Source: Candidatus Aenigmatarchaeota archaeon | Lineage (GTDB): Archaea > Aenigmatarchaeota > Aenigmatarchaeia > CG10238-14 | Assembly (NCBI GenBank): GCA_026414305.1 | Contig: JAOAJH010000002.1 | Location: forward strand, 39,998-103,997 | Direction: 5' to 3' | DNA: 64,000 nucleotides | In this document: in pieces, positions 1 to 64,000 of the stretch | Layout of the letters: every line of letters starts with the position of its first letter | How positions within the stretch are numbered: the stretch's first letter is position 1 | The notes under the pieces: model-generated | What the model saw: only the letters and a program-made list of their open reading frames with translations | Told to the model about the DNA's origin: nothing | Databases searched by the model: none | Position numbers and translations under genes: made by a program

Positions 1-226
1 TTGTTAGCATGAAAAAAACGTCATTGTATTTATACAATCCTTTGTCTTCAATGGGTTCTAATTTTGTTTTTATATCTTCCAATTGTTTTGGATGTGTAAA
101 ATCTCCTGTACCTAGTAGATTTAAGCCTTTGATTTTAGCATAATTTGACAGGATTTCTATATCCATTTCTTTGCTTGTTGCTCTAGCATATTTGCTATGT
201 AAATGTAAATCTGCAAAAATTTTCAT
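1..226 (-). CDS. Endonuclease Q (EndoQ)-like PHP-domain nuclease. N-terminal part only; the gene continues past the window start.
   Basis: Reverse-strand translation from the ATG at 226 gives MKIFADLHLHSKYARATSKEMDIEILSNYAKIKGLNLLGTGDFTHP.... The DLHxHSxYS and KGLNLxGTGD motifs are typical of archaeal EndoQ / PHP N-termini. Confidence 0.6.
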   Translation of the reverse strand, partial: MKIFADLHLHSKYARATSKEMDIEILSNYAKIKGLNLLGTGDFTHPKQLEDIKTKLEPIEDKGLYKYNDVFFMLT

Positions 227-404
227 AAAAAATATATGAAAAACAAAAATTAATTTAACAATTCTTCGCTTATTTTTACAAGCTCACAATCGTTGGTACA
301 GAAAAGCTTGTGTTCATTACACAAAAATATATTCATATCTGATTTTTTTCCAATATAATAGTTTTGATGTAGGTTGTCTCCACAAACTATGCAGTGCATA
401 ATAA

Positions 405-421
405 TATAACGGTGTTATAAT
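405..421. promoter_or_regulatory. 17-bp palindromic motif TATAACGGTGTTATAAT, copy 1
   Basis: An identical 17-mer recurs at 19241-19257. The inverted repeat is TTATAAC-GGT-GTTATAA. Confidence 0.4.
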
Positions 422-443
422 TTATAAAGGTTTAACAAAGTTA

Positions 444-1400
444 TTAAACATCCCTTATACCTTGCTCAGTAACCTTAAACACGCATTCAGCTGTTGGTAA
501 ATCGGGTGCGTCAACCATTTTTGCTATTTTTTTATCCTGAGTTGATTTTCTCAAATAAACTCTATATGTTGCTTGATGGGCAAGTATATGTCCTCCGACA
601 GGTGTTGTAGGATCACCAAACAACACCGCTGGATTTGCCAAAACTTGATTTGTCACATAAACTGCCAAGTTGTAAGTGTCTGCTAGCTTTTGCAATGTAT
701 GTAGATGTCTGTTCAATTTTTGCTGTCTTGGGGCCAATTCACCTCTCCCCACATAATCTGCCCTAAAGTGAGATGTTAAAGAATCCACAACTATAAGTTT
801 TATTTTATTCTGCTCTATCATTTCGTTTGCTTTTTCTATCAAAAACACCTGGTGATCGCTTGTATATGCCCTAGCAACAAAAATGTTTTTCAATACTTTT
901 TTGCTATCCAAACCAGATGCCTCCGCTATTTGAATTATTCTTTGAGGTCTAAACGTATTTTCAGTATCTATAAAAAGACAGTTTCCCTCCAAGCCACCTT
1001 TTTCTTTTGGTAATTGCACATTTACAGAAAGCTGAAAACCAAGCTGACTTTTTCCAGAGCCAAATTGACCAAACATTTCTGTTATTGCCTGTGTCTGTAC
1101 ACCCCCACCCAAAAGATCGTCAAGTGCCTTACTACCGGTTGTTATTCTTGCTGCTTTCTGTTGCTGTTCCCATACTTTATCTGCGGAAACAAACCCCATT
1201 TCAAGTAGATCTCTTGCATTTGTTATTATTTTCATTGCAGATGCTTCGCCTATTTCCAAAATAGATGCAAGTTCGCCTGGTGAAGAAACGGCTATGGCCA
1301 TTGGATCATTTAAGCCTACTTCTCTTAATTTCTCTGCCATTTTTGGGCCTACACCGGTAATATCCTCAAGTTCGTATTTTTTTTTCTCTTTTTCAGCCAT
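444..1400 (-). CDS. radA: DNA repair and recombination protein RadA
   Basis: N-terminal HhH ([16 protein letters not shown]). Walker [11 protein letters not shown]. Walker B LIVVDS. RecA/Rad51/RadA fold, 318 aa. Confidence 0.95.
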
Positions 1401-2370
1401 CTTTACTCAACTCCTCTATAATTTTTTCACTTTGCTCTAAAACATCAATGTCTTCAATTTGATTAACAACTAATTCTAAATTTTCAAAGATTTTATTCTT
1501 TTGTATTTTACCTTTAAATAGAAACTCTTTACCAAGAATGTTTTCTTTGATTAACTTTATTGCCTCTTCGTGAGTGATGTCTTTGAGAGTTTTTACATCA
1601 AGATCAGAAACTTCTTTTGCAGCATCCCTGAAAAAAACCGCTCTCATTGTTCCTGTGCCATCATCAATAACCGCTGTTATTATCATATTCGTTTCAGGCT
1701 CAATTTTTCCATCATTCTGGCAAACAGAAATATCTTTGTCGACTTTGCTTTTGCATTTAGGGCATGTGTAAAATACAGGCGGTGTGTTAAAAACATCTAC
1801 AATCATGGCTTTGATCTGAAAATAACCTTCAGTTGCGTCTTTAATTTTTATTTCAGTTGTTTTTTTAACTTGGACAGGAATGTCCTCTTCTATCTTTTTT
1901 ATAGAGCTTGTTCTATATAGAACTATATCTATGTTACCAAAAGCTGACTGTTTTGAGGCAACATTTTTTAATTCTAAAACCTCGCCTATAGAAACTTGGT
2001 CTGCTATATCTGTCTGTTTATCCCACAAAGGAATCTTTGCTTCTCCTGTGCCATCTGAAATTATTATATTCCTTACACTACCTTCGGAACCATCTTTTTT
2101 TGCAAACGTTCTCAAAGGTGTTATTGACACTATCTTTCCTTTTAAATTGACTCTTTTCATTTCAGGTTTTATGTCTTTTATAGAATAAAATTTTTCATTT
2201 GATTTCAAAAGATCTATCCCCAAATCTCTTGCAACAAGATGTGCTGCACCTTCTTCAGAAACAAGACCTGATAACTCGTCCTGCTTTTTCTTTATCAATT
2301 TTTGCAGGTCTTTTTTGCTCTTTCCAGACTTTGTTTCAAGCTCAGACAATATCTCTTCTATACTCAGCAT
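1393..2370 (-). CDS. Replication protein A (ssDNA-binding, OB-fold) with a C4 zinc ribbon
   Basis: OB-fold-like repeats and a CPKCKSKV...CQNDGK zinc ribbon. The stop overlaps the radA start by 8 nt, suggesting an operon. Confidence 0.75.
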
Positions 2371-2401
2371 GAATAGATTATATAAAATAAAACTGAAATA
2401 G

Positions 2402-2635
2402 TTATTTTGTCACTTTTTTTCTTGCCATCCTTACATCCGACTCTATTATTGTTTTTCTGCCAGCATGAGAAGCTAATGCTGCTGCTTCTGCTGAAAGTCT
2501 ACTCACATAATCGGACATTCTTGAAGCAAACTCTTTCATTGCACCTTTTGACACTCTTTTTGCCCCAGCTTTTTTCAAAATTCTTTCAAAAGGCATAAGA
2601 GGCAGTTTTTCCTTATCTTTGGCCATATTTATCAA
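2402..2635 (-). CDS. Archaeal histone (HMf-like histone fold). The likely true start is the internal MAKDKEK.
   Basis: LPLMPFERILKKAGAKRVSKGAMKEF...LASHAGRKTIIESDVRMA aligns with the HMfA/B histone fold (ELPIAPIGRIIK...HAGRKTIKAEDIELA). Confidence 0.9.
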   Translation of the reverse strand: MINMAKDKEKLPLMPFERILKKAGAKRVSKGAMKEFASRMSDYVSRLSAEAAALASHAGRKTIIESDVRMARKKVTK

Positions 2636-2658
2636 TTATTTTTTTGAAAAATGATATT

Positions 2659-5600
2659 TTAAGTATATTGTTTCTGCAATTTATCAATGACATCGTTATA
2701 TTCTGATACTAAATCGTTTATTTTTGATACAATTTTTTCGTCTCCTGTGTAATCTATTTTATGTGATCCATCTTGAAATATAACTCTAGCATGACCTTCT
2801 GGGGATTTTATGTTATAAACAAGTTGATTTGAATTTTGATATATGTCCAACCTTAACAATCCCTTTTGAATATAACCATGAATTTCATTTTCATGAATTT
2901 CAGCATATATTTGTTTGTCAAACGATTTGTATTCTATTGTTCTTTTACCGTCAATATCTTTGATACTTATTTCTTTATCAAAAATTTTGCTGTAAATTAG
3001 ATATATGTTTGATATTATTTTTTGAAATGGAATCAAAACGTCTTGAACAAAATTGTTAGATATTTTAAACCAGGTATATCTTGGCCCAACTGTATACTCT
3101 CCTTCAAGCAAAGCTGTCACAGAATATGTCCCTGGCTTCAAGTTAAGATTAAAGCTGACCTTGTTTTCACCTGGTTCAAGATCAACTTCTTTTGTAAAAT
3201 TGTAACTTGAATCATAGCTTTCAACAAAAAATGTCAGATTATACCTTGCCTTTTTGTCTGAATATATGATAAAATCAAGAGAAGAATATTTAAAATATAT
3301 ATCTAAAATTTCTATGTGAGATTTGTATGTTACATTTATGTCAATTTTTTGAATTATCTCTTTTCCTTCACTATAATATATCAAAGGTATGAATGTATAT
3401 TCAATTTTTTTTCTATTATCCAAAAGCTCGTATGTTTCATAATATAATATTTTTTCAGGAAAACCTTGACTATGAATTGTTGAATTTGTAAAATACTTTG
3501 AATTATTTCTATAATAAACATTTTCTATTATTGTGTCTTTAGGGAAAACTATACCATCTGAGTATATAGGTATAATTTTGTCATTTATATACAGAATATC
3601 ATCTGCATCATAAAAGTAAATATTACCATCTATCACTGTATAATTTGGTGTTATTGAAAAAGACATCACCAAAGTGCTTCCATTAACATATATTTTTGGT
3701 GACTTTTTGAATTCTATAAAAGGATCATATATTTTTGAAGGTTCTCCGAGAATGTTTCTTGTGTAATATTCTTTTTTATAATGGTTCATTGTGTTAAAAT
3801 CAAGATTTATCAGTGTTTTAAAAAATTTCACTAGACTGTTTTTACCATTCTTTATAGCAAAACCAATTTCTTGATCAAGTGAATTTAAAATGATTCCTGA
3901 AGCTTTAATTGATTCTTGATAGTGAGCGTTTCCAGTGGTAATAACTGATGTTAAAGCTCCTATTTTATTCAAATTTTCATATGTATCAAAGCTGTTTGTG
4001 TAATATAAATAAAATAAAGAAGGTGTAATAGGCAATGAAGTTATTTTGATAAAACTTTTGTTTGGTGCTTCAAAATGAGATTTGTTTCCATATGCCATAT
4101 AAATTATTACATCCTTGTCATGAATAAAATCTATGAAATTTTCTTCAGTATAAATAGGTATATGTTTTTCTTCAAAATCATGTCCTTTTAACATTTTATC
4201 TATAATTGTTTCTATGTCAAACTCTAAAGTTATATAAGCAATTTCTTTTGAGATAGAAAAAAAGTCAAAAAATTGTAAAATACTTTCATATAAATCATTG
4301 CTACTTGGAATCTTTTCATAAAAATTAGATAACTTGCTTTTGATCGTATTCTTGTCAACAATTTCATATTCTGATCTCTTTTCAACTAAACGTGTGGCAT
4401 TGAAATAAAAAAGGTTGTCTTGAATTTTTATACCCTCAAGCATAAGAATTGAACCGAATGCCAAATTTGATATAGTGTCATTAGAATAAACTGAAACTAT
4501 CAAAGCATTCTTTGTTTTTCTAGGTTCCATTTCAAGCTGATATGATATTTCTTCGGCACTTCCAATTAAACGACCTACTGATAAATCAAGATAGTAATCT
4601 TCATTTATATCGGCATAAGGCGTGTCTGTATATATTTTATTTCCATCAAAATCACTAAACTTGTTGTCATCTACTGGATCATCTACCAAAAACATGGGAA
4701 CGTCAATCAAAGTCAAGAAAAATTTTTCGTTTCTTTTAAAATCAATTGTCCTTTCAAATTTTGTAAATTTGATTGTGTTTTTTAATATATTTTTTGTCTC
4801 TTGAGCATCAAAACTAGAAAATTCAATATAGGCATTTTTACGAAATCCTAAATTAGCTGCAAAAATTGAATTTTCTTTTTCCGTATTTGTTAAAACAATA
4901 TAATTTGTTTTTTTATCCTGTAAATAATATTTTATTTGATCTTTATTTTCAATTATTTTAACACTTTTTGGGTTTATTAATTTCAGTAAATCTTGATTTG
5001 GGTTTATTAGTATACTATTTCCGATCATAGAAGCTTTTATTGCTGTTTCTTTGTCACGAACTATAGTTATATCCTTCTCTTTGAAAAAAATTATGTTCAT
5101 TGTTTCTTTGTCCAAATAATATGCATTATCATAACCACTAATGTTAGAATCCAATATGAAAATTGAATTAGGCTTGTAGTAATAAATAAATTCGTCTATT
5201 AAATGAGTTGAGTTTTCATAAATCAAAACAGGGTGTTTTGTTGACACAGATTCAATGTAATTTTTCCAGTCTTTGTTTGTTATTATAATTGTTTTGTCTT
5301 TTGATTTTGTTATAACATAAGATTCTGTGAAATTGCTAGCATATTTAGTAATTATTCTTATTGTTTTCTTTCCAAGAAAATTTGTCTTGTAAAAAAACTC
5401 CAAACCATATGTTCCGTTATTGTAATTTTTAAAATTTTTTATACTTACATCTTCTTCATTAATTTTCAATAATACCTCATCAAAAGTTATGTTTTTGATG
5501 GGACTATATTTTGAAAAAACATCAAAGAGCAAAAACTGTTTCTGGCTTTCATAAACAATTTTATTTTGATTGATCAGCAAGATTGCATCATTTTTAGTCT

Positions 5601-6621
5601 CTTCATTTGATATTGAAACATTTGGCCAGGGATCTGAATATAACATAACAAAAACATTGTCATACCAAGATGTTCTGTTCATAGGATAATTGGAATATCT
5701 GCTAAAACCAATACCACCAAATTCATAAGTTGAATCTCTTACATCAAAAACCAATGTGTCATTGAAATAAATTTTCATGTTTGGATAGTTTCTAATTACT
5801 GTGAATTTGTACCATTGGTTTAATTTTGGCTTTGACAAATTGTACAAGGAATAATTATATGGATAAACTGCGCCCATGCTGGTTTGATTTAATATAGTAG
5901 TATTTTCTTCATATACTTTTCTCAAGTTGAAAGACCATCCGCCAACACCGGATCCTATCTGATATTCCCAATGAGAATTATATCTATATCCCCTGAGATT
6001 GTTGACATTAAATGATATACCAAAGCTCCATACATCAGCCTCTGTGCCAACAGAAGCGTAGGCGGTGTAAATAAATTTGGTCAAATTAACATTTTTGTTG
6101 TACATAGTTCTCCAACTAGTAGTCAAACCTGTAGAAAAAATTGATCTTAAACCATCAAAAGAATTTTGCGAGTCTATAAACCAAGTGTTAGGCTCATAAA
6201 CCCATCCTCTTTGAGACAAATTTGGATCTTCAAAGCTATCATAAAAATAGTATACATTTGCTTTGTTTGATTTAGGGTTGTATGGCTTGGTGTTTCCATA
6301 GTACAAATAATATTTATCTGTTTGGCTTTTGTTAAACAACTTGAACAATACATCGGTTTTCAAGCTATTGCAATTAATCAAATCTCTATCTATCTCTACA
6401 TTGTTTAAAACTATTATAAAGTCGGAACAGTCTGTTTTCAACCTGCCATTATTTATTAAGGTGAGCGTATCTATGGTAAAATTGATAGTAAAATTTTCTT
6501 GAATTTTTTCAATATCATGAATTTTTATTTCTCTTCTATATTTGAAATCTTCACTAAACCAAGCATATGACGATTGTAAAGATATCAGAAAAATAAAAAA
6601 TATCAGAAAAAATTTTTTCAT
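2659..6621 (-). CDS. Giant secreted/surface protein (1320 aa) with an N-terminal signal peptide. Candidate S-layer or surface glycoprotein.
   Basis: Signal peptide MKKFFLIFFIFLISLQSSYA. Very many N-x-S/T sequons, rich in Asn/Tyr/Ser, no TM segment after the signal peptide. Lies directly beside the glycosylation island. Confidence 0.7.
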   Translation of the reverse strand: MKKFFLIFFIFLISLQSSYAWFSEDFKYRREIKIHDIEKIQENFTINFTIDTLTLINNGRLKTDCSDFIIVLNNVEIDRDLINCNSLKTDVLFKLFNKSQTDKYYLYYGNTKPYNPKSNKANVYYFYDSFEDPNLSQRGWVYEPNTWFIDSQNSFDGLRSIFSTGLTTSWRTMYNKNVNLTKFIYTAYASVGTEADVWSFGISFNVNNLRGYRYNSHWEYQIGSGVGGWSFNLRKVYEENTTILNQTSMGAVYPYNYSLYNLSKPKLNQWYKFTVIRNYPNMKIYFNDTLVFDVRDSTYEFGGIGFSRYSNYPMNRTSWYDNVFVMLYSDPWPNVSISNEETKNDAILLINQNKIVYESQKQFLLFDVFSKYSPIKNITFDEVLLKINEEDVSIKNFKNYNNGTYGLEFFYKTNFLGKKTIRIITKYASNFTESYVITKSKDKTIIITNKDWKNYIESVSTKHPVLIYENSTHLIDEFIYYYKPNSIFILDSNISGYDNAYYLDKETMNIIFFKEKDITIVRDKETAIKASMIGNSILINPNQDLLKLINPKSVKIIENKDQIKYYLQDKKTNYIVLTNTEKENSIFAANLGFRKNAYIEFSSFDAQETKNILKNTIKFTKFERTIDFKRNEKFFLTLIDVPMFLVDDPVDDNKFSDFDGNKIYTDTPYADINEDYYLDLSVGRLIGSAEEISYQLEMEPRKTKNALIVSVYSNDTISNLAFGSILMLEGIKIQDNLFYFNATRLVEKRSEYEIVDKNTIKSKLSNFYEKIPSSNDLYESILQFFDFFSISKEIAYITLEFDIETIIDKMLKGHDFEEKHIPIYTEENFIDFIHDKDVIIYMAYGNKSHFEAPNKSFIKITSLPITPSLFYLYYTNSFDTYENLNKIGALTSVITTGNAHYQESIKASGIILNSLDQEIGFAIKNGKNSLVKFFKTLINLDFNTMNHYKKEYYTRNILGEPSKIYDPFIEFKKSPKIYVNGSTLVMSFSITPNYTVIDGNIYFYDADDILYINDKIIPIYSDGIVFPKDTIIENVYYRNNSKYFTNSTIHSQGFPEKILYYETYELLDNRKKIEYTFIPLIYYSEGKEIIQKIDINVTYKSHIEILDIYFKYSSLDFIIYSDKKARYNLTFFVESYDSSYNFTKEVDLEPGENKVSFNLNLKPGTYSVTALLEGEYTVGPRYTWFKISNNFVQDVLIPFQKIISNIYLIYSKIFDKEISIKDIDGKRTIEYKSFDKQIYAEIHENEIHGYIQKGLLRLDIYQNSNQLVYNIKSPEGHARVIFQDGSHKIDYTGDEKIVSKINDLVSEYNDVIDKLQKQYT

Positions 6622-6734
6622 AATTATATAAAAATTAAATTTAGTCTTAAAGTGATTGTTTACTTTTTGCTCAATTATTTTGAAAAAAATGAATATTGTA
6701 AATAAATAAATTTCTTGACTTTAATTTATTTTCA

Positions 6735-7796
6735 ATGAAATATGTGCTATTTTTTGATATTTTTGATGAATTGGGTGGTGCCGAAAGGGTTGCAATAACT
6801 TTGGCTAGAAAATTAAAGGCTGATATATACACTACATATGTCAATTGGAATCTGTTTGAAAAGGAGCTAAAAGGAATAAAAATAAATGAAATAGGCCTAA
6901 AATTTAAAAATTCAAAACTTCTGACATACAGCGAAATAGCGTGGAGGTTTTCTAAACTAAAATTGCATGGATATGATCACTATCTTTTTATGAGATTATA
7001 TTGCATTTCAGCATCAAAAAACAACCACCCAAATACATGGATATGTTCAAGTCCAATAAGATCTGTTTATGATTTACATGATTTCATCTACAAAAATCTA
7101 AAATTATGGCAAAAACCAATTTTTAAGCTATGGTGTTTAATTTACAAACAATTTGACAAAAAATGGGTTAAAAATTTTGATAATATAACTGCAAATTCCC
7201 AAAATGTTGCAAATAGACTTGAAAAATATTATGGAATCAAAGCCAAGGTGACATATCATCCTGTTGAAGTGGAAAAATACAAGTGCAAAGATTATGAAGA
7301 TTTTTATTTTGCTCCTGGAAGATTTGTTAAAGAAAAAAGAATTGACTTGATAATTAAAGCATTTAAAAAAATGCCTGAAAAAAAACTTATAATAACTGGA
7401 GACGGCCCTGAAAGAGAAAAGCTGCACAAGCTTGCTAAAGATGCTAAAAATATAGAATTTAAAGGAAATGTCAGCTTTGAAGAAATTATAGACTTGTATT
7501 CCAGATGTACGGCAACAATCTACATGCCTGTAAATGAAGATTATGGTCTTGTTCCAATAGAATCAATGGCATCTGGTAAGCCTTGCATAGCGGCAAATGA
7601 AGGTGGTCCTAAAGAGACCATAATAAACGGTAAGACTGGGTTTTTGATAGAGGCTAAAGAGGATGAAATAATAAAATATGTAAATATGCTGACACCAGAA
7701 AAATCCAAAGAAATGAAAAATGAATGCATGAAAAGAGCTAAATTTTTCTCAACTGAGAACTTTATAAAACAAATAAAGACAATAATTGAAAAGTAA
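6735..7796 (+). CDS. Glycosyltransferase family 1 (GT4-type)
   Basis: C-terminal GT1 signature EDYGLVPIESMASGKPCIAANEGGPKETIINGKTGFL. Confidence 0.85.
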   Translation: MKYVLFFDIFDELGGAERVAITLARKLKADIYTTYVNWNLFEKELKGIKINEIGLKFKNSKLLTYSEIAWRFSKLKLHGYDHYLFMRLYCISASKNNHPNTWICSSPIRSVYDLHDFIYKNLKLWQKPIFKLWCLIYKQFDKKWVKNFDNITANSQNVANRLEKYYGIKAKVTYHPVEVEKYKCKDYEDFYFAPGRFVKEKRIDLIIKAFKKMPEKKLIITGDGPEREKLHKLAKDAKNIEFKGNVSFEEIIDLYSRCTATIYMPVNEDYGLVPIESMASGKPCIAANEGGPKETIINGKTGFLIEAKEDEIIKYVNMLTPEKSKEMKNECMKRAKFFSTENFIKQIKTIIEK

Positions 7797-7808
7797 TTTA
7801 TTCTTTCA

Positions 7809-8441
7809 ATGAAATATCAATTTATGAATTTCAAAGAGCATTATGACCGAGTGGGTAAAAAGGAAATAAAGACAATAAACAGAACTGATAGAATAAGATA
7901 TGAAACTTTTGCAAAAATGATAAAAGATGGCTCATCCGTCCTTGACATAGGTTCTAGAGAAGGTGAATTGAAAAATTTTCTTGGAAAAAAATGCAAGTAT
8001 ATTGCAGCTGATATAAGCAAGCCACGCATAGACAGGCTTTTGAAAAAAGGCATTCAGGCGTATTGTTTTGATATTTGTGAACAGCTTCCAGTCGAACTGG
8101 AAAACAAGTTTGATTATGTCGTCTTAGGTGAAGTAATCGAACATCTTACAAGGCCTTATGATGCTTTACTCAATATAAAAAAGGCATTGAATAATAAAGG
8201 GATTCTGATAGGATCTACACCAAATCTTTACTCGCTAAATAGAATGTTGAGCAGACTAATAGGCATGGGTCCTGACAATTATAATCAAGAGCATATAATA
8301 GCTTTTGATGTAGTTGAGCTGAAAAACATGTTAAAATATGCTGGATTCAAGGTTTTAATGATCAAAAGATCCACTTTGATGTATATGCCGATAGATACAT
8401 TTTTCGGTTGGCATATATTTTTTAAGGCTCAAAAATATTAA
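7809..8441 (+). CDS. Class I SAM-dependent methyltransferase
   Basis: Motif I VLDIGSREGEL. Rossmann MTase layout. Confidence 0.75.
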   Translation: MKYQFMNFKEHYDRVGKKEIKTINRTDRIRYETFAKMIKDGSSVLDIGSREGELKNFLGKKCKYIAADISKPRIDRLLKKGIQAYCFDICEQLPVELENKFDYVVLGEVIEHLTRPYDALLNIKKALNNKGILIGSTPNLYSLNRMLSRLIGMGPDNYNQEHIIAFDVVELKNMLKYAGFKVLMIKRSTLMYMPIDTFFGWHIFFKAQKY

Positions 8442-8456
8442 TTTTTTGGTGGTATT

Positions 8457-9452
8457 ATGAAAATACTTGTCACTGGTGGCGCTGGTTTTATGGGTTCTTG
8501 GTTAGTAGACGAACTTTTAAAAAGAGGTCATGATGTAACAAGTGTTGATGATTTAAGTGGGGGTTTTATGAGAAATGTCAACCCAAAATGCAAATTCATA
8601 AAAATGGATGTGAGAAACAAAAAGGGGGTTGACAAGATAGTAAAAGGTGTGGATGTAATATTTCATTTAGCGGCTTATGCGGCGGAAGGGCAATCTGTTT
8701 TTTCGCCGATAGAAATCAACGACATAAATATAACTCCTATGAATAATCTGCTTGTTGCTGCTGTAAATAACAATGTTAAAAGATTTGTTTTCACTTCATC
8801 TATGGCTGTATATGGCGATCAAAAAACACCGTTCGATGAAAGTATGATTCCAAGGCCAGAAGATCCATATGGAATAAGCAAATATTATTGTGAAATGATG
8901 CTGAAAACTTTTGCTGAAACATTTGATTTCGAGTTTGTTGTAATAAGGCCGCATAATGTTTATGGGCCAAGGCAAAACATAGCAGACCCTTTTAGGAATG
9001 TTCTAGGCATATGGATTAATAGAATAATGAACAACAAGCCGCCAATAATATATGGTGATGGGCATCAGACAAGGGCGTTTTCCTTCATCGAAGATGTGAC
9101 ACCTGCTATAGCAAATGCTGGTTTTTATGACAAGTGTGTTAATCAGGTCATTAATGTTGGTAGCGAAGAAGTAACGTCAATAAATGAAGCTTGTAAAATA
9201 GTTTTAGAATCAATAGGGTCTGATTTTGAACCTATGTATGAACCTGCAAGACCAAGAGAGGTCAAGCATGCATTTTGTACAATAGAAAAATCCCAAAAGC
9301 TTCTGGATTATAAAACAAAAAATAATCTCAAAAAAGGTGTTAAAAAGATGGTTGAATGGGCGAAAGAAATAGGTCCGCAAAAACCTTCATACAGAATTCC
9401 TCTTGAAATAACAAAAAAAGCGCCAAAAGTTTGGGTACAAAAATTAATGTAA
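8457..9452 (+). CDS. NAD-dependent nucleotide-sugar epimerase/dehydratase
   Basis: MKILVTGGAGFMGSWLVDELLKRGHDV (GxxGxxG Rossmann). SDR extended family with YxxxK. Confidence 0.9.
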   Translation: MKILVTGGAGFMGSWLVDELLKRGHDVTSVDDLSGGFMRNVNPKCKFIKMDVRNKKGVDKIVKGVDVIFHLAAYAAEGQSVFSPIEINDINITPMNNLLVAAVNNNVKRFVFTSSMAVYGDQKTPFDESMIPRPEDPYGISKYYCEMMLKTFAETFDFEFVVIRPHNVYGPRQNIADPFRNVLGIWINRIMNNKPPIIYGDGHQTRAFSFIEDVTPAIANAGFYDKCVNQVINVGSEEVTSINEACKIVLESIGSDFEPMYEPARPREVKHAFCTIEKSQKLLDYKTKNNLKKGVKKMVEWAKEIGPQKPSYRIPLEITKKAPKVWVQKLM

Positions 9453-10079
9453 TCTTCTAGCTATAACTAACATTTGTTTTGCAAATGGTTTATATGGAGA
9501 TGACAGATATAGATTGAATAAAATTTTATTAAAAAATTTAGTTTCATTTGCTGAGAATGGCAAGAATCTTGGAATTATCTTTTCTATTTCAAACCCACAT
9601 GACGTTAAAATATCCTTTATATTTTTATGAGTCAGTATAGACTTGTGATCGTAATCATCAAAATACTCTCTATAAGCATAAAAATAGTTTGGGCTCAAAA
9701 TGACAAATTTGCCGTCTTTTTTTAAAATTTTATTCACTTTTTTTGATACCAAAAACACTTCATTCATTGTCAAATGTTCAAGCAAATTGCTACAAAATAC
9801 AACATCAAAATACTCTTTTTCAAAAGTTAATTTCTTACAATCTGAAATGTGTTTAATTACATCATTTTTGGCATATTTTAAAGGTATTGGTGATTTATCA
9901 AGTGCATGCTTTTCTTTAACATTAATATTATTTATAAAATAGCAATATCCAGAACCTAAATCTAAAACTTTATAGTCTTTTTTTATTGGAACTTTTTTTT
10001 GAATATATAATGATAATTCTTTCCATATTTTCTCTTTAATTTTTGAATGCTTGAATCTTGTATCAAAATATTTTTCCAT
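9444..10079 (-). CDS. Class I SAM-dependent methyltransferase
   Basis: VLDLGSGYCYF motif I and DVVFCSNLLEHL motif. Confidence 0.75.
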   Translation of the reverse strand: MEKYFDTRFKHSKIKEKIWKELSLYIQKKVPIKKDYKVLDLGSGYCYFINNINVKEKHALDKSPIPLKYAKNDVIKHISDCKKLTFEKEYFDVVFCSNLLEHLTMNEVFLVSKKVNKILKKDGKFVILSPNYFYAYREYFDDYDHKSILTHKNIKDILTSCGFEIEKIIPRFLPFSANETKFFNKILFNLYLSSPYKPFAKQMLVIARRLH

Positions 10080-10080
10080 A

Positions 10081-11637
10081 CTAACACTTGTATATGATTA
10101 ATATTTCTACATTTTTATCTTTGTATGAATATCGATAGCATTTGTTATCTAAAAATTCTCTAGTCTTATCCTCCAAAAATGAATTTGTTCTGTAGTCGAT
10201 AACATAAAAGTTCTTGTTTCTACTGTAAAATTCAGTAAAATTTGAGTATCTTAAATATATGTCAGACTCGTAAAATTTTATTCCAGATTTGAAAGAAATA
10301 TCATGTGAAGTTATTATTGGTGTGTCATTTTCTATGTTCTTTATCAAATTAGACGATATTTCTATAGATTTATAGAATCTTGGCGTAAATATTGGATTTA
10401 CTGCCTCTATAGAAAAATATATGTTTAAAGATATTATCAGTGCTAAAATGTATACAAAAAACAAATCTTTTTTGAATTTCAATAAAACAAATGAAAGTAA
10501 TGTCAAGATATAAGGTATCGATATAAAAACAATATTATTTCTAATGTCTTTTAAAAAAACTACATCTGTCCTAATTTGTAGAAAATATAAAATTGAAAAT
10601 AATAACAAGCATAAAGCAAATATCTCTGATTTTTTTCTTTTAAAATTAATGTTTTTATTTAGATATACACTAGAAATTATTATTATAAAAGGTATTATTG
10701 GGACAAAATATCTAGTTATACCCAAAATTGCTATATGCGGCAATCCATAAAGAAAAATGAAGATAAAATTATGATCAACGCCTTTTTTGAAAAAATATAA
10801 TGAAGATAAAGCAAATATCAATAAAATTGGTGGCGTAAACTCCCATGTTATTATTCCAAAAAACTCGTAAATTTTCCATAAAATGTTTGTTTGGGTTTTT
10901 TCTGACACATTTTTGAAAATATGATTAATTACTGAATAAAAATAATTTATGTTGTGGTAAATTCCAAATATCAAAAGAGATGTAAAAGTTAAAACAAAAA
11001 CTAAAATTGCAAAATTAAATCCTTCTTTTTGTTTCTTCTTATATATTAAAAAAACGATCAAAGAAACAAACCAGGCTATTGATGTTATTTTTGTTAATAA
11101 TGACAATGTTGTAAAAATTGCTGTTAAAAAATAGTATTTTTTTTCTTTTTTGTCTAACCATTTGATAAAAAAATAAGATGAGGCTAAAATTAAAAATGTT
11201 AGAAATGAACCATCTATATCTATTTGTTGTGAATATTCAACGTGAATCCTATTTATTGAAATTAAGAAAGCTGCTAAAAGACCTATTTCTTTTTTTCCAT
11301 AAGAACTACCAATCAAATATACAAAAATTATGGAAAATATGGAAAATATAACGGTAAAAAATCTTACTATAACTATGTTTGTTCCGAAAAATTTTACTAT
11401 ATTTGAAAGATAAATTATATATAATGGTGGGTGATGATCAAAAACAGTAATTAGATTTTCGCCAATTGATTTTTCGTTGTATGTCAATGTTCCTTTATCA
11501 TTAAAATTTATCACTGCTTCTAAAAATCGGCTCTCGTCCCTTTGATAGTCTTTATTCAAGTTTTGTAATCTTAAAATTGATCCTAAAATTAATATTAAAA
11601 TCAATAGAATTATATGTTTATTTTTTTCTGAAAGCAT
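10081..11637 (-). CDS. GT-C fold membrane glycosyltransferase, PMT/ArnT-like (GT39/GT83 type)
   Basis: About 12 TM helices. The first-loop FDHHPPLYIIYL motif is typical of the ArnT/PMT family. Adjacent to a Dpm1-like GT2, which is the classical donor-synthase/transferase pair. Confidence 0.6.
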   Translation of the reverse strand: MLSEKNKHIILLILILILGSILRLQNLNKDYQRDESRFLEAVINFNDKGTLTYNEKSIGENLITVFDHHPPLYIIYLSNIVKFFGTNIVIVRFFTVIFSIFSIIFVYLIGSSYGKKEIGLLAAFLISINRIHVEYSQQIDIDGSFLTFLILASSYFFIKWLDKKEKKYYFLTAIFTTLSLLTKITSIAWFVSLIVFLIYKKKQKEGFNFAILVFVLTFTSLLIFGIYHNINYFYSVINHIFKNVSEKTQTNILWKIYEFFGIITWEFTPPILLIFALSSLYFFKKGVDHNFIFIFLYGLPHIAILGITRYFVPIIPFIIIISSVYLNKNINFKRKKSEIFALCLLLFSILYFLQIRTDVVFLKDIRNNIVFISIPYILTLLSFVLLKFKKDLFFVYILALIISLNIYFSIEAVNPIFTPRFYKSIEISSNLIKNIENDTPIITSHDISFKSGIKFYESDIYLRYSNFTEFYSRNKNFYVIDYRTNSFLEDKTREFLDNKCYRYSYKDKNVEILIIYKC

Positions 11638-12337
11638 ATTTCATCCTTTTTCTGAGAATCAATGAAATCATTTTAAGACCGAGGATAAAAGATTTTCTAA
11701 AATTTGAAGTTATTTTTGATTCACCCTTTCTTTTTCCATAATAGACAGGTATTTCTACTATTTTTAAATTGTTACACATTGCTTCTATTATCATTTCTGG
11801 GGAAAAATGGTTTCCACCAACTTCAAACTTTTTTATTATTTTTTTCAAAGATCTTGATTTTATTGCCCTGTAGGTGCAACCAACATCTGTCAGTCTGACT
11901 TCATGTTCATAGAAAAGCAACTCTATCATTTTTGCAAGAAATATGTTTCCCAATCTTAAAAACCATCCCATTTTTGCACCTGGTTTTACAAGTTGTTTGC
12001 ATGTTCTAGTGCCTAATACCATATCAAAATCGTCCAAATAAGGCAGAAATTTATATACGTCCTTTGAAAAAAAGGTTTGATCTGGCTCAACCAAAAATAT
12101 AATGTCGCTAGTAGCTTCACTTAAACCTCTTCTGCATGCATAACCATAACCCTGATGGAGTTCTTTTACTACTTTTGCACCCGCTCTTTCAGCAATTTCA
12201 GCAGTACCGTCAGTTGAATTGTTATCAACAACTATTATTTCTGTCACTTCTGGTATATTCTTGAAGTCTAAAATAGCCTTTTCTATATTTTTAGCCTCAT
12301 TAAATGCGGGCATCACAATTGATATAGTCTGAGACAC
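11618..12337 (-). CDS. GT2 glycosyltransferase, dolichyl-phosphate mannose/glucose synthase (Dpm1)-like
   Basis: ISIVMPAFNEAKNIEKAI...VVDNNSTDGTAEIAER with a DxD region. Small cytoplasmic GT2. Confidence 0.8.
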   Translation of the reverse strand: MSQTISIVMPAFNEAKNIEKAILDFKNIPEVTEIIVVDNNSTDGTAEIAERAGAKVVKELHQGYGYACRRGLSEATSDIIFLVEPDQTFFSKDVYKFLPYLDDFDMVLGTRTCKQLVKPGAKMGWFLRLGNIFLAKMIELLFYEHEVRLTDVGCTYRAIKSRSLKKIIKKFEVGGNHFSPEMIIEAMCNNLKIVEIPVYYGKRKGESKITSNFRKSFILGLKMISLILRKRMKYAFRKK

Positions 12338-12375
12338 GAAATATAGTTTTATTTTTATAGTTTAATATTTAATCA

Positions 12376-13305
12376 ATGCTCGTATCAATAATAATTCCTG
12401 CCTACAACGAGGAAAGTGACATAAAAGATGTTTTGGAGTCGATAAAAAAGCAAAATTACCCAAAAGAAAACATTGAAACCATTGTAATAGATGACAAGTC
12501 TACAGACAGAACAGCCGAAATAGCTAGAAATTATGATGTAAAAGTTATAAAAGGTCAGCATAAGGGCGTGGGTGCAGCTAGAAATTTGGGAATAAAAAAA
12601 TCTAAGGGTGAAATAATATTATTTGTAGATGCTGACCAGGTTTTAGATAAAAATTATGTTAAAGAAATAACAAAACCTTTCAAGGATAAAAATGTAGGTG
12701 GCGTCACAGGCCTTGAGCTTTTGTGGAACAACAAAAATATAATTGCTAAATTATCGTATTTGAAAAAAAGACTAGGATACGAAACATCTTCATTAGTTCC
12801 TTTGGGTGCAGTTAGAAAAAAAATAATTCAAGAGGTTGGATATATTGATCCAAAATTTGGAATGTATGATGATTGGGAATTTGCTAAAAGGGTTTCAGAA
12901 AAATATAAAATAGTTAGAAATAGAAAGGCTATATTTTATCACAAAGAGCCAACAAATATTAAAAAAATTTACAGGCAGTGTAGATGGACAGCTAAATCCA
13001 CTTTGATGCTTTATTCAAAAAAAGAATTTCAAAAAGCTTTGAGAAATTCAATATTCGTACTAATTAACGGACTATTGCCTCTTTATATAATTTTCCTATT
13101 TTCAAAAAACATGATCTCAGTTTTTGGTTTCATCGGTATAATATTGTTTCTAACTCTTGAATTTTGGAGAAGTTATCAAATTTTCAAAATAACAAAATGG
13201 AAGGTTGCTTGGCTGACCCCATTTTATGATGCTATATACATGATGATTGTTTTAATTGGTATACTGGATATTTTGATTAAAAGAGATTTTAATTTCGGTG
13301 TTTGA
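12376..13305 (+). CDS. GT2 glycosyltransferase with a C-terminal membrane anchor
   Basis: VSIIIPAYNEESDIKDVLESIKKQNYP...VIDDKSTDRT, a DAD motif, and C-terminal TM helices. Confidence 0.85.
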   Translation: MLVSIIIPAYNEESDIKDVLESIKKQNYPKENIETIVIDDKSTDRTAEIARNYDVKVIKGQHKGVGAARNLGIKKSKGEIILFVDADQVLDKNYVKEITKPFKDKNVGGVTGLELLWNNKNIIAKLSYLKKRLGYETSSLVPLGAVRKKIIQEVGYIDPKFGMYDDWEFAKRVSEKYKIVRNRKAIFYHKEPTNIKKIYRQCRWTAKSTLMLYSKKEFQKALRNSIFVLINGLLPLYIIFLFSKNMISVFGFIGIILFLTLEFWRSYQIFKITKWKVAWLTPFYDAIYMMIVLIGILDILIKRDFNFGV

Positions 13306-14072
13306 TTTATATAATCATCATTCATATAATTATTTCAATGATGGAAAGAATCAAAAGAATAATTAAATCAATTTTTGTTTTCAAAAATTGGCCCTTGTAT
13401 TTTACAGAAAAATTTTCAAAAAATAGTTATAGCATTTTTGACACAAGAAAAGGAGTAAAAATAAAAACAAGAAGAGAGACGGCAGATAAAGGAATTATAT
13501 TGGAAATATTTTTTGACAAAACTTATAATCCAAATGATTTTGAAATTAAAGATGGTGACACTGTAATAGATATAGGGGGTCACATAGGAGTTTTTTCACT
13601 TTATGCATCCACATTCACTAGAAACAAGATAATTTGTTTTGAACCTATAAAAGAAAATTTTAATCTATTAAATGAAAACATTAGAATTAACAACAAAAAA
13701 AACATAAAGGCATATAATCTTGCGGTGTGCAATCAAAAAAAGCTGAAAATATTCTTGAATGAAAATAATACAGGTGGTCATTCATATTTTGATAAAACTG
13801 AAAAATATGAAATTGTGAATTGTATAACATTAGAAGAAATTTTTAAAAATGAGAATATTGAAAGATGTAATTTTCTAAAAATTGATTGTGAAGGTTGTGA
13901 GCACAATATAATTCTTAATACACCCTATTACATATTTGACAAAATTGATAAAATATGTATAGAATATCATGATTTCAAAAATTACAAGAAAGAAATAATA
14001 AACTTTTTAAGAAGAATGTCATTTAATATAAAAACAAAAGGTATTTTGATATATGCAAATAAATCAAAATAA
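13302..14072 (+). CDS. FkbM-family methyltransferase
   Basis: DGDTVIDIGGHIGVFSLYAS...CFEPIKENFNLLNENI, typical of FkbM. Confidence 0.75.
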   Translation: MIYIIIIHIIISMMERIKRIIKSIFVFKNWPLYFTEKFSKNSYSIFDTRKGVKIKTRRETADKGIILEIFFDKTYNPNDFEIKDGDTVIDIGGHIGVFSLYASTFTRNKIICFEPIKENFNLLNENIRINNKKNIKAYNLAVCNQKKLKIFLNENNTGGHSYFDKTEKYEIVNCITLEEIFKNENIERCNFLKIDCEGCEHNIILNTPYYIFDKIDKICIEYHDFKNYKKEIINFLRRMSFNIKTKGILIYANKSK

Positions 14073-15104
14073 TCTTTGAAAAATTTGATTAAATGTTTCG
14101 TAACTTTTTTTATATGAGTATTTTTTGCTATTTTTTATACAATAATTTCTTATTTTATTAAAATCGGCACTAATGATATATTTGAGTTCTTCTGGTTGTT
14201 TTAATATAAATCCGTTTACACCATTTTCTATTAGCTCCTTTGGTCCAGGTGCATAATAACTTCCTATTACAGGTAATCCTGAAGCTAACGCTTCAACAAA
14301 AACTCTCCCAAATGATTCATCTGAACTTAAATTAATGAACGCGTCAGAAAATTGAAATATTTTCTGAATATCTTTTTTATTCATAAAACCTTTAAATTCG
14401 TAATCCATAAAGTCCAATTTTTTAATCAAATAATTATAGTAATTCTTATTTTCAATATTTCCAATTATAATCAGTTTTACACTATTTTTTATCGGCTTCA
14501 ACCCATATATTATTTTTTCAATTTGTTTTTCGGGAGATATTCTTCCAACAAAAACCAAAGTAAACTTGGTGTGTTTTAATGGTTTTACTGGTCGTAAGTT
14601 TGATCCATAAAAAAATCTATGTGTTTTATTTTTACCAACAAATATATTAATTTTCCTTGCCTCAAAAGTTGTATCAGCGATTAACAAATCAAACAATTTT
14701 GTATAAATTTTATAGTATAGTTTTTTAAAAAAATTATGATTTTCGATTTTAAAAATGCCATGAAAATGATGAACTATTTTAGTTTTGGGGTAAAAAACTT
14801 TTGTTATTAGGGCAATAAAAAATTCTTTAACACCTTGTATATTTATATATAAAACTTTGGACCTAGAAATTAAATTAATGAAATTAATGAAATTAATGAA
14901 ATTTCTTTTTTTAATTATTATTCTAGATTTTTCAATATTTTTATCAAAATTATGAAAATAAAAAAACAATGGCTTGATTGATTTTTCTTTGCAATACTTA
15001 ATTATTGAATACCTTAATGCGTCTTGATCCATCTCGAGAATCTGATTTAAAGACCTCTTGTTTCTTTCATCAATATAAAATAGAAAATTATCTGACATAA
15101 TCAA
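14064..15104 (-). CDS. Glycosyltransferase family 1
   Basis: EALASGLPVIGSYYAPGPKELIENGVNGFIL GT1 C-terminal signature. Confidence 0.75.
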   Translation of the reverse strand: MIMSDNFLFYIDERNKRSLNQILEMDQDALRYSIIKYCKEKSIKPLFFYFHNFDKNIEKSRIIIKKRNFINFINFINLISRSKVLYINIQGVKEFFIALITKVFYPKTKIVHHFHGIFKIENHNFFKKLYYKIYTKLFDLLIADTTFEARKINIFVGKNKTHRFFYGSNLRPVKPLKHTKFTLVFVGRISPEKQIEKIIYGLKPIKNSVKLIIIGNIENKNYYNYLIKKLDFMDYEFKGFMNKKDIQKIFQFSDAFINLSSDESFGRVFVEALASGLPVIGSYYAPGPKELIENGVNGFILKQPEELKYIISADFNKIRNYCIKNSKKYSYKKSYETFNQIFQRLF

Positions 15105-15144
15105 TACTATACTAAATTAAATTTTAAAGTTTTATTTATTATAT

Positions 15145-16338
15145 ATGAAAATATTGCTATCAAATCAATTTTTTTATAATGTTGGCGGTACTGAAACAAT
15201 GTTTTTCAAATTATTGAATTTTTTAAAGAAAGAAGGTCATGAATTGACTGTAATTACAGTAAAATCTAAAAATAATCTCAACATAAATGGAATAAAGATT
15301 TACTATGTAAAAAGTTATGTACAGCAAAATAGATTTATGTCTCCTTTGAACAGAATATTCAATTATAATTCATACAAAATAACCAAAAAAATAATTGAAA
15401 TGGAAAAACCTGATATAGCTCATTTTTACAATACAAGCTTGATATCACCAAGTCCTATTTTAGCTTGCCTAAAAAATAAAATACCAACAATAAAAACATT
15501 CAATGATTATGAGCATTTATGTCCCGACAGCAGCAAAACAAAATGGTCAAAGTTTTGTGATAAAGAAATGGGCATTTTCAACTGCTTAAAATGCGATAGA
15601 AGAAACGTCAATCCTAGTTTGCTGACAGTGCTATACTATAATACAATAATAAAAAATTTTGAATTGTCTATTTTTAGAAAAACTATAAATGTTTCTATCT
15701 GTGAAACAATTAAGAAAGTTTTGGATCAGTCAAAAATTGACTCGAGAGTAATATACCAAAGTATATATTTGCCGAAAAATATTCCAAAGTTAAAATATAC
15801 AGCAAATATTCTTTATGCTGGAAGGCTTTCAAAAGAAAAGGGTGTGAATTATTTAATAGAAGCTTTCAGTCATTTAAAAAATAAAAATGCAAAACTTTTG
15901 ATAGCTGGTGATGGTCCTGAAAGAAAAAAATTAGAAAATATTGCAAAAAATTATGGTTTATCGCAACGCATAAAATTTCTTGGTTTTGTTGATAAAACTA
16001 CATTGCAAAATTTATATGAAGATATTGACTTTATTGTTTTACCATCAGTTTGGCAGGAACCCTTTGGATTGACAGGTTTAGAAGCAATGTCTTATGGCAG
16101 GCCAGTTATTGCATTTAATGTCGGTGGTATAAGTGAATATGTATCAAATAATGAGAATGGATTTCTGGTTGATGTTTTTGATGTTAAATCATTAGCTGAA
16201 AAAATGGAAACATTATTAAGTGATAAAGATTTGCTTCTAAAATTTTCAAAGAATTCAATAGAAACTTCTAAAAAATTTTCAGATGAAATATTTTACAAAA
16301 GAATCAAAGATTTATACAGAGATGTATTAAATGATTAA
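15145..16338 (+). CDS. Glycosyltransferase family 1 (GT4-type)
   Basis: EPFGLTGLEAMSYGRPVIAFNVGGISEYVSNNENGFLV. Confidence 0.85.
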   Translation: MKILLSNQFFYNVGGTETMFFKLLNFLKKEGHELTVITVKSKNNLNINGIKIYYVKSYVQQNRFMSPLNRIFNYNSYKITKKIIEMEKPDIAHFYNTSLISPSPILACLKNKIPTIKTFNDYEHLCPDSSKTKWSKFCDKEMGIFNCLKCDRRNVNPSLLTVLYYNTIIKNFELSIFRKTINVSICETIKKVLDQSKIDSRVIYQSIYLPKNIPKLKYTANILYAGRLSKEKGVNYLIEAFSHLKNKNAKLLIAGDGPERKKLENIAKNYGLSQRIKFLGFVDKTTLQNLYEDIDFIVLPSVWQEPFGLTGLEAMSYGRPVIAFNVGGISEYVSNNENGFLVDVFDVKSLAEKMETLLSDKDLLLKFSKNSIETSKKFSDEIFYKRIKDLYRDVLND

Positions 16339-17458
16339 AAAATATTATTTTTTTATTGGCATATTCATTTTATTAACATTTCTACTGTTTAATTTCATAA
16401 CTGAAAGAGAAAAGAATTATTTTTCTGTAGATGAAAAAGTTCATATAAATAACTCAAAATATGTTTTTGAAAATAGTTTCTTCGTAAAAAATCCATTAAA
16501 ATATATTGATTTCCCTGCGCCGACTACACCTTTAGCTAACATATTTTTTGGTTTTTTTATTATATTTAGTGACAATTTGATTTTTTTGCGATTTGTTAAT
16601 TTGATAGTTGCAATTTTATGTATATTTGTATTTCAAAAAATACTCGAATTGAAAAAAATAAAAGATAAATACAAAGTTTTATCTTTTGTAGTCTTTCCTT
16701 ACTTTGTTATTTTGTCGCAACTTGTAATGACTGATATTTTTGGTTTGTTTATGTGTTTGATATCTGTTTATTTTTTTGAATTGTACAAAAAAACATATAA
16801 CAAAAAAGATTTGGTTTTTTCATCAATTTTCGCAACTTTGGCATTTTTTTCAAGACAGTATTATATATTTGTTTCAATATCACAAGGAATTTCTTTGTTT
16901 TTTAAAAAAAAGGATCATTTAATTTTATATTTTATTTTTTTAATCCCAATTTTTTTATATATATACCTACAAAAAGGTTTTACACCAATAGATTACAGAG
17001 ATTCTTACAATATAGAAATTATTCCAATTAAATTGTATATAATATCATCAATAGGTTTTTATTTTCTTCCACAAATATTCTCTTTAAAAATAAGGTGGAC
17101 CTGGATTTTTGCTTTTGTATTTACATTTATTCTATTTAAGACAAATTTATTCATAAATCAATGTAGTGGTATAAGCTGTAGATTGTGGAATTATGAAATA
17201 ATTTCTATTATTTTAACTTCTTTGGGTTTTATTTTAATTATAGATTTTTTGAAAAACACTAAAGATTTTACAATGATTCTATACTCTTTAACATTCATTG
17301 TAGAGCAATTTTTCAATTCGATGCCATATGATAGGTATTTTCTAAGTATATACTGGTTGTTTTTGCTACACTCCAAAAAAGAAACTTCAAAAATTCAATT
17401 TTTCTATACTTTGTTTATAACAATAATTTACATTTTCTATAAGGTTGTTTTAACCTGA
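16331..17458 (+). CDS. Polytopic membrane protein (375 aa). Possible GT-C/polymerase-like component of the glycan pathway.
   Basis: About 10 hydrophobic helices and no soluble catalytic motif recognised. Its position in the island is the main evidence. Confidence 0.45.
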   Translation: MIKKYYFFIGIFILLTFLLFNFITEREKNYFSVDEKVHINNSKYVFENSFFVKNPLKYIDFPAPTTPLANIFFGFFIIFSDNLIFLRFVNLIVAILCIFVFQKILELKKIKDKYKVLSFVVFPYFVILSQLVMTDIFGLFMCLISVYFFELYKKTYNKKDLVFSSIFATLAFFSRQYYIFVSISQGISLFFKKKDHLILYFIFLIPIFLYIYLQKGFTPIDYRDSYNIEIIPIKLYIISSIGFYFLPQIFSLKIRWTWIFAFVFTFILFKTNLFINQCSGISCRLWNYEIISIILTSLGFILIIDFLKNTKDFTMILYSLTFIVEQFFNSMPYDRYFLSIYWLFLLHSKKETSKIQFFYTLFITIIYIFYKVVLT

Positions 17459-19135
17459 AACCAGTTTTTCTGCTGGAATTATTGTCTGATTTTCATAATT
17501 TATCTTGTATATAATTACGCCATCACATCCACCTTGTTGATAACACACATCCAAGCTTAAACCGGTTTCATAAACTTTAACAAAGGCATCTGGATTTGCC
17601 TCTAAAAATCTAACAAAACTTATAGGATGTCTTTCACTTAGTTTAGCATCATCCCATGATATCATTGCTTTTTGAATAAACAAATAATCAGCTTCTTGTA
17701 TTTTTAATACTGACAAAGCAAGAGTTTTATTTTGACTTAAAACAACATCAGGTCCGCCTGCAGCTATGTTTCTATCACAGTTATAACCAGCAGCTGGCAT
17801 ATAAATAATTGCGCCAAATCTTGAATCCTTTTCTGTATTCTTTTTCACCCATTCGCATGCTTGCAAAAATGCTGGTGAGAATTTTTTCACTTGATCCATT
17901 ATCTGCAATTTTTGACTAAAATTGATGTAAGAAAAAACTATGACAAAAATAAAAAACAGTATTGTTAATATTTTGACGTTTTTTTCAATGAATTTGTATA
18001 AAAGATCAGAATAAACAGCTGCTATCAATGCAACAACAGGTGATAGTGGTAAAAGCCATCTAGCTGTATCTTCAGCCCTCGAATTAAATGCAATATAATA
18101 TATTGGAATAAAAGAAACTATAGTGAGTATAATAAGTATTTTTTCTTTGCCACCAGATTGAATGAAATAAAATATTCCTAAAAACATCAACAAAGGAAGA
18201 AACCACAGTATACCATATGCAAAACTTAGATAAACACTCAAACCCAATTTAAATGGTGTTAATTCTGTTCCTGCTTGAACCGTTCTACCCTCATATGAAA
18301 ATTTATGATCATATTTTATTTTTTCTAAACTGCACTTTTCCATTGAAAAGAATGGAACAAAAGCCGAGCATATTGGTGTCTCATAAAGCATGATGTTTCT
18401 TATGAAAAAGCCAGACACAACTATAGTTGTTATCAAAAAAATTGGGAAAAACAAACTGAATGATTTTTTGAAATTGTTTTGTATGAGGTCATACAAAAAG
18501 AACAATATAAAAACGCTTGGTATCATGGCATACCCTGATGTTTTACCCAAAATCAATAGACCAGCAAAAATACCTGTGAGCAAAACATTTTTTTTATCTC
18601 TGTGTTGTACTGCTAATATAAAGAAAAGTAAAAACAATGTAAAATAAAATGTCATCATTGCATCTTTGTAATTCAAAACAGAATATGTTACCATTGATGG
18701 AATTGTGACAGCTATTATTGCTGTGACGAATGCTATTGTCTTGTTGTTAAATATTTTTTTACCAAGAAAATAAGATGCAAAACCGACGCATATTGTTCCT
18801 ATAAAAGGCGGTAAAATTTTTATAACAACGTCTGATCTGAAAATCATGAACAAACTTGCCCCTATCAAATGCCATAAGGGATTGTCAGAAACCCCTCCTT
18901 CAGAAAGAGGGTTGCTATAGTATGGATGCCACTTTGGATAGTCTATGTTAGTTCCTATATATCTTTGAAGCATTCCATGGTAGCCTTCATCACCAAAAGC
19001 TATTGGGTTGTTTAACGTAACTCTTAACTGAAGGATAAAAAACAACACTAATGCAAATGATAAAACAAGTATTTCTGGGTTTTTTATTTCGAATTCCACT
19101 TCTTTGTCTTTTTCTTTGCTTTGTTTTTTTGACAT
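17450..19135 (-). CDS. Large polytopic membrane protein with a C-terminal soluble domain (561 aa). GT-C-like candidate.
   Basis: About 13 TM helices followed by a ~150 aa soluble C-terminal domain. This architecture is reminiscent of STT3/ArnT-type enzymes, but no diagnostic motif was recognised. Confidence 0.45.
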   Translation of the reverse strand: MSKKQSKEKDKEVEFEIKNPEILVLSFALVLFFILQLRVTLNNPIAFGDEGYHGMLQRYIGTNIDYPKWHPYYSNPLSEGGVSDNPLWHLIGASLFMIFRSDVVIKILPPFIGTICVGFASYFLGKKIFNNKTIAFVTAIIAVTIPSMVTYSVLNYKDAMMTFYFTLFLLFFILAVQHRDKKNVLLTGIFAGLLILGKTSGYAMIPSVFILFFLYDLIQNNFKKSFSLFFPIFLITTIVVSGFFIRNIMLYETPICSAFVPFFSMEKCSLEKIKYDHKFSYEGRTVQAGTELTPFKLGLSVYLSFAYGILWFLPLLMFLGIFYFIQSGGKEKILIILTIVSFIPIYYIAFNSRAEDTARWLLPLSPVVALIAAVYSDLLYKFIEKNVKILTILFFIFVIVFSYINFSQKLQIMDQVKKFSPAFLQACEWVKKNTEKDSRFGAIIYMPAAGYNCDRNIAAGGPDVVLSQNKTLALSVLKIQEADYLFIQKAMISWDDAKLSERHPISFVRFLEANPDAFVKVYETGLSLDVCYQQGGCDGVIIYKINYENQTIIPAEKLVSG

Positions 19136-19225
19136 AAAATCATTTCAAAATTATTTTTATTAAAGATTATTTAAAGATAAAAATTTGTTTATTAATAATT
19201 GTGCTGAAAGTAACAAATTTAAACG

Positions 19226-20776
19226 TTGATGACAAAATATTATAACGGTGTTATAATGAAAGTAATGATGGTCAATTCACCTTTTAAAGTGAAAATAAGC
19301 AAAGATAGTAGATGGCCTGAATATACAAAATCTGGAACTTTGTATTATCCATTTTGGCTAGCTTATGCCACATCAGTTTTGATGAAACAGAGCGATCATA
19401 AACCGCTTCTTGTTGATGCTATAGCTAAAAAATTAAGTTTTGATGAAACAATGAAAAAGGCTAAAAAGTTTGGGCCAGATATGGTTGTAATAGAAACGTC
19501 CACACCAACTGCTTACACTGACGTAAAGTTTGCTGAATTTGTGAAAACTGAACTAGGGAATGATGTAAAAGTTGCAATGTCAGGTACATTAGCATCATCA
19601 ATGCCATTTGAATTGATAAAAATGTCTAATTCGATTGATTTTATTTTAAGGGGTGAATATGACTACACTGTTAGGGATTTGGCAGATAGTTTGGAAAAAA
19701 ACGGCAAAATTGAAAGTGTTGCTGGGATAACATATAGAACAAAGAAAGGTATATTTAACACACCACCAAGACCTTTGGTTAATGATCTGGATTCCATACC
19801 TTTTGTTTCTATAGCATATAAAAAATTTCTAAATGTTTTTGATTATCGATATGCTTTGGCTAGATATCCTATGCTACAAACTTGGACATCAAGAGGTTGT
19901 CCTGCAAGATGTAACTTTTGCCAATATCCACAGTCATTCACAATGCATTTGTTCAGAATGAGGTCTCCAAAAAATGTTGTTGATGAAATGGAATATATTC
20001 ATGAAAATTTACCTTCTGTAAAAGAAATATTCTTTGAAGATGACACTTTCACAATAAATCAGCAAAGAGTTCTTGATATATGCAAAGAGATAAAAGAAAG
20101 GGGATTGGATGATGCTGGTTTTGTTTGGTCGTGTAATGTTAGGGTACAAACAAAATATGAGACATTAAAAGCTATGAAAGATGCTGGATGCAGAATCGTC
20201 ATAGTAGGTTATGAATCAGGAAATGATCAGGTTCTAAGCAACATAAGAAAAGGTGCTACTGTAAGAGAGGCTAGAAGATTTACAATTGACGCCAAAAGGG
20301 CAGGTCTTCGTATTTTCGGCTGCTTTATGATAGGTTTGTCTGGTGATACAAAGGATAGCATAATGGATACTTTGGAATTAGCTAAAGATATGAACCCTGA
20401 CATGGCTTTCTTCCAACAAGCTGTGCCATTCCCTGGAACCGAGTTTTATGAGTGGGCAAAAAAGAATGGTTATTTGGTAACTGAAGATTGGAATCAATGG
20501 CTTGACAGCAATGGTAGGTTAAGATGTTTGGTAAGCTATCCTTGGTTGACAGCCGACGAAATAGATAAATTGAGGGATAAACTAATGTTAAGTTTTTATT
20601 TGAACCCAAAACACATAGCACAAACAATAGTAAAGAATTTGCATCCTCTGGAAGCATCAAGAGTTGTCGTGTATGCTACAGAATATCTGAAATATTTATT
20701 TAAGAGGAAATTAAATCCAGATGGTGTCGTAAAACCTGAAATAGAAAACTTTGTAGGCAATGATCAGGTTTCATAG
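19226..20776 (+). CDS. B12-binding-domain radical SAM enzyme (class B radical SAM). The start could be 19229 or 19256.
   Basis: N-terminal cobalamin-binding Rossmann region followed by the radical SAM cluster motif SRGCPARCNFCQY (CxxxCxxC). Confidence 0.85.
   Translation: MMTKYYNGVIMKVMMVNSPFKVKISKDSRWPEYTKSGTLYYPFWLAYATSVLMKQSDHKPLLVDAIAKKLSFDETMKKAKKFGPDMVVIETSTPTAYTDVKFAEFVKTELGNDVKVAMSGTLASSMPFELIKMSNSIDFILRGEYDYTVRDLADSLEKNGKIESVAGITYRTKKGIFNTPPRPLVNDLDSIPFVSIAYKKFLNVFDYRYALARYPMLQTWTSRGCPARCNFCQYPQSFTMHLFRMRSPKNVVDEMEYIHENLPSVKEIFFEDDTFTINQQRVLDICKEIKERGLDDAGFVWSCNVRVQTKYETLKAMKDAGCRIVIVGYESGNDQVLSNIRKGATVREARRFTIDAKRAGLRIFGCFMIGLSGDTKDSIMDTLELAKDMNPDMAFFQQAVPFPGTEFYEWAKKNGYLVTEDWNQWLDSNGRLRCLVSYPWLTADEIDKLRDKLMLSFYLNPKHIAQTIVKNLHPLEASRVVVYATEYLKYLFKRKLNPDGVVKPEIENFVGNDQVS
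19241..19257. promoter_or_regulatory. 17-bp palindromic motif TATAACGGTGTTATAAT, copy 2, abutting the radical SAM gene start
   Basis: Identical to 405-421. Flanks differ by one base (ATAAT vs ATATT). Confidence 0.4.
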
Positions 20777-20806
20777 TTTTTATATTTTTTAAAAAATCAA
20801 ATAAGA

Positions 20807-21865
20807 TTGATGAAAATTCTTATAACACATGAAATATTCCCACCTGAAGCACATGGTGGTGGAGAAAAACTCACATACAAAATAGCAAGAGAGCTGATCA
20901 ACAGAGGGTTTAATGTAAAAATTTTAACTTCAGGTGATTCAAAGTTAAAAGAATTTGACGGCATACCCACAAAAAGAATTCCTATAAACAGATATTTTAT
21001 GAATTTAAGTTATCCTATAATAAAAAAAGAGTCAAAAGGCTTTGACTTGATACACACTAGCAGCGGAAACATGTGTTTGCCATCGTACTTTGCCGCAAAG
21101 TCAAACAAAATACCAATATGTTGCTATGTACACCACATATTTGGCGATAATTGGATTGATGTTCACGGTATTTTAGTTGGGGGGTTTTTTCATTTTATGG
21201 AAAAATATTTTCTTACAAGAGATTATGACAGGGTGATATTTCAAAACGGTTTGTCAAAAAAAATTGGATTAAACATGGGTATAAAAGAAAACAAAATGGA
21301 GTTGATTCATCCTGGCATAGATTTTGAAAAATACCAAATAAAAGCAAAAAGAGAAATGAGGGTTTTGTTTGTGGGTAACCTTTGTATGAACCAAAGCACG
21401 TCTAAGATAAAAGGTCTAGACTATTTGCTAGATACTGCAAAATATTTTCCAGATGTTGAATTTTGCATAGTTGGTGAAGGTGAATATCTAAACAAAATTA
21501 GTTCAAGGGTTGGTGAAAATGTCAAGCTTCTTGGAAAAATGAACGAGGAAGAGTTAGCCGTTTTATACAATTCTTCGCTTATTTTATGTCAACCTTCATT
21601 AGCAGAAGGGTTTGGCCTTTCAATATTAGAAGCTATGGCATCAGGTTGTGCAATAGTCTCGACAATAGACATTGGCCAAGTAGATCCAATAGTAAGACCT
21701 AAAAACATAGATGATCTAAAAAAAGCTTTGAATTTGTATATAAACAACAGAAAGTTGGCAGAAAGAAATGGAATGAAGAACAGGAATATAGCCAAGAAAT
21801 TCACATGGAAGAAATATATAGATGATTTGATAAAGATTTATGATAATATAATTCAAAAGAAATGA
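20807..21865 (+). CDS. Glycosyltransferase family 1
   Basis: LAEGFGLSILEAMASGCAIVSTIDIG. GT-B fold. Confidence 0.8.
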   Translation: MMKILITHEIFPPEAHGGGEKLTYKIARELINRGFNVKILTSGDSKLKEFDGIPTKRIPINRYFMNLSYPIIKKESKGFDLIHTSSGNMCLPSYFAAKSNKIPICCYVHHIFGDNWIDVHGILVGGFFHFMEKYFLTRDYDRVIFQNGLSKKIGLNMGIKENKMELIHPGIDFEKYQIKAKREMRVLFVGNLCMNQSTSKIKGLDYLLDTAKYFPDVEFCIVGEGEYLNKISSRVGENVKLLGKMNEEELAVLYNSSLILCQPSLAEGFGLSILEAMASGCAIVSTIDIGQVDPIVRPKNIDDLKKALNLYINNRKLAERNGMKNRNIAKKFTWKKYIDDLIKIYDNIIQKK

Positions 21866-24054
21866 TTGTTATGAAATTACATGCCAAAAATCTAATTGTA
21901 CCCATATTGCTTTTGTTGATAATAGTTATTGTTGGTTACAGCAGATTGCCTGCTAGAACTGATGTGATAGCTGACTATGACCCTTGGTTTTTCTACAGAA
22001 TAAGCGAAGTTTTATGGAAAAACAACATGAAAATGCCTGAGTGGGATTTGTTATCCTTCTTTCCACCTGGAAGGCCATTTCCAAAAACACTCGGTTATGA
22101 GTATTTTGTTGTAATTGCCTACAAGATTCAAAGCATTTTCTTCAACATGGAATTCATGAAATTCGCAACTTATATACCAATAATAATGTCTGTAATGTCT
22201 GTAATACCGGCATATTTTCTAGGAAAGGAATTGTCTAATGAATGGGGTGGGCTAGCAACAGCTTTATTCATAGCAATGTCACCAACCTTTATAGTAGTGT
22301 CGATGGGAAGCTATATGGACACGGACACTGTTGTTGTATTTTATTCTTTGCTATCTATATTCACTATATTTTTAGCGATGAAAAAGAAAACAATACCATT
22401 CATAGCAATAGCAATACTTGCAAACATGGCATTCATTTACAGTTGGTGGTTTGGTTGGTATATTACAACATTTTTCCTTGCATACATACCAGGTTTTATA
22501 CTATTCAGGTTTATAGAAAGTTATTTGAGAAAGGGCAGATTTTCGTCACTTGGCTCGATAATAAATGAGTTAAAGCCGATGTTAACACCTCTTCTATCAA
22601 TAATAATAATTTTGAATGTTGTAATGTTCTTGCTAGGATTTGGTACTTTTGTTGATTTTATATTGGGTGCAAGTGGATTTAGATCAGGTGGTGAATCTCT
22701 ACTTGTAAATGTTTCTGTAGCTGAACTTCAGCCAATAAACATATTTACAAAAGAGGGTTTCAAGCAAGTAGCAAACAGGGTTGGCGAATTTCCAATTTTG
22801 TTGACATTATTTGGTATTCCGTTCTTTGTAATATTAAAATTTGTAAAAAAAGAGCCTGTAAACTTTGAGGAAATATTTCTTTTCATGTGGGCTGCTTTTA
22901 CATTTTATACAATTTTAAGCGGTGTAAGATTTTCATTGCTTTTCGCAATAGCTGTAGCAACATCAGCTGGTTATGTTATTGGAAATATTATAAAATATTT
23001 TGAAGGCTCAAGTGTTGTATTGAAATCAAGCGTATATGGTCTTTTGTTCTTCTTTACATTCTTGTTTTTATCAAGCACGCTTTCTTTTGCTCTTAATGTA
23101 GGTTCGATGGGCGTCGGTGGTAACTGGTTGGATATGCTGAATTGGTTGAAGGCAAACGCAGACAAAGATGCTATAGTTTCAACGTGGTGGGATCCTGGTC
23201 ATATAATTGCTGGTTATACAGGACTTAGGGTTCATGCAGATGGAGCTCATTGTGGTGTTGCAGAATGTGTTCCATATAATCACAACATAAGAATTCAGGA
23301 TATGGGAAAAATATTATCAACAAGCAATGAAACAGAAGCTGTTTCTCTGCTAAAGAAATACATGCAACTTTCGCCTGAGCAATGTCAGGAGGCAAAAGAT
23401 TATTACAAAAAGACATTTAAAATCGACATACCTGAAGAGTCATGCAAGCCTGCATCTGAAATGTATTTTATTTCAAGTGCTGATTTAATAGGTAAATACA
23501 CGTGGTTAAATTATTTCGGTGGATATAGAGCTCCAGTAAAAACACCTTATGATTTTCAAAAAACGCCTGGTATTTGCTGTGCATCTACACCAAAAACAGA
23601 GGAAGGTCAAGTTTCTTGTGGTGAGTTCGCATCTCAAGAAAGAGGCGTATGGGTTTGGTGCCCATGGATATTTCAAATATCTAACATACAAAAAGATAGG
23701 GATGGTAACAATGTGTTCATCTATGATTATTCTGGGATAAAAATAACAATTATTGACAAACAAGGTTCTATAATACCTATTTATAATAACAAATATTTGA
23801 TTAGCAAAATTATGTTGTATGATCAAAATGGACAGCCGAGGTTGTTTGATATAAGCAATTCGAGCTCAAGTCTTGAAAAAATAGGCGGTTTGCTGTGGGT
23901 GCAGCCTGACTATAGAGTTCTTATATATCTTCCACCAGAAGTTGAAAACAGCATGTTCATAAGAACATTCTTGTTTAATGGCCAAGGATTAGAACACTTT
24001 AAGCTTGTCTACTCAAATCCTGAAATAAAACTATACAAAATCGATTTTAATTAG
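21862..24054 (+). CDS. aglB: Oligosaccharyltransferase AglB/STT3 homologue
   Basis: 13-TM N-terminal domain plus a soluble C-terminal domain. The first external loop ADYDPWFFYRISE matches eukaryotic STT3 DPWFNYR. WWDxG motif is present as STWWDPGHIIAG. Confidence 0.85.
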   Translation: MIVMKLHAKNLIVPILLLLIIVIVGYSRLPARTDVIADYDPWFFYRISEVLWKNNMKMPEWDLLSFFPPGRPFPKTLGYEYFVVIAYKIQSIFFNMEFMKFATYIPIIMSVMSVIPAYFLGKELSNEWGGLATALFIAMSPTFIVVSMGSYMDTDTVVVFYSLLSIFTIFLAMKKKTIPFIAIAILANMAFIYSWWFGWYITTFFLAYIPGFILFRFIESYLRKGRFSSLGSIINELKPMLTPLLSIIIILNVVMFLLGFGTFVDFILGASGFRSGGESLLVNVSVAELQPINIFTKEGFKQVANRVGEFPILLTLFGIPFFVILKFVKKEPVNFEEIFLFMWAAFTFYTILSGVRFSLLFAIAVATSAGYVIGNIIKYFEGSSVVLKSSVYGLLFFFTFLFLSSTLSFALNVGSMGVGGNWLDMLNWLKANADKDAIVSTWWDPGHIIAGYTGLRVHADGAHCGVAECVPYNHNIRIQDMGKILSTSNETEAVSLLKKYMQLSPEQCQEAKDYYKKTFKIDIPEESCKPASEMYFISSADLIGKYTWLNYFGGYRAPVKTPYDFQKTPGICCASTPKTEEGQVSCGEFASQERGVWVWCPWIFQISNIQKDRDGNNVFIYDYSGIKITIIDKQGSIIPIYNNKYLISKIMLYDQNGQPRLFDISNSSSSLEKIGGLLWVQPDYRVLIYLPPEVENSMFIRTFLFNGQGLEHFKLVYSNPEIKLYKIDFN

Positions 24055-25506
24055 TTTAGATATTCTTAATTTATCCATAACAAATTTTATTATTTCTTTG
24101 TCTGTTTTTGTGAAGAAATTCATCTTATAAAGAAAATAAACATAAATCAAAACACACAAAAAATTTATAAAAACAAATTCAATTATTCCAAAAGGATTTA
24201 TTATAAGTATTATAAAAAAGTGAAATGAAGAAAAAATTATTTTAAAAATGCTAATTAAATCTATTTTGATTTTTATTTTACTTTTTAAATAAAAATATGA
24301 TAGACACAGTAGAGTTATTGATGATATTAAATAAGATACTGATGCACCAACTCCAGAATATACATATGTCATTATAGGTGTAACCATCAAAAAGGTTGTG
24401 CCGGTAATCAAAAGGCTTTTTGTGTATTGGTGTGTCATCCTCATAGCAAATAAAGAATTGGAAAATATTCCAGCTATACCAAGAATTAATGATGCGATTG
24501 ATAAAATAGGTATTATTTCTGATGCTAAGATGAATTTGTCAGATGAAAATGAAAGTATAAGGAATCTTGAATTAAGTGAAATTATCAAAATTAGTGGAAC
24601 TGAAAGCAATAAGCTATATCTTATTGTGTGACTGACCAAATTTGAAGTTGTTTTTTTGTTTTTACCGAAAATCTCAGAAATTATTGGGTATATCGAATTG
24701 TTTAAAATGTTTGGTATTGCGACAACAATAGAAGAAATTAGCATAGCAATTCCGAAAATACCTGTTGTGCTTGTATCCTTAACGATAGTGATAATTGTAT
24801 AAATAAAGTTTGATATTAATGAAAATACAATTGCTCCAACAAAACCTATTATAGAATAATATAATATATCTTTTTCTTTTAAAGTTAGCCTAAAGTTAAT
24901 TTGTTTTGATGGAAATGCCAAAATTATTGTGATTATACTTGATAGTATGACACCCAAAATAGGACCAAAATATTTCATACCTAATGATAGAATTGAAAAA
25001 GATGTGAAAATTTTCACAACTATTGATAAAAAACCTATTATAGTGTATTTTTTCATTTCCTGAAATGCATATTTGATCGTGAACAAAGTGACACTAAATG
25101 AACCAAAAAATATATAACCTAATATAAAATAAAAAACCGTTTCTGTTGTTTTCAACACTTCCACTAGATAGTTTTTTATTAGAAGAAAGATCGATAATGT
25201 TATTATATTAGCAAGCAAAAGAAAAACAAAAGATGTTGTTATTACAGATTTGATTTTTTTAAACTGTTTTTTTGATTTATATTCTGGTATTAGTTTCGAC
25301 AAAGCAGCTGGTATTCCAACCGTGATTATTGATATTGTAAAAAACCCAAAACTAACTGCAGTCAAGGCGATGCCATATTCTGATTGATCCAAAAATTTCC
25401 CTGCTATCAACCAAAAAAAGAATCCACCTAGAGTGTTAATAATCCAATATAGAAAAAGATAAAAGCTATTATTCGTTGCTTTGAGTTTTACGTCCATCTG
25501 CGTCAC
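24031..25506 (-). CDS. Wzx-like oligosaccharide flippase (MOP/polysaccharide biosynthesis protein family)
   Basis: About 14 TM helices with an N-terminal layout typical of PST/Wzx. Embedded in the glycan cluster. Confidence 0.75.
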   Translation of the reverse strand: MTQMDVKLKATNNSFYLFLYWIINTLGGFFFWLIAGKFLDQSEYGIALTAVSFGFFTISIITVGIPAALSKLIPEYKSKKQFKKIKSVITTSFVFLLLANIITLSIFLLIKNYLVEVLKTTETVFYFILGYIFFGSFSVTLFTIKYAFQEMKKYTIIGFLSIVVKIFTSFSILSLGMKYFGPILGVILSSIITIILAFPSKQINFRLTLKEKDILYYSIIGFVGAIVFSLISNFIYTIITIVKDTSTTGIFGIAMLISSIVVAIPNILNNSIYPIISEIFGKNKKTTSNLVSHTIRYSLLLSVPLILIISLNSRFLILSFSSDKFILASEIIPILSIASLILGIAGIFSNSLFAMRMTHQYTKSLLITGTTFLMVTPIMTYVYSGVGASVSYLISSITLLCLSYFYLKSKIKIKIDLISIFKIIFSSFHFFIILIINPFGIIEFVFINFLCVLIYVYFLYKMNFFTKTDKEIIKFVMDKLRISKLIKIDFV

Positions 25507-25540
25507 TAAGTATATATTTTTATTAAGATTAATATGATTT

Positions 25541-26353
25541 ATGAAATATGATTTAACTGTTTCTATTGTTCTTTTTATAGATAAAAATTATGGTGATTTA
25601 AATGTGTTTAGAAAATGTCTGCAAAGTCTGCTTTCAACGAATTTGAATATGAAAATATTCATAATAGACAACTCCCCTAAAAAAAACAATATACCTGAAT
25701 TTAAAAATAATAATATTGAGTATGTTTTTCTTGGAAAAAACATAGGCTTTGGCAGAGCACATAACATTGCAATCAAAAAATCTAAAGGAATTTCAAAATA
25801 CCATTTAATTTTAAATCCGGATGTTTATTTTGATAAAGACGTGTTAGTTGAATTGAAAAATTTTATGGATTCAAATAATGAAATAGCGGCTGTAAGCCCA
25901 AAGATTTTATATCAAGACGGTAGAATACAACATCTTTCAAAACTTTTACCAAATCCTGTTGATTTGATATTTAGAAGATTTATACCATTTAAGGAATATT
26001 TGAAAAAGAGAAATTGGATATATGAAATGAGATATAAAAATTATGATCAAATGTTCTTTTGTCCTGTAATATCTGGATCTTTTATTTTTACAAGAACTGA
26101 TATTTTAATTAAATTGAAAGGGTTTGACGAGAGATTTTTTTTGTATATGGAAGATGTTGACTTGTGCAGAAGGATGCTAAAGTTTGGTAAGATTGCTTAT
26201 TTTCCTTATGTGAAAGTTTATCATAAATTTGAAAGGGGTTCATATAAAAAACTAAAATACACATTGATTCACATTATCTCGGCAATAAAATATTTTAACA
26301 AATGGGGTTGGATAGACAAAGACAGAAATAAAATAAATAAAAAGTTCATTTAG
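25541..26353 (+). CDS. GT2 glycosyltransferase
   Basis: VSIVLFIDKNYGDLNV...IIDNSP followed by a DxD-like ED region. GT2 fold. Confidence 0.8.
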   Translation: MKYDLTVSIVLFIDKNYGDLNVFRKCLQSLLSTNLNMKIFIIDNSPKKNNIPEFKNNNIEYVFLGKNIGFGRAHNIAIKKSKGISKYHLILNPDVYFDKDVLVELKNFMDSNNEIAAVSPKILYQDGRIQHLSKLLPNPVDLIFRRFIPFKEYLKKRNWIYEMRYKNYDQMFFCPVISGSFIFTRTDILIKLKGFDERFFLYMEDVDLCRRMLKFGKIAYFPYVKVYHKFERGSYKKLKYTLIHIISAIKYFNKWGWIDKDRNKINKKFI

Positions 26354-27320
26354 ATTTGTACCATTTGTTTTTAATGAAATTGAAAATACCTTTTGGTATT
26401 CCAATTGACCATGCGACAGTCCTTACTATGTGTATCATAAAAAGCATGAAAAATTGATTTGGCTTCTCGGCAATTCTGATTGTTTCAATCATATTCAAAA
26501 AAAGAAATGAAAAAAGTGAAATTATGTAAAAAACAATAAATTTGCTTGAAAACATAAAAAGTATTGCTGAAATTAAGGTAAAGTAAAATAGCATCAATGA
26601 TAACGCCATGGAAGATGTTGATATATGATCTCCTTTTATTTTATCAAAATTTTTCCAGTAAGTTAGCGGCGCCATTATAGCATTTTTCATTTGCTGCCTG
26701 AAGAATGATTTCCAATTAGGTCGATGATAGTGATAGACTATTGCGTCAGGAACATACTTCATTTTCCCTAATTTTGTTAATCTGTAACCAAAATCAGTTT
26801 CCCATGCCCAAATAAACCTTTCGTCAAATCTTACTTTTTTTGCATATTTTGTTCTTACACAAAGATTCATGTCAGGTGCCCTTGAAATATATTCTGGGAA
26901 TTTTTTGAACCTGTTTTCTAGCTCTAAACCTATCAATTCTTGAAACTTACTCAACCCCTTTGGTGTCGCACAATAACCAGCTGTCGCAATTATATCATCT
27001 GATGTAAACCCTTTCAACAAATTTTTTAACCAATTCTTATCCAAAACACAATCTGCGTTTGTATAAGCTATGAATTCTGTTTTTGCTATATCAAGTATAT
27101 AATTATGCAATTTTGGTACAGGTCCTGCCATTCTAAGAAGATTTATTTTTTTACCAAACTTTATAAGAATTTCATATGTTTTGTCTGCAGACATGTTGTC
27201 TATGACATAAATAATCTTGTTTTTGTATGTCTGGTTCAAAAGTGATTTAACGCAAGCTTCAATGGTATTTTCAGCATTTTTTACAGGAATAAAAACCGTT
27301 ACTGGCTTTTCTTTTTTCAT
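26346..27320 (-). CDS. GT2 glycosyltransferase with C-terminal TM helices
   Basis: VTVFIPVKNAENTIEACVKSLLNQTY...YVIDNMSADKT and a C-terminal membrane anchor. Confidence 0.8.
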   Translation of the reverse strand: MKKEKPVTVFIPVKNAENTIEACVKSLLNQTYKNKIIYVIDNMSADKTYEILIKFGKKINLLRMAGPVPKLHNYILDIAKTEFIAYTNADCVLDKNWLKNLLKGFTSDDIIATAGYCATPKGLSKFQELIGLELENRFKKFPEYISRAPDMNLCVRTKYAKKVRFDERFIWAWETDFGYRLTKLGKMKYVPDAIVYHYHRPNWKSFFRQQMKNAIMAPLTYWKNFDKIKGDHISTSSMALSLMLFYFTLISAILFMFSSKFIVFYIISLFSFLFLNMIETIRIAEKPNQFFMLFMIHIVRTVAWSIGIPKGIFNFIKNKWYKSK

Positions 27321-27335
27321 TAACTATAATTTGAT

Positions 27336-27824
27336 TTATCGTTTAATATGTTTTTCTAATTTTTCCAAGTATTTTGATAAAAAACCAGACAGCTTGGTTT
27401 TTGAGTTTGTTTGTTTTAATTTATATGATTTTACTATAGCTTGATATAAATTATCAATATCATAAACTCCTATGACTCTACTTTCTTTTTCCATTTGTTT
27501 CACTAATTCCAATTGATGATCATTAACATGCTCGTTATATTTCTTCATTCTTGGTACTGCTATTATTCTTTTCCCAAACATTAATGCTGTAATTATACTA
27601 CCAGCCCCACCGTGTGTTATAACTAAATCAGAGCTTTTATTCAATTCTTTAATTTTCTCATAAGTTTCAAACCTAAACCACTTTGGATTTTTAGGTTCAT
27701 ACTTTGTATTTCCTATTTGAATAATAACTTCATCTTTAATCAAACCGCTGCTTATTAATTCGTCTACTTTTTTTACTAACCTATCAAAGCTGTGTTCATC
27801 TGTTCCTACTGTTACAAAAATCAA
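27336..27824 (-). CDS. Alg13-like (Glyco_transf_28 C-terminal domain) subunit of the UDP-GlcNAc transferase
   Basis: MIFVTVGTDEHSFDRL...LVITHGGAGSIITAL...IIAVPR. Overlaps the Alg14-like gene by 4 nt. Confidence 0.8.
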   Translation of the reverse strand: MIFVTVGTDEHSFDRLVKKVDELISSGLIKDEVIIQIGNTKYEPKNPKWFRFETYEKIKELNKSSDLVITHGGAGSIITALMFGKRIIAVPRMKKYNEHVNDHQLELVKQMEKESRVIGVYDIDNLYQAIVKSYKLKQTNSKTKLSGFLSKYLEKLEKHIKR

Positions 27825-28273
27825 TAAACTGCACCTCGGTATAAAGCTTTCTTACCATATAATTTTAACATGTTTCTCCATTGAACTAGAAACAAATCTG
27901 AAAACGGGTATGAAATTATTCCTGAAAGAGATTTTGTATTTATCCTAGCAAAACTTTCTATAAATATTATTTTTGCATTGAAAAGTAGTTTTCCAATGAT
28001 TATTGATGGTACAGCTGAGCCGGCACCTGTTGAAATTATAATATCTGGCTTTTCTTTTTTCAAAACAAAAAAAGTTTGAATTATATTCTTTAATAATTTT
28101 ATAATACTCCTGCCCGGATTTTCAACAAAGTATATTTTTTCGCCTTTAATTTCATCGACCAAACCTTTCTTATAAAATGTCAGATAAAAATAATTATATT
28201 TTTTATATACATTCTTTAGCTGTAAAACCTCAACTAAATGCCCGCCCATAGAACATGATATACATATTTTCAT
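27821..28273 (-). CDS. Alg14-like membrane-associated subunit
   Basis: MKICISCSMGGHLVEVLQL...DIIISTGAGSAVP, the Alg14 family pattern. Translationally coupled to the Alg13-like gene. Confidence 0.8.
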   Translation of the reverse strand: MKICISCSMGGHLVEVLQLKNVYKKYNYFYLTFYKKGLVDEIKGEKIYFVENPGRSIIKLLKNIIQTFFVLKKEKPDIIISTGAGSAVPSIIIGKLLFNAKIIFIESFARINTKSLSGIISYPFSDLFLVQWRNMLKLYGKKALYRGAVY

Positions 28274-28277
28274 AAAC

Positions 28278-28997
28278 TCACTTGAGTTTTTTAAACAAAG
28301 TTTTTCTTATTTTGTAATAAATCCAAAAATATGGTAATACAAAAAAAGTTAATAGTGAATAAAACGCTTGCAAAAGCTGGAAACCCATGCTTTTTATTAT
28401 TCTCTCTTCTTTGTTATGTTTAACGTAAACATATACATGAGATCTTGCATATTCAAATGATCTAAACATTCTTTTTATAGTGTTTTTATAGTGCGTTACA
28501 AGTCCTTTGTTTATTTGCTTGAATTTGAACCCTCTTTCCTTTAAAGAAAAAAACCAGTCTGTGTCTTCTGCTAGCTTTAGGTTTTTGTCAAATTTAACAG
28601 AAAATGCTTTTTTTGGTATCAATAAACTACCGAAACTTATTATTTCTGCATGAGGTGAAACTATGTTTTGTGCTCCAACTATGATAGTCTTGGTATCTAC
28701 ATATTCGGAATATAAATCTTCAAGCCAATGCTCGTTTGGGACACAATCACTCTCTGTTATAGCTATTATTTCTGATGTTGCTTTTTTAGATAGAAATGTC
28801 ATTGCTTCTGATATTTTCGTTGGTTTGGTGTGATAATATTTCATGTTTAATGTGGTTTCACCTTTGAATATTCTCTCTTTTGAAGAGTCTGCTATTAAAA
28901 CTTCAAAATCTTTGAAAGTTTGGTTTTCCAAAGCTTTAATCAAATCTAATAGTCTTCTATCATCTTTTACTGGAATTATTACTGATATTTTGGGCAT
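28278..28997 (-). CDS. GT2 glycosyltransferase
   Basis: ISVIIPVKDDRRLLDLIKALENQTF...IADSSKE. GT2-A fold. Confidence 0.8.
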   Translation of the reverse strand: MPKISVIIPVKDDRRLLDLIKALENQTFKDFEVLIADSSKERIFKGETTLNMKYYHTKPTKISEAMTFLSKKATSEIIAITESDCVPNEHWLEDLYSEYVDTKTIIVGAQNIVSPHAEIISFGSLLIPKKAFSVKFDKNLKLAEDTDWFFSLKERGFKFKQINKGLVTHYKNTIKRMFRSFEYARSHVYVYVKHNKEERIIKSMGFQLLQAFYSLLTFFVLPYFWIYYKIRKTLFKKLK

Positions 28998-29000
28998 AAG

Positions 29001-30014
29001 TTACACCACCAAATAAAGATAAATAAAAAGCAACATTGTAAAAATAGATTCAAGAAGTATTAATCCTATAGTTACTTGCTTTTCGGTAAATCTTCCCAAA
29101 TTCATTATTACATGCGTCCAAGAATAGATTTTCTTTCCATAAGGTGGTTCTAGCTTACCATCCTTTTGTAGTTTACCTAGGCAAGAAGCTTTCAAACCTG
29201 ATCTCAATTTTAGCAACGCTTCAATGAAAAATGGAATTAATACAATAAAGGCAGCTCTTTCCATGTCACCCAATATTGCGCCTGAAATGACAGCTGCTCC
29301 CATTACATATTGTATGCTATCACCTGAAAGCATTTTTGCAGGTGGCCAGTTAAATTTCAAAAAACCTATTAATGCACCAAGCATTGAAAAGAATATTGCT
29401 GCTGAAACTAGTTTGCCCATGACTAGTGCAAACACACCTAAACCAAAAAAATAAACAGATCCCATTCCTGCTTCTGATCCATTAAAACCGCCTAGCATGT
29501 TTATTACATTTGAAACAACAGTCAGACTTATTGGCACTATCAACAACGGGTAAAGCAAACCAAAATCAACACTGCCTAGTAAAGGTAAAGTCATGGATGT
29601 ATTTCCAGCTCTAACAGCCATTAATGGAATCGCTGCTAGCAAAGTCAGCAACGGTTTTTGCCATTGTTTCAAGCCCTTTCTAATTTCTGATTTTCCTTCT
29701 ATAACCTCTTTAGAATTCAAATCATCAAAAAAACCTATCAAGCCTATGAACAATATTGTCAATACGCCTGAAAAAAGATAAACAAGACTTTCTTCTCCAG
29801 AAAAAACAAATGTTTGTATGGCTGCAAAAAACATCATTCCAAAAAAGGCAGCAAACATTACTGGTATGCCACCACTATTAGCAACTTTAGGTTTGTTTTT
29901 TTTATGCAGATCCAAAGCAATTATGTTGTTTCTGTAAAATAGTCCTATGAATATTTTTGTGAGAATTATTGAAGCTAGAAATGATATTAAAAAACTGCCA
30001 AGTATAACTAGCAT
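29001..30014 (-). CDS. aglH: UDP-GlcNAc:dolichyl-phosphate GlcNAc-1-P transferase (AglH/Alg7; MraY/WecA superfamily)
   Basis: 10-TM protein with an NVINMLGGFNGSEAG variant of the NxxNxxDGxDGL motif, plus GPT/MraY family loops. Confidence 0.85.
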   Translation of the reverse strand: MLVILGSFLISFLASIILTKIFIGLFYRNNIIALDLHKKNKPKVANSGGIPVMFAAFFGMMFFAAIQTFVFSGEESLVYLFSGVLTILFIGLIGFFDDLNSKEVIEGKSEIRKGLKQWQKPLLTLLAAIPLMAVRAGNTSMTLPLLGSVDFGLLYPLLIVPISLTVVSNVINMLGGFNGSEAGMGSVYFFGLGVFALVMGKLVSAAIFFSMLGALIGFLKFNWPPAKMLSGDSIQYVMGAAVISGAILGDMERAAFIVLIPFFIEALLKLRSGLKASCLGKLQKDGKLEPPYGKKIYSWTHVIMNLGRFTEKQVTIGLILLESIFTMLLFIYLYLVV

Positions 30015-30045
30015 ATTTAATTATTGGTTAGAAAATTAGATAAAC

Positions 30046-30372
30046 TTACTTTTTCAGTTTCATTATTGCTTCTACAACATCGCCTTTTGCTTCTTTCAAA
30101 GCTTGTTTTATCTTTTCTTCATCTTTTATTCCTGTTTGATCCATAACAAGTTTTATATCCTCTTCTGGGAAATTTTCTTGCTTGACATCACCAGAAACTT
30201 GGTATATAACTTGGCCACGCATTGTTGTCTTTACCACTTGCGGGTTTTCTATTATTATATCCCCACCTTCAGCTTTGATGATAACTTCTTTTGCTTTTAT
30301 ATCTTCCATTTCCATTCCTAGCTGTTTAAGCATTTGCTCTACTTTTTTAGGATCCATTCCACCTGGTATCAT
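30046..30372 (-). CDS. Nascent polypeptide-associated complex alpha subunit (NAC domain plus C-terminal UBA)
   Basis: ...IIENPQVVKTTMRGQVIYQVSGD... NAC domain, with a C-terminal UBA-like KIKQALKEAKGDVVEAIMKL. Confidence 0.85.
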   Translation of the reverse strand: MIPGGMDPKKVEQMLKQLGMEMEDIKAKEVIIKAEGGDIIIENPQVVKTTMRGQVIYQVSGDVKQENFPEEDIKLVMDQTGIKDEEKIKQALKEAKGDVVEAIMKLKK

Positions 30373-30475
30373 AAAAACAAATTAAAAACTAACATTTATA
30401 AAACATATGTAATAAGTTTTCTATATAATAGAAAACATTATTTTTATTTTTAATAAAATCCAATAAAATTTAAAG

Positions 30476-30838
30476 GTGGGTATAGTGGGATCAGATAGAT
30501 ATGGAGAGTGGGCATTCTTGGCTGGATCTTTAATTGCCATAGTGCTAGGAGTGCTCCAAGGATTGGGGATAATAGCAAACATAGACCAGATAATTTCATT
30601 GGTGCTTGTCTTGTTTGGTCTAGTTGTAGGCCTAACAACAGTAACTTCAAAAGAAATTGACTCATTTTTGCTAGCATCAGTTGTTCTTCTAATAGTAAGC
30701 ACGACAAGAATAGATAGGTTTTCAGGTATGTTAGTAAACATCTTCAGTTACTCTATAGGAAATCTTACATACTTTGTTGCACCAGCAGCGCTAGTTGTAG
30801 CATTGAAATCAATATACAAAATAGCATCATCAAGATAG
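30476..30838 (+). CDS. Small polytopic membrane protein (GTG start)
   Basis: Three or four hydrophobic helices. The overlapping minus-strand ORFs are low-complexity and less plausible. Confidence 0.4.
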   Translation: MGIVGSDRYGEWAFLAGSLIAIVLGVLQGLGIIANIDQIISLVLVLFGLVVGLTTVTSKEIDSFLLASVVLLIVSTTRIDRFSGMLVNIFSYSIGNLTYFVAPAALVVALKSIYKIASSR

Positions 30839-30841
30839 TCG

Positions 30842-32041
30842 ATGTTTGATCTTTTGTTTTTTTGTTTTTTTGGTATTTTTTTTGGTTTATTGGCTGGTTT
30901 ACTACCTGGATTGCATCCAAATCAAATATATTTTTTGGTTTTTGGTTTATTGACGTTAAAACCTGAGTATTTTGCCGTCTTTGCAGGATCTTTAGCAATT
31001 TCAAATATAATATCAAGTTATATACCGATGCTTTTTGTTTCTGTTCCAGACCCAAATAATGTAGCAAATATACTCCCAGGTCACAGGATGGTATTGAAAG
31101 GTCGTGGTTTGGAAGCTTTGAAAATAAGCGTATTGTCGGCTGTTTTTGCTTTGTTGTCAGTATTAATATTACTTCCTTTTTTAATGAAAATTATTCCTTT
31201 GATTCATAATATAGCAGCCAATTTTGTTCTTGTTCTTATTGTTGGTTTTGTTCTTATTGTAATACTATCAGAAGGTAAAAAATCTTTAGCTGCCATTTTT
31301 GTTTTTATTGTTTCTGGTTTGTGGGGTGTTGTCACGCTAAATTCAAATTTTTTAAACGGCAACAATGTTTTGTTTGTAGCATTGACTGGTCTGTTTGGTT
31401 TAAGCGGTCTTTTCTTTACTCAAAAAAACACGAAAATAAACTATGATGAAAATGAATCAAATGTCAATATCAGTTTGCTAGCAATTTTACTTGGTGTTTT
31501 AGGTGGAATAATATCTGGGGTTCTCCCAGGTGTTGGGGAAAGTCAAATAGGTTTTGTCTTGACTCATTTTTTATCGAAAAATGATGAATTCTTACTTAGC
31601 TCAACAGCGGCCATAAACGCATCAAATATGATGCTTTCTGTTATAACATTAGTTTTAACTGGTAGGATTAGAAGCGGTTTAAGTGATTCTTTAGCAAGCA
31701 TAAATTTTGACCAAAATTTATTCTTTCTTTTTTTGGGTTCTGTGTTATTTTCTTGTGGTATATCTGCTATAATATCTATAACAATTGGTAAATTTGTTGC
31801 AAACTTCATATCAAGAATAGATTATGAAAAACTTTCAAAAATAATAATTTTTTCTTTGACAGCTGCGGTATTTATATTCACCGGAATATGGGGTTTGTTT
31901 ATACTAACAATATCCACTATGATCGGATTTTTACCTATTTTGTTTAACGTAAAAAGGTCCTTGAATATGGGCTTTCTTGTCTTTCCAGTAATTATATACT
32001 ATGCTGGCTTGTCTTCTGTGATTTCACGTATATTAATTTAA
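30842..32041 (+). CDS. TctA/DUF112-family membrane transporter-like protein
   Basis: Repeated GLLPGLHP / VLPGVGESQ motifs characteristic of the TctA (DUF112) family. About 10 TM helices. Confidence 0.55.
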   Translation: MFDLLFFCFFGIFFGLLAGLLPGLHPNQIYFLVFGLLTLKPEYFAVFAGSLAISNIISSYIPMLFVSVPDPNNVANILPGHRMVLKGRGLEALKISVLSAVFALLSVLILLPFLMKIIPLIHNIAANFVLVLIVGFVLIVILSEGKKSLAAIFVFIVSGLWGVVTLNSNFLNGNNVLFVALTGLFGLSGLFFTQKNTKINYDENESNVNISLLAILLGVLGGIISGVLPGVGESQIGFVLTHFLSKNDEFLLSSTAAINASNMMLSVITLVLTGRIRSGLSDSLASINFDQNLFFLFLGSVLFSCGISAIISITIGKFVANFISRIDYEKLSKIIIFSLTAAVFIFTGIWGLFILTISTMIGFLPILFNVKRSLNMGFLVFPVIIYYAGLSSVISRILI

Positions 32042-32176
32042 ATTGAGTTTTCTCTACCAATATTCAACATAAGTGAATTCACGAATATACATTTCATATG
32101 AATGTTTATGCACGTGAAATGAACCTCACCCCTATATATGCTATGGTTTTTTAAATTAAAGATTTATTATTATTAT

Positions 32177-32827
32177 ATGGACGGTGAATTTGGTTATCTC
32201 ACGGGTATGTTGGTTGCTAAGGGAAGAATAAATGAAAAAAACAGTGATTATTACATATCCATAGAATCTTCAGATAGCAGCATGGACAGTATAATTTCAA
32301 GAATATTCATACTTTGTAACATGCCGTATAAAGTCATTGAAAGAAAAAGACTGTCATCTGGAAAAGTTCATACATCAAAACTATTCATAGTAAGGGGGAA
32401 ACTTTATGTGGAAAAGTTAAAATCATATGAAGTTTCTACAGGAAGACGTGAATGGAATGTTCCGTCACGTGCATATATTTCACGAGATTTTAGAATTGGT
32501 TTTTTACAAGCCATGTTTGATTTTACCGGCAATATAAGGTACAGACTTAAAGGAAGGCAGAAGTGTAGAAGCATAAGAATTTCATCAATAAATTCAAAGG
32601 GTATAGAATCTGTTAAAAAATTGATTGAAATGGAAGGTATAAAATCATATATTTACAAAAATGGGAAAACAAACATTCTTGAAATAGACGGAAAAAACAA
32701 TGTGTCAATTTTTGTCAAAAAAATCGGTTTTACACATAGACAAAAAAACGAGCTTGTAAAGACCATTTTAGATCCTGTGAAGTTTGACAAGTTGATTTCA
32801 CAAGGTTCACGCCAAATTTCTATCTAG
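32177..32827 (+). CDS. Degenerate double-motif LAGLIDADG-like protein (homing-endonuclease fold, catalytic Asp positions substituted)
   Basis: Motif 1 is FGYLTGMLVAKG near the N-terminus. Motif 2 is FLQAMFDFTGN about 100 aa later. A TATA-like cctatatatgc lies about 40 nt upstream. The start was chosen at the internal ATG at 32177. Confidence 0.4.
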   Translation: MDGEFGYLTGMLVAKGRINEKNSDYYISIESSDSSMDSIISRIFILCNMPYKVIERKRLSSGKVHTSKLFIVRGKLYVEKLKSYEVSTGRREWNVPSRAYISRDFRIGFLQAMFDFTGNIRYRLKGRQKCRSIRISSINSKGIESVKKLIEMEGIKSYIYKNGKTNILEIDGKNNVSIFVKKIGFTHRQKNELVKTILDPVKFDKLISQGSRQISI

Positions 32828-32848
32828 TAAATGAAGTCTATGTGAAGT

Positions 32849-35563
32849 CTATGTGAACTGTGGTATGTATTTTTTTGATCGTTTATTGTCTTTGTAAAAA
32901 ACAACATCGCCTCTACAATTGTTGCATTTACCGGAAAGCGGGACGCGCCTTAAAATATTGCCGCATGAGATACAGACAAAACCATCTATGTCATCCAAAA
33001 AGTCTTGCAAGTCGTCATTGATTTTTTTGCCTATTATATCAAAAAGCCCTGTTTGCTTGCCTGTACCCAAAAGCTCATTTTTGCTTATATTCAAAACATC
33101 AAAAACTCTCTCCAATGGTGGTAACAGCTGATTTTCTATGTAATAGTCAGAATCTATTGGTATTTTATGTTTTACAACATATTCGGGGTCTTCTGTCCTT
33201 TTTGAAACTTGCCCAGTGCCTTTGATGATTACATATCCTACTCTATCACCTATACCTGGTGCTGAAGTTGGATCTCTTTTTCTCATTTTTTTCAAAAGCT
33301 CTATGTGGGGCTGTACACCTTTGTATGTTCTCAATGATTTGGAAATGCTCTTTGTTATAACAAGCTTGCTTATATCCATCTTTCCTGTCCTTATATCATT
33401 TATCTTTGCTTTAACTATGTTCATAGCTTTTTCAACATCTTTTTCTTTTAGTATGACATTAAGCACTTCCTGAAGAGTTTCTGAAACCAAATTACACCAA
33501 TCTCTCCTCACAGTTTCTATCCCTTTTGTAACTATGGTTTCCTCGTATTTGCCGTTGTTCTCTTCAAAACTCCATCCTGCATATCTTTTTTTGCTTAAAA
33601 TAAGTAGTGTCTTGAAAACGCTTTCTATTTTCATTCTAAGTGCATATTTCATGTTGTTGTTTATCAAATCTGCTAAACTTGCGCCTATTTTGAATGCCTC
33701 AGAAACGTCATCAATGTCAAGTTTTACCATAACAGAATCTGTATCTGCATAAACAACCTTGTATTTTGTTTTAGACTCTACTATTTTCTTTGTTGTATTT
33801 ATAGTATCCCTGCCTGTTGTTGTTATTGTGTTTGCTATGTCAAGAACATACAATCTTGCTCTAACATAACCCATATAACCATAAAAGGCGTTAGCAACTG
33901 TTTTGAAAGCATATTGTTTTGCATACAAATATTTTTTTGTTTGCTCTGATTTTGTAGTCTTCATGTCCTTTTTCACTTTGTCTCTCATGTTTATTAAATA
34001 CTCTACTATACTTGGGACTATGCCTTTTCTTATGTTTGGTGATACAAATGCTGTACCAAGTGGTGATACGATTTTATCTATTTCATAATTTGGGTCTTTG
34101 AGTAATGTTGTAGGACATATATTTAACGAAATCATTATACTTGGGTACATTGACTTGAAATCCAGATAAACAACTGCTTTGTCATGAAAACCTATTTCAG
34201 GTTGAAGCACAAAGCCTCCTTTCAAAGTTGATCCCATTCTCTCCTCGTTTCTTTTATTTAACTCATAGTCATTTGGTTTGTTTGGTATTACAAATTCCCT
34301 GTTGTTGAACTCCCTCAGAAGAATGCTTTCTATTCTTGCTGCTTCACCGCCATCTAAAACATCTTGTAAAACAAGCCCGCTTACTTTTGATATTTCAAAA
34401 AATTTATCAAGCATGTTCATTTCTACAAGCATTCTGAATGGTAGTTCTGCGTCCTTTCTGCTGTAAGAAACCAGTTTTGAAAATTTGTCACCGTCATCTT
34501 TCCAAAAAAGACTTATTTCACTATGCGAAACGTCAACTTTAGTTTCACCTAATATAAGTTGTGAAACGTCTCCTAAACCATATCTTTTCAATCCTTTGTA
34601 AAGCCCAAATTTTGTTGTAGCCTCTTTGATAAGTGAATAAACATCAACTATAACCCTGCCTGGAATGGTTATGTTATATTTTGAAGAAAACTTTGAAACC
34701 ATTATAGATTTTTGAGAGCATCTGCCTATGCTTCTCGAAATATTATTTGCTTTTAGTCTTGCTTCAATATAAGGGAAATCAAAGTTTGTTATGTTATACC
34801 CAAGCAGTATGTCAGGATCATAATCATCTATTATTTTCTTGAACTCTTCAAGCATTTGTTTTTCATTATCAAAAAATAGCGTATTTTCAAAATGATTTTT
34901 TGATTTTTTGGCTATTAAAACAACATTATTTTTTCCTTTAAATGTTGGATAAAAGAAAAGGCTTATCATTATTATAGGGTCTTTTGTTGAGTCAGGCATT
35001 ACTCCTTCATCTGAGTAAGTTTCTATATCAATGCTAATGTATTTTAATGGCGCGTTTTCCTCCTTTTCTATTGGTTTGATTTTTTTTGCTGTCATAACCA
35101 AATCTGTTTTTACAGTAGTTGTTTTTGCACCAACACCTTCTACAACATACCAACCCATTCCAACAATATTTCTGTCTGCCATAAACCTGTTTCTGAAAAG
35201 TATGTCTGCTTCGTATACATCTTTCACAAAAGGTTTTTGTTTCAAGTCGTCCCTTAATTGTGAAACAAAAGAGGGGTTTTTCAATATTGTTTTTAGCAGC
35301 TTTGTTTTTTTATCTGAAAAAAATATTGGCAAAAACATTTCAACCATTTCAAAACCAAATAAAACAGGTTTGAATTTTTCTTCAATATATTTTTTTATTT
35401 GCTCTATTTTGTCTTCATCTGCATAAACATAGAAATATGGTAAAAAATCTTCCACAAAAACAGTTATAGATTTTTTGTCCATTGTTTTTCCAAAAAGCCT
35501 TATTGTTGGATGGTCATTAATCATTACATAATCTACATCTAAAACCTGAAATTCAACTTCCAT
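32849..35563 (-). CDS. polB: Family B DNA polymerase (PolB) with a C-terminal Cys4 zinc ribbon; no intein
   Basis: Exo I IDIETYS, Exo II NITNFDFPYI, Exo III YSRKDAELP. Pol motif A DFKSMYPSIM, motif B KxxxNAFYGYMG, motif C VYADTDSV. The C-terminus is CISCGNILRRVPLSGKCNNC. Confidence 0.95.
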   Translation of the reverse strand: MEVEFQVLDVDYVMINDHPTIRLFGKTMDKKSITVFVEDFLPYFYVYADEDKIEQIKKYIEEKFKPVLFGFEMVEMFLPIFFSDKKTKLLKTILKNPSFVSQLRDDLKQKPFVKDVYEADILFRNRFMADRNIVGMGWYVVEGVGAKTTTVKTDLVMTAKKIKPIEKEENAPLKYISIDIETYSDEGVMPDSTKDPIIMISLFFYPTFKGKNNVVLIAKKSKNHFENTLFFDNEKQMLEEFKKIIDDYDPDILLGYNITNFDFPYIEARLKANNISRSIGRCSQKSIMVSKFSSKYNITIPGRVIVDVYSLIKEATTKFGLYKGLKRYGLGDVSQLILGETKVDVSHSEISLFWKDDGDKFSKLVSYSRKDAELPFRMLVEMNMLDKFFEISKVSGLVLQDVLDGGEAARIESILLREFNNREFVIPNKPNDYELNKRNEERMGSTLKGGFVLQPEIGFHDKAVVYLDFKSMYPSIMISLNICPTTLLKDPNYEIDKIVSPLGTAFVSPNIRKGIVPSIVEYLINMRDKVKKDMKTTKSEQTKKYLYAKQYAFKTVANAFYGYMGYVRARLYVLDIANTITTTGRDTINTTKKIVESKTKYKVVYADTDSVMVKLDIDDVSEAFKIGASLADLINNNMKYALRMKIESVFKTLLILSKKRYAGWSFEENNGKYEETIVTKGIETVRRDWCNLVSETLQEVLNVILKEKDVEKAMNIVKAKINDIRTGKMDISKLVITKSISKSLRTYKGVQPHIELLKKMRKRDPTSAPGIGDRVGYVIIKGTGQVSKRTEDPEYVVKHKIPIDSDYYIENQLLPPLERVFDVLNISKNELLGTGKQTGLFDIIGKKINDDLQDFLDDIDGFVCISCGNILRRVPLSGKCNNCRGDVVFYKDNKRSKKYIPQFT

Positions 35564-35610
35564 GTTGTTATTAATGTTTCCTATTTTTTAATCTGTTTAT
35601 ATTTTTTTGT

Positions 35611-36558
35611 TCATATTTCATTTACTTCTCTTGTGTGAAGATTAACTTTGAACCCTCTATCACCAACAAGTAGAATTGTTGTGCCTTTGTAGTTTTTATA
35701 TAATTTTTCACCAAAATCAGAAACTATGAAATCAGGTAAAATATCCAAAACAAAATCATCTTCAGAATAGCTTATTTTTGGATCAAATTCTTTAAGCATA
35801 TAGCGTTTTTTCAGAATATCGACAAAATAATCATTGTCTACATTTCCTATTTTTTCCAGGAATTTTTTTGGTATGACAAGAAATATCAAACCATCAAATT
35901 CTATTATTGTTGGGTTGTCAAAAGATGATGGCCTTATAAAAGATTGCTCGTTGTTTGAAACTTCTATCTCTAAATCTTCTTTTAGTTTTTTTACATCTCT
36001 GTTAAGTGGTATATCTGGATGTAACATTTTTTTGGCATAAAACTTTTCTTTTTCTCTAACACAACTAACTGCTATCACATCATCGTTTTGAAATTCATTC
36101 ATTTTTGATTTTAATATACCTTCAACATAAACCTCTATCTCACCTGTTAAATCCTCTATTATAAAAGACCTTGGTGTCTTGGAAAATATTATTCCTATGA
36201 TAGAAAACTCTTTAGTGTTTTCATTTATCTTGTTTATCGAGATTGCATTGAATCCACTCGAAATAAAAATATCTCGGATTTTTTCGTATTTTTTTGTAAG
36301 ATGAAAATTATAATCATCAATTTTAACAGTTTTTTCTTTTATTTCCCATTTTTTAATCTCTTTTAACTTTTGCTTTGGATCATTGTATTTGTTGATAATG
36401 TTATTAACATAATCATATGTCAAAAAGAATGGCCTTGTTTTCATTTTTTTTATTTCATTTATTATCAAATCTGGGTTTGTTTTTATAAGCATTAGAGAAT
36501 CTTTTGTAAGCTGCACTCCCATATCTAGAAATGTTTTTACTATTTCTTTCTCTTCCAT
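35611..36558 (-). CDS. DP1-like (PolD small subunit / eukaryotic B-subunit-like) protein, truncated and lacking a recognisable phosphoesterase core
   Basis: The N-terminal helical domain VKTFLDMGVQLTKDSLMLIK resembles the DP1 N-terminus (VKGLMKNGYLITPSAYYLL...). The OB-fold stretch SIIGIIFSKTPRSFIIEDLTGEIEVYV resembles the DP1 OB domain. It is only 315 aa with no GNHD/GHxH motifs. Its start overlaps the orc1 stop (TAATG). Confidence 0.45.
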   Translation of the reverse strand: MEEKEIVKTFLDMGVQLTKDSLMLIKTNPDLIINEIKKMKTRPFFLTYDYVNNIINKYNDPKQKLKEIKKWEIKEKTVKIDDYNFHLTKKYEKIRDIFISSGFNAISINKINENTKEFSIIGIIFSKTPRSFIIEDLTGEIEVYVEGILKSKMNEFQNDDVIAVSCVREKEKFYAKKMLHPDIPLNRDVKKLKEDLEIEVSNNEQSFIRPSSFDNPTIIEFDGLIFLVIPKKFLEKIGNVDNDYFVDILKKRYMLKEFDPKISYSEDDFVLDILPDFIVSDFGEKLYKNYKGTTILLVGDRGFKVNLHTREVNEI

Positions 36559-37772
36559 TATACCACTAGATTTTCGTTCAATATATTTCTTATTTTTTCT
36601 TTTATTGTTTCATTTAAATTAAGCATTATAACTCTCGTCCTACCATACCTTCCTAAAGATGTAACTTTGGCGTTTATTATACCTGTCATATCCAATTCAG
36701 ATATCAAATCAGATATTCTTCTCTGTGTTAAAGGAAACAGGCCTATTTCCTTGCATTTTTCTTGATATATGTCATAAACCTCTCCTGTTTGTATATCCTC
36801 TTTTTTTGTGTTTGAAAGTTCCAAAATGGCCCATAAAACAACTTTGGTTTGTTTTGGTAAGGATTTTGTTGATTCTATAACTCTGTCATAATCAATTTTT
36901 TCTTGGGCCATGTCAACATGTTTTTCTGTCACTTTTGAGTCGTTCATTCTTTCAGCTATTTCACCTGCAACCCTTAAAAGATCCAATGCCCTTCTAGCAT
37001 CACCGTGCTCTTGTGCAGCAAGTGCAGCACATTTTGGTATAACCTCCTCTGAAACAACACCGTTGTAGAATGCTATTTCTGATCTATTTTTCAATATATC
37101 GTGTAGTTGTGTTGCGTTATATGGAAAAAACAAAACCTCTTCTTCTCTCAATGAACTCTTTACTCTTGGGTCAAGAACTTCTATAAAATGAAGGTCGTTT
37201 GTTATGCCTATTATTGATATTTTTGAATTTTTCAATTCTTGATTTATTCTTGTTAAATTATAAAGAAATTCGTCTCCTATTTTTTCAACCAAAGCATCAA
37301 TTTCATCTAATATTATTATTACTGTGCTTTTTTCAGAATCCAAAGCATTAAAAAATGTCTGGTATATATAGTCTGTCGGCAGGCCTGTAGCAGGTAGCTC
37401 ATAACCCAAAAGACGAGACAACTCTGCCATTAACCTATATTCGGTGTCTGATATTTTTTTCATTTTGCAATTTACATACAATACTTTAATAGGATGGTTT
37501 CCTTGTTTTGATATTTTTTCTAATTCATCTGTTATATGTCTTGAAACAAGTGTTTTACCTGTACCTGTCAAACCGTAAATAAAAATATTGGAAGGTCTTC
37601 CCCCTTTTAATGAAGGTGCTAATATAGACGCTATTGTGTTTATTTCCTTGTTTCTGTGTTGTATTGTTTCTGGTATAAAATCAGATGTTAAGACGTCTCT
37701 ATTCTTAAAAATTGGTGTTGATTTTGATATATATTCTTGGAAAATGTGTTTTATTGTCTTCGGGTTGTCCAT
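36558..37772 (-). CDS. orc1: Orc1/Cdc6 replication initiator
   Basis: AAA+ Walker A GLTGTGKT, Walker B IIILDEID, and a C-terminal winged helix. Adjacent to an AT-rich repeat-bearing intergenic region. Confidence 0.9.
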   Translation of the reverse strand: MDNPKTIKHIFQEYISKSTPIFKNRDVLTSDFIPETIQHRNKEINTIASILAPSLKGGRPSNIFIYGLTGTGKTLVSRHITDELEKISKQGNHPIKVLYVNCKMKKISDTEYRLMAELSRLLGYELPATGLPTDYIYQTFFNALDSEKSTVIIILDEIDALVEKIGDEFLYNLTRINQELKNSKISIIGITNDLHFIEVLDPRVKSSLREEEVLFFPYNATQLHDILKNRSEIAFYNGVVSEEVIPKCAALAAQEHGDARRALDLLRVAGEIAERMNDSKVTEKHVDMAQEKIDYDRVIESTKSLPKQTKVVLWAILELSNTKKEDIQTGEVYDIYQEKCKEIGLFPLTQRRISDLISELDMTGIINAKVTSLGRYGRTRVIMLNLNETIKEKIRNILNENLVV

Positions 37773-37967
37773 AAAATGAAATTATTCCTATAGAAATAAA
37801 CCTTTTTCTATTGGAAATTATATGTTACACCCACCCCTTTGTTTCTTTTGGAAATTATCATATAATAAATATATAAAATGATATAACAGTATTATATTAT
37901 TATATTATTTGGTTGTTTCATCTTTTTTTTAAAAAAATATAAATTCCATTAGAAATAAACGGGTGTC
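37773..37967. other. Candidate replication origin (oriC) with ORB-like direct repeats flanking an AT-rich DUE
   Basis: TTCCTATAGAAATAAAC (37785-37802) and TTCCATTAGAAATAAAC (37944-37961) resemble the mini-ORB core TTCCAnnGGAAAC. Two TTnTTGGAAATTAT copies lie at 37806-37821 and 37843-37858. An AT-rich stretch runs 37859-37943. The region is immediately upstream of orc1. Confidence 0.55.
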
Positions 37968-38651
37968 TCACTCTATTAAATTTATGATTTTTGCTTCAGG
38001 TCTTTCTTTACTGATATCTACAAAACCAACATAACCCTCGGCAAATCTACCTGGATTTATTAATAATGTATTGTTAATGTAATCAATACCCCTAGCTTCA
38101 TGTATATGGGCAGAAACAGCAATAATCGGCGAATATTTTTCTATAAAATTTCTTACAACTCTTGATCCAACATGCATACCTGTAGTTATATAATCCAACT
38201 TTGTGTCTATTGGTGGTGTATGTGTTATCTGAACTTTTTTATTAACTTTCATTACATCTATAAATGCCCTTTCTAACCCTTTTTTTATTTCTTCATCTTT
38301 TGGTTCGTATGATGTATTAAAAGGTGTTTGTGCTCCACCAAAACCATAAAAACCAACATTGTTTATGATTTTACCTTTACCATGTACACTTATATTTTCC
38401 TTGTCTATAAGATCAATAATATTTTTATCGTCATTGTTTCCAGGCACAGCAACGACAGGTTTTTTGAATATTCTTAACTCCTCTATTATTATTTTGGCAA
38501 CATCTTCTTGTGTGAATCCCTTTGGTGTATTTATGTCACTAAAATCACCAGCATAAATTATCACATCAAACTCATGTTCAGACAATACGTCAATGAACGT
38601 GAACATGTTTTCTATATCATTGTGGTTGTCACTTAATACAAGTAGTTTCAT
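37968..38651 (-). CDS. Calcineurin-like metallophosphoesterase
   Basis: LLVLSDNHND...VIIYAGDFSD...GNNDD...HIHE metallophosphatase motifs. Confidence 0.75.
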   Translation of the reverse strand: MKLLVLSDNHNDIENMFTFIDVLSEHEFDVIIYAGDFSDINTPKGFTQEDVAKIIIEELRIFKKPVVAVPGNNDDKNIIDLIDKENISVHGKGKIINNVGFYGFGGAQTPFNTSYEPKDEEIKKGLERAFIDVMKVNKKVQITHTPPIDTKLDYITTGMHVGSRVVRNFIEKYSPIIAVSAHIHEARGIDYINNTLLINPGRFAEGYVGFVDISKERPEAKIINLIE

Positions 38652-38956
38652 TCTATCACCTTTGTTTTTATTTCAAAACCATTGTTTTTTGTTTTTATCC
38701 ATATTTCTATTGGTATATTATGTTCCTTTGCAAACATTTCTATATTTTTAAATTGCACCTTTTCTCTGGGTTTTATGTAAAACTTTTCTTTTTTTGTGCC
38801 CTTTACTTCAATTATCTTTTCTATCTTGTTTTGGTTGGGTGAAAGCACAATAAAATCTGCAGATTGCCCTATGGCCAGTTTCAGCACATTTTGTTTTCCG
38901 TATTTTTCTATCAACTTTTGTTTTACAAAATACTCATATCTATATCCTTTATGCAT
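38648..38956 (-). CDS. hjc: Holliday junction resolvase Hjc-like PD-(D/E)xK nuclease
   Basis: KGYRYEYFVKQKLIEKYG...ADFIVL...IEVKGTKKEKFYI aligns with Hjc (KGAQAERELIKLLEKHG...VDLVAG...IEVKVTKKDHLYV). Confidence 0.7.
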   Translation of the reverse strand: MHKGYRYEYFVKQKLIEKYGKQNVLKLAIGQSADFIVLSPNQNKIEKIIEVKGTKKEKFYIKPREKVQFKNIEMFAKEHNIPIEIWIKTKNNGFEIKTKVIE

Positions 38957-39005
38957 TTAAAAACCCTAAATTTAATTATTAATTAGGGTATATTAAAGTG
39001 ATTGT

Positions 39006-39545
39006 ATGGTAATGGATGTAAAAGTAGAAAAAATAATGACAAAAAAACCACTTACAGTGAATAAAAACGATGACATAGCATCTGTTGCAAAGAAAATGGC
39101 AGAAAACAGGATAGGATCTGCGATAGTTCAAGACAACGGAAACCCAATAGGTATAATCACAGAAACAGATCTTGTGAAAAAAATAGTTGCTGCGTCATTA
39201 GATGCAAAAAAATTCAAAGCTAAAGATATAATGAGTCATCCATTGGTTTTTGTCACACCAAATGACGATTATAAAGTCGCTGTTGAAAAGATGAGAAAAC
39301 ATAAAATAAAGAGAATACCTGTTATAGATTCAGGAAAAGTCGTTGGTATAGTTACAACAACTGATATAGCAAGAACTGTACCAGAAATGATAGAAATATT
39401 AAAAGAAAGAACAGGTATGAAATCAACACAACCAATAATAAAAACAGCAGTTGCTTCAGGTCTATGTGAGATCTGCGGAAACTATTCAGATTTTTTGGTA
39501 TTTGAAGACGACCAATGGATATGTGAAGTTTGTAGAGAAGAGTAA
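39006..39545 (+). CDS. CBS-pair protein with a C-terminal zinc ribbon
   Basis: Two CBS domains followed by CEICGN...CEVCREE. Confidence 0.8.
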   Translation: MVMDVKVEKIMTKKPLTVNKNDDIASVAKKMAENRIGSAIVQDNGNPIGIITETDLVKKIVAASLDAKKFKAKDIMSHPLVFVTPNDDYKVAVEKMRKHKIKRIPVIDSGKVVGIVTTTDIARTVPEMIEILKERTGMKSTQPIIKTAVASGLCEICGNYSDFLVFEDDQWICEVCREE

Positions 39546-39577
39546 TTTTCTTTAAATCAAGGGATAAAATAAATAAT

Positions 39578-40363
39578 ATGATTTTCATAGATAGAGTTTT
39601 TTCTGAAAAGAAAATATCCACTGTTATGCAAAAAAATGTTATAACAGCTGAATTTGGAACAAAAATAATTGATGTGTCTAAAATTATATTTAAATTTGGA
39701 CATAGAAGGATACCCATTGTAAAGAAAAGCATAGTTTCTAAAAAAACAATCGGTATAGTCACAATAATGGACATTTTAGACGCATACTTGAGAGGAGTTA
39801 GTTTTGAGAATAAAATCGAAGATATAATGACAAGAGATTTTATATATTGTTATAACGATGATAAAGTTGAAGATGTTATAAGGAAGTTTCAATTTTCAAG
39901 AAGAGGCGGTTTTCCAGTTTTGGATCAAAGAAAAAATCTTGTGGGAATAGTGACAGAAAACGATGTCATAGGATTCATAAATGAAGATAGTCTAAAAAAC
40001 AAAGTAAAATATTTCATGACAAAAAAACCATTTTATCTAAAAAAACAAAAAATGTTAGAATCAATAAAAATATTGGTTAATACAAAATATAGAAAATTAC
40101 CAATAGTGGAATCAAACAAAATACAAGGACTTTTGACAGATAGAATATGTTTGAAAGAAGTAATAAACAACTCAGATTTGCAAAGATATAATACTGATTT
40201 TTGCATAAAGGATCTGATTTATGTAAACCCTGAAGATGACATCATGAAAGCGATAAATATAATGAGAGAAAAAAAACTTGGGGGCATACCGGTTGTAGAA
40301 AAAGAAAAACTAGTAGGAATTATAACGGAAAGAGATATATTAGACAAAATAAAATTTACATAG
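39578..40363 (+). CDS. CBS-domain protein (four CBS repeats)
   Basis: The repeated hPhV....lvGIvT..Dil pattern occurs four times. Confidence 0.8.
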   Translation: MIFIDRVFSEKKISTVMQKNVITAEFGTKIIDVSKIIFKFGHRRIPIVKKSIVSKKTIGIVTIMDILDAYLRGVSFENKIEDIMTRDFIYCYNDDKVEDVIRKFQFSRRGGFPVLDQRKNLVGIVTENDVIGFINEDSLKNKVKYFMTKKPFYLKKQKMLESIKILVNTKYRKLPIVESNKIQGLLTDRICLKEVINNSDLQRYNTDFCIKDLIYVNPEDDIMKAINIMREKKLGGIPVVEKEKLVGIITERDILDKIKFT

Positions 40364-41231
40364 ATCTTAAAATTTTTATTCTTTCTTCTATTGGCGGATG
40401 AGTTGCAGCCAGTTCGTCAAAAACATTTTTTGACGGGTCAACAAAAAACATATGTGAAACAGCATCGCTAACATCTAACTCACCTTTGTTTGTCTTCATT
40501 ATTTTTTCAAGCGCACTTGCAAGACCTTCTGGATATCTTGTTAGTTTTACAGCAGTTGAATCTGCAAGATATTCTCTTTTTCTTGATATAGCTAGATGTA
40601 TCAGTCTTACTATTATAGGTGCTAATATTACAAATAAAATACCAAAAATAATTAAAATAGAATTTTTACCTTTTGTTCGGAATCTAAATGATCTTAAAAT
40701 GGTATGAGATAATATTACAACAAGTCCTACTACAGTAGCCACAATCATAGAAAACCTTATGTCATAATTTGATATATGCGACATTTCATGAGCAATTACA
40801 CCAGAAAGTTCATCACGGTTTAATTTCTCAAGCAAACCAGTTGTTATGGCTATACTGCTGTTATGCGGATCCCTACCAGTTGCAAATGCGTTCATTTCAT
40901 TAGATTCAATGACATAAATTTTTGGTTTGGGTATTCCAGCAGCAATTGACAATTCTTCAACAACATTGTTTAACTGTATATATTTCTTGCCTACAGCAGG
41001 CTTTGCACCTGTCGCAGCAAGAACTATCTTATCTCCGTTGAGCCATCCATTGAGAACATACAAAAGCGAGAAAATAATTCCAAAAAACAAAACAGTTATT
41101 GTGTAACCAGGAAAAAATATAATTGAAAAAAAATAAATTATAAACAATAAAGATAAAAAAACAAAAAAACTTAACACCAACGAATCTCTTTTGTTTTTTT
41201 CAATTTGCTCATGAAAGCTTATCTTTTTCAT
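40356..41231 (-). CDS. htpX: HtpX-like M48 zinc metalloprotease
   Basis: HEMSH zinc-binding motif, N-terminal TM helices, and C-terminal AATHPPIEERI. Confidence 0.85.
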   Translation of the reverse strand: MKKISFHEQIEKNKRDSLVLSFFVFLSLLFIIYFFSIIFFPGYTITVLFFGIIFSLLYVLNGWLNGDKIVLAATGAKPAVGKKYIQLNNVVEELSIAAGIPKPKIYVIESNEMNAFATGRDPHNSSIAITTGLLEKLNRDELSGVIAHEMSHISNYDIRFSMIVATVVGLVVILSHTILRSFRFRTKGKNSILIIFGILFVILAPIIVRLIHLAISRKREYLADSTAVKLTRYPEGLASALEKIMKTNKGELDVSDAVSHMFFVDPSKNVFDELAATHPPIEERIKILRSM

Positions 41232-41782
41232 TCAAAGTCAACTTTCACTGGTTTTCTTTCAATTTCTTGAACTTCGAAATATTCTCGTGTTTTCGGTTTT
41301 CCAGTGAAACCTACAAACCACACACCAGGTATTGTTGTAACCATGTTGTTATATTCAAGCACCGAATCGTTGTAAAATTGTCTAGCATAAGCAACTTTGT
41401 TTTCTATTGACTCTAATTGTTCTTGAAGCAGCTTGAAATTTTCGTTTGCCTTTAATTTTGGATAGTTTTCTGCAAGTGCAAATATTGTTTTCAATGCAGC
41501 TGAAAGTTGTTTTTCTGCTTTTGCCATTGACTTCAAATCACCACCGGCTTTCATCATTTCTTCTCTTGCCTTTGCCACCATTTCTATGACTTTTCTTTCG
41601 TGTTTCATATAACCCTTAACTGTGCTTACCAAGTTAGGTACAAGGTCAGCTCTTTTCTTTAACTGGACATCGATTTGTGACCAAGCATTGTCTATCCTAT
41701 TTGACAATACTATTATTTTGTTTATGTAGATTATTGGTATCACTATAAACAAAAAAAGTGCAAACAAAATCCACAATATCAA
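41228..41782 (-). CDS. LemA-family protein
   Basis: N-terminal TM followed by NRIDNAWSQIDVQLKKRADLVPNLV..., typical of LemA. Confidence 0.8.
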   Translation of the reverse strand: MILWILFALFLFIVIPIIYINKIIVLSNRIDNAWSQIDVQLKKRADLVPNLVSTVKGYMKHERKVIEMVAKAREEMMKAGGDLKSMAKAEKQLSAALKTIFALAENYPKLKANENFKLLQEQLESIENKVAYARQFYNDSVLEYNNMVTTIPGVWFVGFTGKPKTREYFEVQEIERKPVKVDFE

Positions 41783-41851
41783 TTAATCACCTGAAATAAT
41801 ATCGGATTTTTTATTTAAACATTTATCTATTAGAAATGAAAAATAAATAGA

Positions 41852-42844
41852 ATGTCTGCAAACATTTTGTATAACGGATGTTTAAATTTGGAGATAGATA
41901 ATAAGATAATCTCGCTCGACCCTGAAGGCAAAGTTGACGCTGATATAGTTTTCATATCACATGCTCACATGGATCATTCTATATCAAACGAAACAGTGAC
42001 ACCCAAAGTTACTTCCGAAGCCACAAAAGAGCTTGTTCAGTTTAGAAGAGGATTGCAAATGATCAATACAATAACATTTGATATTTTTGATTTTAATGGT
42101 ATTAATTTCAAACTTTTAAATTCCGGCCATGTAATAGGTTCAAAATCACTTCTGTTGAAATTCAAGAATAAAAGAATATTTTACACGGGTGATATATGCG
42201 ACAAACACAGATTTCATATGAAGGCTGCTGATATACCTAATTCCGACATAATGATAATAGAAAGCACATATGGATCAAGCATGTATGAAATCCCCAGCAT
42301 AACAGAAATAATAGAAGAGTCTAAAAAATGGATAAGAGAAGAACTTTCAGACGGCAATTCGCTTGTGCTTTATGGTTATCCACTTGGAAAGGCACAAATA
42401 ATATCAAAAATAGCTGAGGAGTTTGACGTTCCAATAATAATAAATGATTACATTTTTCAGATAAATGAGATATGCAAAAGATATGGGTTTTCTTCAAAAG
42501 ATTTTATACCACATTCAAAATATCAAAAGGATGATCAAGCAGTTTATATATTTCCAGCTTCAAGTAGAAGAAAATCACCAGCAATTGAAGCCAAAAAGAC
42601 AAAAACCGCGATGTTTAGTGGATGGGCATTGGATGATGATTACAAACATAAGATAGGTGTTGATAAGGCGTTTCCTCTTACAGATCATGCAGACTATAAA
42701 GGTCTTTTGAAAATAGTCAAGCAATCATCACCAGAAAAAGTTTTCACATTTCACGGTTTTCACAATGATCTAGCCATTTCCATAAAGGAAAATTTGGGAA
42801 TAGATGCCGAACCACTTGAAAGTGGCTTATACAAACTTTTTTAG
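41852..42844 (+). CDS. Metallo-beta-lactamase-fold hydrolase (beta-CASP-like)
   Basis: HAHMDH (HxHxDH) motif and a downstream YTGD motif. Confidence 0.7.
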   Translation: MSANILYNGCLNLEIDNKIISLDPEGKVDADIVFISHAHMDHSISNETVTPKVTSEATKELVQFRRGLQMINTITFDIFDFNGINFKLLNSGHVIGSKSLLLKFKNKRIFYTGDICDKHRFHMKAADIPNSDIMIIESTYGSSMYEIPSITEIIEESKKWIREELSDGNSLVLYGYPLGKAQIISKIAEEFDVPIIINDYIFQINEICKRYGFSSKDFIPHSKYQKDDQAVYIFPASSRRKSPAIEAKKTKTAMFSGWALDDDYKHKIGVDKAFPLTDHADYKGLLKIVKQSSPEKVFTFHGFHNDLAISIKENLGIDAEPLESGLYKLF

Positions 42845-43024
42845 AATTATGAAAATAAGCCCAATAAACAGCAGATATAAAATACCTATTGATATGCTAA
42901 GATATGCTATTACATTTGTTATTGTTTCTGGGCTCTGATTTACAAACAGCATCCACGTGCTTGTAAGTATAAGAAGAAAGCCGAATGCACCAAGCAACAA
43001 AAGCATGAATTTTAAAAATTTCAT
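42827..43024 (-). CDS. Small two-TM membrane protein
   Basis: Two hydrophobic helices. Its start overlaps the stop of an upstream unlisted Zn-ribbon ORF (ATGA). Confidence 0.4.
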   Translation of the reverse strand: MKFLKFMLLLLGAFGFLLILTSTWMLFVNQSPETITNVIAYLSISIGILYLLFIGLIFIILKKFV

Positions 43025-43191
43025 GTCTTTTCCCTCACCTTTTTTATTGTTTTGTTTGAACTCTTGCCTTCCTTTCTTAGTGTATCTCTACATGACTTGC
43101 AAAGCGGAGCCCTGAATCCGAGCCATGTAACCCTTACAAGTCTTCCCACTTCTTTTATAGGTTTACCGCATTTAGTACATTTTTTCTGCAT
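43021..43191 (-). CDS. Small zinc-ribbon protein (56 aa; not in the ORF track because it is under 60 aa)
   Basis: The reverse strand reads MQKKCTKCGKPIKEVGRLVRVTWLGFRAPLCKSCRDTLRKEGKSSNKTIKKVREKT. The arrangement is CxxC...CxxC with a basic tail. Confidence 0.45.
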   Translation of the reverse strand: MQKKCTKCGKPIKEVGRLVRVTWLGFRAPLCKSCRDTLRKEGKSSNKTIKKVREKT

Positions 43192-43254
43192 AAAACACCT
43201 AAATTAAATGTAGTTTTTGAAAATATTAAATATTTACAATAAACATATTTTTTA

Positions 43255-44406
43255 ATGGTCGTAACCATAGAAAGAGATACAAAAAAGTTCCCATATGACA
43301 TAGAAATAGTAGAGAGAAAGGGAATAGGGCACCCAGACAGTGTTATAGACGGCATCTGCGAATTTTCATCTAAAGAAATTTCTAAATTTTATTTAAAGGA
43401 AAAGGGTTTTATACTTCATCACAATCTAGACAAGGGGCTTATAGTAGGTGGTGTGGCTGACCCTGTTTTTGGTGGCGGAAAAATTATACAACCACCTGAA
43501 ATAGTGGTTTCAGGTACAGCATCTATAATAAAAAACATAGATGATATGAGAAAAATATTACATGATCAGGTTATAGAATATTTGGATAAGAACATAAGGT
43601 ATTTTGAAAAACTTAATCCTGAAATAGAGATAAAAATACACCCTGGCTCAAATGATTTGGTAAAATTGTATGAAAGTTTTAGCAACGGTCAAACACCGCT
43701 TGCAAATGACACATCATTTGGTGTAGGCTTTGCACCACTTACGAAATTGGAGAAAACTGTTTTGGAAGTGGAAAATACCTTGAATATGAAATTTAGAAAG
43801 AAAAATGAATTTGTTGGTGAAGACATCAAAGTAATGGGTGTTAGAGATGGGAATAACACTGACATCACGGTTGCAATGGCTTTTGTTTCTGAGTTCATTC
43901 AAAATACAAATGATTATTATGAAAAGAAAGCAAAAGTTAAAGAATTTTTGGAAAAGAACTTTTCAAATGTTAACTTTATGATAAACACAGCAGACTCTGG
44001 TGATAATATATATTTAACTGTGAGTGGTGTCTCTTGGGAAAATGGTGATGATGGTCAAGTTGGAAGGGGTAATAGATGTAATGGTCTCATAACACCGTTT
44101 AGGTTTATGTCCCTCGAAGCAGCATCAGGTAAAAATCCAGTGTCTCATGTTGGAAAAATATATAATCTGTTCGCCACACAACTTTCAGAGAAGGTTCAAA
44201 AACATTTTGATTTGAAGAATGTTGAAATAATAATGGTTTCAAAAATAGGCAAGCCAATAGATGAGCCATTTGTGGGTGTCAAGTATTTTAGTGATAACAA
44301 AATAAGTGAAAAAGAATTGAAGGAGTTTGTCCAAGAAAAAATTAACAGAAATTCGTTTGAAGAATTAACAGAGGATATAATAAACGGAAAAATAAACACG
44401 TTTTAA
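43255..44406 (+). CDS. mat: Archaeal-type S-adenosylmethionine synthetase (MAT)
   Basis: The N-terminus IVERKGIGHPDSVIDGICE is characteristic of the archaeal MAT family. Length 383 aa. Confidence 0.9.
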   Translation: MVVTIERDTKKFPYDIEIVERKGIGHPDSVIDGICEFSSKEISKFYLKEKGFILHHNLDKGLIVGGVADPVFGGGKIIQPPEIVVSGTASIIKNIDDMRKILHDQVIEYLDKNIRYFEKLNPEIEIKIHPGSNDLVKLYESFSNGQTPLANDTSFGVGFAPLTKLEKTVLEVENTLNMKFRKKNEFVGEDIKVMGVRDGNNTDITVAMAFVSEFIQNTNDYYEKKAKVKEFLEKNFSNVNFMINTADSGDNIYLTVSGVSWENGDDGQVGRGNRCNGLITPFRFMSLEAASGKNPVSHVGKIYNLFATQLSEKVQKHFDLKNVEIIMVSKIGKPIDEPFVGVKYFSDNKISEKELKEFVQEKINRNSFEELTEDIINGKINTF

Positions 44407-44449
44407 GTCTACAGATTGTTATTTAAGCATATTATTCTTACTTTAAATA

Positions 44450-45490
44450 ATGAAATGTTTCATTGTTGTGAACCCTTTGGGTGTTTTTGCAGTAGACGAG
44501 TCTGGAAATATTATTGATAGAGAATATTTTAAAAAAGGGGAAAAAAAGAACGCGACGAAAATAACAACAGATATTATAGATGAAGAAAAGTCACTGATTA
44601 GGAGGCTTCAACAGAAAGGATACACACAATTTGTTTCATCCAAAAAAAATGAAAATTATATTTTTGAACAAAATAACTTTGGTGAAATAATTGTCAGGCG
44701 AAATTTTAGAAAAATAGTTGATGAGCTAGGTTTTCAGGATATAAACGAGTATTTGACTAAGTTTGGTATTGAGCTTACAAGAATGAGAATAAAAAAGAAT
44801 GTGAAAAAGGATAGAATAGCAATGGAAGTGATAGATGCAATAGATGAAATTGACAAATCAATAAACATATATGTTGCTAGAATCAGAGAATGGTATGGTC
44901 TTCATTTCCCAGAATTTGAAAAACAAGTTGACAAGCATGAAAAATTTATCAAGCTAATAGCCACTTTTGGCTCAAGAGATAAAATAGAGGATTTTTCAGA
45001 TTTGGCAAAAGGAAGCATGGGACTTGATTTTAATGAAAGAGATGAAAACATTGTCAAGGAATATGCTTCAGCTATCTACAACATGTACAAGTTGAGAGAA
45101 AAAATGGAAAAGTATTTGGAAGATCTTTTAAAAGAAATAAGCCCGAATTTTTCTGCTTTGGCAGGGCCACTTTTGGCAGCTAGATTGATTGCCTTAGCAG
45201 GAGGTTTTGACAAACTTGCAAAGAAGCCATCTTCAACAATTCAGCTTTTGGGTGCTGAAAAGGCTTTGTTTAGGTATCTGCATGGTCACGGAAAATCCCC
45301 AAAACATGGTGTTTTGTTCACACACAATTTAATTCAACAAGCACCAATGAATAAAAGGGGTAAAATAGCAAGGGTGATAGCATCTAAATTAAGTATAGCA
45401 ATAAAAATGGACTATTATGGGAGTGGTGACAGTTCGGAAGAACTTAAAAGAGATCTGAATGAAAGAATTCAGAAGATTTTGAGGGAATAA
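44450..45490 (+). CDS. nop5: Nop5/Nop56-family C/D box snoRNP protein
   Basis: NOP domain GPLLAARLIALAGGFDKLAKKPSSTIQLLGAEKALFRYL. Immediately upstream of fibrillarin. Confidence 0.85.
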   Translation: MKCFIVVNPLGVFAVDESGNIIDREYFKKGEKKNATKITTDIIDEEKSLIRRLQQKGYTQFVSSKKNENYIFEQNNFGEIIVRRNFRKIVDELGFQDINEYLTKFGIELTRMRIKKNVKKDRIAMEVIDAIDEIDKSINIYVARIREWYGLHFPEFEKQVDKHEKFIKLIATFGSRDKIEDFSDLAKGSMGLDFNERDENIVKEYASAIYNMYKLREKMEKYLEDLLKEISPNFSALAGPLLAARLIALAGGFDKLAKKPSSTIQLLGAEKALFRYLHGHGKSPKHGVLFTHNLIQQAPMNKRGKIARVIASKLSIAIKMDYYGSGDSSEELKRDLNERIQKILRE

Positions 45491-45491
45491 A

Positions 45492-46160
45492 ATGTCAAAA
45501 AAATTTAACAGAAGAAATTTTGATGGGGTGTTTTGGATAAATGGAAAACTAGCTACGGAAAATCTTGTAAAGGGCAAAAGCGTTTATGAAGAGAAGTTGA
45601 TAAAAAAAGATGGTAAAGAATACAGATTGTGGGATCCTACGAGGTCAAAACCAGCAGCGGCTTTGTATAAAGGTTTGGACGTATTTCCAATTCACAAAGG
45701 AATGAAAATACTTTATTTAGGCATAGCATCTGGTACCACGTCCAGCCATTTTAGCGATATTGTTGGCAACAAAGGAATAATTTATGGTATAGAGATATCC
45801 GAAAGAGTTTTAAGGGAAATATTGAATATTGCAGAAGATAGAAAAAACATTGTTCCAATTTTGGCTGATGCAAGAATGCCTGAAGATTATTCATGGGTAG
45901 AAAGCGTGGATTTAGTCTATGCAGATGTCGCTGTCCCTGACATGTCTGAAGTTTTGATAAGAAATTGCAAGTATTTTTTGAAAGACAACGGGTATGCTAT
46001 GATTGCAATTAAATCAAGGAGTATAAACGTTTCTAAAAAACCACAAATTGTTTATAAGGAGGAGAGGGAGAAGCTTGAAAAATATTTCAATGTAACCAGT
46101 TTCATCATTCTTGACCCATTTGAAAGGGATCATGGATTCTTTGTTTTAAGGAAAAAGTGA
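45492..46160 (+). CDS. flpA: Fibrillarin rRNA/tRNA 2'-O-methyltransferase
   Basis: ILYLGIASGTTSSHFSDIVG...GIEIS...DARMP. Fibrillarin fold, 222 aa. Confidence 0.95.
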   Translation: MSKKFNRRNFDGVFWINGKLATENLVKGKSVYEEKLIKKDGKEYRLWDPTRSKPAAALYKGLDVFPIHKGMKILYLGIASGTTSSHFSDIVGNKGIIYGIEISERVLREILNIAEDRKNIVPILADARMPEDYSWVESVDLVYADVAVPDMSEVLIRNCKYFLKDNGYAMIAIKSRSINVSKKPQIVYKEEREKLEKYFNVTSFIILDPFERDHGFFVLRKK

Positions 46161-46231
46161 CTGGTTTTATCCAGCCAAAAATTAAACTACCATTTTGCAA
46201 GTTAACTTTTTGTTTTATTTTACCTCTGTCT

Positions 46232-46444
46232 TCAAACAGATAACTTTCCAACAATCTCATTTCTTCCAAACAAACCACCTCTGTAATATTCAGCAAACTC
46301 ACTCAATTTCTTTTGAGTTAATTGATTTTGCTGTATTAGCATTGAAAAGTCGCATTCATGGCAAAATGCCCTTTTGTTCCCAAAAAAATCTAAAAATACA
46401 ACAACACTATGCGAGTGACATCTTTTACACTCCATTTTTATCAC
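46232..46444 (-). CDS. Small Cys4 zinc-finger protein (hypothetical)
   Basis: CKRCHSHS...(17)...CHEC. The overlapping plus-strand ORF is low-complexity. Confidence 0.3.
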   Translation of the reverse strand: MIKMECKRCHSHSVVVFLDFFGNKRAFCHECDFSMLIQQNQLTQKKLSEFAEYYRGGLFGRNEIVGKLSV

Positions 46445-46535
46445 AAAAGAGAATTTGAATTATTAATATACCTTCTTTTGCTAACACTTTGCTTTGGATG
46501 AAAATTATATTAAAGGCAAACAAAGCCTTTTTTAG

Positions 46536-47669
46536 CTAAACAAAACCTCTAAATAACTCTAAAAATCTATTCAAGTCGTTTTTTGCCAGTGTAACTCCAA
46601 TTGCAGACTTGTGTCCACCCCCCTTGATTGTGGGCATTTCTTTTTTGATTTTGTTTACAATCTCAACTAAATCTATATTTCTCATACTTTGCTCTATTCT
46701 TATGCTAAGTTTAACATTGAAACCCTTGTCTCTACCAATCACGCAAATTATCCAATCTGGATATTTTTGTCTGAGTTTATCAGACGCAAAAGATGTTATG
46801 GAGTTTATATTGCTATGTTTTGCTTCATAAACAAGGATTTTTTTGTCTTGAATAAACTTGCCATTTATTTTAACGTCATCAAGAATTTTTCTGTTTTCCC
46901 TTTCAATATTTTCATAAAATCTTCTAACAACATACGAATTTGTGCTTAGACCATTTATAAATTTTCCAGGATCATTTTTACATTCTATAAGGGCGTTAAC
47001 GACAACAAGCGCTCCATTCATCCTTTTAATCATTCTACCAGATCTTACCATGTCCCAAAGTTCACCAAAAACAGAGTTTTCAATACTTTTTTGGTTTATT
47101 TCTTTCAAATGAAAAAAACTTCCAAACTCACGTTTTACATCTTCAAATACATCTTTACATAGATCGACCCTGTGATCTTCCGTTATACCTATTGCAGCTA
47201 TCCAAGAAACTCTTTCTTCCGGAAAAAATACCTTAAGTAGTTTGTATATCATGTAAGAAGTTGGCGGTACATATTCATCCTTTTTTTCAAAATCTCTTGG
47301 ATTTATATATTTCATATTATTTTTGCTTTGTATGCTCTGTACATGATGATCAAGTATGAATCCATTAAATACACCCAATCTTTTTGGATCTATTGTAACA
47401 TCCAGTGTAAAAACAAAATCAGGGTTGAAAGTTTTAAGTTTCATCAGTAAATTTTTTGAAAGATTGTTCGGTCCTCTTATTGGAAAGAGTTCTGGAAATT
47501 GATTTGTTAATCTGAAAAGCAATATAGACATCAAGGTAGCAGATGTACAGCCGTCTGCGTCATCATGATGTATTATGCATACTTTGTTGCCACTTTGAAC
47601 GTTTTTTATTTCATCTTTAAGAAGATTTAGTAATTCTGTAAAATTATTCAGATTTTTCACCCATTTCAT
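46536..47669 (-). CDS. DHH-DHHA1 phosphoesterase (NrnA/RecJ-like nanoRNase family)
   Basis: CIIHHDDADG, LDHH and the DHHA1 GGGHKSAIG motif. Confidence 0.8.
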   Translation of the reverse strand: MKWVKNLNNFTELLNLLKDEIKNVQSGNKVCIIHHDDADGCTSATLMSILLFRLTNQFPELFPIRGPNNLSKNLLMKLKTFNPDFVFTLDVTIDPKRLGVFNGFILDHHVQSIQSKNNMKYINPRDFEKKDEYVPPTSYMIYKLLKVFFPEERVSWIAAIGITEDHRVDLCKDVFEDVKREFGSFFHLKEINQKSIENSVFGELWDMVRSGRMIKRMNGALVVVNALIECKNDPGKFINGLSTNSYVVRRFYENIERENRKILDDVKINGKFIQDKKILVYEAKHSNINSITSFASDKLRQKYPDWIICVIGRDKGFNVKLSIRIEQSMRNIDLVEIVNKIKKEMPTIKGGGHKSAIGVTLAKNDLNRFLELFRGFV

Positions 47670-48267
47670 TCATTTTATCTTCAACAATTTTTTTCAATTT
47701 TTCGTTTATTTTAGAGTAGCCTAATGCGTAATATTCCATTAATGATGCTAAAGTGTCCAAATGATGAAAGATAACAGCTTCAAATGATCTTGGCGGTGTT
47801 GTTCCAGACTCGCCTGCATGTGAAGCAACTATATGTATGACTTCTTCTGGGAAATCTCTTGCATACAATTCTGCAGTGCCGAGCATTGTATGATCAAGGC
47901 TTATACCTGTTGGTTCTAATTCTCCAGATTTATCTCTATTATATTCTGTTGATTTCATAATATCATGGCATATTGAAGCGGCAACCAAAGCATCCATGTC
48001 AATTTTTATACCGTAACCAGCCTCTATAACCTTTGCAGCTTGTATAACCAGATGCGTCAGAACAGTTGTATGATGAACAACATCCCTCTCTATTGGACCT
48101 AAACTAGAATTGCCTACAGTAAAGTAAGAACCAGCTTTATCTAAATCTTCCCTTTTATATTTTTCAAAATGTTTGTTTTTGAGTTTCTTATCTTTAATAT
48201 AATCTATAACCTTTTTTCTAAGGTCTTTGTCTTGTATTTTTTCAGCCAACTTTAGCAGAGATTCCAT
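47644..48267 (-). CDS. HD-domain phosphohydrolase
   Basis: H...HD signature (ICHDIMK) and additional His. Its stop overlaps the DHH gene start by 26 nt. Confidence 0.7.
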   Translation of the reverse strand: MESLLKLAEKIQDKDLRKKVIDYIKDKKLKNKHFEKYKREDLDKAGSYFTVGNSSLGPIERDVVHHTTVLTHLVIQAAKVIEAGYGIKIDMDALVAASICHDIMKSTEYNRDKSGELEPTGISLDHTMLGTAELYARDFPEEVIHIVASHAGESGTTPPRSFEAVIFHHLDTLASLMEYYALGYSKINEKLKKIVEDKMNEMGEKSE

Positions 48268-48337
48268 AATAATCTTTAGAGATTAGAAATTTTAATATTT
48301 TTAAATGCATTAGGTTAAAAAAATAAAAAAATACAAA

Positions 48338-48607
48338 CTACTTTTCTGGTTTTTCAGGCATCAATCTAGACCTGTATAATTCTTCTAATCTATCAAAACC
48401 AGGAAGTCCCAAATGTCTTCCATACGCAACGATTGCATATATTTCTTCAGGTCTTTTCCCATATCTTTCCATTAAAATCAAAACCCATTCCAATTGTTGA
48501 TATGGGCTAGCGTTGTCAGGCAATTCGTTCAGTTGCCCAAAATATTTCTTATCTGGCATTGGCCCAATATATTTCTTTTCTTCCATCCTATCACCTAAAT
48601 TAATCAT
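48338..48607 (-). CDS. Hypothetical protein (89 aa)
   Basis: ORF only. No recognised motif. Confidence 0.35.
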   Translation of the reverse strand: MINLGDRMEEKKYIGPMPDKKYFGQLNELPDNASPYQQLEWVLILMERYGKRPEEIYAIVAYGRHLGLPGFDRLEELYRSRLMPEKPEK

Positions 48608-48709
48608 TAGAAAAAGACAAATTATATATATTTGTTATAAATTATATAATATTGGTGATTTTATATAAAAAGAAAGGCAATAAAATTTGGCCAGACATTT
48701 GTTGTTTCC

Positions 48710-49630
48710 TTGCCTTTGGCATGGTCTAGAAGATTTGATATAGAAAACAAAAGAGAAGTTGAGATACAAGAAGCAGAAGACGGATCTTTGCTGATAATAC
48801 CAGGAGACATGAAGAAAACAGAAAAAGAGTTTATAATAAATGTTGACAAGACAATGAATGCAGATAAGATATATTATAAAATTCTAAAAGCATACACGCT
48901 AGGTTATTCAAAGATTATAGTCACAGGAGAGTTAACAGACGAGCAGCTAGATTTTCTTGATATGACACACAAAAGGATTGTTGGCTTGGAAGTAGCTGAA
49001 CAAAAACAAAATCAAATAATTTTCACTGATTTATTGAGAATAGAAGATGTTAATATAGACAAAATAATCAATCAAATGTTTTCTTTTATTGGGGTTATGG
49101 GTAAAGATATATTGGAACGGATAAAAAAAGATGAGGAACCGGGGGACAGAATACTTGATAAAAATTCTTTAATCGTGAGAAATCATAATTTAGCCTTTAA
49201 AGCATGTAATTTAGCCTTGAAAGATTCTTTGTATTTAAGCAAGTTGAAAAAAACATCTAATGAAATAATTGTAATTTCAAGAATATTGAGGCATCTAGAT
49301 AACATAGGAATAAATTTGATTGCCTTTAGTTATTTGTTGAATAAACAACAAACACCTGGTATGAAAAAATTCAATTACAAGGTTTATGAAAATAAAAAAA
49401 GAAAACTTATGTATAAAATTTTGAGAGTTTGGTTAAAATTGTTTTATGATACTAAAAAAGCTGTAATTAAAAGAGATAAAGAAAAGATAGCAGACTTGTA
49501 TGTCAGAAGATTTGAAACCAATTATAATAATTTTAAGAAATATGATGAGTTTACAATTGAGTTAAAAAATATATTTGAACAATTGGTTAGAAACACTCAT
49601 TTGATTTTGAGAGATGAAATTATGATTTAA
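48710..49630 (+). CDS. AbrB/SpoVT-like N-terminal domain plus PhoU-like helical domain regulator (archaeal PhoU-type). The start is uncertain (TTG in the track).
   Basis: The N-terminal SRRFDIENKREVEIQEAEDGSLLIIPGD resembles a swapped-hairpin domain. The remainder is a helical repeat. Archaeal AbrB-PhoU architecture. Confidence 0.45.
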   Translation: MPLAWSRRFDIENKREVEIQEAEDGSLLIIPGDMKKTEKEFIINVDKTMNADKIYYKILKAYTLGYSKIIVTGELTDEQLDFLDMTHKRIVGLEVAEQKQNQIIFTDLLRIEDVNIDKIINQMFSFIGVMGKDILERIKKDEEPGDRILDKNSLIVRNHNLAFKACNLALKDSLYLSKLKKTSNEIIVISRILRHLDNIGINLIAFSYLLNKQQTPGMKKFNYKVYENKKRKLMYKILRVWLKLFYDTKKAVIKRDKEKIADLYVRRFETNYNNFKKYDEFTIELKNIFEQLVRNTHLILRDEIMI

Positions 49631-49669
49631 TGATTTAATTTATAATTTATAATAAAAAAAAGAAAAAAA

Positions 49670-49966
49670 TTAGGCTTTCTTGTTAAGCTCTGATTGTACG
49701 ATTGCAGGCATTACTATACCTACAAGTACAAAAACAACAAACCACAATGCTGGATTGTTGTCTTTTTTGACATATTTGGAAAATCCTTCGCAGTATTTGT
49801 ATATCCAGTATAAATTTGCTATTGGCACTATAATTAGCCATGCTGTTGGTATTTTAGCACCTAGGCTGTTTATTTCATTTTTTGTTGCAACTATCCAATA
49901 TATGAAGTATATTCCAAACGTCAAAATGCCAAACAAATACAACAAAAAAATGTTTCTTTTCTTCAT
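49670..49966 (-). CDS. Small membrane protein (DUF4234-like)
   Basis: Three TM helices. [12 protein letters not shown] motif. Confidence 0.5.
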
Positions 49967-50007
49967 ATTTTCACATTATAAATTTAGAATTTGTCTATTT
50001 AAAATAT

Positions 50008-50790
50008 TCATAATTCTTGATTAAAATAAGATCCCTGACAATCTTCAGCAACACTCCAATCACCGCTGCTTTCACACTGAGTGCCTTCTGGTGTAAGTTT
50101 GCAAGAAGCACCAAGGCTATATTTTCCATCTTTCCATCTATTTAACATTTCAGCAAGATCATTTACATTAAATTTGCAAGTTCCATCTCTACCTTCAAGA
50201 GCATCATACTGGCTGTTATAGTTTTCAAGTTCTTGATCAATTTTTTCTTGAGTTTCACCAGCATCTAGTATTTGTTGAATCAACTCATCTGAGAAATTTA
50301 CATTGATTTTTTCGTTTCTTATGTAGAAAACACACTTGTTATTCTCAAGACCTTTTATTTCATAGTATGACTTGGTTGTAATTAGAATACCAAAAAGCCC
50401 AATAGTTGAATCATGTGTTACATTTGATGGCTTGCATTTTTTTGAAGCTTGAATAAAACATTGCATATCACTTTGACAATCTATTATTTTATTTGGTTTT
50501 ATAAATGGAATGCTGTCAGAAAACAAAACAAATCCAAACACCCCACCAGCAATTAAAACACCAACAACAAGAATAATAATTATCATATTGCTTTTTTCTT
50601 TAACTTGTTCTGTTTTTAACGAATTGCTTGTAGTTTTTTCTTCAGGTTTAGGATTATTAATTAAATTAAAAGCTTCATTTATTTCATAAACCGGCCAACC
50701 ATTCTCTACAAGAGTTTGTTTAATCTGTTCTGGAGTTAGGCCTCTGTATAACTCAGTTTTTATATACTCCACAAGTCTTTGATCAACCAT
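50008..50790 (-). CDS. Single-pass membrane protein with a Cys-rich extracellular domain
   Basis: Cytoplasmic N-terminal helix-rich region, one TM helix, and an ectodomain with more than 10 Cys. Confidence 0.5.
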   Translation of the reverse strand: MVDQRLVEYIKTELYRGLTPEQIKQTLVENGWPVYEINEAFNLINNPKPEEKTTSNSLKTEQVKEKSNMIIIILVVGVLIAGGVFGFVLFSDSIPFIKPNKIIDCQSDMQCFIQASKKCKPSNVTHDSTIGLFGILITTKSYYEIKGLENNKCVFYIRNEKINVNFSDELIQQILDAGETQEKIDQELENYNSQYDALEGRDGTCKFNVNDLAEMLNRWKDGKYSLGASCKLTPEGTQCESSGDWSVAEDCQGSYFNQEL

Positions 50791-50929
50791 TATACCTTTT
50801 TATAAATAGGTTTTGTTTTTAAAATTATTTTCATTATACATTGATTATTTTCAACCGCTTTAGTAAAATTGTCTTATCTTTAAGCAAAACATAAAATTTA
50901 AATACTTTCTATAGAAAATAGAGTTAGTA

Positions 50930-51352
50930 ATGTTCATTACTCACGATCACGAAAAAATGATATCTTTGCTTCAAGAATTTTCAATAATTGTTGAAGGCAA
51001 AAATGACAAAAGTGCTTTAGAAAAACTAGGTATACAAAAGATATATACAATTTCAGGTAAAACAATAGAAAAGTTCACATCTGAATTGCCAAAAGATGAA
51101 TATGTAATCTTAACTGATTTTGATCGTGAGGGTGAACTAAAGAAGCAAAGAATCTATAGATTAGTTGAAAATAACAAGATAAAATACAACCCAGAGCTTA
51201 GATTGAAATTTAAAGAGCTCTTCAAGGTGGTGAAAATAGAAGAATTGAATAAAATATCAAAAATAATGGAGGATGTTCAAAATGGGAAAAATAGCTCAAT
51301 CTACAATAAAATACTTAATAGAAGCAGATTTTACCGCAGAAGGTTTAGTTGA
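50930..51352 (+). CDS. Small stand-alone Toprim-domain protein (COG1658-like)
   Basis: IIVEGKNDKSALEKLG...VILTDFDREGE Toprim E and DxD motifs. 140 aa. Confidence 0.7.
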   Translation: MFITHDHEKMISLLQEFSIIVEGKNDKSALEKLGIQKIYTISGKTIEKFTSELPKDEYVILTDFDREGELKKQRIYRLVENNKIKYNPELRLKFKELFKVVKIEELNKISKIMEDVQNGKNSSIYNKILNRSRFYRRRFS

Positions 51353-52457
51353 AAAGCCAGATATAATAGGCGCCGTTTTTGGGCAAACAGAAGGTTTGTT
51401 GGGCCAAGATTTGGATTTAAGAGAATTGCAAAAATCAGGAAGAATAGGAAGAATAGATGTTGATTTAAGGGAAAAAGATGGAAAGACAGAAGGCACAATA
51501 TACATACCTTCTAGTTTGGATAGCTCAGAAACAGCTTTAATAGCTGCTGCAGTCGAAACAATAGAAAGAATAGGCCCATGCGAAGCCAAAATCAAACTAC
51601 GAGATGTAAAGGATATAAGAGAAGTTAAAAGGGAATATGTTGTTGACAGGGCAAAAGAGATATTACAAAAACTGATGAAAGAGCAACCTGATGCTGACGC
51701 ACTTGCCGAATCTATAAAAGGATCTGTGAGAACGTCAGAAATAATTGAATATCATGGAATAGAATGCGGGCCAGATGCCATCGAAGCAGAAGAAGTTATA
51801 CTTGTTGAAGGAAGGGCAGATGTGGCAAACCTTTTGAAAAATGGAATAAGAAATGTTGCAGCAGTTGGTGGCACTTCAGCTGGCAGATCAATATTAGAGA
51901 TAACAAAAGGCAAAAAAGTTACAGTTTTTCTTGATGGTGACAGAGGCGGTGATTTGATACTCAAGAAGTTGTCTAGAATTGTGAGGATAGATAGCGTGGT
52001 TCGCGCACCTGACGGAAAGGAAGTAGAAGAGTTGACAGACAAAGAAATTTTCAAGGCGCTTAGACAAAAGGTGCCATTTTCAGAGGCAATAAGAAAAAGA
52101 GGAAGGTCAGCAAGAGCTGAGCAAATAGAAGCAGAGCCAGAAAAAGAGTTGAGTTATGCAGTTAAATCAAAAATAAAGGACATACTCGATAAAATGGTTG
52201 GCACAAGGGCAGCATATGTTTTTAATAAACGCATGAAAATGATTGAAAAATTACCTTTGACGCAATTTACAGAAGAAAATCAAGCAATACGAAATGCAGA
52301 GATAGTTTTAATAGACGGTTCCATAACAAAAGAGATTATTGATGTTGCAGACAGAGCTGGGATAGAATATCTAGTTGCATCGAGTGCCGATAAAAAATTT
52401 GAAACGACAAAAACAAAGATATTGACATTAGACGATTTGAACAACACTCAAGTCTAA
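51273..52457 (+). CDS. dnaG: Archaeal DnaG-like primase (Toprim; exosome-associated type)
   Basis: N-terminal hallmark KYLIEADFTAEGLVEKPDIIGAVFGQTEGLLG. Toprim motifs VILVEGRADV and LDGDRGGD. Confidence 0.8.
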   Translation: MFKMGKIAQSTIKYLIEADFTAEGLVEKPDIIGAVFGQTEGLLGQDLDLRELQKSGRIGRIDVDLREKDGKTEGTIYIPSSLDSSETALIAAAVETIERIGPCEAKIKLRDVKDIREVKREYVVDRAKEILQKLMKEQPDADALAESIKGSVRTSEIIEYHGIECGPDAIEAEEVILVEGRADVANLLKNGIRNVAAVGGTSAGRSILEITKGKKVTVFLDGDRGGDLILKKLSRIVRIDSVVRAPDGKEVEELTDKEIFKALRQKVPFSEAIRKRGRSARAEQIEAEPEKELSYAVKSKIKDILDKMVGTRAAYVFNKRMKMIEKLPLTQFTEENQAIRNAEIVLIDGSITKEIIDVADRAGIEYLVASSADKKFETTKTKILTLDDLNNTQV

Positions 52458-52775
52458 AACTTTTATTTGAATTTTTTCTTTGTATTTTTGAGGCTTTCCT
52501 AACAATTCGATTCTATCACCAGGTTTAAGACTTGTTTGATTTTCGTATATTACAGCCTGTATTGTTCCTGTATCGTCTTTAATTGTTAAAATCACAATGT
52601 TGGATTTTGTTTGAACGCTTGTTATTGTGGCATTTAATAAAACATAATTTTGGTCAAGGGTTATTTGACTTATTCTAACCTTTTCTGGTTCCATCAATTT
52701 GTTGGTAAAAAACATTATTACAATTCCCAAAAAAGACGTGAATATACAAACTATTGTAAATGATTTTTTATTCAT
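52428..52775 (-). CDS. Membrane-anchored OB-fold-like protein (hypothetical)
   Basis: N-terminal TM helix plus a beta-rich domain. Its start overlaps the LigT stop by 4 nt. Confidence 0.45.
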   Translation of the reverse strand: MNKKSFTIVCIFTSFLGIVIMFFTNKLMEPEKVRISQITLDQNYVLLNATITSVQTKSNIVILTIKDDTGTIQAVIYENQTSLKPGDRIELLGKPQKYKEKIQIKVLDLSVVQIV

Positions 52776-53308
52776 TCAAGATCAATTTCATATATTGTCT
52801 TGTAATGTGGCCCACTTTCAGTTAAAATACTTTCAACAAGACTTATTTTTTTAACTTGAAAGCTTCCTATAGAAATGTTTTTGTTTTTTTCAATAAAATC
52901 TTTGACCTTTTTTTTATCTATTACATCTTTGACCCTGCACAAAGTCATTTTTGTTTGGTTGTGATATTCGCCGCCTATCGAACTTCCTACTGTTTTTATT
53001 AAATTTTCTAAATTCCCGCCGCTTTCAGTACTTATACCGATAACTCTTATGTAATTGTCTGAAGGTATTGTTTTAAGACCTTTTAAATAAACTTGAAAGC
53101 TTTTCCAACCACTCAGGTTATACATAACTGTTTTTATTTTTTCTATGTTGTTTTCATCTAAATTACCCAGGAATGTTAATGTAAGATGAAGATTTTCAGT
53201 CTCAACCATTTTGCATTTTATTGGGAGCTTTCTAATCTCCTCCTGGAGCTTTCTAATTCCCCCCTTTAGCATTTCAGGTACCCATATACATACGAACATT
53301 CTTTTCAT
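52772..53308 (-). CDS. ligT: 2'-5' RNA ligase LigT / 2H phosphoesterase
   Basis: VETENLHLTLTFLG (HxTx motif 1), YIRVIGISTE, and ...TKMTLCRVK (motif 2 region). Aligns along its whole length with archaeal LigT. Confidence 0.8.
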   Translation of the reverse strand: MKRMFVCIWVPEMLKGGIRKLQEEIRKLPIKCKMVETENLHLTLTFLGNLDENNIEKIKTVMYNLSGWKSFQVYLKGLKTIPSDNYIRVIGISTESGGNLENLIKTVGSSIGGEYHNQTKMTLCRVKDVIDKKKVKDFIEKNKNISIGSFQVKKISLVESILTESGPHYKTIYEIDLE

Positions 53309-53428
53309 GTGAAATAATAAGAATTTTTAGTTAAAATAACTTCACGTCAATTTCACAAAAACTTCACGTAAGTTTTAAATTAATAAATAACCTTAAATTA
53401 ACTGTTTGTGAAGCTGGCGTGAATTATT

Positions 53429-54493
53429 ATGGAGAATAAATACGAATATTTTCATAGGTTTGGTTGGTCAAAAAACCCGTTTAATCTTACCATATCCCCA
53501 GACCTTATGGTGGGATATTCAAAGCAAACAGAATCTCTCCTTACTCATGTTTTCAATCAGCATAAAGCGGCAATGGTAATAGGGCCTACAGGTGCTGGGA
53601 AAACAACAATTCTTACATGGTTGAATGCCCAAATAAAGGCATATAATGGGTTTAAAACATATTATGTGCCCAAACCACCTGTAAGTAAAGATGAGTTAAT
53701 TCAGCTGTTTAAACATAATCTTGGTTTTGGGTTTATAGATAAAATAATCTATAAAAATGTAGACATAAACAATCTTACAAGCTATATAACAAAAAAGACA
53801 AAGGTAAGAACAATATTTTTGGTTGATGAAGCACATGAATGCTCTATTGAAGTCTTGGAGTGGCTGAGAACAATAAATGATATGGTACCCAACCTTGTAA
53901 TAGTTTTTGCCGGGTTGCCTACATTTGAAAAGAAACTTGAAACAGAACTACCAACACTTTTAATGCGTGTGAATACACGTGTATTGTTAGAGTCTCTATC
54001 TGAGATGGAAACAGAATCACTTATACAGAAGAGGATTGATTTTGCAGGAGGTGAAGGCATAAAACCCTTCACTAATGATGCTATAAAGAAAATTCATGAA
54101 ATAACAGGAGGCTTCCCAAGAGAGATAATAAAAGTTTGTGACCAGCTTGTTAAAGAGGCCAGCCTGAGGAACCTTAGTTCAATAAACGCTCATTTGGTTG
54201 AACAGATTTTCAGTGAAAAAATAGTTTCACATGCAGATCAAGTGAAGTTCACGTTAACACCAAAACAAAAAGAAATACTTGAAATGTTGAACAAAAACCC
54301 AGATCTTTCACCATCAGAGATAGTGGAAAGAATAAATGTAAAGGAATACAAGACAAAAGACCATGCAATAAGGTCTGTTAATAACATACTCAAAAGGTTG
54401 ATGGATGAAGATTTGATAAAAAGGGCAAAAGTGGCAAACAAATTTGTATATTCTCTTTCAGGGAAAGCAAAAACCATCCTTGCAGAAGCGTGA
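53429..54493 (+). CDS. ExeA-type AAA+ ATPase (AAA_22/COG3267-like) with a C-terminal winged-helix domain
   Basis: The N-terminal FHRFGWSKNPFNLTISPD is an ExeA-like FGL..PF motif. Walker A GPTGAGKTT, Walker B FLVDEAHE. C-terminal wHTH PSEIVERINVKEY...ILKRLMDEDLI. Confidence 0.7.
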   Translation: MENKYEYFHRFGWSKNPFNLTISPDLMVGYSKQTESLLTHVFNQHKAAMVIGPTGAGKTTILTWLNAQIKAYNGFKTYYVPKPPVSKDELIQLFKHNLGFGFIDKIIYKNVDINNLTSYITKKTKVRTIFLVDEAHECSIEVLEWLRTINDMVPNLVIVFAGLPTFEKKLETELPTLLMRVNTRVLLESLSEMETESLIQKRIDFAGGEGIKPFTNDAIKKIHEITGGFPREIIKVCDQLVKEASLRNLSSINAHLVEQIFSEKIVSHADQVKFTLTPKQKEILEMLNKNPDLSPSEIVERINVKEYKTKDHAIRSVNNILKRLMDEDLIKRAKVANKFVYSLSGKAKTILAEA

Positions 54494-54556
54494 TATATTT
54501 AAACATATAGTAAAGAATATATTGTTATTAAGTAAATAGATAAAAAGGTGAAATAA

Positions 54557-54820
54557 TTGGTTGATACTAGAGTAAAAGCAAAAAGCGTTATAGGCAAAAC
54601 GATAATTAGTGAAGAAACAGGCAGAAGATTTGGGGTTGTTAGTAACGTTGATTTTGTAACAGAGAGCGGTGAATTGCTAAACATAGTGGTTGCAGGTGCT
54701 ACAAAAGCTTTGAAAGATTTAAACTTAAAAGAGGATGACAAAGGGAGAATGTTAATACCGTTCAGCGCAGTAAAGTCAATAGGAGACTTTGTTGTTGTCA
54801 GTGAAAACGAGCTGCTTTAG
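54557..54820 (+). CDS. PRC-barrel domain protein (TTG start)
   Basis: VIGKTIISEETGRRFGVVSNVDFVTESGELLNIVV. PRC-barrel pattern, 87 aa. Confidence 0.65.
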   Translation: MVDTRVKAKSVIGKTIISEETGRRFGVVSNVDFVTESGELLNIVVAGATKALKDLNLKEDDKGRMLIPFSAVKSIGDFVVVSENELL

Positions 54821-54821
54821 A

Positions 54822-55478
54822 CTATTTTTTACCCCACAATATCTTTTTGCCATATTTTATTCTGTATACTAGGCCTTTTTTCTCCATTTCTATTAATATT
54901 TGGTTTGCTCTGCTTCTTGATATCCCTACAAGCTCCCCTATTTCTTCGCTCCCGAGTTTTGATCCGTTTAATTGCTTTAAAATTTCCCTTTCCCTTAGAC
55001 CAGACTCAAGATTTTCTGCTGATTTTTCAATTTTTTTCAAAATTTTCAACTGTTGATTACTGTTGATTGTTGTTGACAACTGTTGATTACTGTTGATTGT
55101 TGTTGACAACTGTTGATTGTTGATGACTGATCTCATATGGTCTATACTTTTTCTTATTTCTTCTAATTCTTTAAAGAAATCTTCATTGGAATTTACTTCT
55201 TCTTCAAACCTTTTTTCAGTTAACACTTTATCTTGGACCCTCATATCGAATTTTATATCTAATCCAGTTATTTTCTCTTTTATCAGAGCTATGTCATTTG
55301 CCATCTGCTCAATCTGTCCTATTCTTCTAGCGTATTGTAAGTCCCTTCTGTTATATACATCAACTGTTGACAACTGTTGATTACTGTTGATTGTTGTTGA
55401 CAACTGTTGATTGTTGTTGACAACTGTTGATGATCTTTTAATACCAAGAATATTTTTCATAAAATCTTTGAAACTCAT
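54822..55478 (-). CDS. wHTH transcription-regulator-like protein with N-terminal and central tandem NQQLSTTINS decapeptide repeats and a coiled-coil
   Basis: C-terminal GSEEIGELVGISRSRANQILIEMEKKGLVYR wHTH. There are 2 N-terminal and about 3 central copies of INSNQQLST, encoded by perfect 30-bp DNA repeats. Confidence 0.65.
   Translation of the reverse strand: MSFKDFMKNILGIKRSSTVVNNNQQLSTTINSNQQLSTVDVYNRRDLQYARRIGQIEQMANDIALIKEKITGLDIKFDMRVQDKVLTEKRFEEEVNSNEDFFKELEEIRKSIDHMRSVINNQQLSTTINSNQQLSTTINSNQQLKILKKIEKSAENLESGLREREILKQLNGSKLGSEEIGELVGISRSRANQILIEMEKKGLVYRIKYGKKILWGKK
55047..55128. repeat. Perfect 30-bp tandem repeat (about 2.7 copies), caactgttgattactgttgattgttgttga, in-frame inside CDS 54822-55478
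   Basis: Direct reading of the sequence. A second block lies at 55361-55435. Confidence 0.9.
55361..55435. repeat. Second block of the same 30-bp / 20-bp tandem repeat units
   Basis: caactgttgattactgttgattgttgttga followed by truncated copies. In-frame in the same CDS. Confidence 0.9.
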
Positions 55479-55513
55479 AAATAATTATTAAATTCTATTA
55501 TATTTATTTTTCT

Positions 55514-56497
55514 TCACATCCACTTCACATCCACTTCATCTATTCTCCAATCTTTCTTTATGAAAGAATCTTCTATTCTTGTGAAGCATTTAGCGTTTGA
55601 CATAAGAAGGCCAGTGTACGCAATCATAACCCCATTGTCTCCAGAATATTTTAAAGGAACAGAAAATAACTTTGCATCTCTTTCTTTGCACATTATTTCT
55701 AACATTTCATTTAATCTTTGATTTGCTGCAACCCCACCAGTAACTAGAATTTCCTTCTTTTCTGTGTGGGCCAGCGCCCTTTCTGCCGCTTCTATTAGCA
55801 TTGAAAAGCAACTTTCCTGAAAAGAATAGGCAATGTCCTCAATTTTAACACCTCTTTTGGCAAGCCTTTGACATTCTGTGACTATCCCAGAAAAAGAAAA
55901 ATCCATACCCTTTACTATATAAGGAAGATCAACCCATTTACCTTTTTTAGCGATTTTTTCAATTACAGGACCTCCAGGCATTTCAAGACCCAATGATCTA
56001 GCAAGAACATCAAATGCATTTCCTATAGGTATATCGAGTGTTTCCCCAAATACTCTATATCTGCCTGACTCGTATGCTATGATTTGAGTGTTTCCACCTG
56101 AACAGTAAACAGTTACAGGATCCTTGCAATCTGTAAGCAATTTTCCTATTTCAAGATGGGCAACTGGGTGATTTACACCAACAAGAGGTTTTTTGTATTT
56201 AATCGAGATATATCTAGCAATAAATGCACCTAAAGTTAAACAATTTGGCAAACCAGGGCCTTGAGAAAAAGACACGACATCTATATCTTTCAATGAAATA
56301 TTTGCTTTGATTAAAGCATTTTTTAGAATATTTGCAGCATTTTCTGAATGAAACTCGAAAACTTTTCTTGGAAGCATACCTTGACCCAACGGTGGCTTGT
56401 AAAAAGACTTTTCATCTGCTAGTATTTTTTTATCTTCAACAACACCTATGCCAAAAGTATGCGCAGTTGATTCTATACCAAGGGATATTTTACTCAA
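55514..56497 (-). CDS. kae1: Kae1/TsaD tRNA N6-threonylcarbamoyladenosine synthase (KEOPS catalytic subunit)
   Basis: ASKHD/HSP70-type fold. The N-terminus ISLGIESTAHTFGIGVV is present, and GVNHPVAHLE carries the metal-binding His pair. Confidence 0.9.
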   Translation of the reverse strand: MSKISLGIESTAHTFGIGVVEDKKILADEKSFYKPPLGQGMLPRKVFEFHSENAANILKNALIKANISLKDIDVVSFSQGPGLPNCLTLGAFIARYISIKYKKPLVGVNHPVAHLEIGKLLTDCKDPVTVYCSGGNTQIIAYESGRYRVFGETLDIPIGNAFDVLARSLGLEMPGGPVIEKIAKKGKWVDLPYIVKGMDFSFSGIVTECQRLAKRGVKIEDIAYSFQESCFSMLIEAAERALAHTEKKEILVTGGVAANQRLNEMLEIMCKERDAKLFSVPLKYSGDNGVMIAYTGLLMSNAKCFTRIEDSFIKKDWRIDEVDVKWM

Positions 56498-56711
56498 TTA
56501 TTTCACCTCTTATTATGGCAGCACTACCACCAGAATTTTTAATATCTTCCATAATTTCTTTTACCATCATAAAATTAATTTCATTATCCTCGATTGACCA
56601 TGTAGAATCCATAATTTTAATGGCATTATATCTTTTCAATTTTCGCCACACCCTTACCATTAAGGAATTTTTTGCTTTTGGAATGTCGTATATTAATAAT
56701 ATTGAAGGCAT
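56490..56711 (-). CDS. Cas2-like small protein (ferredoxin-like fold, 73 aa)
   Basis: ILLIYDIPKAKNSLMVRVWRKLKRYNAIKIMDSTWSIED parallels Cas2 ([35 protein letters not shown]), with the N-terminal beta1 Asp conserved. Overlaps the kae1 start by 8 nt. Confidence 0.45.
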   Translation of the reverse strand: MPSILLIYDIPKAKNSLMVRVWRKLKRYNAIKIMDSTWSIEDNEINFMMVKEIMEDIKNSGGSAAIIRGEIIE

Positions 56712-56794
56712 GTAATACGTATTACAAAAAGAAAAATAAAAACTTTTCTTGAAAAAATAAGTAAAATTAGATTAATATGTAATACGTCTTACAC

Positions 56795-57079
56795 CTAATC
56801 TTGAATTTTTTTCATGTATTTAAGATATGTCAAAACTCCCTTTAAATCAACTTTAGAATCCTTTAATTTAACTAATTTAAGCTTTAAACCATAATCATTT
56901 AGATTTTGAGTTAAAATAAATTGATTTAGATATTTATCTAATATTTCAGAAATTGTTTGGTGATGAATACCAGTTCTTCTGCTTATTTCCCTTAAATGAA
57001 GCCAGTCTTGACTTTCTTTAAGCACAAAAAGAATTTTCCCTATTTTTTTAATTGTATCTTGTCTCATATCAAGAATCAC
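56795..57079 (-). CDS. Small winged-helix transcriptional regulator
   Basis: LHLREISRRTGIHHQTISEILDKY HTH. 94 aa. Confidence 0.6.
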   Translation of the reverse strand: MILDMRQDTIKKIGKILFVLKESQDWLHLREISRRTGIHHQTISEILDKYLNQFILTQNLNDYGLKLKLVKLKDSKVDLKGVLTYLKYMKKIQD

Positions 57080-57158
57080 TCACGAACTCTCACTTGCCAG
57101 CTGGCGCCTTTTTCACTCACTTTTGAATTCTATTATTATTGGTTTTTGGTTTAATATA

Positions 57159-57827
57159 TTATGCTAGGCTTTTGTCGCACACATTTCTAAATCTGCATTT
57201 TAAGCATTTTTTTGCATTATCAGTTGGAATAGCGTTTCTGACACCATTTATAAGATCATGGAGTTTTATTATATCCTCCCTGACAGTTTTAATTGAATTT
57301 TCATCCAATTCCTCACTCCACAAGAACTCTTTTGTATCACGATTTCTTATTGAACATATGAATTTTTTATTTACATTGAACTGCTCCATAAAACTTATAC
57401 AATAACCCCAAACTTGCTTTTTATGCCCAATAAAAACAGTTTCACCTGGCTTGTCATCAACTATGACTATTCTATCAGGCATTATTATCACTTCATCTAT
57501 TCTGCCATAAATACCGCTTTTAAGTGTCTTGGTTGAAACTTCTCTAGCAACCAAAATTGCCCCAGTCTGCTCGGATCTTTCAATTGCTTCGGGTATTGTC
57601 ATTTTCTCGGTGGCTTTTGCAAGATGTTCTTCTTCCAACTTGGCATGCATCTCACTTCCCAAAATCATTTCATATGTCTTTTCTACATGCACGCCTGCGA
57701 ATTTTTCCAAATATAGCTGATATTCACAAAAATCCTTTGCACCTAGCCAAGAAATAGGAAAAAGCTTGACACCATCAATTATTTTCACTTCCCTTATTTT
57801 ATCATGCCATTCTGCCATACCAATCAT
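57159..57827 (-). CDS. cas4: Cas4-family PD-(D/E)xK nuclease with a 4Fe-4S cluster cysteine pattern
   Basis: N-terminal FCEYQLYL. Motif II GRIDEVII. Motif III IVIVDDKPG. QxxxY present as KKQVWGY. C-terminal CLKCRFRNVC (CxxCx5C), which together with the N-terminal Cys gives the Cas4 Fe-S pattern. Confidence 0.8.
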   Translation of the reverse strand: MIGMAEWHDKIREVKIIDGVKLFPISWLGAKDFCEYQLYLEKFAGVHVEKTYEMILGSEMHAKLEEEHLAKATEKMTIPEAIERSEQTGAILVAREVSTKTLKSGIYGRIDEVIIMPDRIVIVDDKPGETVFIGHKKQVWGYCISFMEQFNVNKKFICSIRNRDTKEFLWSEELDENSIKTVREDIIKLHDLINGVRNAIPTDNAKKCLKCRFRNVCDKSLA

Positions 57828-57932
57828 AAATTTATATCTTCTATTTCACAAAATATTCAAAGCTAATAAAACAAAAACAATAAAGATTTAAATAAATTAA
57901 ATCAAAACAACATAAGGTAATTTGGTGATAAT

Positions 57933-58544
57933 TTGAAAGTAAAAATCCTTGAAAAACACGACTTTAAAATGAAAGTGTTGATAGAAGGAATAAAACCATC
58001 GCTTGCTGGAGAATTGAGAAGAATAATGGTTTCTGAAATACCTACAATGGCAATTGAATGGGTTGATTTTCACGAAAATGACTCTGTTTTGTGGGATGAG
58101 ATAGTTGCGCATAGACTTGGGTTGATTCCACTCACATTTGATCCAAACTTTTTCAATTTTAAGGATGAATGTCAATGTGAAGGTAAGGGTTGTACAAGAT
58201 GCCAAGTAGCCTTTGCATTGAAAAGAACCGGTCCGTGTGTGGTTTATTCTGGCGATCTCAAAACAACGGACGACAGAGTAAAACCTTTGTATGACAAAAT
58301 ACCAATTGTCGAGTTAATGGAAGGACAAACACTTGAGCTTGAAGCTTTTTCAGAATTGGGATTGGGTAAGGATCATGCCAAATGGCAGGCAGCGGTTGTT
58401 GGATACAAACAGGAAGATGATAAATTCACTTTTAACATTGAAAGTGTTTGTGGATTGACCGCAGAAAAAATTTTCACACAAGCTCTACAGGTTCTAAATG
58501 ACAAAGTAAATGATTTTATCAAAGATGTTGAAAGATTAAAGTAA
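57933..58544 (+). CDS. rpoD: DNA-directed RNA polymerase subunit D (Rpb3 homologue), TTG start
   Basis: Rpb3/RpoD dimerisation domain with the CQCEGKGCTRC cysteine cluster. 203 aa. Confidence 0.9.
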   Translation: MKVKILEKHDFKMKVLIEGIKPSLAGELRRIMVSEIPTMAIEWVDFHENDSVLWDEIVAHRLGLIPLTFDPNFFNFKDECQCEGKGCTRCQVAFALKRTGPCVVYSGDLKTTDDRVKPLYDKIPIVELMEGQTLELEAFSELGLGKDHAKWQAAVVGYKQEDDKFTFNIESVCGLTAEKIFTQALQVLNDKVNDFIKDVERLK

Positions 58545-58575
58545 TTTAACAATAATTCTCTAATTTATATTTTGA

Positions 58576-58671
58576 GCAGGGGTAGCCAAGCGGCCAAAGG
58601 CGCAGGACTTAAGATTTAATAGGAAATCCTGTCTCTTAGTGAGTTCGAGAGTTCGAATCTCTCCCCCTGCA
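58576..58671 (+). tRNA. tRNA-Leu (anticodon TAA) with a 12-nt intron after position 37 and a long variable arm. CCA is not encoded.
   Basis: Acceptor GCAGGGG/CCCCTGC. Anticodon stem CAGGA/TCCTG with loop CTTAAGA plus inserted ATTTAATAGGAA. T-arm GAGAG-TTCGAAT-CTCTC. Confidence 0.8.
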
Positions 58672-58696
58672 TTGTAAACGTGAGAGTTTTCCTTAT

Positions 58697-58782
58697 GCAG
58701 GAGTCGCCTAGCCTGGTCAATGGCGCTAGGTTCAGGGCCTAGTCCGTTAGTCGGTTCCTGGGTTCAAATCCCAGCTCCTGCA
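58697..58782 (+). tRNA. tRNA-Leu (anticodon CAG) with a long variable arm
   Basis: Acceptor GCAGGAG/CTCCTGC. Anticodon stem CTAGG/CCTAG with loop TTCAGGG. T-arm CTGGG-TTCAAAT-CCCAG. Confidence 0.85.
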
Positions 58783-58796
58783 AGAATTATTTTTTT

Positions 58797-58982
58797 TCAG
58801 GAATTATTATCCAAGCTATTATGTATAAAATTAAACCAGCGCCCCCAAAAAAAAGTTAATAATATCCACAAAAGTCTGACAATAACAGGATCAATGTTAA
58901 AGTATTTTCCAATGCCTGCGCAAACACCACCCAAAACTTTTTCATTTTTAGATCTATAGAGTCTTTTTACTTTTTTTGACAT
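58797..58982 (-). CDS. PspC-domain small membrane protein
   Basis: RLYRSKNEKVLGGVCAGIGKYFNIDPVIVRLLW is the canonical PspC domain. Confidence 0.7.
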   Translation of the reverse strand: MSKKVKRLYRSKNEKVLGGVCAGIGKYFNIDPVIVRLLWILLTFFWGRWFNFIHNSLDNNS

Positions 58983-59012
58983 ATGATTTTATAATCGCTT
59001 TGTTTATTTAAA

Positions 59013-59795
59013 TCATTCATTCAACAGAAGCAAGCCATGTTGCCAATCTTTTATTATTTTTATACAAGTTCTTGTTATGTCTATTTCACCATTTTTAGCA
59101 AGATAGTTCATTCTTTTACCGATTGATATCAAAACAGCCTCACTTTCATTTTCAGTTATTTTTATATTATATCTTTTTTCCAAAGCCTGCTTGTTTTGCT
59201 CTAAAAAAATTTCAATTATTTTAATTGCAACTAAGTCAGGATTTTTTATCTGTGAAGGAGACAAAACACACATTAGAGCTTGTTTGACTTCATCATTTTC
59301 ATCAAAAGGTATAACACCAGGTGTGTCATAAAGAAGCAAGCCTTTGTGATCTGTTATCCATTGGACGCCTTTAGTAAAACCTGCAACTGAAGATGTTAGT
59401 GCCTTTTTTCTGCCAACCAAAAAATTAATTACAGAAGACTTTCCTGTATTTGGATAACCAACCACACCAACTCTGACTGTTTGCTTGTTTCCCATTATAA
59501 GATTTCTTAATTTGGAAAAACCAAATCTTTTTCTAGTTGAAACATACACAAAATTTTTTCCTGACTTTATGTTTTTAGGATTAATTAAATCAGCTTTGTT
59601 GTATACAATGAAAAGCCTTTTTCTTTTTTCTCTAACCATGCTTTCTATTTTTCTGTTTCTTGTAATTTCAGGCATTCTTGCATCAGCAACCTCAAGAACA
59701 ACATCAACTTGGTCAATCACATCATTTATTAAATTCCAAAACCTTTTCATACAAACAATATAAGAATAACAAAGAAATATAAGCATACCCTTCAA
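59013..59795 (-). CDS. Circularly permuted GTPase (YlqF/YawG/Nog2 ribosome-biogenesis family). The likely true start is the internal MKRFWN.
   Basis: G4 NKADL precedes G1 GYPNTGKSS, and DTPG follows. This is the permuted order. Confidence 0.8.
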   Translation of the reverse strand: MKGMLIFLCYSYIVCMKRFWNLINDVIDQVDVVLEVADARMPEITRNRKIESMVREKRKRLFIVYNKADLINPKNIKSGKNFVYVSTRKRFGFSKLRNLIMGNKQTVRVGVVGYPNTGKSSVINFLVGRKKALTSSVAGFTKGVQWITDHKGLLLYDTPGVIPFDENDEVKQALMCVLSPSQIKNPDLVAIKIIEIFLEQNKQALEKRYNIKITENESEAVLISIGKRMNYLAKNGEIDITRTCIKIIKDWQHGLLLLNE

Positions 59796-59816
59796 TAAAG
59801 ATAAAAGGTGTAAAAT

Positions 59817-60977
59817 TTGAACATAGAAATAATAACAGTTTTGGCTTTCCTTTTTGTTATGGGTATAGTAATTTATAGGGACAGAAAAAATTTCGAGTTC
59901 AAATCAGGCTTGATACTAAGACGAAGCACAAAAGGAAAGGAATTCATATATAGATTTGCTGAAAAAAATGAGAAGGTATTGAAAATAATAGGAACGGTTG
60001 GCATAGTAATTGGGGTTTTAGCTTCATTCTATGGCTCTTATCTTCTTTTCAAATCAACTTTTGATATTTTTTCCACAAAAACCAAAGAGTCAACATTAAG
60101 ACTTGTGCTTCCTTCAGTTGAAGGTGTCAACATGCCAGGTTTTGTGCTAGGCGTACCATTTTGGTATTGGATAATAGCAGTTTTTGTTGTTATGTTCATA
60201 CACGAGCCCATGCATGCCTTTTTAGCAAGGGCAGAAAAAATAGATGTAAAGTCTTTTGGTCTTTTGCTATTCATAATACTTCCGGGTGCTTTTGTCGAAC
60301 CAAATGAAAGACAGCTTAAAAGAAAGCCTTTGCTAAGCAAACTCAGAGTTTTTGCAGCAGGTAGCTTTGGCAATATTCTCGCCGCCGGTATAATGATATT
60401 ATTGATAATAGGCTTTAACAAGATCGTGTCAGCTTTCATTAACCCCGCAGGTATAGGGTTTGAGTCTTTAATAGCAGGCTCTTATGCGGAATCAGCAGAG
60501 TTAAACGGACTAATTGTAAAAATAAATGGCATTGATGTTAAAACACTTGGCGACTTGTCAAACGCTATGAAAGATGTAAAGCCAGGCGACGAGATTCAAG
60601 TAACAACGACCAAAGGCACATACAACATAAAAACAATCTCAGATCCCGAAAATGAGCAAAGGGCTTTGATAGGGATACAGAAACCATATGTTGAATATAT
60701 GTCAATTTCAAACAAACCTGTAAGTAAAAATACAATATCAGTGATAGAATGGTTTGATGGTTTGTTTGCCTGGATATTTATATTGAATCTTGGTGTTGGT
60801 GTCTTCAATCTTTTCCCATTGAAACCTTTGGATGGTGGGCTGATGATGGAAGCAATAGCGCAACATTTTTTCAAAGACAAGGGAAAAACGATTGCAAATT
60901 ACATATCTATATTTTTCTTGCTATTGATACTTTTCAATCTTTTTGGGCCAAAAATGCTGACTTTGCTAAAAATCTAA
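59817..60977 (+). CDS. Site-2 protease (M50 family) with a PDZ domain
   Basis: HEPMHA zinc motif within a TM helix. PDZ GLIVKINGIDVKTLGDL. Second LDGG motif. Confidence 0.85.
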   Translation: MNIEIITVLAFLFVMGIVIYRDRKNFEFKSGLILRRSTKGKEFIYRFAEKNEKVLKIIGTVGIVIGVLASFYGSYLLFKSTFDIFSTKTKESTLRLVLPSVEGVNMPGFVLGVPFWYWIIAVFVVMFIHEPMHAFLARAEKIDVKSFGLLLFIILPGAFVEPNERQLKRKPLLSKLRVFAAGSFGNILAAGIMILLIIGFNKIVSAFINPAGIGFESLIAGSYAESAELNGLIVKINGIDVKTLGDLSNAMKDVKPGDEIQVTTTKGTYNIKTISDPENEQRALIGIQKPYVEYMSISNKPVSKNTISVIEWFDGLFAWIFILNLGVGVFNLFPLKPLDGGLMMEAIAQHFFKDKGKTIANYISIFFLLLILFNLFGPKMLTLLKI

Positions 60978-61813
60978 TTTTCTGTTGGTAAAACATTTAT
61001 AGAAGATTTGGCACTAACCCAATACCTGTAAGATGTATGAACTTCTATTGGCACGACATCCCAACCCTCTGTCATGTCAACATTTATAGTGCACCTAACC
61101 TGTTTGCTTTGCCCTGATATAAGTTTTATTGGTTGGGCTACTGAACAAACTACATGTCTATTGCTTGTAACTTGAAAGGTGTCAAGCTGATTGTTTACAA
61201 GACTGCCTCCACCAATGTTTTGTATGTTTACAACAACACTCAAAGTAGTAGAACCTGATTTGACTACTTTTCCTGGGGCGTCAAATGTAATTGATATAGG
61301 ACCATCAGTTGGTATTTGCATCTTTACGCCAAGTTCATCTCTTTTTGCTTGTTGTTGATCTGCCGGAAAGCCTTTTATATAAGAATCACTTGCAACTCTT
61401 ATTTGAGCCACTGCTGAAGTTGAATATTTGTACTGTATTCTCAATTCAAACTCTTGATTGTCAACACCTGTTTTGTATGAAGGTGCTATTGCCTCCCATG
61501 AAACATCTATAGCTTCAGGTTGTATTTTTCTTGCTGGGTCACCTGCTTCTATTACACTTGGTATAGGTGATGTTTGCGTAACTCTCCAGTCACCAAGCCC
61601 ATATATATTTGCAGTTATATCTGTTGCGTCAGAACCACCAGTGTTTTTCACTCTTGCAATTATATCTACAGCCTCTCCGGGTTCTACAGTTTCCATTGCT
61701 GGATAGAATGATTCAATAATAATACCAGTGCCACCACCACCTTGATTGTCAGTGGTGCACCCAGACAAAAATATTACCAAAGTCAAAACTGAAGCTAAAA
61801 TTATTTTTTTCAT
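60974..61813 (-). CDS. Secreted protein with a lipobox-like signal (LSGC) and a Gly-rich linker
   Basis: MKKIILASVLTLVIFLSGCTTDNQGGGGTG signal plus lipobox. Beta-rich mature domain. Confidence 0.6.
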   Translation of the reverse strand: MKKIILASVLTLVIFLSGCTTDNQGGGGTGIIIESFYPAMETVEPGEAVDIIARVKNTGGSDATDITANIYGLGDWRVTQTSPIPSVIEAGDPARKIQPEAIDVSWEAIAPSYKTGVDNQEFELRIQYKYSTSAVAQIRVASDSYIKGFPADQQQAKRDELGVKMQIPTDGPISITFDAPGKVVKSGSTTLSVVVNIQNIGGGSLVNNQLDTFQVTSNRHVVCSVAQPIKLISGQSKQVRCTINVDMTEGWDVVPIEVHTSYRYWVSAKSSINVLPTEN

Positions 61814-61894
61814 CTCATTAATTTTATGTTTTCTGATTTATTAATTTTATCACTTGAAACTTCAGATTAAATATTTTGTATTCAATATAAGATT

Positions 61895-62671
61895 ATGAAC
61901 ATTGAAAGTTTTTTTCATGAATACTTCGTCCAACCTATATTACAAAAAGAGGGCTATAATATAGTAAACACATTTGCATATGCAACCCTATTCATAATAT
62001 TGTCATACCTGACTTTTAATTTTCTTAAAAATTTAAAAATAAAAATAGATTATTTTCTTGCCTTTTCAATATCACCATATATACTTTCAGGTGTTATTGT
62101 AAGGGTTTTGAATGATGCAGGAATTATCAAAGGTTACATTTTTGTCACCCCAAACATATGGCTTCTGTTTTTCACAATAATATTATTAGCAATAATTGCT
62201 TCGTCGCTTGCTGAAAGAAAATTCAAGATACCATACTACAAGACAATGTTTTTGTTTGGGTTTATTATATTTTCATTTCTTTTGGGAATGGTTAAAATAA
62301 ACAATTTTTTGGCACTATGGTATTTTTTAGGATTTTTTGTACCAGCAGCAGTGCTTATATCTTTGCTTAAATTTTCAATCGAAAACAAGATCGTGTTATC
62401 ATTGCAAGCTTTAGATTCTATTGTAACGGCAATTGCAATTACATGGTTTGGCTACACAGAACAGCATGTCTTGCCGAGGATTTTGATTGAAAAAACAAAC
62501 ACAGCCTTTAGTTTTGTCATAGTAAAAATAGCAGTAATTTATTTTGCGCTAAAGTTGCTTGATGATTATGAGAAAGACAAAGAATTCAATTTTTATATCA
62601 AGTTACTCATAGCTGTACTAGGTCTTTCAACTGGTTTGAGAAGCCTGCTAAGACTGCTTTATGGCGTTTAG
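61895..62671 (+). CDS. Polytopic membrane protein (DUF63-like)
   Basis: About 7 TM helices. 258 aa. Confidence 0.55.
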   Translation: MNIESFFHEYFVQPILQKEGYNIVNTFAYATLFIILSYLTFNFLKNLKIKIDYFLAFSISPYILSGVIVRVLNDAGIIKGYIFVTPNIWLLFFTIILLAIIASSLAERKFKIPYYKTMFLFGFIIFSFLLGMVKINNFLALWYFLGFFVPAAVLISLLKFSIENKIVLSLQALDSIVTAIAITWFGYTEQHVLPRILIEKTNTAFSFVIVKIAVIYFALKLLDDYEKDKEFNFYIKLLIAVLGLSTGLRSLLRLLYGV

Positions 62672-63837
62672 ACACTTATGTCTATGTTGCTTAAAGTAAA
62701 CTTACCTTGGCCAGAAACACTAAAAGTGACATAGTTTGTTCCAACCTTCACGTCATTCGGCCCAAAATTAACAGTTATTTTTTTACCAACAGCATATGAT
62801 TGAACATAATCAAGTTGATGTTCAACACCATTGCTGTCTGTTATCTTTATTGCAAGGTTTGCACCATAGTCAGAGTCAAGAATTAAAAATGATATTTTGC
62901 CTCTTGTTCCTCTTTGAAGTTTTAACATATCATTTTCAGATATTTTAAATGAAAATGATCTCTGTTTTCCAAAACTTTCTGTACGCGAAATTAATATCTC
63001 AACATCATCAAGCTTGTACGTTGTGTCTCTCTCAGTGGAAAATTCAATTGCATTGGCTCCGCTTACAAGACCAACGTCAAATATTTGAAAATCATGGCTA
63101 AAGCTACCAGATGGTATTCCTTTGAAAAAATTTCTACCGTTTATTTTTATAATCATATCACCCGAGCCATCTCTTTCTTCAACATTAAACTTTACAGATC
63201 CCTTTGCAAAATTTTTAAGCTCACTTGTATAGAGTTCAAACTCATATGTCTTCTTGACGTTACCGTATATGTTTATTCCAAATTCAGCCTTTTCAATTCT
63301 GTAAACGCTTGTTGCCCAAAATTGCAAGCCAGGCATACCAGAGCTTATTTCTATTACATTAAAGTTTCTAACAAGACCTTTGTCCAAATTTATGTAAATT
63401 CTTCCAGGGCTTGTTTTTTGATTGTAAACAACTTGGTTGTTGAATTTTACTACTAAATTTCCGGGAGCACTGTCCAAAACATCCAAAACAACCCAACCAT
63501 CTATAACATCGTTTAAATTTTCCCCAACTTCACCACTGAATGTAAATCTATTATCCTCAAAAATCCCTTTGCTCACTTCAATGTATTTTTTTGATGAAAT
63601 TGTTTGTGAACCTGCAGAATGACTTATTGTAAAATCACCAATTCTTATGACCCTCGGCACGTCTTCACTATAAGTGCCTATTGAAAATGATCCTTCAACA
63701 CTTGTTATATTCTCGGTTTGATTTGTTTTTTCAGAACCAGGCATGCCCCAGAAAAAAATCATCATTATTATTGCTAAAATACCTGCAAACAACACCCATA
63801 TGAATTCATCTGGTTTTGCTTGAGCTTTTGATGCCAT
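62668..63837 (-). CDS. Membrane-anchored extracellular protein (N-terminal TM, beta-rich ectodomain)
   Basis: MASKAQAKPDEFIWVLFAGILAIIMMIFFW anchor followed by a ~350 aa ectodomain. Confidence 0.55.
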   Translation of the reverse strand: MASKAQAKPDEFIWVLFAGILAIIMMIFFWGMPGSEKTNQTENITSVEGSFSIGTYSEDVPRVIRIGDFTISHSAGSQTISSKKYIEVSKGIFEDNRFTFSGEVGENLNDVIDGWVVLDVLDSAPGNLVVKFNNQVVYNQKTSPGRIYINLDKGLVRNFNVIEISSGMPGLQFWATSVYRIEKAEFGINIYGNVKKTYEFELYTSELKNFAKGSVKFNVEERDGSGDMIIKINGRNFFKGIPSGSFSHDFQIFDVGLVSGANAIEFSTERDTTYKLDDVEILISRTESFGKQRSFSFKISENDMLKLQRGTRGKISFLILDSDYGANLAIKITDSNGVEHQLDYVQSYAVGKKITVNFGPNDVKVGTNYVTFSVSGQGKFTLSNIDISV

Positions 63838-63890
63838 ATAGAAGAATTTTGATTTTTATACTAATAACTTTTATCATATAATAGATAATA

Positions 63891-64000
63891 ATGAAAATAT
63901 TGAAAATCTCTAGCAAGATGAAAAGAGTAAAGATAAGGATAGAAAACAATGATGATTTGTTTTATCTGAAAAATTTCATAGAGCCAGGGGATTATGTCAA
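63891..64000 (+). CDS. Pelota/Dom34 mRNA surveillance factor. N-terminal part only; continues past the window end.
   Basis: MKILKISSKMKRVKIRIENNDDLFYLKNFIEPGDYV matches the Pelota N-terminus (MKIL...E..DDLWhLynli.pGD.V). Confidence 0.6.
   Translation, partial: MKILKISSKMKRVKIRIENNDDLFYLKNFIEPGDYV

Follow-up and report, generated by a model that had tools for sequence, protein, structure and literature searches.

A probable N-glycosylation (agl) gene cluster centred on AglB/STT3 in a Candidatus Aenigmatarchaeota archaeon

The window analysed here, a 64,000-nucleotide stretch of DNA, was drawn from a public MAG of an uncultured Candidatus Aenigmarchaeota organism. Positions 6735–30014 hold 22 consecutive, tightly packed genes, each with a match to a glycan-synthesis domain (below the cut-off for 16331–17458), and the surrounding genes encode the housekeeping proteins RadA, RPA, NAC, PolB and Cdc6. 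Such a run far exceeds chance. The protein-glycosylation island of about 23 kb proposed in an earlier, sequence-only reading is thus borne out, and the genes it named lie where it placed them. The left half of the locus has a low GC content, and its set of genes varies. The features, in window coordinates, are as follows.

2659–6621, − strand: 1320-residue secreted protein, candidate N-glycosylation substrate (S-layer-like/surface; signal peptide, sequons)
6735–7796, + strand: GT4-type (GT-B) glycosyltransferase (Pfam Glycos_transf_1, 109 bits)
7809–8441, + strand: class-I SAM methyltransferase (Pfam Methyltransf_23, 64 bits)
8457–9452, + strand: NAD-dependent sugar epimerase/dehydratase (SDR; Pfam Epimerase, 178 bits)
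9444–10079, − strand: class-I SAM methyltransferase (Pfam Methyltransf_11, 42 bits)
10081–11637, − strand: GT-C membrane glycosyltransferase, PMT/PMT_2 superfamily (PMT_2, 60 bits; PMT, 39 bits)
11618–12337, − strand: GT2, candidate polyprenyl-phosphate sugar synthase, AglJ/Dpm1/ArnC-like (NCBIfam, PDB)
12376–13305, + strand: GT2 with C-terminal TM helices (Pfam Glycos_transf_2, 112 bits)
13302–14072, + strand: FkbM-family methyltransferase (Pfam Methyltransf_21, 71 bits)
14064–15104, − strand: GT4-type glycosyltransferase of the variable cluster region (Pfam Glycos_transf_1, 100 bits)
15145–16338, + strand: GT4-type glycosyltransferase (Pfam Glycos_transf_1, 164 bits)
16331–17458, + strand: polytopic membrane protein, GT-C-like or polymerase candidate (PMT_2, 24.3 bits; cut-off 26.1)
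17450–19135, − strand: GT-C membrane glycosyltransferase, partner of the radical SAM gene (PMT_2, 45 bits)
19226–20776, + strand: B12-binding radical SAM enzyme, HpnJ-like (Pfam Radical_SAM and B12-binding)
20807–21865, + strand: GT4-type glycosyltransferase upstream of aglB (Glycos_transf_1, 74 bits; Glyco_transf_4, 64 bits)
21862–24054, + strand: AglB/STT3 oligosaccharyltransferase (Pfam STT3)
24031–25506, − strand: candidate MOP-superfamily (Wzx/AglR-like) flippase (Polysacc_synt, 35.6 bits; MatE, 32.5 bits)
25541–26353, + strand: GT2 glycosyltransferase (Pfam Glycos_transf_2, 40 bits)
26346–27320, − strand: GT2 with C-terminal TM helices (Pfam Glycos_transf_2, 70 bits)
27336–27824, − strand: catalytic half of a split GT28-type transferase, PssE/EpsF/Cps14G family, Alg13 homologue (NCBIfam PssE)
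27821–28273, − strand: N-terminal half of the split transferase, PssD/EpsE/Cps14F family, Alg14 homologue (NCBIfam PssD)
28278–28997, − strand: GT2 flanked by the phosphotransferase and split-pair genes (Pfam Glycos_transf_2, 43 bits)
29001–30014, − strand: polyprenyl-phosphate HexNAc-1-phosphate transferase, Alg7/AglH/DPAGT1 type (Pfam Glycos_transf_4)

The evidence supports a protein-glycosylation (agl) cluster centred on a genuine AglB/STT3. The 21862–24054 product matches PF02516 with 85 bits and carries the EL1 loop motif DYDPWFFYR at residues 38–46, as had been read from the sequence. The catalytic acidic residues are present (D38/D40, D153/D155 and, within SVAE288, E288) and are invariant across 11 relatives, as are WWDPGH (442–447) and SxDLIGKxTW (539–548). 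The sequence-only reading had further seen in this gene and its neighbours a eukaryote-like core (Alg7, Alg13/Alg14 and STT3), from which it predicted a methylated N-glycan based on GlcNAc2 (chitobiose). The superfamilies are indeed homologous to the eukaryotic ones at all three steps, and in AglB family profile comparisons with solved structures eukaryotic STT3 scores higher (52–63 bits) than A. fulgidus AglB-L (43 bits) or PglB (22–25 bits). DPWFxYR and SxDLIGKxTW resemble the DPWFNYR and SSDDINKFLWM of eukaryotic STT3; the DK-type motif is shifted one position and aligns only within a low-scoring segment. Other features of AglB depart from the eukaryotic pattern: WWDPG replaces WWDYG, no eukaryote/TACK double sequon (NNTWNNT-type) was seen in the sequence after it, and the scanned ORFs yielded no domain of an OST accessory subunit.

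The priming enzyme is a point in favour of a eukaryote-like core. Labelled 'hypothetical protein' by NCBI, the 29001–30014 product matches PF00953 (99 bits), and a phmmer search of the PDB at E ≤ 1 returned human DPAGT1 entries only (best E = 2e-10). It contains the motifs GFFDD, NVINMLGGFNGSEAG and SGD, together with NxxNxxxGxNGxE, a motif of the eukaryote/archaeal type. MraY models reach 45 bits against cut-offs of 192–450. Judged by its sequence, the enzyme is supported as Alg7/AglH-type rather than MraY/WecA-type. The priming enzyme in Sulfolobus is likewise an AglH-type phosphotransferase (PMC5222938). Within the flank examined, the phosphotransferase is adjacent in the two closest relatives only.

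The second step tells against the eukaryotic model. What had been called a split Alg13/Alg14 pair does consist of two genes overlapping by 4 nt (27821–27824), a division of the GT28 transferase shared with eukaryotes; the halves match Pfam Alg14 (PF08660, 75 bits) and Glyco_tran_28_C (PF04101, 78 bits), and along its whole length the catalytic half shows 34% identity to human ALG13 (62 bits). However, the Alg14 match covers profile positions 73–170 only, and the N-terminal membrane anchor of Alg14 is absent according to a hydrophobic-segment scan. Both genes pass NCBIfam equivalog cut-offs for the bacterial families, namely PssD/Cps14F (136 bits against 110, over the full model length) and PssE/Cps14G (149 against 120), and they are closer to Lactococcus proteins (94–115 bits) than the catalytic half is to human ALG13, with identities of 41% to L. 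lactis EpsE and 44% to EpsF of plasmid pNZ4000. In published trees, the split DPANN homologues fall among bacterial EpsE/F (PMC8993221), while the eukaryotic sequences branch with Asgard (PMC8993221; PMC4973528). On sequence grounds, the pair is assigned to the prokaryotic EpsE/EpsF (PssD/PssE, Cps14F/G) branch of the superfamily, and the eukaryote-like identity is not supported in the form first given. The characterized enzymes of this branch use Glc or Gal (PMC8993221), a glucuronosyltransferase is named both by the NCBIfam model WelK and in the annotation of a homologue on a Rhizobium plasmid, and NCBI labels the catalytic half 'beta-1,4-galactosyltransferase'. Given these activities and the position of DPANN homologues in the published trees, a GlcNAc2 core does not follow. 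Given Alg7/AglH-type priming, the expected acceptor would be HexNAc-PP-dolichol rather than Glc-PP-undecaprenol, and thus nearer to the Alg13/14 substrate than is the Glc-PP-lipid of EpsE/F; even so, we regard the eukaryote-like, chitobiose-based reading as doubtful.

A similar gene arrangement is that of Lactococcus cremoris plasmid pNZ4000, in which EpsE and EpsF form a second-step pair directly after the priming sugar transferase. There, as here, two small overlapping genes, N-terminal half then C-terminal half, lie near a priming transferase. The gene preceding pssD in pNZ4000 is, however, a 'sugar transferase', in contrast to the polytopic Alg7/AglH-type HexNAc-1-P transferase of the present locus, and the product here probably passes to AglB instead of to a polymerase. 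The locus also differs from Crenarchaeota, where the second-step enzyme is a fused Agl24 (PMC8993221).

As EpsE/EpsF pairs and Wzx flippases are typical of bacterial exopolysaccharide systems, a portion of the locus might produce a polymer that is not protein-linked. The Wzx flippase that had been noted is confirmed as a Wzx-like MOP candidate with more than 12 hydrophobic segments, and it diverges faster than its neighbours (64% identity to its counterpart in relative L001, compared with 85–97% for neighbouring genes). The polytopic membrane protein 16331–17458 (∼9 hydrophobic segments; 55% identical to its L002 counterpart and absent from L001) could be a polymerase, and the low GC and variable gene content of the left half recall O-antigen loci. 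All this would fit a Wzx-dependent surface polysaccharide or glycolipid made by all or part of the locus and not used by the adjacent aglB. Yet aglB lies inside the cluster and shares 4 nt with the GT4 gene upstream of it, and its neighbours are conserved both in Aenigmatarchaeota and in other DPANN; a domain scan of the ORFs found no Wzz, tyrosine-kinase or export components, and variable gene content is expected equally from N-glycan diversification. Archaeal agl genes typically flank aglB. We consider a separate polysaccharide or glycolipid improbable; the region is probably where this DPANN archaeon (Candidatus Aenigmatarchaeota) encodes its N-glycosylation (agl) pathway.

Known agl clusters include Haloferax volcanii aglB–aglJ/G/I/E/D/S/R, the Methanococcus agl genes and Sulfolobus AglH/Agl24/AglB. 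The present locus shares with them an AglB/STT3 amid GT2 and GT4 enzymes, methyltransferases and a candidate MOP flippase, together with Dol-P-sugar GT2 and GT-C enzymes; it differs in having an HpnJ-like B12-radical-SAM enzyme as a conserved member and in its host, an uncultured DPANN lineage. The order GT-C, radical SAM, GT4, AglB, flippase, then GT2 and the split pair (and in some cases the phosphotransferase), is conserved in Aenigmatarchaeota MAGs whose AglB is 53–85% identical. Calling the locus rare or notable was therefore too strong, since these MAGs share its core and split EpsE/F-like DPANN homologues already appear in published phylogenies (PMC8993221): it is complete, but an ordinary representative of a known cluster type.

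Besides the split pair and the GT-C proteins there are nine glycosyltransferases, four GT4-type and five GT2, and not the 12 or so GT1/GT2 genes first counted; no Alg1/2/11-specific assignments could be made among the cluster's glycosyltransferases. The GT4 gene upstream of aglB keeps this position in eight of the 11 full-length loci. Among the other GT4 genes, 6735–7796 is 62–75% identical in four related loci and 15145–16338 is 96% identical to its L001 counterpart, whereas 14064–15104 has no orthologue in L001 or L002. Two of the GT2 proteins have hydrophobic C-terminal segments, at residues 222–306 (12376–13305, kept across Aenigmatarchaeota loci) and 235–309 (26346–27320, 57–92% identical in six related loci), and 28278–28997 occupies the same position in L001 (96% identity) and L002 (71%). 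The GT-C protein 17450–19135 has a homologue in all 11 full-length aglB loci, and its gene is divergent to the radical SAM gene both here and in four other loci. This protein and the weaker candidate 16331–17458 are two GT-C-like membrane proteins overlooked earlier.

A further pair had been described as a Dpm1-like GT2 back-to-back with a PMT/ArnT-like GT-C (10081–12337) and read as typical of O-mannosylation. Both genes are present, but they are co-directional, with a 20-nt overlap that gives them an operon-like layout. The GT-C protein is polytopic and passes both the PMT_2 and PMT cut-offs, and the best PDB match of the GT2 is a Pyrococcus Dol-P-Man synthase (5mlz, E = 4e-8), so that a dedicated Dpm1-like synthase and PMT-like protein transferase might be envisaged. 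PMT and PMT_2 are, however, broad GT-C families that also include ArnT-type lipid A transferases and many uncharacterized enzymes. The GT-C gave no NCBIfam family match, no PDB sequence match (to a PMT or otherwise) and no reported MIR domain in the Pfam scan; the top NCBIfam model for the GT2 is AglJ, an N-glycosylation enzyme (107 bits), ahead of a Dol-P-hexose transferase (86 bits), neither of which reaches its cut-off; and the two genes fall in the portion of the locus whose gene content varies. In Haloferax, AglD (a GT2 making Dol-P-Man) and AglS add the last sugar of the N-glycan extracellularly, a precedent that fits equally well. O-mannosylation is thus not specifically supported, and we think it very unlikely.

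The tailoring genes comprise two class-I methyltransferases, one fewer than had been counted, and the expected FkbM methyltransferase (NCBIfam fkbM_fam, 104 bits, above the cut-off of 37.7). The epimerase and the B12-radical SAM enzyme listed earlier are also present. The former could be an epimerase or a 4,6-dehydratase, the two being indistinguishable because the NCBIfam LegB, TviC and GalE models all fall below their cut-offs.

The radical SAM enzyme is the most interesting element of the cluster. HpnJ is a hopanoid cyclitol-ether radical SAM enzyme, and the present protein matches its NCBIfam model over the full length with 415 bits (next best BchE, 167 bits) at 35% identity to bona fide HpnJ; the score is nevertheless below the cut-off of 578, and no hopanoid genes lie nearby. 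It has the B12-binding and radical SAM architecture of HpnJ and of Cds, the Sulfolobus calditol synthase, and, as with those enzymes, it is accompanied by a GT2 that might attach a sugar to a lipid. Ring contraction of a lipid-linked hexose has been proposed as the reaction of HpnJ and Cds (PMC13459092). The neighbours here are instead glycan genes: homologues adjoin GT-C, GT2 or aglB across DPANN, with equivalent gene sets on other DPANN contigs, and the closest bacterial match (40% identity) is a Lawsonia plasmid protein within a glycan cluster. The reaction could also be plain C-methylation.

Taken as an agl locus, the region suggests a predicted order of steps, lipid carrier, set of sugars and substrate. 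The phosphotransferase would prime dolichyl phosphate with HexNAc-1-phosphate at the cytoplasmic face, and the split EpsE/EpsF-type transferase would add a second sugar (GlcNAc, Gal, Glc or GlcA), by family precedent in β-1,4 linkage. Soluble or peripheral GT2 and GT4 enzymes may then extend the lipid-linked glycan, with sugars or precursors presumably tailored by the two class-I methyltransferases, FkbM, the SDR enzyme and the HpnJ-like protein. After transfer to the outer face by the candidate flippase, the GT-C enzymes (10081–11637, 17450–19135 and perhaps 16331–17458) might add sugars from Dol-P-sugars supplied by membrane-associated GT2s such as 11618–12337, and AglB would transfer the glycan to Asn of N-X-S/T in secreted proteins, for example the 1320-residue neighbour.

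That this neighbour is the substrate, as had been proposed, is plausible, although the adjacency is not kept in relatives; in L007, a homologue with 31% identity is encoded some 1.3 kb downstream of aglB. The protein has a signal-peptide-like N-terminus, no C-terminal TM segment and a weak match to Pfam DUF2341. It contains 28 N-X-S/T sequons against 16.2 ± 3.7 in shuffled sequences (z = 3.2), a density of 2.1 per 100 residues compared with 0–0.85 for 28 of the 29 other proteins counted, the exception being a 106-residue ORF of unknown function (2.8 per 100 residues, from three sequons only).

The island at 6735-30014 is confirmed, and the best reading of it is an Aenigmatarchaeota N-glycosylation locus. 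It consists of 22 tightly packed ORFs, all with a Pfam domain linked to glycans (in one case below cut-off only), and lies in a window of ~30% G+C with archaeal housekeeping genes on both sides (RadA, RPA, NAC, family-B DNA polymerase, Cdc6/Orc1, Nop5 and fibrillarin). The genes that carry most of the argument are listed here.

10081-11637: GT-C protein
11618-12337: GT2 protein
16331-17458: membrane protein, GT-C-like (below threshold)
17450-19135: GT-C protein
19226-20776, plus strand: radical SAM (rSAM) enzyme
21862-24054, plus strand: AglB (STT3)
27336-27824, minus strand: Alg13-like catalytic C-terminal half of the split pair
27821-28273, minus strand: Alg14-like N-terminal half of the split pair
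29001-30014, minus strand: phosphotransferase (PNPT)

The core is made up of the phosphotransferase (PF00953), the split pair (PF08660 and PF04101, with a 4-nt overlap), the STT3 protein and a Polysacc_synt/MatE flippase. The remaining glycosyltransferases are five GT2 proteins, four GT-B proteins of GT4 type, two clear PMT_2 GT-C proteins and a GT-C-like membrane protein that stays below threshold. The tailoring set consists of two class-I methyltransferases, an FkbM methyltransferase, an SDR epimerase/dehydratase and a B12-binding radical SAM enzyme. The flippase scores 35.6 bits with Polysacc_synt (cut-off 28.2) and 32.5 bits with MatE (cut-off 24.9), and its many hydrophobic segments place it in the MOP/Wzx type, defined by a Polysacc_synt or MatE domain with at least 12 transmembrane segments. 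A previous sequence-only reading of this DNA had given the coordinates and the DYDPWFFYR motif of STT3 correctly. Its three class-I methyltransferases become two and its ~12 further GT1/GT2 genes become nine GT2/GT4 genes, its 'back-to-back' GT2 and GT-C pair (10081-12337) is in fact co-directional and overlapping, and the GT-C proteins at 17450-19135 and 16331-17458 are additional to it. Three proteins of the window (both halves of the split pair and the phosphotransferase) recur without a single residue difference on a 177,925-bp contig of an NCBI MAG named 'Candidatus Aenigmarchaeota archaeon', which makes the organism a DPANN archaeon. The locus sequence is thus already public and machine-annotated. 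It was broadly foreseen by published phylogenies, and the finding mostly confirms what these and automatic annotation imply.

The phosphotransferase matches PF00953 with 99 bits and contains the motifs GFFDD, NVINMLGGFNGSEAG and LSGD, the last two of which align with NAINILAGINGLEAG and FVGD of DPAGT1. The alignment thus has NxxNxxxGxNGxE and GD motifs common to both proteins; the bacterial counterpart of the former is DGxDG. A phmmer search of the PDB (E<=1) returned human DPAGT1 entries only, with a best E value of 2e-10. A role as MraY, of pseudomurein/peptidoglycan type, was considered and rejected, as the protein reaches only 44-45 bits with the MraY models of NCBIfam, whose cut-offs are 192 and 450. 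The protein is predicted to be an Alg7/AglH-type enzyme, with Alg7/DPAGT1 as nearer kin than MraY or WecA, and the AglH/Alg7 call made earlier is borne out by the DPAGT1-only PDB matches, the motifs and the sub-cut-off MraY scores. The Sulfolobus AglH has been tested by enzyme assay or yeast alg7 complementation (PMC5222938). NCBI records for this MAG and its relatives name the protein 'hypothetical protein'.

The split pair presents the GT28 fold in two adjacent genes with 75 bits for PF08660 and 78 bits for PF04101. The Alg14-like half (150 aa, beginning MKICISCSMGGH) covers only positions 73-170 of the 171 in the Pfam Alg14 profile and has no N-terminal hydrophobic segment, that is, no Alg14 anchor; a PDB sequence search with it gave nothing meaningful. 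Both halves pass NCBIfam equivalog models near full length: PssD/Cps14F (NF041549) with 136.4 bits (cut-off 110, model positions 1-150 of 151) and PssE/Cps14G (NF041548) with 149.3 bits (cut-off 120, positions 1-139 of 146). The Alg13-like half aligns with Lactococcus EpsF at 115 bits (44% identity) versus 62 bits (34%) for human ALG13, vertebrate sequences being the eukaryotic ALG13 available for comparison, and the Alg14-like half aligns with EpsE from Lactococcus plasmid pNZ4000 at 94 bits (41%). Split EpsE/F-like sequences have already been reported in Euryarchaeota and DPANN (Lombard 2016, PMC4973528; Meyer et al. 2022, PMC8993221), where they are interspersed with bacterial ones, while eukaryotic Alg13/14 branch with Asgard sequences (PMC4973528, PMC8993221). 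The pair is a genuine Alg14/Alg13 homologue, but one assigned to the prokaryotic EpsE/F branch by pairwise scores, the NCBIfam equivalogs and these published phylogenies.

This placement bears on what the pair makes. EpsE/F-type pairs act on a Glc-PP-lipid acceptor and transfer Glc or Gal in β-1,4 linkage (PMC8993221); a glucuronosyltransferase is named both by the NCBIfam WelK model and in the annotation of a homologue on a Rhizobium plasmid, and NCBI names the Alg14-like half 'ALG14' and the catalytic half 'beta-1,4-galactosyltransferase', the latter by homology only. Given the EpsE/F-branch membership and the precedents for Glc, Gal and GlcA, the safe designation is a predicted transferase for the second step, with the lipid-linked first sugar as its acceptor and a β-1,4 linkage by family precedent, and not 'chitobiose synthase'. 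The GlcNAc2 N-glycan once proposed for this locus is not supported, as the pair passes the PssD/PssE cut-offs and the family precedent is Glc, Gal or GlcA. In pNZ4000 the gene ahead of pssD is a 'sugar transferase', whereas the only priming-type enzyme in the present locus is the PF00953 PNPT rather than a small non-PNPT sugar transferase. 'Eukaryote-like core' is a fair description of the Alg7-type primer and, in a loose sense, of STT3, but not of the EpsE/F-type split pair.

AglB matches Pfam STT3 (PF02516) over residues 34-409 with 84.9 bits (cut-off 24.5) and has at least 13 hydrophobic segments. Its catalytic acidic residues, on which the STT3 call had been made to depend, are present and invariant across 11 aligned members of the family (D38-Y-D40, D153-T-D155 and S285-V-A-E288): D40 pairs with the aspartate of STT3A EFDPYF and D153/D155 with STT3A D-N-E, E288 being assigned by pattern only. 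WWDPGH (442-447), also invariant in the 11 sequences, aligns with WWDYG of STT3A and STT3B. The invariant segment SxDLIGKxTW (539-548) lines up with SSDDINKFLWM, but its aspartate is one residue out of register and the match of this segment by itself is not significant. 'DMGK' (480-483) was discarded as the DK motif because its lysine is not kept in relatives (consensus RIQDMGRIM). A profile of the AglB family scores eukaryotic STT3 chains highest (52-63 bits), followed by A. fulgidus AglB-L (43) and PglB (22-25); this ranking is suggestive and is not a phylogeny, because the solved-structure matches include no full-length TACK, Asgard or DPANN AglB. Published work sets DPANN AglB apart from the AglB of TACK and Asgard archaea, which is eukaryote-like (PMC8993221, citing Nikolayev 2020). 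The C-terminal domain has eight cysteines that are invariant in the same alignment (C464, C469, C508, C528, C572, C573, C586 and C600), which suggests that the external domain has disulfides or binds a metal. About 95 residues separate WWDPG from the DK-like motif, and the eight cysteines lie within and just past that stretch.

The closest AglB (85% identity) is that of the MAG 'Candidatus Aenigmatarchaeota archaeon DRTY-6_1_bin_65', and twelve further MAGs (seven Aenigmatarchaeota, four uncultured archaea and one short contig labelled Micrarchaeota) encode proteins 51-74% identical. When the window proteins were compared with 13 aglB-centred loci by tblastn, six loci (L001-L004, L006 and L008) were found to keep the order GT-C (561 aa), rSAM, GT4, AglB and flippase, then GT2 (324 aa) and the split pair further on, as far as the loci extend; L003 stops within the GT2 (324 aa) gene. 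A GT2 and the phosphotransferase come next after the split pair in the two closest loci. Gene content in the left part of the island (~6.7-17.5 kb) differs even where the conserved genes are 85-97% identical. In L001, one of the two closest loci, tblastn found no orthologue of the GT4 at 14064-15104 or of the membrane protein at 16331-17458, there is one additional methyltransferase and the flippase is just 64% identical. A variable left part with a divergent flippase is what one would expect if a glycan locus diversifies between strains. Within this left part, G+C falls to 24-25% at 10-18 kb (10000-18000), with flanks at ~30-34%; the trough matches the stretch in which close relatives differ in gene content.

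The truly unusual element of the locus is not Alg13/14, but the HpnJ-like rSAM enzyme with its usual GT-C and GT2 neighbours. The enzyme matches the HpnJ model (NCBIfam TIGR03471) over its full length with 415 bits, the next model being BchE with 167, and is 35% identical to annotated HpnJ proteins. We rejected its identification as HpnJ proper, since the equivalog cut-off of 577.6 bits is not reached and the hopanoid gene context is absent: no shc or hpn genes occur among the scanned ORFs of the loci, where its neighbours are glycan genes. Close homologues abound in DPANN MAGs, and some (837-859 aa) contain a LAGLIDADG intein domain. Six homologue-centred loci were examined, from one Micrarchaeota, one Nanoarchaeota and four further contigs, and several bear archaeal marker genes. 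A GT2 lies directly downstream of the homologue in four of the six and follows a small ORF and a methyltransferase in a fifth, while a divergent PMT_2 GT-C lies directly upstream in 4/6. Within 8 kb, STT3 and a PF00953 phosphotransferase are each found in three loci and an Alg14/Glyco_tran_28_C pair in two. The GT2 genes are not HpnI-like, giving generic GT2 matches with MftF at the top. The best bacterial match (40% identity) is encoded on plasmid 1 of Lawsonia intracellularis, where its surroundings comprise GT2 genes, GalE, five class-I methyltransferases, another radical SAM gene, HAD and GHMP-kinase genes and a DUF2142 membrane protein. The association recurs beside aglB in Aenigmatarchaeota, in the six homologue-centred loci and on the Lawsonia glycan plasmid.

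HpnJ and the archaeal calditol synthase have been proposed to contract the ring of a lipid-linked hexose (PMC13459092), and by analogy it is thus a reasonable hypothesis that the rSAM enzyme modifies a sugar on a lipid-linked intermediate. Plain B12-dependent C-methylation is the conservative alternative. If a sugar on a lipid-linked intermediate is indeed the target, the module might make a ring-contracted carbocycle or a C-methylated sugar on the dolichyl-phosphate carrier, which a GT-C would then move onto the N-glycan on the extracellular side. We regard this full route, from radical-modified Dol-P sugar to GT-C transfer outside the cell, as a tentative and rather doubtful proposal. Literature searches returned no account of an rSAM-glycan-gene association or of such N-glycan tailoring.

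The GT2 at 11618-12337 scores below cut-off with two NCBIfam models, AglJ at 107 bits against 325 and Dol-P-hexose transferase at 86 bits against 375; its closest solved relative is the Pyrococcus Dol-P-Man synthase (E = 4e-8) and it also resembles ArnC, so that a function as polyprenyl-phosphate sugar synthase is a reasonable prediction. Its partner GT-C (10081-11637) is above the cut-offs of both Pfam PMT and PMT_2, families that include ArnT-type enzymes too. No PMT-specific feature was found: Pfam reported no hit to MIR, a domain of eukaryotic PMTs, and there was no PMT match in the PDB or NCBIfam. Neither of the two large GT-C proteins had a usable sequence match in the PDB. In Haloferax, AglD/AglS have the N-glycan as acceptor. 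The acceptor here may be protein Ser/Thr, the N-glycan or a lipid. O-mannosylation, as predicted previously for this pair, is one option among several and is not supported beyond the PMT/PMT_2 domains themselves.

In DPANN archaea, surface glycoproteins are believed to serve in host-cell attachment. The neighbouring 1320-aa protein, once taken as the 'obvious substrate', has a signal-peptide-like N-terminus and 28 sequons versus 16.2 +/- 3.7 in shuffles, a density several-fold above that of 28 of the 29 other proteins counted (one 106-aa ORF with three sequons is nominally denser). It is a plausible substrate, but other relatives do not have it at this position: in L004 the first GT4 comes next after RPA, and L007 has a homologue close to aglB. 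Proximity on its own is thus weak evidence that it is the substrate.

We know of no DPANN archaeon with a determined N-glycan structure or pathway. The locus offers a compact, conserved parts list (Alg7-type primer, EpsE/F-type second step, three GT-C candidates, flippase and AglB) that is open to heterologous reconstitution. It also bears on the debate over the origin of eukaryotic Alg13/14, as an EpsE/F-type split pair beside an Alg7-type primer and STT3 would be the combination of eukaryotes, here apparently drawn from the prokaryotic branch. The HpnJ-like rSAM association is the part likeliest to yield new chemistry, and the value of the locus lies in a compact model of a DPANN pathway and a pointer to an undescribed candidate radical-SAM sugar modification.

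Several minor observations were made. Entries labelled 'candidate division WOR-3 bacterium' (P0004, P0241, P0363 and P0367; contig of 47,256 bp) include proteins 95-98% identical to the Alg14-like half and the rSAM enzyme, as well as members of the 90%-identity clusters of the Alg13-like protein and the phosphotransferase; the contig probably belongs to Aenigmatarchaeota and was placed in a bacterial MAG by a binning error. Rfam places adjacent tRNAs at 58576-58671 and 58697-58782, of which ARAGORN reports only the second, as tRNA-Leu (CAG); the first is 96 nt long and may hold an intron. A free-standing LAGLIDADG_3 ORF (32138-32827), 60% identical in L001, lies between the genes for a TctA-family transporter and the family-B DNA polymerase. 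In L007 the RadA match falls in two pieces (18306-18797 and 20295-20807) ~1.5 kb apart, which suggests an intein or other insertion in radA.

Follow-up and report, generated by a model that had tools for sequence, protein, structure and literature searches.

A eukaryote-like pairing of a family B DNA polymerase (PolB) with an inactive DP1, the small subunit of archaeal PolD, has already been described in the Aenigmatarchaeota, the pairing in 2020 and the interaction in 2025. Aenigmatarchaeota PolBs with a DP2-like zinc motif and an inactive DP1 constitute group B6-aenigma1 of Kazlauskas et al. (2020, PMC7544198). Yeast two-hybrid and AlphaFold3 analyses then provided evidence that Aenigmatarchaeota DP1 binds PolB-DP2CTD (Nat Ecol Evol 2025, PMC12680538); the DP1 used in the two-hybrid was an unspecified one from the phylum, and the pipeline of that study discarded truncated sequences. 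DP2 is mostly absent from the Aenigmatarchaeota according to the first study (PMC7544198) and is lacking from the phylum according to the second (PMC12680538). In PolD, the KxRRxP loop of the Zn-III module docks in the groove between the OB and phosphoesterase (PDE) domains of DP1, and 20 aa of Zn-III, supplied as a peptide, suffice for nanomolar binding to DP1 (Raia 2019, PMC6355029).

The locus described here lies in a 64-kb stretch of DNA, which is referred to as the window. ORF calling places on its minus strand a PolB gene (32849-35563), a 315-aa ORF (35611-36558) and orc1/cdc6 (36558-37772), and a 195-bp candidate oriC follows at 37773-37967. The first-pass annotation had listed these as four contiguous elements, and all were recovered where it had placed them along the minus strand. 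The orc1 stop overlaps the start of the 315-aa ORF as TAATG (sequence ggtaTAATGgaag), as that annotation had read it, and between the 315-aa ORF and polB there are 47 nt, with no T-run. The gene overlap and the spacing suggest that orc1, the 315-aa ORF and polB are co-transcribed. The 315-aa protein (MCX8178507.1, annotated in GenBank as hypothetical) and PolB (MCX8178506.1) are each 100% identical to GenBank entries of a Ca. Aenigmarchaeota MAG. A free-standing LAGLIDADG gene flanks polB. Our reading, to which we assign a probability of about 0.8, is that an Aenigmatarchaeota archaeon has its two-subunit replicative polymerase encoded here, beside its chromosomal origin and initiator gene, and that the DP1-like protein is its non-catalytic B subunit.

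The PolB is 904 aa long, with Pfam matches to DNA_pol_B (9e-117) and exo1 (3e-44). Exonuclease motifs ExoI (IDIET178), ExoII (NITNFDFPY257) and ExoIII (YSRKDA367) are present, as are polymerase motifs A (DFKSMYPS468), B (KTVANAFYG, located by direct reading of the translation) and C (YADTDS605), together with KKRY658. The full set of Exo I-III and Pol A, B and C motifs predicts an intact catalyst, as had been claimed. The polymerase domain of B6-aenigma1 is recognized by its position within group B6, adjoining the eukaryotic Delta-like clade; the best PDB sequence matches of the present PolB are Pol delta catalytic subunits (9.5e-112), barely ahead of Thermococcales PolB (4.7e-107). The stretch joining the thumb domain to the C-terminal zinc ribbon contains a PIP-box-like motif, QTGLFDII (residues 837-844; 33032-33055, minus strand), which is found in 105 of 119 homologs and may mediate PCNA binding.

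The PolB C-terminus reads C864-ISC-x12-C880-NNC883. It forms a zinc ribbon, C864-x2-C867-x12-C880-x2-C883 (32915-32974, minus strand), with an RRVP docking loop at residues 872-875, so that the CxxC-x12-CxxC module reported at first pass is indeed there. A Cys4 ribbon is present in 118 of 120 PolB homologs. The four cysteines are invariant in the ribbon alignment, the R and P of the docking loop are at least 90% conserved, and RRxP is the best-conserved part of the ribbon apart from the cysteines. A ribbon profile matched the DP2 chains 6knb_B, 6hms_B and 6t8h_B in the PDB at 2e-6 to 1e-5, with the next match at 0.02, and NCBIfam DP2 models match the PolB ribbon at 1e-4. The proposed likeness to the Cys modules of the PolD large subunit is thus specific to DP2 Zn-III, and the PolB ribbon descends from this module of the DP2 C-terminal domain. 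A scan of all ORFs of at least 350 aa found no DP2 gene in the 64-kb window, which bears out the earlier observation; the 1320-aa ORF of the window matched only DUF2341.

The 315-aa protein is a descendant of DP1, as the first-pass annotation had supposed. It matches the NCBIfam PolD small-subunit model NF003118 over residues 1-197 (E 1.9e-17); these residues alone align, and the whole protein does not reach the equivalog cut-off of that model (63.4 bits vs 445). A profile of the DP1-like family matched PDB chains of DP1 at 6e-40 to 8e-33, spanning the OB and PDE regions. The AF2 model of the protein has a pLDDT of 91, and its top Foldseek match is Pyrococcus abyssi DP1 (E 4.6e-14), followed by the B subunits of Pol delta, epsilon and alpha (p50, p59 and p70; 1e-9 to 1e-6). 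The domain order is that of DP1: N-terminal domain, OB, PDE, with the PDE part reduced. The N-terminal four-helix domain comprises approximately residues 1-65 (36364-36558, minus strand). The OB fold, approximately residues 100-180 (36019-36261, minus strand), has invariant SINK and EDxTG motifs, is identified by alignment and by its likeness to the DP1 OB domain in profile and in fold, and gives a weak match to the Pfam tRNA_anti-codon OB family. A phosphoesterase remnant occupies residues 197-315 (35614-35970, minus strand), identified by alignment, by a second matched stretch against DP1 PDE and by two-segment HMM matches.

The catalytic core of the phosphoesterase is missing, in agreement with the earlier reading. 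The 315-aa sequence contains no GNH, GHxH or DxH motif and has no Pfam Metallophos match. Alignment with longer family members shows that an internal deletion of approximately 80 aa removes phosphoesterase motifs I-III, and motif V is degenerate, reading SDFGE. These features predict that nuclease function has been lost. The PDE domain keeps its C-terminal part, which is the most conserved region; the remnant retains invariant L249, R252, PD275-276, NYKGTT289-294, L307 and R310. The description of the protein as truncated therefore holds for its shortening, but the loss is internal and not C-terminal, since the C-terminal PDE part is retained.

Homologous loci are nearly all labelled Aenigmatarchaeota. 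Wherever a locus extends far enough upstream, the DP1-like gene immediately precedes polB, with the exception of one clade; in one clade (L040, L060, L070, L078 and L082) polB lies apart and orc1 and the DP1-like gene are still paired. The orc1-DP1-like-polB block beside a conserved origin marks one subclade. GNH[DE] occurs in none of approximately 72 species-level DP1-like homologs. Across approximately 70 species the DP1-like protein ranges in length from approximately 400 through 340-370 and 315 down to 181-185 aa; forms of 340-400 aa dominate the phylum, and the 315-aa form belongs to the clade of this window. The 181-185 aa forms, found in two species, consist of the N-terminal domain and OB fold only, with the PDE remnant absent. 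These PDE-free forms imply either that docking can do without the OB/PDE groove or that it takes another form in those lineages.

That erosion varies by clade, reaches 181-185 aa and leaves motif III in no member is what would be expected if the 315-aa gene were a functionless, decaying DP1 relic kept beside polB by inertia after the loss of DP2. We consider this very unlikely, as the ORF is intact in approximately 70 species with invariant residues (SINK, ED, L249, R252, PD, NYKGTT, L307 and R310), its position next to polB is conserved, AF2 folds the protein with confidence, a two-hybrid interaction has been published for the phylum (PMC12680538), and only the catalytic half of one domain has eroded. 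A tentative interpretation, which we hold slightly short of even odds, is that the dead PDE domain was eroded repeatedly, apparently independently on a rough tree, while the PolB ribbon and the gene adjacency were kept. If so, the 181-185 aa forms would define the minimal part of a B subunit as the N-terminal domain plus OB, and the role of the OB/PDE groove as an essential docking site would come into question. They would also provide, along with the orc1-DP1-like-polB block beside a conserved origin, a compact natural system for dissecting the purpose of B subunits. To our knowledge, the 181-185 aa forms would be the smallest polymerase B subunits known.

The same PDE-free forms, which lack one half of the docking groove, could also be taken to mean that the ribbon mainly binds DNA, or primase or another partner, and that the DP1-like protein has a function of its own, such as that of an OB-fold ssDNA-binding protein or an origin-associated factor, co-expressed with Orc1. 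The clade in which orc1 and the DP1-like gene stay paired with polB elsewhere fits this proposal, PolD Zn-III also lines the DNA duplex in clamp-1 (PMC6355029), and the DP2 CTD binds primase in Thermococcus and Heimdall archaea (PMC12680538). It is nevertheless improbable, at about one chance in ten, given that the best-conserved non-Cys part of the ribbon is the RRxP docking loop and that DP1 binds only PolBs with a DP2-derived CTD in the two-hybrid (PMC12680538). Loss of RRxP and loss of NYKG also tend to coincide (odds ratio 4.9, p 0.008, confounded by phylogeny).

The orc1/cdc6 product is a 404-aa replication initiator with Pfam Cdc6_lid and Cdc6_C domains that matches NCBIfam NF001625 at 1.5e-158 (527.8 bits, exceeding the cut-off of 501). 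The adjoining 195-bp spacer, which is not assigned to a strand, contains ORB-like sites and an AT-rich putative unwinding element. The ORB consensus used for comparison is that of the Sulfolobus and Pyrococcus origins. An inverted full ORB-like element with a G-string lies at 37943-37967 (ATTCCATTAGAAATAAACGGGTGTC), and a full ORB-like element is located at 37828-37853 on the minus strand (TTCCAAAAGAAACAAAGGGGTGGGTG). The putative unwinding element (37854-37943) is 90 bp long with a GC content of 10% and contains the conserved ACTGTTATA. A mini-ORB pair is located just upstream of the orc1 ATG, at 37805-37816 (minus strand) and 37785-37796 (plus strand). TTCC-N4-GAAA sites are expected 4.8 times per 64 kb; the whole window has 10, four of them in the spacer (Poisson P approximately 2e-9 for the clustering), and two of these four have a G-string and face each other across the 90-bp stretch. 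This layout is kept upstream of orc1 in two related loci (L001 and L002). The spacer fits an ORB/DUE archaeal oriC in that it adjoins orc1/cdc6 and has inverted ORB repeats (dyad plus G-string) flanking an AT-rich element. It is a credible candidate origin, with origin activity predicted from these sequence features.

Beyond the spacer, a stand-alone metallophosphoesterase of 227 aa (37968-38651, minus strand; Pfam Metallophos, PDB matches aq_1956 and MJ0936) is a conserved neighbour that sits upstream of the module in almost every related locus. It was considered as a detached DP1 PDE and rejected, hhalign against the DP1-like family giving a probability of 1%. Distant species share with this locus a housekeeping context (metallophosphoesterase, CBS, NAC, AdoMet synthase, glycosyltransferase), the block is single-copy in essentially every Aenigmatarchaeota species representative found, and its surroundings showed neither an integrase nor a capsid nor terminal repeats. 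These observations make it most improbable, more so than any other alternative considered, that the block serves the replication of an integrated mobile element or a virus instead of being the host chromosomal replicase, an idea to which the mobile-element origin suggested as possible for B6 PolBs by Kazlauskas et al. (PMC7544198) and the LAGLIDADG gene beside polB would lend themselves.

In the two-subunit polymerase that we favour, the catalytic subunit would be a proofreading-proficient PolB in which the thumb domain is followed by the PIP-like motif and then by the short ribbon derived from DP2 Zn-III. Its partner would be a DP1 descendant that lost the nuclease and motifs I-III, with the helical N-terminal domain, the OB fold and the C-terminal PDE portion still in place. 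Judged by analogy to PolD and to the eukaryotic polymerases alpha, delta and epsilon, the ribbon most likely docks by its RRxP loop in the groove between the OB fold and the PDE remnant, and the same analogy suggests the docking geometry of the reduced 315-aa form. The DP1-like protein would then be a non-catalytic B subunit. It may serve as a scaffold, its N-terminal domain probably connecting the polymerase to GINS/CMG or other parts of the replisome; in Thermococcus, DP1N is reported to bind Gins51C (PMC9023282).

Compared with archaeal PolD (P. abyssi 6HMS and 6T8H, T. kodakarensis 6KNB), the locus shares the N-terminal domain/OB/PDE order of the small subunit and the conserved RRxP of Zn-III. 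The catalytic subunit here is a family B polymerase, whereas that of PolD is the double-psi-barrel DP2; the DP2-CTD helical bundle is absent, proofreading would fall to the PolB exonuclease domain, and in the small subunit the nuclease motifs are gone, along with approximately 80 PDE residues. Eukaryotic Pol delta, alpha and epsilon likewise combine a PolB having a C-terminal Cys4 module with an inactive DP1-family B subunit (p50, p70 and p59/Dpb2, respectively). However, their CTDs contain two metal modules (CysA and CysB) and helices, where this PolB has one ribbon and no helical bundle, and their B subunits keep a complete inactive PDE fold, from which approximately 80 residues are deleted here. 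The PolB3-DP2CTD and DP1 of Baldrarchaeia are similar in that an archaeal PolB is fused to a DP2-derived, DP1-binding CTD in a lineage without DP2 (PMC12680538). The Baldrarchaeia CTD is full length and eukaryote-like, whereas that of Aenigmatarchaeota is shorter and degenerate (PMC12680538), which fits the 40-aa ribbon found here. The closest counterpart is B6-aenigma1, with which the locus shares the phylum, a PolB of approximately 900 aa with a single CxxC-x12-CxxC nearest DP2 Zn-III, a partner DP1 homolog without an active phosphoesterase site, and the absence of DP2, here from the 64-kb window. Nothing essential separates the two; the DP1-like protein is shorter here, at 315 aa, with motifs I-III deleted. 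The main texts of PMC7544198 and PMC12680538 make no mention of gene adjacency, orc1/origin linkage or graded erosion. The additions made here are incremental: the loss of approximately 80 residues with motifs I-III, the graded erosion, the near-constant adjacency and the orc1/origin-linked block of one subclade.

Four elements lie contiguously on the minus strand at 32849-37967, as the first-pass annotation had listed them: a candidate origin in the 195-bp spacer upstream of orc1, orc1/cdc6 itself (36558-37772, 404 aa), an ORF for a 315-aa DP1-like protein (35611-36558) and the gene of a family B polymerase, PolB (32849-35563, 904 aa). The reported overlap of the orc1 stop with the DP1-like start, TAATG, is seen in the sequence. 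Orc1 exceeds its NCBIfam equivalog cut-off. PolB gives strong Pfam matches to the polymerase and exonuclease domains, Exo I-III, motif A, motif C and KKRY are all intact, and motif B is legible in the translation, which agrees with the description of the enzyme as catalytically intact. No intein is present in the window polB itself. A free-standing LAGLIDADG-type gene (32138-32827, plus strand, 229 aa) adjoins polB on its downstream side, and the related locus L001 carries a 205-aa LAGLIDADG gene at the same position. A protein identical to the DP1-like sequence, MCX8178507.1, is deposited in GenBank on a 177,925-bp contig of a Ca. Aenigmarchaeota MAG. The DP1-like gene and polB are both labeled hypothetical protein there, so their annotation can be corrected.

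The DP1-like protein was expected to match DP1, the small subunit of archaeal PolD, and it does. Residues 1-197 match the NCBIfam DP1 model (E 1.9e-17) with a score far under the equivalog cut-off, and a profile of the family reaches 6e-40 to 8e-33 against solved DP1 chains, the OB and phosphoesterase (PDE) regions being matched separately. The AlphaFold2 model (pLDDT 91.2, pTM 0.81) retrieves Pyrococcus abyssi DP1 first in Foldseek (E 4.6e-14), with human B subunits ranking next, those of Pol delta, Pol epsilon and Pol alpha, at 1e-9 to 1e-6. The phosphoesterase core is missing, as had been claimed: the protein has no metallophosphatase match in the Pfam search, and a motif search found none of GNH, GHxH and DxH in it. 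By score and by catalytic motifs alike it thus falls outside the DP1 equivalog. The matches to DP1 profiles and folds, taken with the missing catalytic motifs, mark the protein as a DP1 descendant in which nuclease activity would be impossible.

A database search returned 111 relatives of 300-417 aa, nearly all from Aenigmatarchaeota, and members sampled along the length gradient were aligned (alignment A1). The window protein retains the N-terminal helical domain and the OB fold that had been ascribed to it, the latter with invariant SINK and EDxTG, and also the C-terminal part of the PDE domain, with invariant L249, R252, PD, NYKGTT, L307 and R310. About 80 internal residues are missing from it, a block that in relatives of 380-400 aa still has motif I (SDLHxD), motif II (ILGD) and a degenerate motif III. 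A protein with such a deletion could be taken for a relic without function, an unlikely reading of a sequence that keeps these invariant positions. The 227-aa metallophosphoesterase encoded upstream was considered as a detached DP1 nuclease domain, but among solved structures it comes closest to aq_1956 and MJ0936, and hhalign gives it a probability of 1% against the DP1-like family, so this reading was rejected.

The C-terminal region of PolB consists, in order, of the last conserved thumb segment YYIENQLLPPLERVF, a PIP-like motif, a linker of about 20 residues and a zinc ribbon. The PIP-like motif (QTGLFDII, residues 837-844) is found in 105/119 homologs, and corresponds by location to the PIP box that Thermococcales PolB has at its C-terminus. 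The ribbon has the CxxC-x12-CxxC spacing originally noted (C864-x2-C867-x12-C880-x2-C883), and 118 of the 120 closest PolB homologs have it; the four cysteines are invariant, and an R and a P in the loop, which reads RRVP at 872-875 in the window protein, are at least 90% conserved (alignment A2). The suggested resemblance to the Cys module of the PolD large subunit, DP2, is borne out. Against the PDB, a profile of the tail places DP2 chains on top (6knb_B, residues 1129-1157, at 2.1e-6; 6hms_B and 6t8h_B at 1.3e-5), with CTCF next at 0.02. The likeness reaches past the cysteines in the profile alignment, and NCBIfam DP2 models align with PolB residues 862-900.

The DP2 segment matched by the ribbon lies inside the C-terminal domain modeled by Raia et al. 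(residues 1096-1195) and includes R1131/R1132 of the zinc module Zn-III (PMC6355029). In that study the KxRRxP loop of Zn-III docks in an electronegative groove at the OB/PDE interface of DP1, and a Zn-III peptide of 20 residues has nanomolar affinity for DP1 (PMC6355029). A zinc ribbon could also serve in binding DNA or primase, with the DP1-like protein acting apart from the polymerase; this is unlikely, since RRxP, the docking loop, is the best-conserved part of the ribbon apart from its cysteines. Across the survey loci described below, a strict RRxP in PolB tends to go with a strict NYKG in the DP1-like protein, and loss of one with loss of the other (odds ratio 4.9, p 0.008), a co-variation that is no more than suggestive because the species are not independent.

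These features suggest, with a probability that we put at about 0.8, that PolB with its DP2-type C-terminal domain (PolB-DP2CTD) and the DP1-like protein would pair into a two-subunit replicase, the ribbon docking onto the DP1-like subunit and the latter serving as a non-catalytic scaffold. An ORF scan detected no DP2 gene within the 64-kb window, in agreement with the initial annotation; a 1320-aa ORF (2659-6621) was considered as DP2 and rejected, its sole match being DUF2341. It belongs to a large cell-surface/glycosylation cluster (2659-25506) that also encodes several GT4 glycosyltransferases, three PMT_2-family proteins, an STT3 oligosaccharyltransferase, a flippase-like protein and a B12/radical-SAM enzyme.

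A PolB plus dead DP1 system is already known for the phylum. Kazlauskas et al. reported that Aenigmatarchaeota PolB of group B6-aenigma1 co-occurs with inactive DP1 homologs and that most genomes of the phylum are without DP2, and proposed this PolB as a DP2 replacement (PMC7544198). In a 2025 paper, AlphaFold3 and yeast two-hybrid assays showed binding of DP1 to the PolB-DP2CTD fusion of Aenigmatarchaeota and of Baldrarchaeia; its authors also termed the Aenigmatarchaeota CTD shorter and degenerate and reassigned the PolB group B6-aenigma2 to Baldrarchaeial contamination (PMC12680538). The pairing of an archaeal PolB with an inactivated DP1 proposed in the first reading is therefore correct and already published; with the point made in 2020 and experimental support in 2025, the window is another example and not a discovery.

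Scanning the genome collection with an alignment of the PolB tail (A5) gave 80 species-level loci, nearly all labeled Aenigmatarchaeota; the same collection gave zero matches to the single 315-aa DP1-like sequence as query. The loci were analyzed by six-frame ORF calling followed by HMM and phmmer searches. Every PolB has the ribbon, and none of the DP1-like proteins has GNH[DE]. The DP1-like gene is directly upstream of polB in all loci with sufficient sequence, except in one clade (L040, L060, L070, L078, L082) in which orc1 and the DP1-like gene are paired and polB is elsewhere on the other strand, so the orc1-DP1-like pairing can outlast the DP1-like-polB pairing. In this deep clade the DP1-like protein has about 300 aa, and polB encodes 870-883 aa and lies 2-4 kb off. 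That the block is a mobile-element module is unlikely, since it has the same housekeeping neighbors in distant species.

Near-identical or close copies of these archaeal genes occur under bacterial or other labels (P0002/P0112, P0019, P0210; L021, L033, L035, L072), namely WOR-3, Planctomycetota, Omnitrophica, 'bacterium', Micrarchaeota and Bathyarchaeota. These off-phylum labels are probably MAG binning or labeling errors.

DP1-like proteins of the survey loci range from 181 to 488 aa. In a rough neighbor-joining distance tree of PolB, used only for the clustering of short forms, the window clade has uniformly 315-316 aa, and other clades, separate from it, have short forms too. The shortest, of 181-185 aa, come from two independent MAGs (L010, 5052-5609; L014, 5056-5601) and comprise the N-terminal domain and OB fold only; their genes overlap orc1 (ATGA) and are directly followed by a polB that keeps the ribbon and RRxP. 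No PDE remnant was found elsewhere in these two loci. These proteins may represent the extreme of reduction among polymerase B subunits.

Only in the superclade containing the window does orc1 lie between a conserved gene for a 225-aa metallophosphoesterase and the DP1-like gene; outside it, small winged-helix-like ORFs fill this interval. In L004 (6825-7985) and L036 (3581-4471), from clades without orc1 here, the interval is about 1 kb and holds conserved ORFs of about 120 aa (one) and about 75-88 aa (one or two), winged-helix-like (…ISWNTVxKYLxEL…). Conserved upstream neighbors of the module across distant species are the stand-alone YfcE/aq_1956-type metallophosphoesterase (37968-38651, minus strand), a 102-aa protein with weak Hjc/PD-(D/E)xK-like matches (38648-38956, minus strand) and CBS-domain genes (including 39006-40363, plus strand).

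The spacer upstream of orc1 holds four TTCC-N4-GAAA elements; ten occur in the whole window, with 4.8 expected per 64 kb. Two of the four, TTCCAAAAGAAACAAAGGGGTGGGTG and, inverted, ATTCCATTAGAAATAAACGGGTG, have a G-string and face each other over an AT-rich stretch of 90 bp (10% GC); next to the orc1 start is a mini-ORB pair. The layout is the same upstream of orc1 in L001 and L002, including ACTGTTATA in the AT-rich stretch. This 9-nt sequence (window about 37884-37892, minus-strand reading, inside 37854-37943) is conserved in all three loci, and the stretch around it otherwise drifts freely. The ORB/DUE layout is the classical one for archaeal origins, known from Sulfolobus and Pyrococcus, and the spacer arrangement fits a candidate origin of this type, as had been proposed. 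Its linkage to orc1 provides a clear candidate chromosomal origin for uncultured Aenigmatarchaeota. Other replication-type genes within 16 kb of this candidate origin encode a DHH/DHHA1 RecJ/GAN-like protein (46536-47669, minus strand), a Toprim (DnaG-like) protein (51273-52457, plus strand) and another Orc-like AAA+ protein, whose C-terminus is of winged-helix type (53429-54493, plus strand).

To the published system the following is added here: the window clade has an internal deletion, the dead domain is eroded by degrees until a minimal N-terminal-plus-OB form is left, the DP1-like gene and polB are nearly always adjacent, and one subclade has the linkage to orc1 and the origin. Comparison of the 315-aa and 185-aa forms indicates that a B subunit can lose the catalytic half, or the whole, of the PDE fold but not its N-terminal domain or its OB fold, and that the polymerase cannot lose its zinc ribbon. 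Eukaryotic Pol alpha, delta and epsilon have the architecture predicted for the window pair, a family B polymerase joined to an inactivated DP1-type subunit via a DP2-derived zinc module, and its occurrence in archaea is relevant to the evolutionary assembly of the eukaryotic replicases.

Follow-up and report, generated by a model that had tools for sequence, protein, structure and literature searches.

The 195-nt intergenic gap at positions 37773-37967 of the analysed DNA (64 kb in full length, here called the window) lies directly upstream of an orc1/cdc6 gene and is, with a probability that we put at roughly 80%, the site at which chromosome replication starts in an Aenigmatarchaeota (DPANN) archaeon, an origin that by its sequence would be of the widespread oriC1/Orc1-1 type. 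All sequence elements from which orc1-associated origins are predicted in the literature are found in the gap (PMC3528665). The first-pass annotation had proposed an archaeal oriC layout beside orc1, and this is supported by origin recognition boxes (ORBs), an AT-rich duplex unwinding element (DUE), the conservation of both in relatives and the adjacent gene for an Orc1-1-class initiator. The core origin is a textbook arrangement and as such unsurprising, and generic predictors such as Ori-Finder would flag the gap by design. New here are a conserved central palindrome and a compact ORB with a closer G-run.

The gap has a GC content of 20.5% and the whole window one of ~30%. It abuts the orc1 start at 37772 and is bounded by the stop codon of a metallophosphoesterase gene on one side and by the orc1/cdc6 start on the other. 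The genes around it are, in transcription order:

37968-38651, minus strand: metallophosphoesterase gene, first in transcription order, before the gap
36558-37772, minus strand: orc1/cdc6 gene; its product is an initiator of the Orc1-1 class with 404 aa and with Pfam Cdc6 lid and winged-helix domains
35611-36558, minus strand: 315-aa protein, N-terminal half like the PolD small subunit; its start overlaps the orc1 stop
32849-35563, minus strand: family B DNA polymerase (polB), after the dp1-like gene

For the protein encoded at 35611-36558, the first 197 residues align with the N-terminal half of the PolD small subunit (NCBIfam NF003118) at an E of 1.9e-17 and 63 bits, which is far under the 445-bit cut-off of this family, and no Pfam match was found for the 315-aa protein. 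The product may be a DP1-like protein that is truncated in its C-terminal half and paired with the family B polymerase, a pairing that recalls the eukaryotic B-subunits. Two genes upstream of the origin a 102-aa ORF (38648-38956, minus strand) is located that has no family match; a D...EVK pattern in it recalls nucleases of the PD-(D/E)xK type, Hjc among them, which is a visual impression only. Further replication and repair genes lie within the 64-kb stretch, so that it holds genes for RPA-like, RadA, PolB and Orc1 proteins: radA (Rad51 family) and the gene that it follows form a pair at 1393-2370 and 444-1400, and the homologue of the gene before radA in relatives (L161/L162, 1-1456) has RPA-like domains (Rep_fac-A_C). 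With Rfam a second tRNA of 96 nt was found at 58576-58671 (49.6 bits), immediately upstream of the tRNA-Leu predicted by ARAGORN, which missed it; its length suggests an intron. In the gap itself no known RNA family comes near any Rfam threshold, and a T7 run follows the upstream gene.

The Orc1 protein matches the Pfam families Cdc6_lid (1e-29) and Cdc6_C (5e-28) and AAA domains. Its best solved relatives are Sulfolobus solfataricus Orc1-1 (2qby_A, 2.4e-110) and Aeropyrum pernix ORC1 (2v1u_A, 6.6e-100), the two Orc1 proteins that were crystallised on ORB DNA, while the match to Orc1-3 is much weaker (4.7e-50) and the Orc1-2-type proteins are likewise far. For S. solfataricus Orc1-1 it was shown that R341 contacts bases, that R365 is the wing arginine and that G120-L121 belong to the ISM (PMC3089459). 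With the offset counted on an alignment with the solved relatives, these residues correspond to R351, R375 and G130-L131 in the protein analysed here; in 25 homologues R351, R375 and G130 do not vary, and L131 hardly does. As judged from its sequence, the adjacent initiator is of the Orc1-1 class, with the predicted DNA-contact residues kept. The nearest Orc1 homologues come from Aenigmatarchaeota MAGs. An identical Orc1 sequence is deposited at NCBI on a 47-kb contig labelled 'candidate division WOR-3 bacterium', and an identical 49-aa ORF is present on a 178-kb contig labelled 'Candidatus Aenigmarchaeota'; since all genes examined here are archaeal, the WOR-3 label seems to result from a binning error.

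Two pairs of repeats had been described for the gap and both are present at their positions: ATTCCTATAGAAATAAAC (37784-37801) and ATTCCATTAGAAATAAAC (37943-37960) are identical at 16 of 18 positions, and TTTCTATTGGAAATTAT (37805-37821) and TTTCTTTTGGAAATTAT (37842-37858) at 16 of 17. They had been taken as two separate families, which did not hold, since the second is the reverse complement of the first; it is a single motif in two orientations, and TTCC-N4-GAAA is common to all four sites:

37785-37796, plus strand: site A, mini-ORB core, TTCCTATAGAAA
37805-37816, minus strand: site B, mini-ORB core, TTCCAATAGAAA
37842-37853, minus strand: site C, ORB core, TTCCAAAAGAAA
37944-37955, plus strand: site D, ORB core, TTCCATTAGAAA

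The ORBs and mini-ORBs of Pyrococcus have TTCC and GAA as their invariant parts (PMC1904270), and both parts, 4 nt apart, are found at four sites within the 195 nt. The base preceding GAAA is A, not G, in all four copies. The core TTCCWWWRGAAA has five matches in 64 kb, where 0.86 are expected and none of 100 shuffles reached five, and four of these five fall within the gap; the fifth, at 52864, is put down to chance, as it lies inside a coding ORF and has a flank score of ~0. The looser pattern TTCCNNNNGAA gives 16 matches in the window (10.8 expected), four of them in the gap, and forms no cluster elsewhere in the 64 kb. The repeats were furthermore compared with 1000 dinucleotide-preserving shuffles of the 195-nt gap: an 18-mer pair with at most two mismatches appeared in 16 of the 1000, a 17-mer pair with at most one mismatch in five, and at least two TTCCN4GAA sites in four, while the gap itself has four such sites.

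Two of the four sites extend beyond the core. The euryarchaeal ORB consensus is GTTCCAGTGGAAAC-AAA----GGGGG (PMC1868953), and sites C and D carry the distal elements of this consensus in a more compact form:

37830-37853, minus strand: ORB C, full origin recognition box, TTCCAAAAGAAACAAAGGGGTGGG
37944-37965, plus strand: ORB D, full origin recognition box, TTCCATTAGAAATAAACGGGTG

ORB D is made up of the mini-ORB core TTCC-N4-GAAAT, followed by AAA and the G-run GGGTG (37961-37965); its end and the stop codon of the upstream gene are 3 nt apart. The G-run of ORB C is GGGGTGGG, seen on the plus strand as CCCACCCC at 37830-37837. The distal G-run is thus present with altered spacing, starting ~5 nt nearer to the core than in the published consensus (PMC1868953). 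ORBs C and D are inverted, with their TTCC ends facing inward toward the 90 AT-rich nucleotides and their G-runs outward, and form a core unit of 136 bp from G-run to G-run. An independent matrix, built only from relatives with <66% Orc1 identity and scanned over the 64-kb window, ranked ORB C first (27.5 bits) and ORB D second (22.8 bits), the next match having 15.1 bits. When only the flanks are scored, C reaches 13.3 and D 8.6, and the other fourteen core matches, A (-0.6) and B (-0.4) included, do not exceed 0.9, so that the core of A and B fits an ORB while their flanks do not. Because the flank scores separate them in this way, C and D are regarded as full ORBs and A and B as core-only mini-ORBs. 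The first-pass annotation had mini-ORB elements bracketing the DUE, of which the bracketing stands, whereas the bracketing pair are the full ORBs C and D with their G-runs and not mini-ORBs.

The arrangement was compared across 160 loci of Orc1 relatives collected from GTDB genomes and JGI metagenomes with flanks of up to 10 kb, mostly from Aenigmatarchaeota and Nanohaloarchaea and some from other DPANN lineages; 153 of them have a usable start. Enrichment of the repeats over other regions, on which the earlier proposal had been made to depend, was found in these 153 loci: TTCCNNNNGAA occurs 0.73 times per 100 nt at -300 to -1 of orc1 and 0.028 times elsewhere, which is a 26-fold difference, and control motifs in which the spacing is 3 or 5, or letters are swapped, are not enriched in the same loci. 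In relatives of higher GC content the motif takes the canonical form TTCCACAGGAAA or TTCCAGTGGAAA, and the extended consensus of 367 upstream sites contains a G-rich element at +16 to +20 (G16 G17 n G19 T20). For a footprint, the gap was aligned with 12-13 relatives of 67-84% Orc1 identity. Five blocks proved to be conserved (ORB D, the palindrome, ORB C, a TATA-like box and the B/A pair), and the AT-rich spacers between them differ in sequence and length. The ORB D columns ACCCnTTTATTTCnnnnGGAA (orc1 strand) are conserved, and in the ORB C block TTCCnnnnGAAAnAnnGGGG the GAA and GGGG columns are invariant. The layout recurs in Nanohaloarchaea and in further Aenigmatarchaeota. In some relatives a second, small cluster of ORB-core matches is present 3.4-5 kb downstream of the orc1 start (L004, +5092..+5150; L039, +4501..+5081; L062, +3371..+3746; L063, +3461..+3482; L078, +3426..+3527). 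These could be secondary Orc1-binding clusters like the Pyrococcus dp1 cluster; no equivalent second cluster was found in the window.

The DUE covers the space between the two full ORBs and contains the palindrome:

37854-37943: duplex unwinding element (DUE), 90 nt, from the TTCC end of ORB C to that of ORB D
37882-37896: conserved palindrome TATAACAGTATTATA, inside the DUE, with one arm mismatch compared to its family

An almost pure A/T stretch of ~85 bp had been noticed here, and indeed 37859-37943 has a GC content of 10.6%. By nearest-neighbour free energy the least stable 85-nt duplex of the whole window is 37860-37944, and the stretch that holds it is bracketed by the inverted ORBs C (minus) and D (plus). 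In the relatives the inter-ORB stretch has a median GC content of 0.22, compared to 0.42 for the locus. Its sequence and length vary among the 12-13 aligned relatives, the palindrome excepted. Single-strand folding of the DUE is no better than that of shuffled sequences (z = -0.38).

Between the origin core and the orc1 start are the mini-ORBs A and B, together with a TATA-like box:

37818-37825, minus strand: TATA-like box ACATATAA (orc1 strand), ~50 nt upstream of the orc1 ATG

Mini-ORBs A and B point toward each other, with the 8 nt AAGGTTTA between them, and 12 nt separate A from the orc1 start codon. Both form a 32-bp block, TTCCAATAGAAAAAGGTTTATTTCTATAGGAA, which was also detected as an inverted repeat (I9) and is the best conserved part of the gap: in the 12-13 aligned relatives the A columns TTTATTTC...AGGA are invariant and B is nearly invariant as TCCAATAGAAA. 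The TATATA block between ORB C and mini-ORB B is conserved in the same relatives, with ATA at 37821-37823 invariant, and the TATA-like box is a putative promoter element of orc1. The convergent A/B pair between this box and the ATG may be an autoregulatory site, at which Orc1 would repress its own gene and couple the level of the initiator to the occupancy of the origin.

The palindrome in the DUE was missed by the first-pass annotation. Its family form is (A/T)TATAACAnTGTTATA(A/T) with arms of 7-1-7 and the consensus TATAAYAnTGTTATA, and in the footprint it appears as the block TATAAYAnnGTTAT, in which the columns TATAA...GTTAT are invariant in the 12-13 relatives. From its centre it is 36 nt to ORB C and 55 nt to ORB D, so that a short motif is placed about midway between inverted ORBs in the DUE, as in the ucm module of Sulfolobus. 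Upstream of orc1, TAACNNNGTTA occurs 0.267 times per 100 nt and elsewhere 0.0051 times (52-fold enrichment); it was found in 89 loci, often as two copies ~100 nt apart. Control palindromes with a centre of 2 or 4 nt are flat, with no enrichment upstream of orc1, and an unbiased count of 8-mers upstream of orc1 gave almost exclusively parts of the palindrome at the top of the enrichment. The 8-mers TTCATATG and TTCATGTG, likewise enriched upstream of orc1, were considered separately and traced in part to reverse ORBs and in part to a lineage-specific palindrome, GTTCATATGAAC, which is absent from the window. In 52 cases the palindrome is flanked by inward-facing ORBs at median distances of 43 and 36 nt and with a median inter-ORB distance of 84 nt, the values in the window being 55, 36 and 90 nt. 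The palindrome-ORB distance is constrained, with an interquartile range of 34-46 nt on one side, while the distance to the ATG has an interquartile range of -214 to -122 and extremes of about -75 to -290. The palindrome occurs in loci of Aenigmatarchaeota and of Nanohaloarchaea (Nanohaloarchaeota) and was missing in the few loci of Undinarchaeota, of Archaeoglobi and with a Woesearchaeota label that were compared. Relatives at ~63-65% Orc1 identity have another palindrome, (G)TTCATATGAA(C) or TTCATGTGAA, beside the ORBs and just before the TATA box (at ~-98 in L094, L097, L099, L103, L115 and L118; at ~-50 to -95 in L098, L105, L116 and L092), and this one is also absent from the window.

Two more copies of the central palindrome are present in the window, both as ATAACGGTGTTAT, at 405-419 and 19241-19255, at or beside gene starts. 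The first is found at a 49-aa zinc-ribbon ORF downstream of radA, where it is placed between the TTTATAAA TATA box and the ATG, and it is conserved in the sole relative having that ORF (L162, 1479-1493); the second immediately precedes the ATG of a B12-binding radical SAM gene. Outside origins strict copies are rare: 25 were counted in 1.13 Mb, nine of them in the 10% that is free of long ORFs, a density far below that of the 329 UBP peaks reported for Sulfolobus.

Several roles of the palindrome were considered and set aside. A function as orc1 promoter is disfavoured, as the distance to the ATG is variable while that to the ORBs is constrained. Xer/dif sites consist of two inverted arms with a central region of 6-8 bp and occur in one copy per chromosome; the palindrome has arms 1 nt apart, often two copies per orc1 and three copies in 64 kb, and is not regarded as such a site. 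A role as hairpin or cruciform is unlikely given a predicted single-strand stability of only -1.5 to -3.2 kcal/mol, and this weak hairpin potential makes recognition as duplex DNA by a dimer likelier. As candidate binder the 49-aa zinc-ribbon protein (250-399) was considered, since the position of the palindrome between its TATA box and its ATG suggested autoregulation; it was rejected, as it has two homologues in 5.8 billion proteins and thereby a far narrower spread than the palindrome. The palindrome is probably a binding site, in the sense of a candidate site, of a dimeric factor. Going beyond this, we tentatively propose, at somewhat less than even odds, that the origins of Aenigmatarchaeota and Nanohaloarchaeota are tripartite (ORB-palindrome-ORB) and that TATAACAnTGTTATA is bound by a dimeric protein needed for origin activation.

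In analogy to Sulfolobus oriC1, one Orc1 monomer would bind to each full ORB with fixed polarity, the two bound initiators would recruit MCM onto the AT-rich DNA between the ORBs, and bidirectional replication would start in this stretch. The dimeric factor on the palindrome would act at the centre of the origin in the manner of ucm and UBP, for which kinship is not required.

Among the alternatives, the one that survives best, although we consider it unlikely, is that the gap is only the control region of an orc1-dp1-like-polB operon in which Orc1 autoregulates, with replication starting elsewhere or by recombination-dependent initiation. It is in line with the position of the best conserved block, A/B, between the TATA-like box and the ATG and with reports that Orc1 paralogues can regulate transcription (Orc1-2, PMC9738581) and that origin-independent replication occurs in archaea, Thermococcus kodakarensis being able to replicate without Cdc6 or its origin (PMC5663688). 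It also agrees with the lack of a skew signal over 64 kb: sliding GC and AT skew run with gene orientation, without a switch at 37.9 kb, in a window that is too short for this, and in a regression over 61 genes orientation dominates, the side term at 37870 being not significant for GC skew (F=2.0) and third-position AT skew giving the only hint (F of about 5, 4.8, uncorrected). Also speaking against the origin reading are that not every orc1 gene has an adjacent active origin (PMC1868953), that the gap is short beside those of haloarchaeal origins, that the G-run lies nearer to the core than in the consensus and that A precedes GAAA in all copies. However, control of an operon does not explain two full ORBs with outward G-runs around the least stable duplex at a conserved spacing of 70-100 nt, nor a palindrome whose distance to the ORBs is constrained while that to the ATG varies widely. 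Both roles are, furthermore, compatible and not exclusive. In characterised archaea the orc1 promoter adjoins the origin.

Clearly less probable still is that the repeats serve ordinary transcription factors, one or several, that have no relation to Orc1, the AT stretch being only promoter and terminator DNA between two genes on the same strand. At 30% GC, AT-rich gaps with repeats are common, the T7 run could be the terminator of the upstream gene, and the palindrome also adjoins two unrelated genes. Against this, the motif, with its AAA and its G-run, fits the ORB consensus from the literature (PMC1868953), it tracks orc1 over phylum-level distances and turns canonical in relatives of higher GC content, and no motif cluster was found in the window outside the gap. 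That the repeats are a chance similarity in low-complexity AT-rich DNA is hardly credible: TTCCNNNNGAA is not enriched over the window as a whole, but a quarter of its sites lie in 195 nt, shuffles give such repeats in 0.4-1.6% of cases and the blocks are conserved in relatives.

In a literature search no paper was found on ORB/DUE anatomy or on a dissected origin for Aenigmatarchaeota, Nanohaloarchaeota or other DPANN, and no description of the central palindrome was found. DPANN archaea are not yet genetically tractable. The ~136-bp core, with elements defined to the base and >150 related loci, provides material for the in vitro analysis of Orc1 and of MCM loading, and it is useful for setting the start coordinate of closed genomes and for estimates of growth rates from metagenome read depth. 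The palindrome is the part that no specialist would predict and, in the light of the 2025 Sulfolobus study (PMC12141716), it constitutes a testable candidate analogue in a distant lineage.

Compared with known systems, the gap shares with haloarchaeal oriC1 the inverted ORBs with a terminal G-run around a primary DUE beside orc1 (PMC1868953, PMC3528665). It differs in that no extended halophile G-string is present, in that it has a single DUE and in that its 195 nt compare to intergenic regions of roughly 690-2100 bp (PMC1868953). With the oriC of Pyrococcus and other Thermococcales it has in common the combination of full ORBs and mini-ORBs (13 bp in Pyrococcus) with invariant TTCC and GAA at a 4-nt spacing, and the location of the origin directly upstream of cdc6/orc1, which is followed by dp1, here by a dp1-like gene (PMC1904270). 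Unlike in Pyrococcus, the origin is far smaller with four sites and a G-run nearer to the core, the downstream polymerase is of family B and not PolD, and no TTCCN4GAA was found within the dp1-like gene (35611-36558), where Pyrococcus has a second ORB cluster.

Among well-studied origins the best match is Sulfolobus oriC1, whose Orc1-1 is the closest solved relative of the initiator (2qby_A). There, the inverted ORB2 and ORB3 surround an AT-rich DUE in a unit of 130 bp, with one Orc1-1 monomer per ORB and a defined polarity (PMC12141716). Likewise, inverted ORBs flank an AT-rich DUE beside the orc1-1 gene in the window, Orc1 binding being an expectation here, and the compact core measures 136 bp. 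Differences are the AT-rich variant TTCCWWWAGAAA of the ORB core and that no third upstream ORB was seen, in place of which a convergent mini-ORB pair is present at the putative orc1 promoter. Midway between the Sulfolobus ORBs the ucm is located, which is essential for firing and is bound by UBP, a protein that also binds >300 other sites (329 peaks) and contacts MCM at its N-terminal domains (PMC12141716). In analogy, the palindrome is a short conserved motif near the middle of the DUE that is also found at a few other genomic sites. In contrast to ucm, which has 11 bp and is bound by UBP as a monomer, it is a 15-bp dyad, which suggests a dimer, and its extra copies are few (three copies in 64 kb), compared to >300 sites in Sulfolobus. 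The ubp gene is reported only from Sulfolobales and Desulfurococcales, and the authors of that study ask about analogues in other lineages (PMC12141716). Because the dyad symmetry and the reported restriction of ubp speak against homology, the palindrome is regarded as analogous to ucm and not counted as a member of this module. If the tripartite reading is true, the palindrome would have evolved independently as a counterpart to the ucm/UBP module of Sulfolobus and would answer the question on analogous origin factors in divergent archaeal lineages (PMC12141716).

Follow-up and report, generated by a model that had tools for sequence, protein, structure and literature searches.

Repeat-mediated phase variation is a textbook bet-hedging device of bacteria. 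In the opa genes of Neisseria, the coding sequence contains repeats of the pentamer CTCTT and is phase-variable by slipped-strand mispairing. In the phasevarions of Haemophilus, Neisseria, and Mycoplasma, repeats control the mod methyltransferase genes. Coding minisatellites under concerted evolution are represented by the serine-aspartate repeats of staphylococcal adhesins and by the FLO/ALS repeats of yeast. Among direct repeats that act as DNA, parC of plasmid R1 consists of two clusters of five 11-bp repeats, and parS lies inside spo0J of Bacillus subtilis. In Archaea, to our knowledge, loci for the repeat-mediated phase variation of transcription factors have hardly been described. The mapping of repeat-mediated phase-variable loci across archaeal phylogenies has been named as future work in a review (PMC11868660).

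The gene described here comes from a hot-spring Aenigmatarchaeota archaeon and can be set beside each of these systems. It shares with opa the non-triplet tandem unit in the 5′ part of the coding sequence, the translation of this unit in three frames, and the shift of frame that follows the gain or loss of a unit. The differences to opa are the 10-bp unit, the presence of two arrays, of which the second lies between two domains, and the count, which is conserved at 7+7 across species. In addition, the product is a predicted cytoplasmic archaeal DNA-binding protein and not a bacterial surface protein, and any switching is putative. As in the phasevarions, the repeat tract would be located in a gene that acts on many others, and one mutable tract could switch a regulon; here, however, the gene encodes a winged-helix protein instead of a methyltransferase, the units are longer, and the tract is not hypervariable between species. 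The staphylococcal and FLO/ALS repeats resemble the locus in being intragenic, in being more alike within than between genomes, and in having copy-number variants that arise by slippage or recombination. Their units are multiples of three and their changes stay in frame, whereas a 10-bp unit leads to a three-unit higher-order period and to a frameshift in every single-unit event. The likeness to parC and parS consists of two direct-repeat clusters spaced at one helical turn and of the precedent for a DNA-binding protein whose site lies inside the protein's own gene. In contrast to both, the arrays are translated, have no adjacent gene for a partner NTPase, and have no copies elsewhere.

With moderate confidence, the locus can be understood as a self-homogenizing, slippage-prone 10-bp coding minisatellite that encodes two polar linkers around a coiled coil and is held at 7+7 units by selection. 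The gene is a candidate contingency locus.

Anatomy of the gene and its arrays

The gene (218 amino acids, minus strand) occupies positions 54822-55478 of the window, which is the whole 64-kb stretch of DNA that was analyzed, and the list of open reading frames places both repeat blocks in frame inside it. Its product is identical to P0019, which is MCX8178534.1 (N3D75_01740) from a Candidatus Aenigmarchaeota MAG. In the order of the protein, its parts are:

55362-55431, minus strand: N-terminal array of 7 × 10 bp (CDS nt 48-117, approximately aa 16-39, encoding SSTVVNNNQQLSTTINSNQQLSTV)
55125-55358, minus strand: central helical region, aa 41-118, with the signature YNxRDLQYARRxGQIE...LDIKFDxR...LTE (alignment, AlphaFold2, and heptad test)
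55048-55117, minus strand: C-terminal array of 7 × 10 bp (CDS nt 362-431, approximately aa 121-143)
54828-55001, minus strand: winged helix-turn-helix domain, aa 160-217 (AlphaFold2, Foldseek, and Pfam matches of distant relatives)

Tandem Repeats Finder assigns a period of 30 to 55047-55118 (2.4 copies, 100% matches) with a score of 144, the highest in the window. For 55361-55430, the period is 20 (2.8 copies, 94%), and an alternative period of 30 reaches just 75%. The first-pass annotation had described two in-frame blocks of 30-bp repeats within one gene. The two blocks are real, but these periods show that a perfect 30-bp repeat is found only in the C-terminal block and that the N-terminal block lacks this period; in the window genome, the latter includes a perfect 20-bp duplication. 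The true unit of both blocks is 10 bp long (RTCAACARYW) and is present in seven head-to-tail copies per block. On the coding strand, its TCAACA core recurs from CDS nt 49 to 109 in the N block and from 363 to 423 in the C block, and the two clusters are 314-317 bp apart from start to start.

Because 10 bp is not divisible by three, the unit is read in all three frames. Successive units read TCA-ACA (S-T), xTC-AAC (I/V-N), and CAA-CAG (Q-Q), and three units spell one polar decapeptide, NQQLSTx(I/V)Nx. The C block, with its perfect 30-bp higher-order period, encodes 2.4 copies of NQQLSTTINS (VINNQQLSTTINSNQQLSTTINSNQQ). The encoded blocks are 24 and 26 residues long and rich in N and Q (N+Q 38% in the N block versus 46% in the C block; S+T 38% versus 31%).

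Protein architecture, family, and gene neighborhood

The AlphaFold2 model, which was built on a 19-sequence alignment, has a mean pLDDT of 70. It contains a short helix at the N-terminus, followed by the two repeat blocks with pLDDT values below 50 (residues 15-40 in the N block and 125-138 in the C block) and two helices that lie mainly between them (44-78 and 88-129). The helix after the C block runs into a confident winged helix (pLDDT of about 90), in which helices 160-170, 177-184, and 188-200 and strands 204-209 and 212-217 make up a three-helix bundle plus a β-hairpin wing. In a heptad test, which is crude, hydrophobic residues are found at 8 of 10 a/d positions in residues 44-78 (98 of 2000 shuffles were as good) and at 6 of 8 in residues 88-118 (18 of 2000). 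The conserved central helical region is probably a coiled coil, and most residues that are invariant across the family alignment fall in it.

In Foldseek, the PDB matches of the winged helix are ArsR/SmtB, MarR, and Zalpha domains. In Pfam, the window protein has sub-threshold winged-helix matches over residues 162-211 (the best being TrmB with 23.3 bits against a cut-off of 25.6), and in distant family members HTH_24 passes its cut-off (33-44 bits against 21.9). A sequence profile search of the PDB and NCBIfam returned weak generic winged-helix matches and none for the central domain, which is covered by no curated family. Matches to EAP30/Vps36 (E about 0.01) were restricted to the winged helix, and a link to ESCRT was rejected. 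The gene product is predicted to be a DNA-binding winged-helix regulator.

A word-indexed search found 18 homolog clusters, and all of the named ones are from Candidatus Aenigmatarchaeota MAGs. When 1.84 billion representatives were searched exhaustively with a profile, 31 relatives emerged, and the distant members are likewise Aenigmatarchaeota. By these searches, the protein family is apparently confined to this phylum. Distant members share the helical region and HTH_24 but carry no repeats, and at the place of the C block they have a single QQLTIVE.KKIEKI motif. This lone motif may mark the origin of the arrays and is counted toward the minisatellite reading. Two examples are the uncharacterized Aenigmatarchaeota proteins P0070 and P0077, annotated as "winged helix-turn-helix domain-containing protein", which belong to the same family by profile search and share the helical (coiled-coil) region, the winged helix, and the phylum. 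They differ in their single QQLTIVE motif, their lack of repeats, and their gene neighborhood, which in distant relatives generally is not that of the window gene. A search of the literature yielded no description of this protein or repeat. The first-pass annotation had called the fusion of N/Q-rich tandem repeats to a winged helix non-standard for an archaeal regulator, and had suggested a structure prediction. The rarity of the family bears this out, and AlphaFold2, Foldseek, and the heptad test support the architecture itself, with a confident C-terminal winged helix and low-confidence repeat blocks.

Around the orthologs, gene order is kept down to a lineage with 46% protein identity. It consists of a small ChrB_N-like ORF, Kae1, this gene, a convergent PRC-barrel gene, and an ATPase with AAA_22 and winged-helix domains, and it continues with LigT, an OB-fold protein, and a Toprim protein. 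The conserved convergent PRC-barrel neighbor could hint at a link to cell division, or the synteny may be mere inheritance within one clade.

Conservation and concerted evolution of the arrays

Orthologous DNA (contigs L001-L023) was collected by genome, metagenome, and per-protein look-ups. Exactly 7+7 units are present in nine distinct orthologs that are 66-99% identical to the window protein, and 6+6 units in one. The order of the unit types, which are distinguished by their tails (GTT, ACA, GCA, GTA, GAA), differs between genomes. The resulting pattern has a period of 30 bp in the window and of 20 bp in the C block of L007, and the C block of L005 contains four identical units in a row. 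Since the order varies while the count stays at 7+7, units are exchanged in 10-bp register with their number held. The arrays are identical in two strains that are approximately 4% diverged from the window. In the 46%-identity lineage (L004), the 10-bp array of the N block is degenerate, and the C block has just one copy. Judged from these sequences, the arrays are not subject to free copy-number drift, as the count is held at 7+7 across species.

The repeats are also conserved at the level of codons. Among residues that are invariant in all 11 orthologs, every ortholog uses the same codon in 16 of 18 repeat columns versus 4 of 75 columns elsewhere. Synonymous differences are rarer in the repeats (pS 0.27 versus 0.72 elsewhere, as Nei-Gojobori proportions), and nonsynonymous differences are similar (pN 0.117 versus 0.136). 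The N and C blocks of the same genome are on average 94.0% identical. When the N block and the C block are taken from different genomes, the value is 89.1%, and between orthologous blocks it is 89.4% (N) and 88.8% (C); in a permutation test, 231 of 20000 permutations reach the observed within-genome similarity. In L003, a variant core, TTAACA (C-to-T), is found at the same unit positions in both blocks. That the blocks of one genome are more alike than orthologous blocks indicates that the N and C blocks evolve in concert.

From one unit to the next, a given position of the unit falls on each of the three codon positions in turn. As each position is nonsynonymous in at least two of the three frames, any variant that spreads will be nonsynonymous somewhere. 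Three-frame reading together with homogenization thus suffices to freeze "synonymous" sites without a second function, although the suppressed synonymous divergence could equally reflect a function at the level of DNA.

The first-pass annotation had taken the perfect identity of the copies as a sign of recent expansion or of ongoing slippage and recombination. Ongoing homogenization is in line with the comparison, but a recent expansion is not, because the array is present in all orthologs down to 66% identity. The suggestion that the copy number is variable likewise holds in part: the number differs between identical or near-identical public contigs, as described below, and is fixed at 7+7 across species and unchanged in the strains with approximately 4% divergence. 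A fixed number of diverged units, which would have spoken against that annotation, is not what the orthologs present, as their units are homogenized and length variants exist.

Length variants in public assemblies

The length variants are known from assembled contigs, so assembly error is possible. The comparisons are:

L007, L017, and L018 versus L013: no mismatches outside the arrays over approximately 3.6 kb; L013 is shorter by 30 bp in the N block and by 20 bp in the C block, and its allele is split into ORFs of 138 and 76 aa
L008, L019, and L020 versus L014: no mismatches outside the arrays; −30 bp in the N block; in frame
L005 versus L015: no mismatches outside the arrays; the C block of L015 is shorter by 10 bp, which leaves ORFs of 143 and 75 aa
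L016 versus L005: +30 bp in the N block (10 units), in frame; nine point differences in the rest of the gene
L023: between the N-terminus and the winged helix lies just one array, of 6 units, and the central region of approximately 314 bp is absent; the junction is out of frame, and the contig has no canonical partner for comparison

The variants stem from ENA k141 assembly ERZ27245891 (L013), ERZ27247235 (L014), ERZ27247226 (L015), JGI 3300044273 (L016), and GCA_900175155.1 (L023). Canonical forms are from JGI 3300020139 and the SPAdes ENA assembly ERZ650669 (L017/L018) and from ERZ27247228 and SRR6049666 (L019/L020). As the unit is 10 bp, changes of −10 and −20 bp, which are frameshifts, occur besides those of ±30 bp. 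After a change of −10 or −20 bp, the winged helix is no longer attached, as would be expected of a contingency locus with a non-triplet unit in tandem tracts (two arrays of 7 × 10 bp) inside the coding sequence. Apparent frameshifts in L006, L009, and L011 were rejected, as they reflected a coordinate offset only and all three genes are intact.

The observations can also be explained if the arrays are nothing but polar linkers fixed by selection and all length variants are artefacts of assembly, PCR, or sequencing. This account is unlikely, but it draws on several of the findings. It fits the 7+7 units of nine orthologs and the identical arrays of the diverged strains. Three variant contigs come from one k141 assembly batch and all have deletions. 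Of the five variant contigs, four have less length than the canonical form, as assembly collapse would produce. Coverage is low in one population (SPAdes cov 4.6), and contig L011 ends inside the N block, a sign that assemblers struggle at the array. A two-copy repeat in an assembly graph classically yields a junction of the L023 type, and such a path would explain this contig. Each deletion size equals an internal period (10, 20, or 30 bp) of the array concerned, which is expected for slippage and also for assembly collapse.

Other findings oppose a purely artefactual origin. L016, a JGI contig, carries an expansion instead of a collapse, and its arrays differ from those of L005 by three swaps of whole unit types (GTTG↔GCAA), which are real sequence differences between close strains. 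Within the k141 batch, ERZ27247228 has the canonical allele and ERZ27247235 the −30 bp allele, so that the same pipeline returns the canonical allele in another sample. From the working of de Bruijn assemblers, a deletion allele would need junction k-mers that are obtainable only from reads. Moreover, concerted evolution itself requires frequent exchange events that generate such variants. Under the minisatellite reading, we infer that the variants are present in cells, that replication slippage or recombination produces them, and that they alter the activity of the regulator.

DNA-level and prion-like alternatives

In a second alternative, the arrays would be a DNA-level element, in which helically phased TCAACAG binding sites (operator, iteron, or centromere-like) lie in the coding sequence and the peptide is a tolerated by-product. 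The binder would be the encoded winged-helix protein or another factor. This reading is improbable. The 10-bp spacing corresponds to one helical turn, the direct repeats form two clusters of seven, the unit contains a dyad (CAAC-N-GTTG), and synonymous sites are nearly frozen, for which three-frame reading and homogenization account as well. Phage contigs carry non-coding-looking TCAACA arrays at 10-bp spacing, including five copies of the identical unit GTCAACAGTT in L041.

The promoter region of the same gene contains another phased array, next to a possible core promoter element:

55512-55539, minus strand: three (C/T)GTGAAG(T) direct repeats spaced 11 bp apart, which overlap the end of Kae1
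55494-55510, minus strand: A/T-rich TATA-like box read from the sequence (AAAAATAAATATAATAG on the coding strand)

Tandem Repeats Finder reports a period of 11 for 55512-55538 (2.5 copies, 100%). In the upstream regions of 11 orthologs, the GTGAAG repeats occur in 3-5 copies and reach past the Kae1 stop codon. They are a candidate operator or upstream element of the gene. The TATA-like box begins approximately 32 nt and ends 16 nt before the ATG, and its counterpart is conserved in orthologs (AAAATAAATA). If the box functions as its sequence implies, its position suggests that transcription starts from a promoter of the gene's own and that the leader is short or missing. A promoter and terminator scan based on bacterial consensus sequences was uninformative for this archaeon.

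The distribution of the motif speaks against such an element in the coding sequence. In the 64-kb window, every match to CAACWGTTG (7 observed versus 0.55 expected), to GTTGWCAAC (5 versus 0.49), and to TCAACAN4TCAACA with at most one mismatch (13 versus 1.08) lies within this gene. No copy was found outside the gene in the window or in approximately 150 kb of orthologous loci, so nothing points to a regulon or to further binding sites. L004 nearly keeps the recognition helix (SRSRTNQ), but its arrays are degenerate or absent, and more distant paralogs are without any repeats. No gene of the ParA/ParM type adjoins the locus, the neighbors being Kae1, the PRC-barrel protein, and the ATPase with AAA_22 and winged-helix domains, and the arrays are translated instead of lying in non-coding DNA. 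The single-stranded DNA of the blocks has hairpin potential (z −3.4 to −4.7), which counts in favor of the minisatellite reading. A role of RNA structure was dropped, as the predicted fold of the complete mRNA is no better than that of shuffled sequences (z −0.58); in its minimum-free-energy fold, each block pairs mostly with itself and the N block not with the C block, and Rfam has no match in or near the gene.

The first-pass annotation had also proposed a prion-like segment, and N/Q segments that drive self-assembly of the regulator as prions or condensates would fit the composition of the blocks (38-46% N+Q, 31-38% S+T), their low-confidence prediction, as if disordered, and their position around the coiled coil, but this is very improbable, as 24-26 residues are far below known prion domains and the core of roughly 60 residues used by prion-domain predictors, residues vary freely between species through unit-type swaps (L/Q, T/V/A, I/V, S/N/C/R), and relatives function without repeats.

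Proposed mechanism and significance

In the minisatellite reading, the protein would be arranged as a short N-terminal helix, array 1, the conserved coiled-coil helices, array 2, and the winged helix, with the arrays encoding low-complexity and probably flexible linkers that flank a dimerization region. Slippage, unequal exchange, or gene conversion, each operating in a 10-bp register, would keep the units alike within and between the blocks, and unit variants that spread would be selected against, as they are nonsynonymous in some frame. Selection would maintain the in-frame state at 7+7, and the repetitiveness would make the gene a mutational hot spot with three kinds of products. The gain or loss of three units would yield linker variants of ±10 residues. 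A change by one or two units would shift the frame, and in the C array it would separate the coiled coil from the winged helix. If the two blocks exchanged with each other, the coiled coil would be deleted.

Whether these products are put to use is a separate question. The arrays could be a selected mutational switch, by which a phylum-specific winged-helix regulator of a DPANN archaeon is phase-variable; this is a tentative idea and rather doubtful. In such a switch, 10-bp slippage would reversibly toggle the gene between a full-length state, a split state caused by a frameshift in the C array, and a null or mini state caused by a frameshift in the N array or by a deletion from block to block, and 7+7 would be the selected ON state. 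The constancy of 7+7 across species is unlike the classical hypervariable contingency loci.

Independent of any switching, the locus shows in a clean natural case how a 10-bp unit is translated in all three frames. It also calls for caution in comparative work: suppressed synonymous divergence is no proof of an overlapping functional element, as concerted evolution and three-frame coding freeze synonymous sites. The locus has all sequence prerequisites of phase variation, and public assemblies already contain alleles with frameshifts and with altered length. It is located in a predicted regulator gene of an uncultured, host-dependent archaeal lineage and, if the switch is true, would represent repeat-mediated phase variation of a transcription factor in Archaea.

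Gene neighborhood of the repeat gene

The gene order Kae1, repeat gene, PRC barrel, ATPase, LigT, OB fold, and Toprim is conserved across the whole clade. The following features lie around the repeat gene in the window:

53429-54493, plus strand: AAA_22 ATPase gene with a C-terminal winged helix, adjoining the PRC-barrel gene
54557-54820, plus strand: PRC-barrel protein gene (87 aa), convergent to the repeat gene
56490-56711, minus strand: 73-aa ORF, overlapping the Kae1 start by 8 nt
58576-58671, plus strand: tRNA gene of 96 nt (Rfam match, missed by ARAGORN)
58696-58783, plus strand: tRNA-Leu(CAG) gene, adjoining the 96-nt tRNA gene

The PRC-barrel neighbor is highly conserved, including in the lineage of 46% identity. 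The ATPase with its winged helix is judged to be ExeA-like from its N-terminal sequence, an assignment given by none of the family models. The 73-aa ORF at the Kae1 start, whose position is kept in the orthologous loci, matches ChrB_N above the cut-off and is matched weakly by a Cas2-like model. Farther along, the 96-nt tRNA gene probably carries an intron, as its length suggests.

Contigs interrupted or possibly rearranged at the arrays

The following orthologous contigs stand out at the arrays themselves:

L023 (FWWL01022515.1, GCA_900175155.1), 965-1316: single 6-unit array joining the N-terminus to the winged helix
L011, 1-40: contig end within the N-terminal array

In L023, the one array fuses the N-terminus straight to the winged helix in an out-of-frame junction, and the entire coiled-coil region is absent from the repeat gene. 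Either the two blocks recombined, giving a natural deletion, or the assembler took a shortcut at the repeat. The L011 contig, from a strain with 98% identity, terminates within the N-terminal array, which indicates that assemblers break at the repeat.

Similar repeats in other sequences

Arrays of a comparable type occur on viral contigs:

L025, L027, L028, L035, L036, L042, L044, L048, and L052, ~790 nt from the contig end: ATTCAACAGC arrays
L041 (363-kb viral contig), 171-206: GTCAACAGTT in five copies

The ATTCAACAGC arrays belong to a family of phage contigs (~12.5-18 kb each) and comprise 5-9 copies at 10-bp spacing, close to one end. The L041 unit is identical to that of the archaeal repeat gene. 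The viral arrays are probably iteron-like, with no known relation to the archaeal gene. P0039, a 460-aa protein from the representatives search, has a GC-rich, proline/arginine-rich N-terminus and ~18 C-terminal decapeptides of the type STTVNNCQQL. Its ORF is unrelated to the repeat gene; a similar 30-bp-periodic satellite is thus present in another genome.

Upstream element of the repeat gene

A second set of repeats is found directly upstream of the gene:

55494-55545, minus strand: (C/T)GTGAAG(T) direct repeats and TATA-like box, at the same position in L001-L016

The direct repeats number 3-5 copies across the window and the orthologous loci, are spaced by 11-12 bp, and overlap the final Kae1 codons, extending beyond the Kae1 stop codon in most orthologs. 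They are followed by a conserved TATA-like box, AAAATAAATA, ~30 nt upstream of the repeat-gene ATG. The element is missing from L004, the locus of the 46% lineage, in which 22 bp separate Kae1 from the downstream repeat gene. The combination of repeats and TATA-like box looks like a conserved candidate operator or upstream element.
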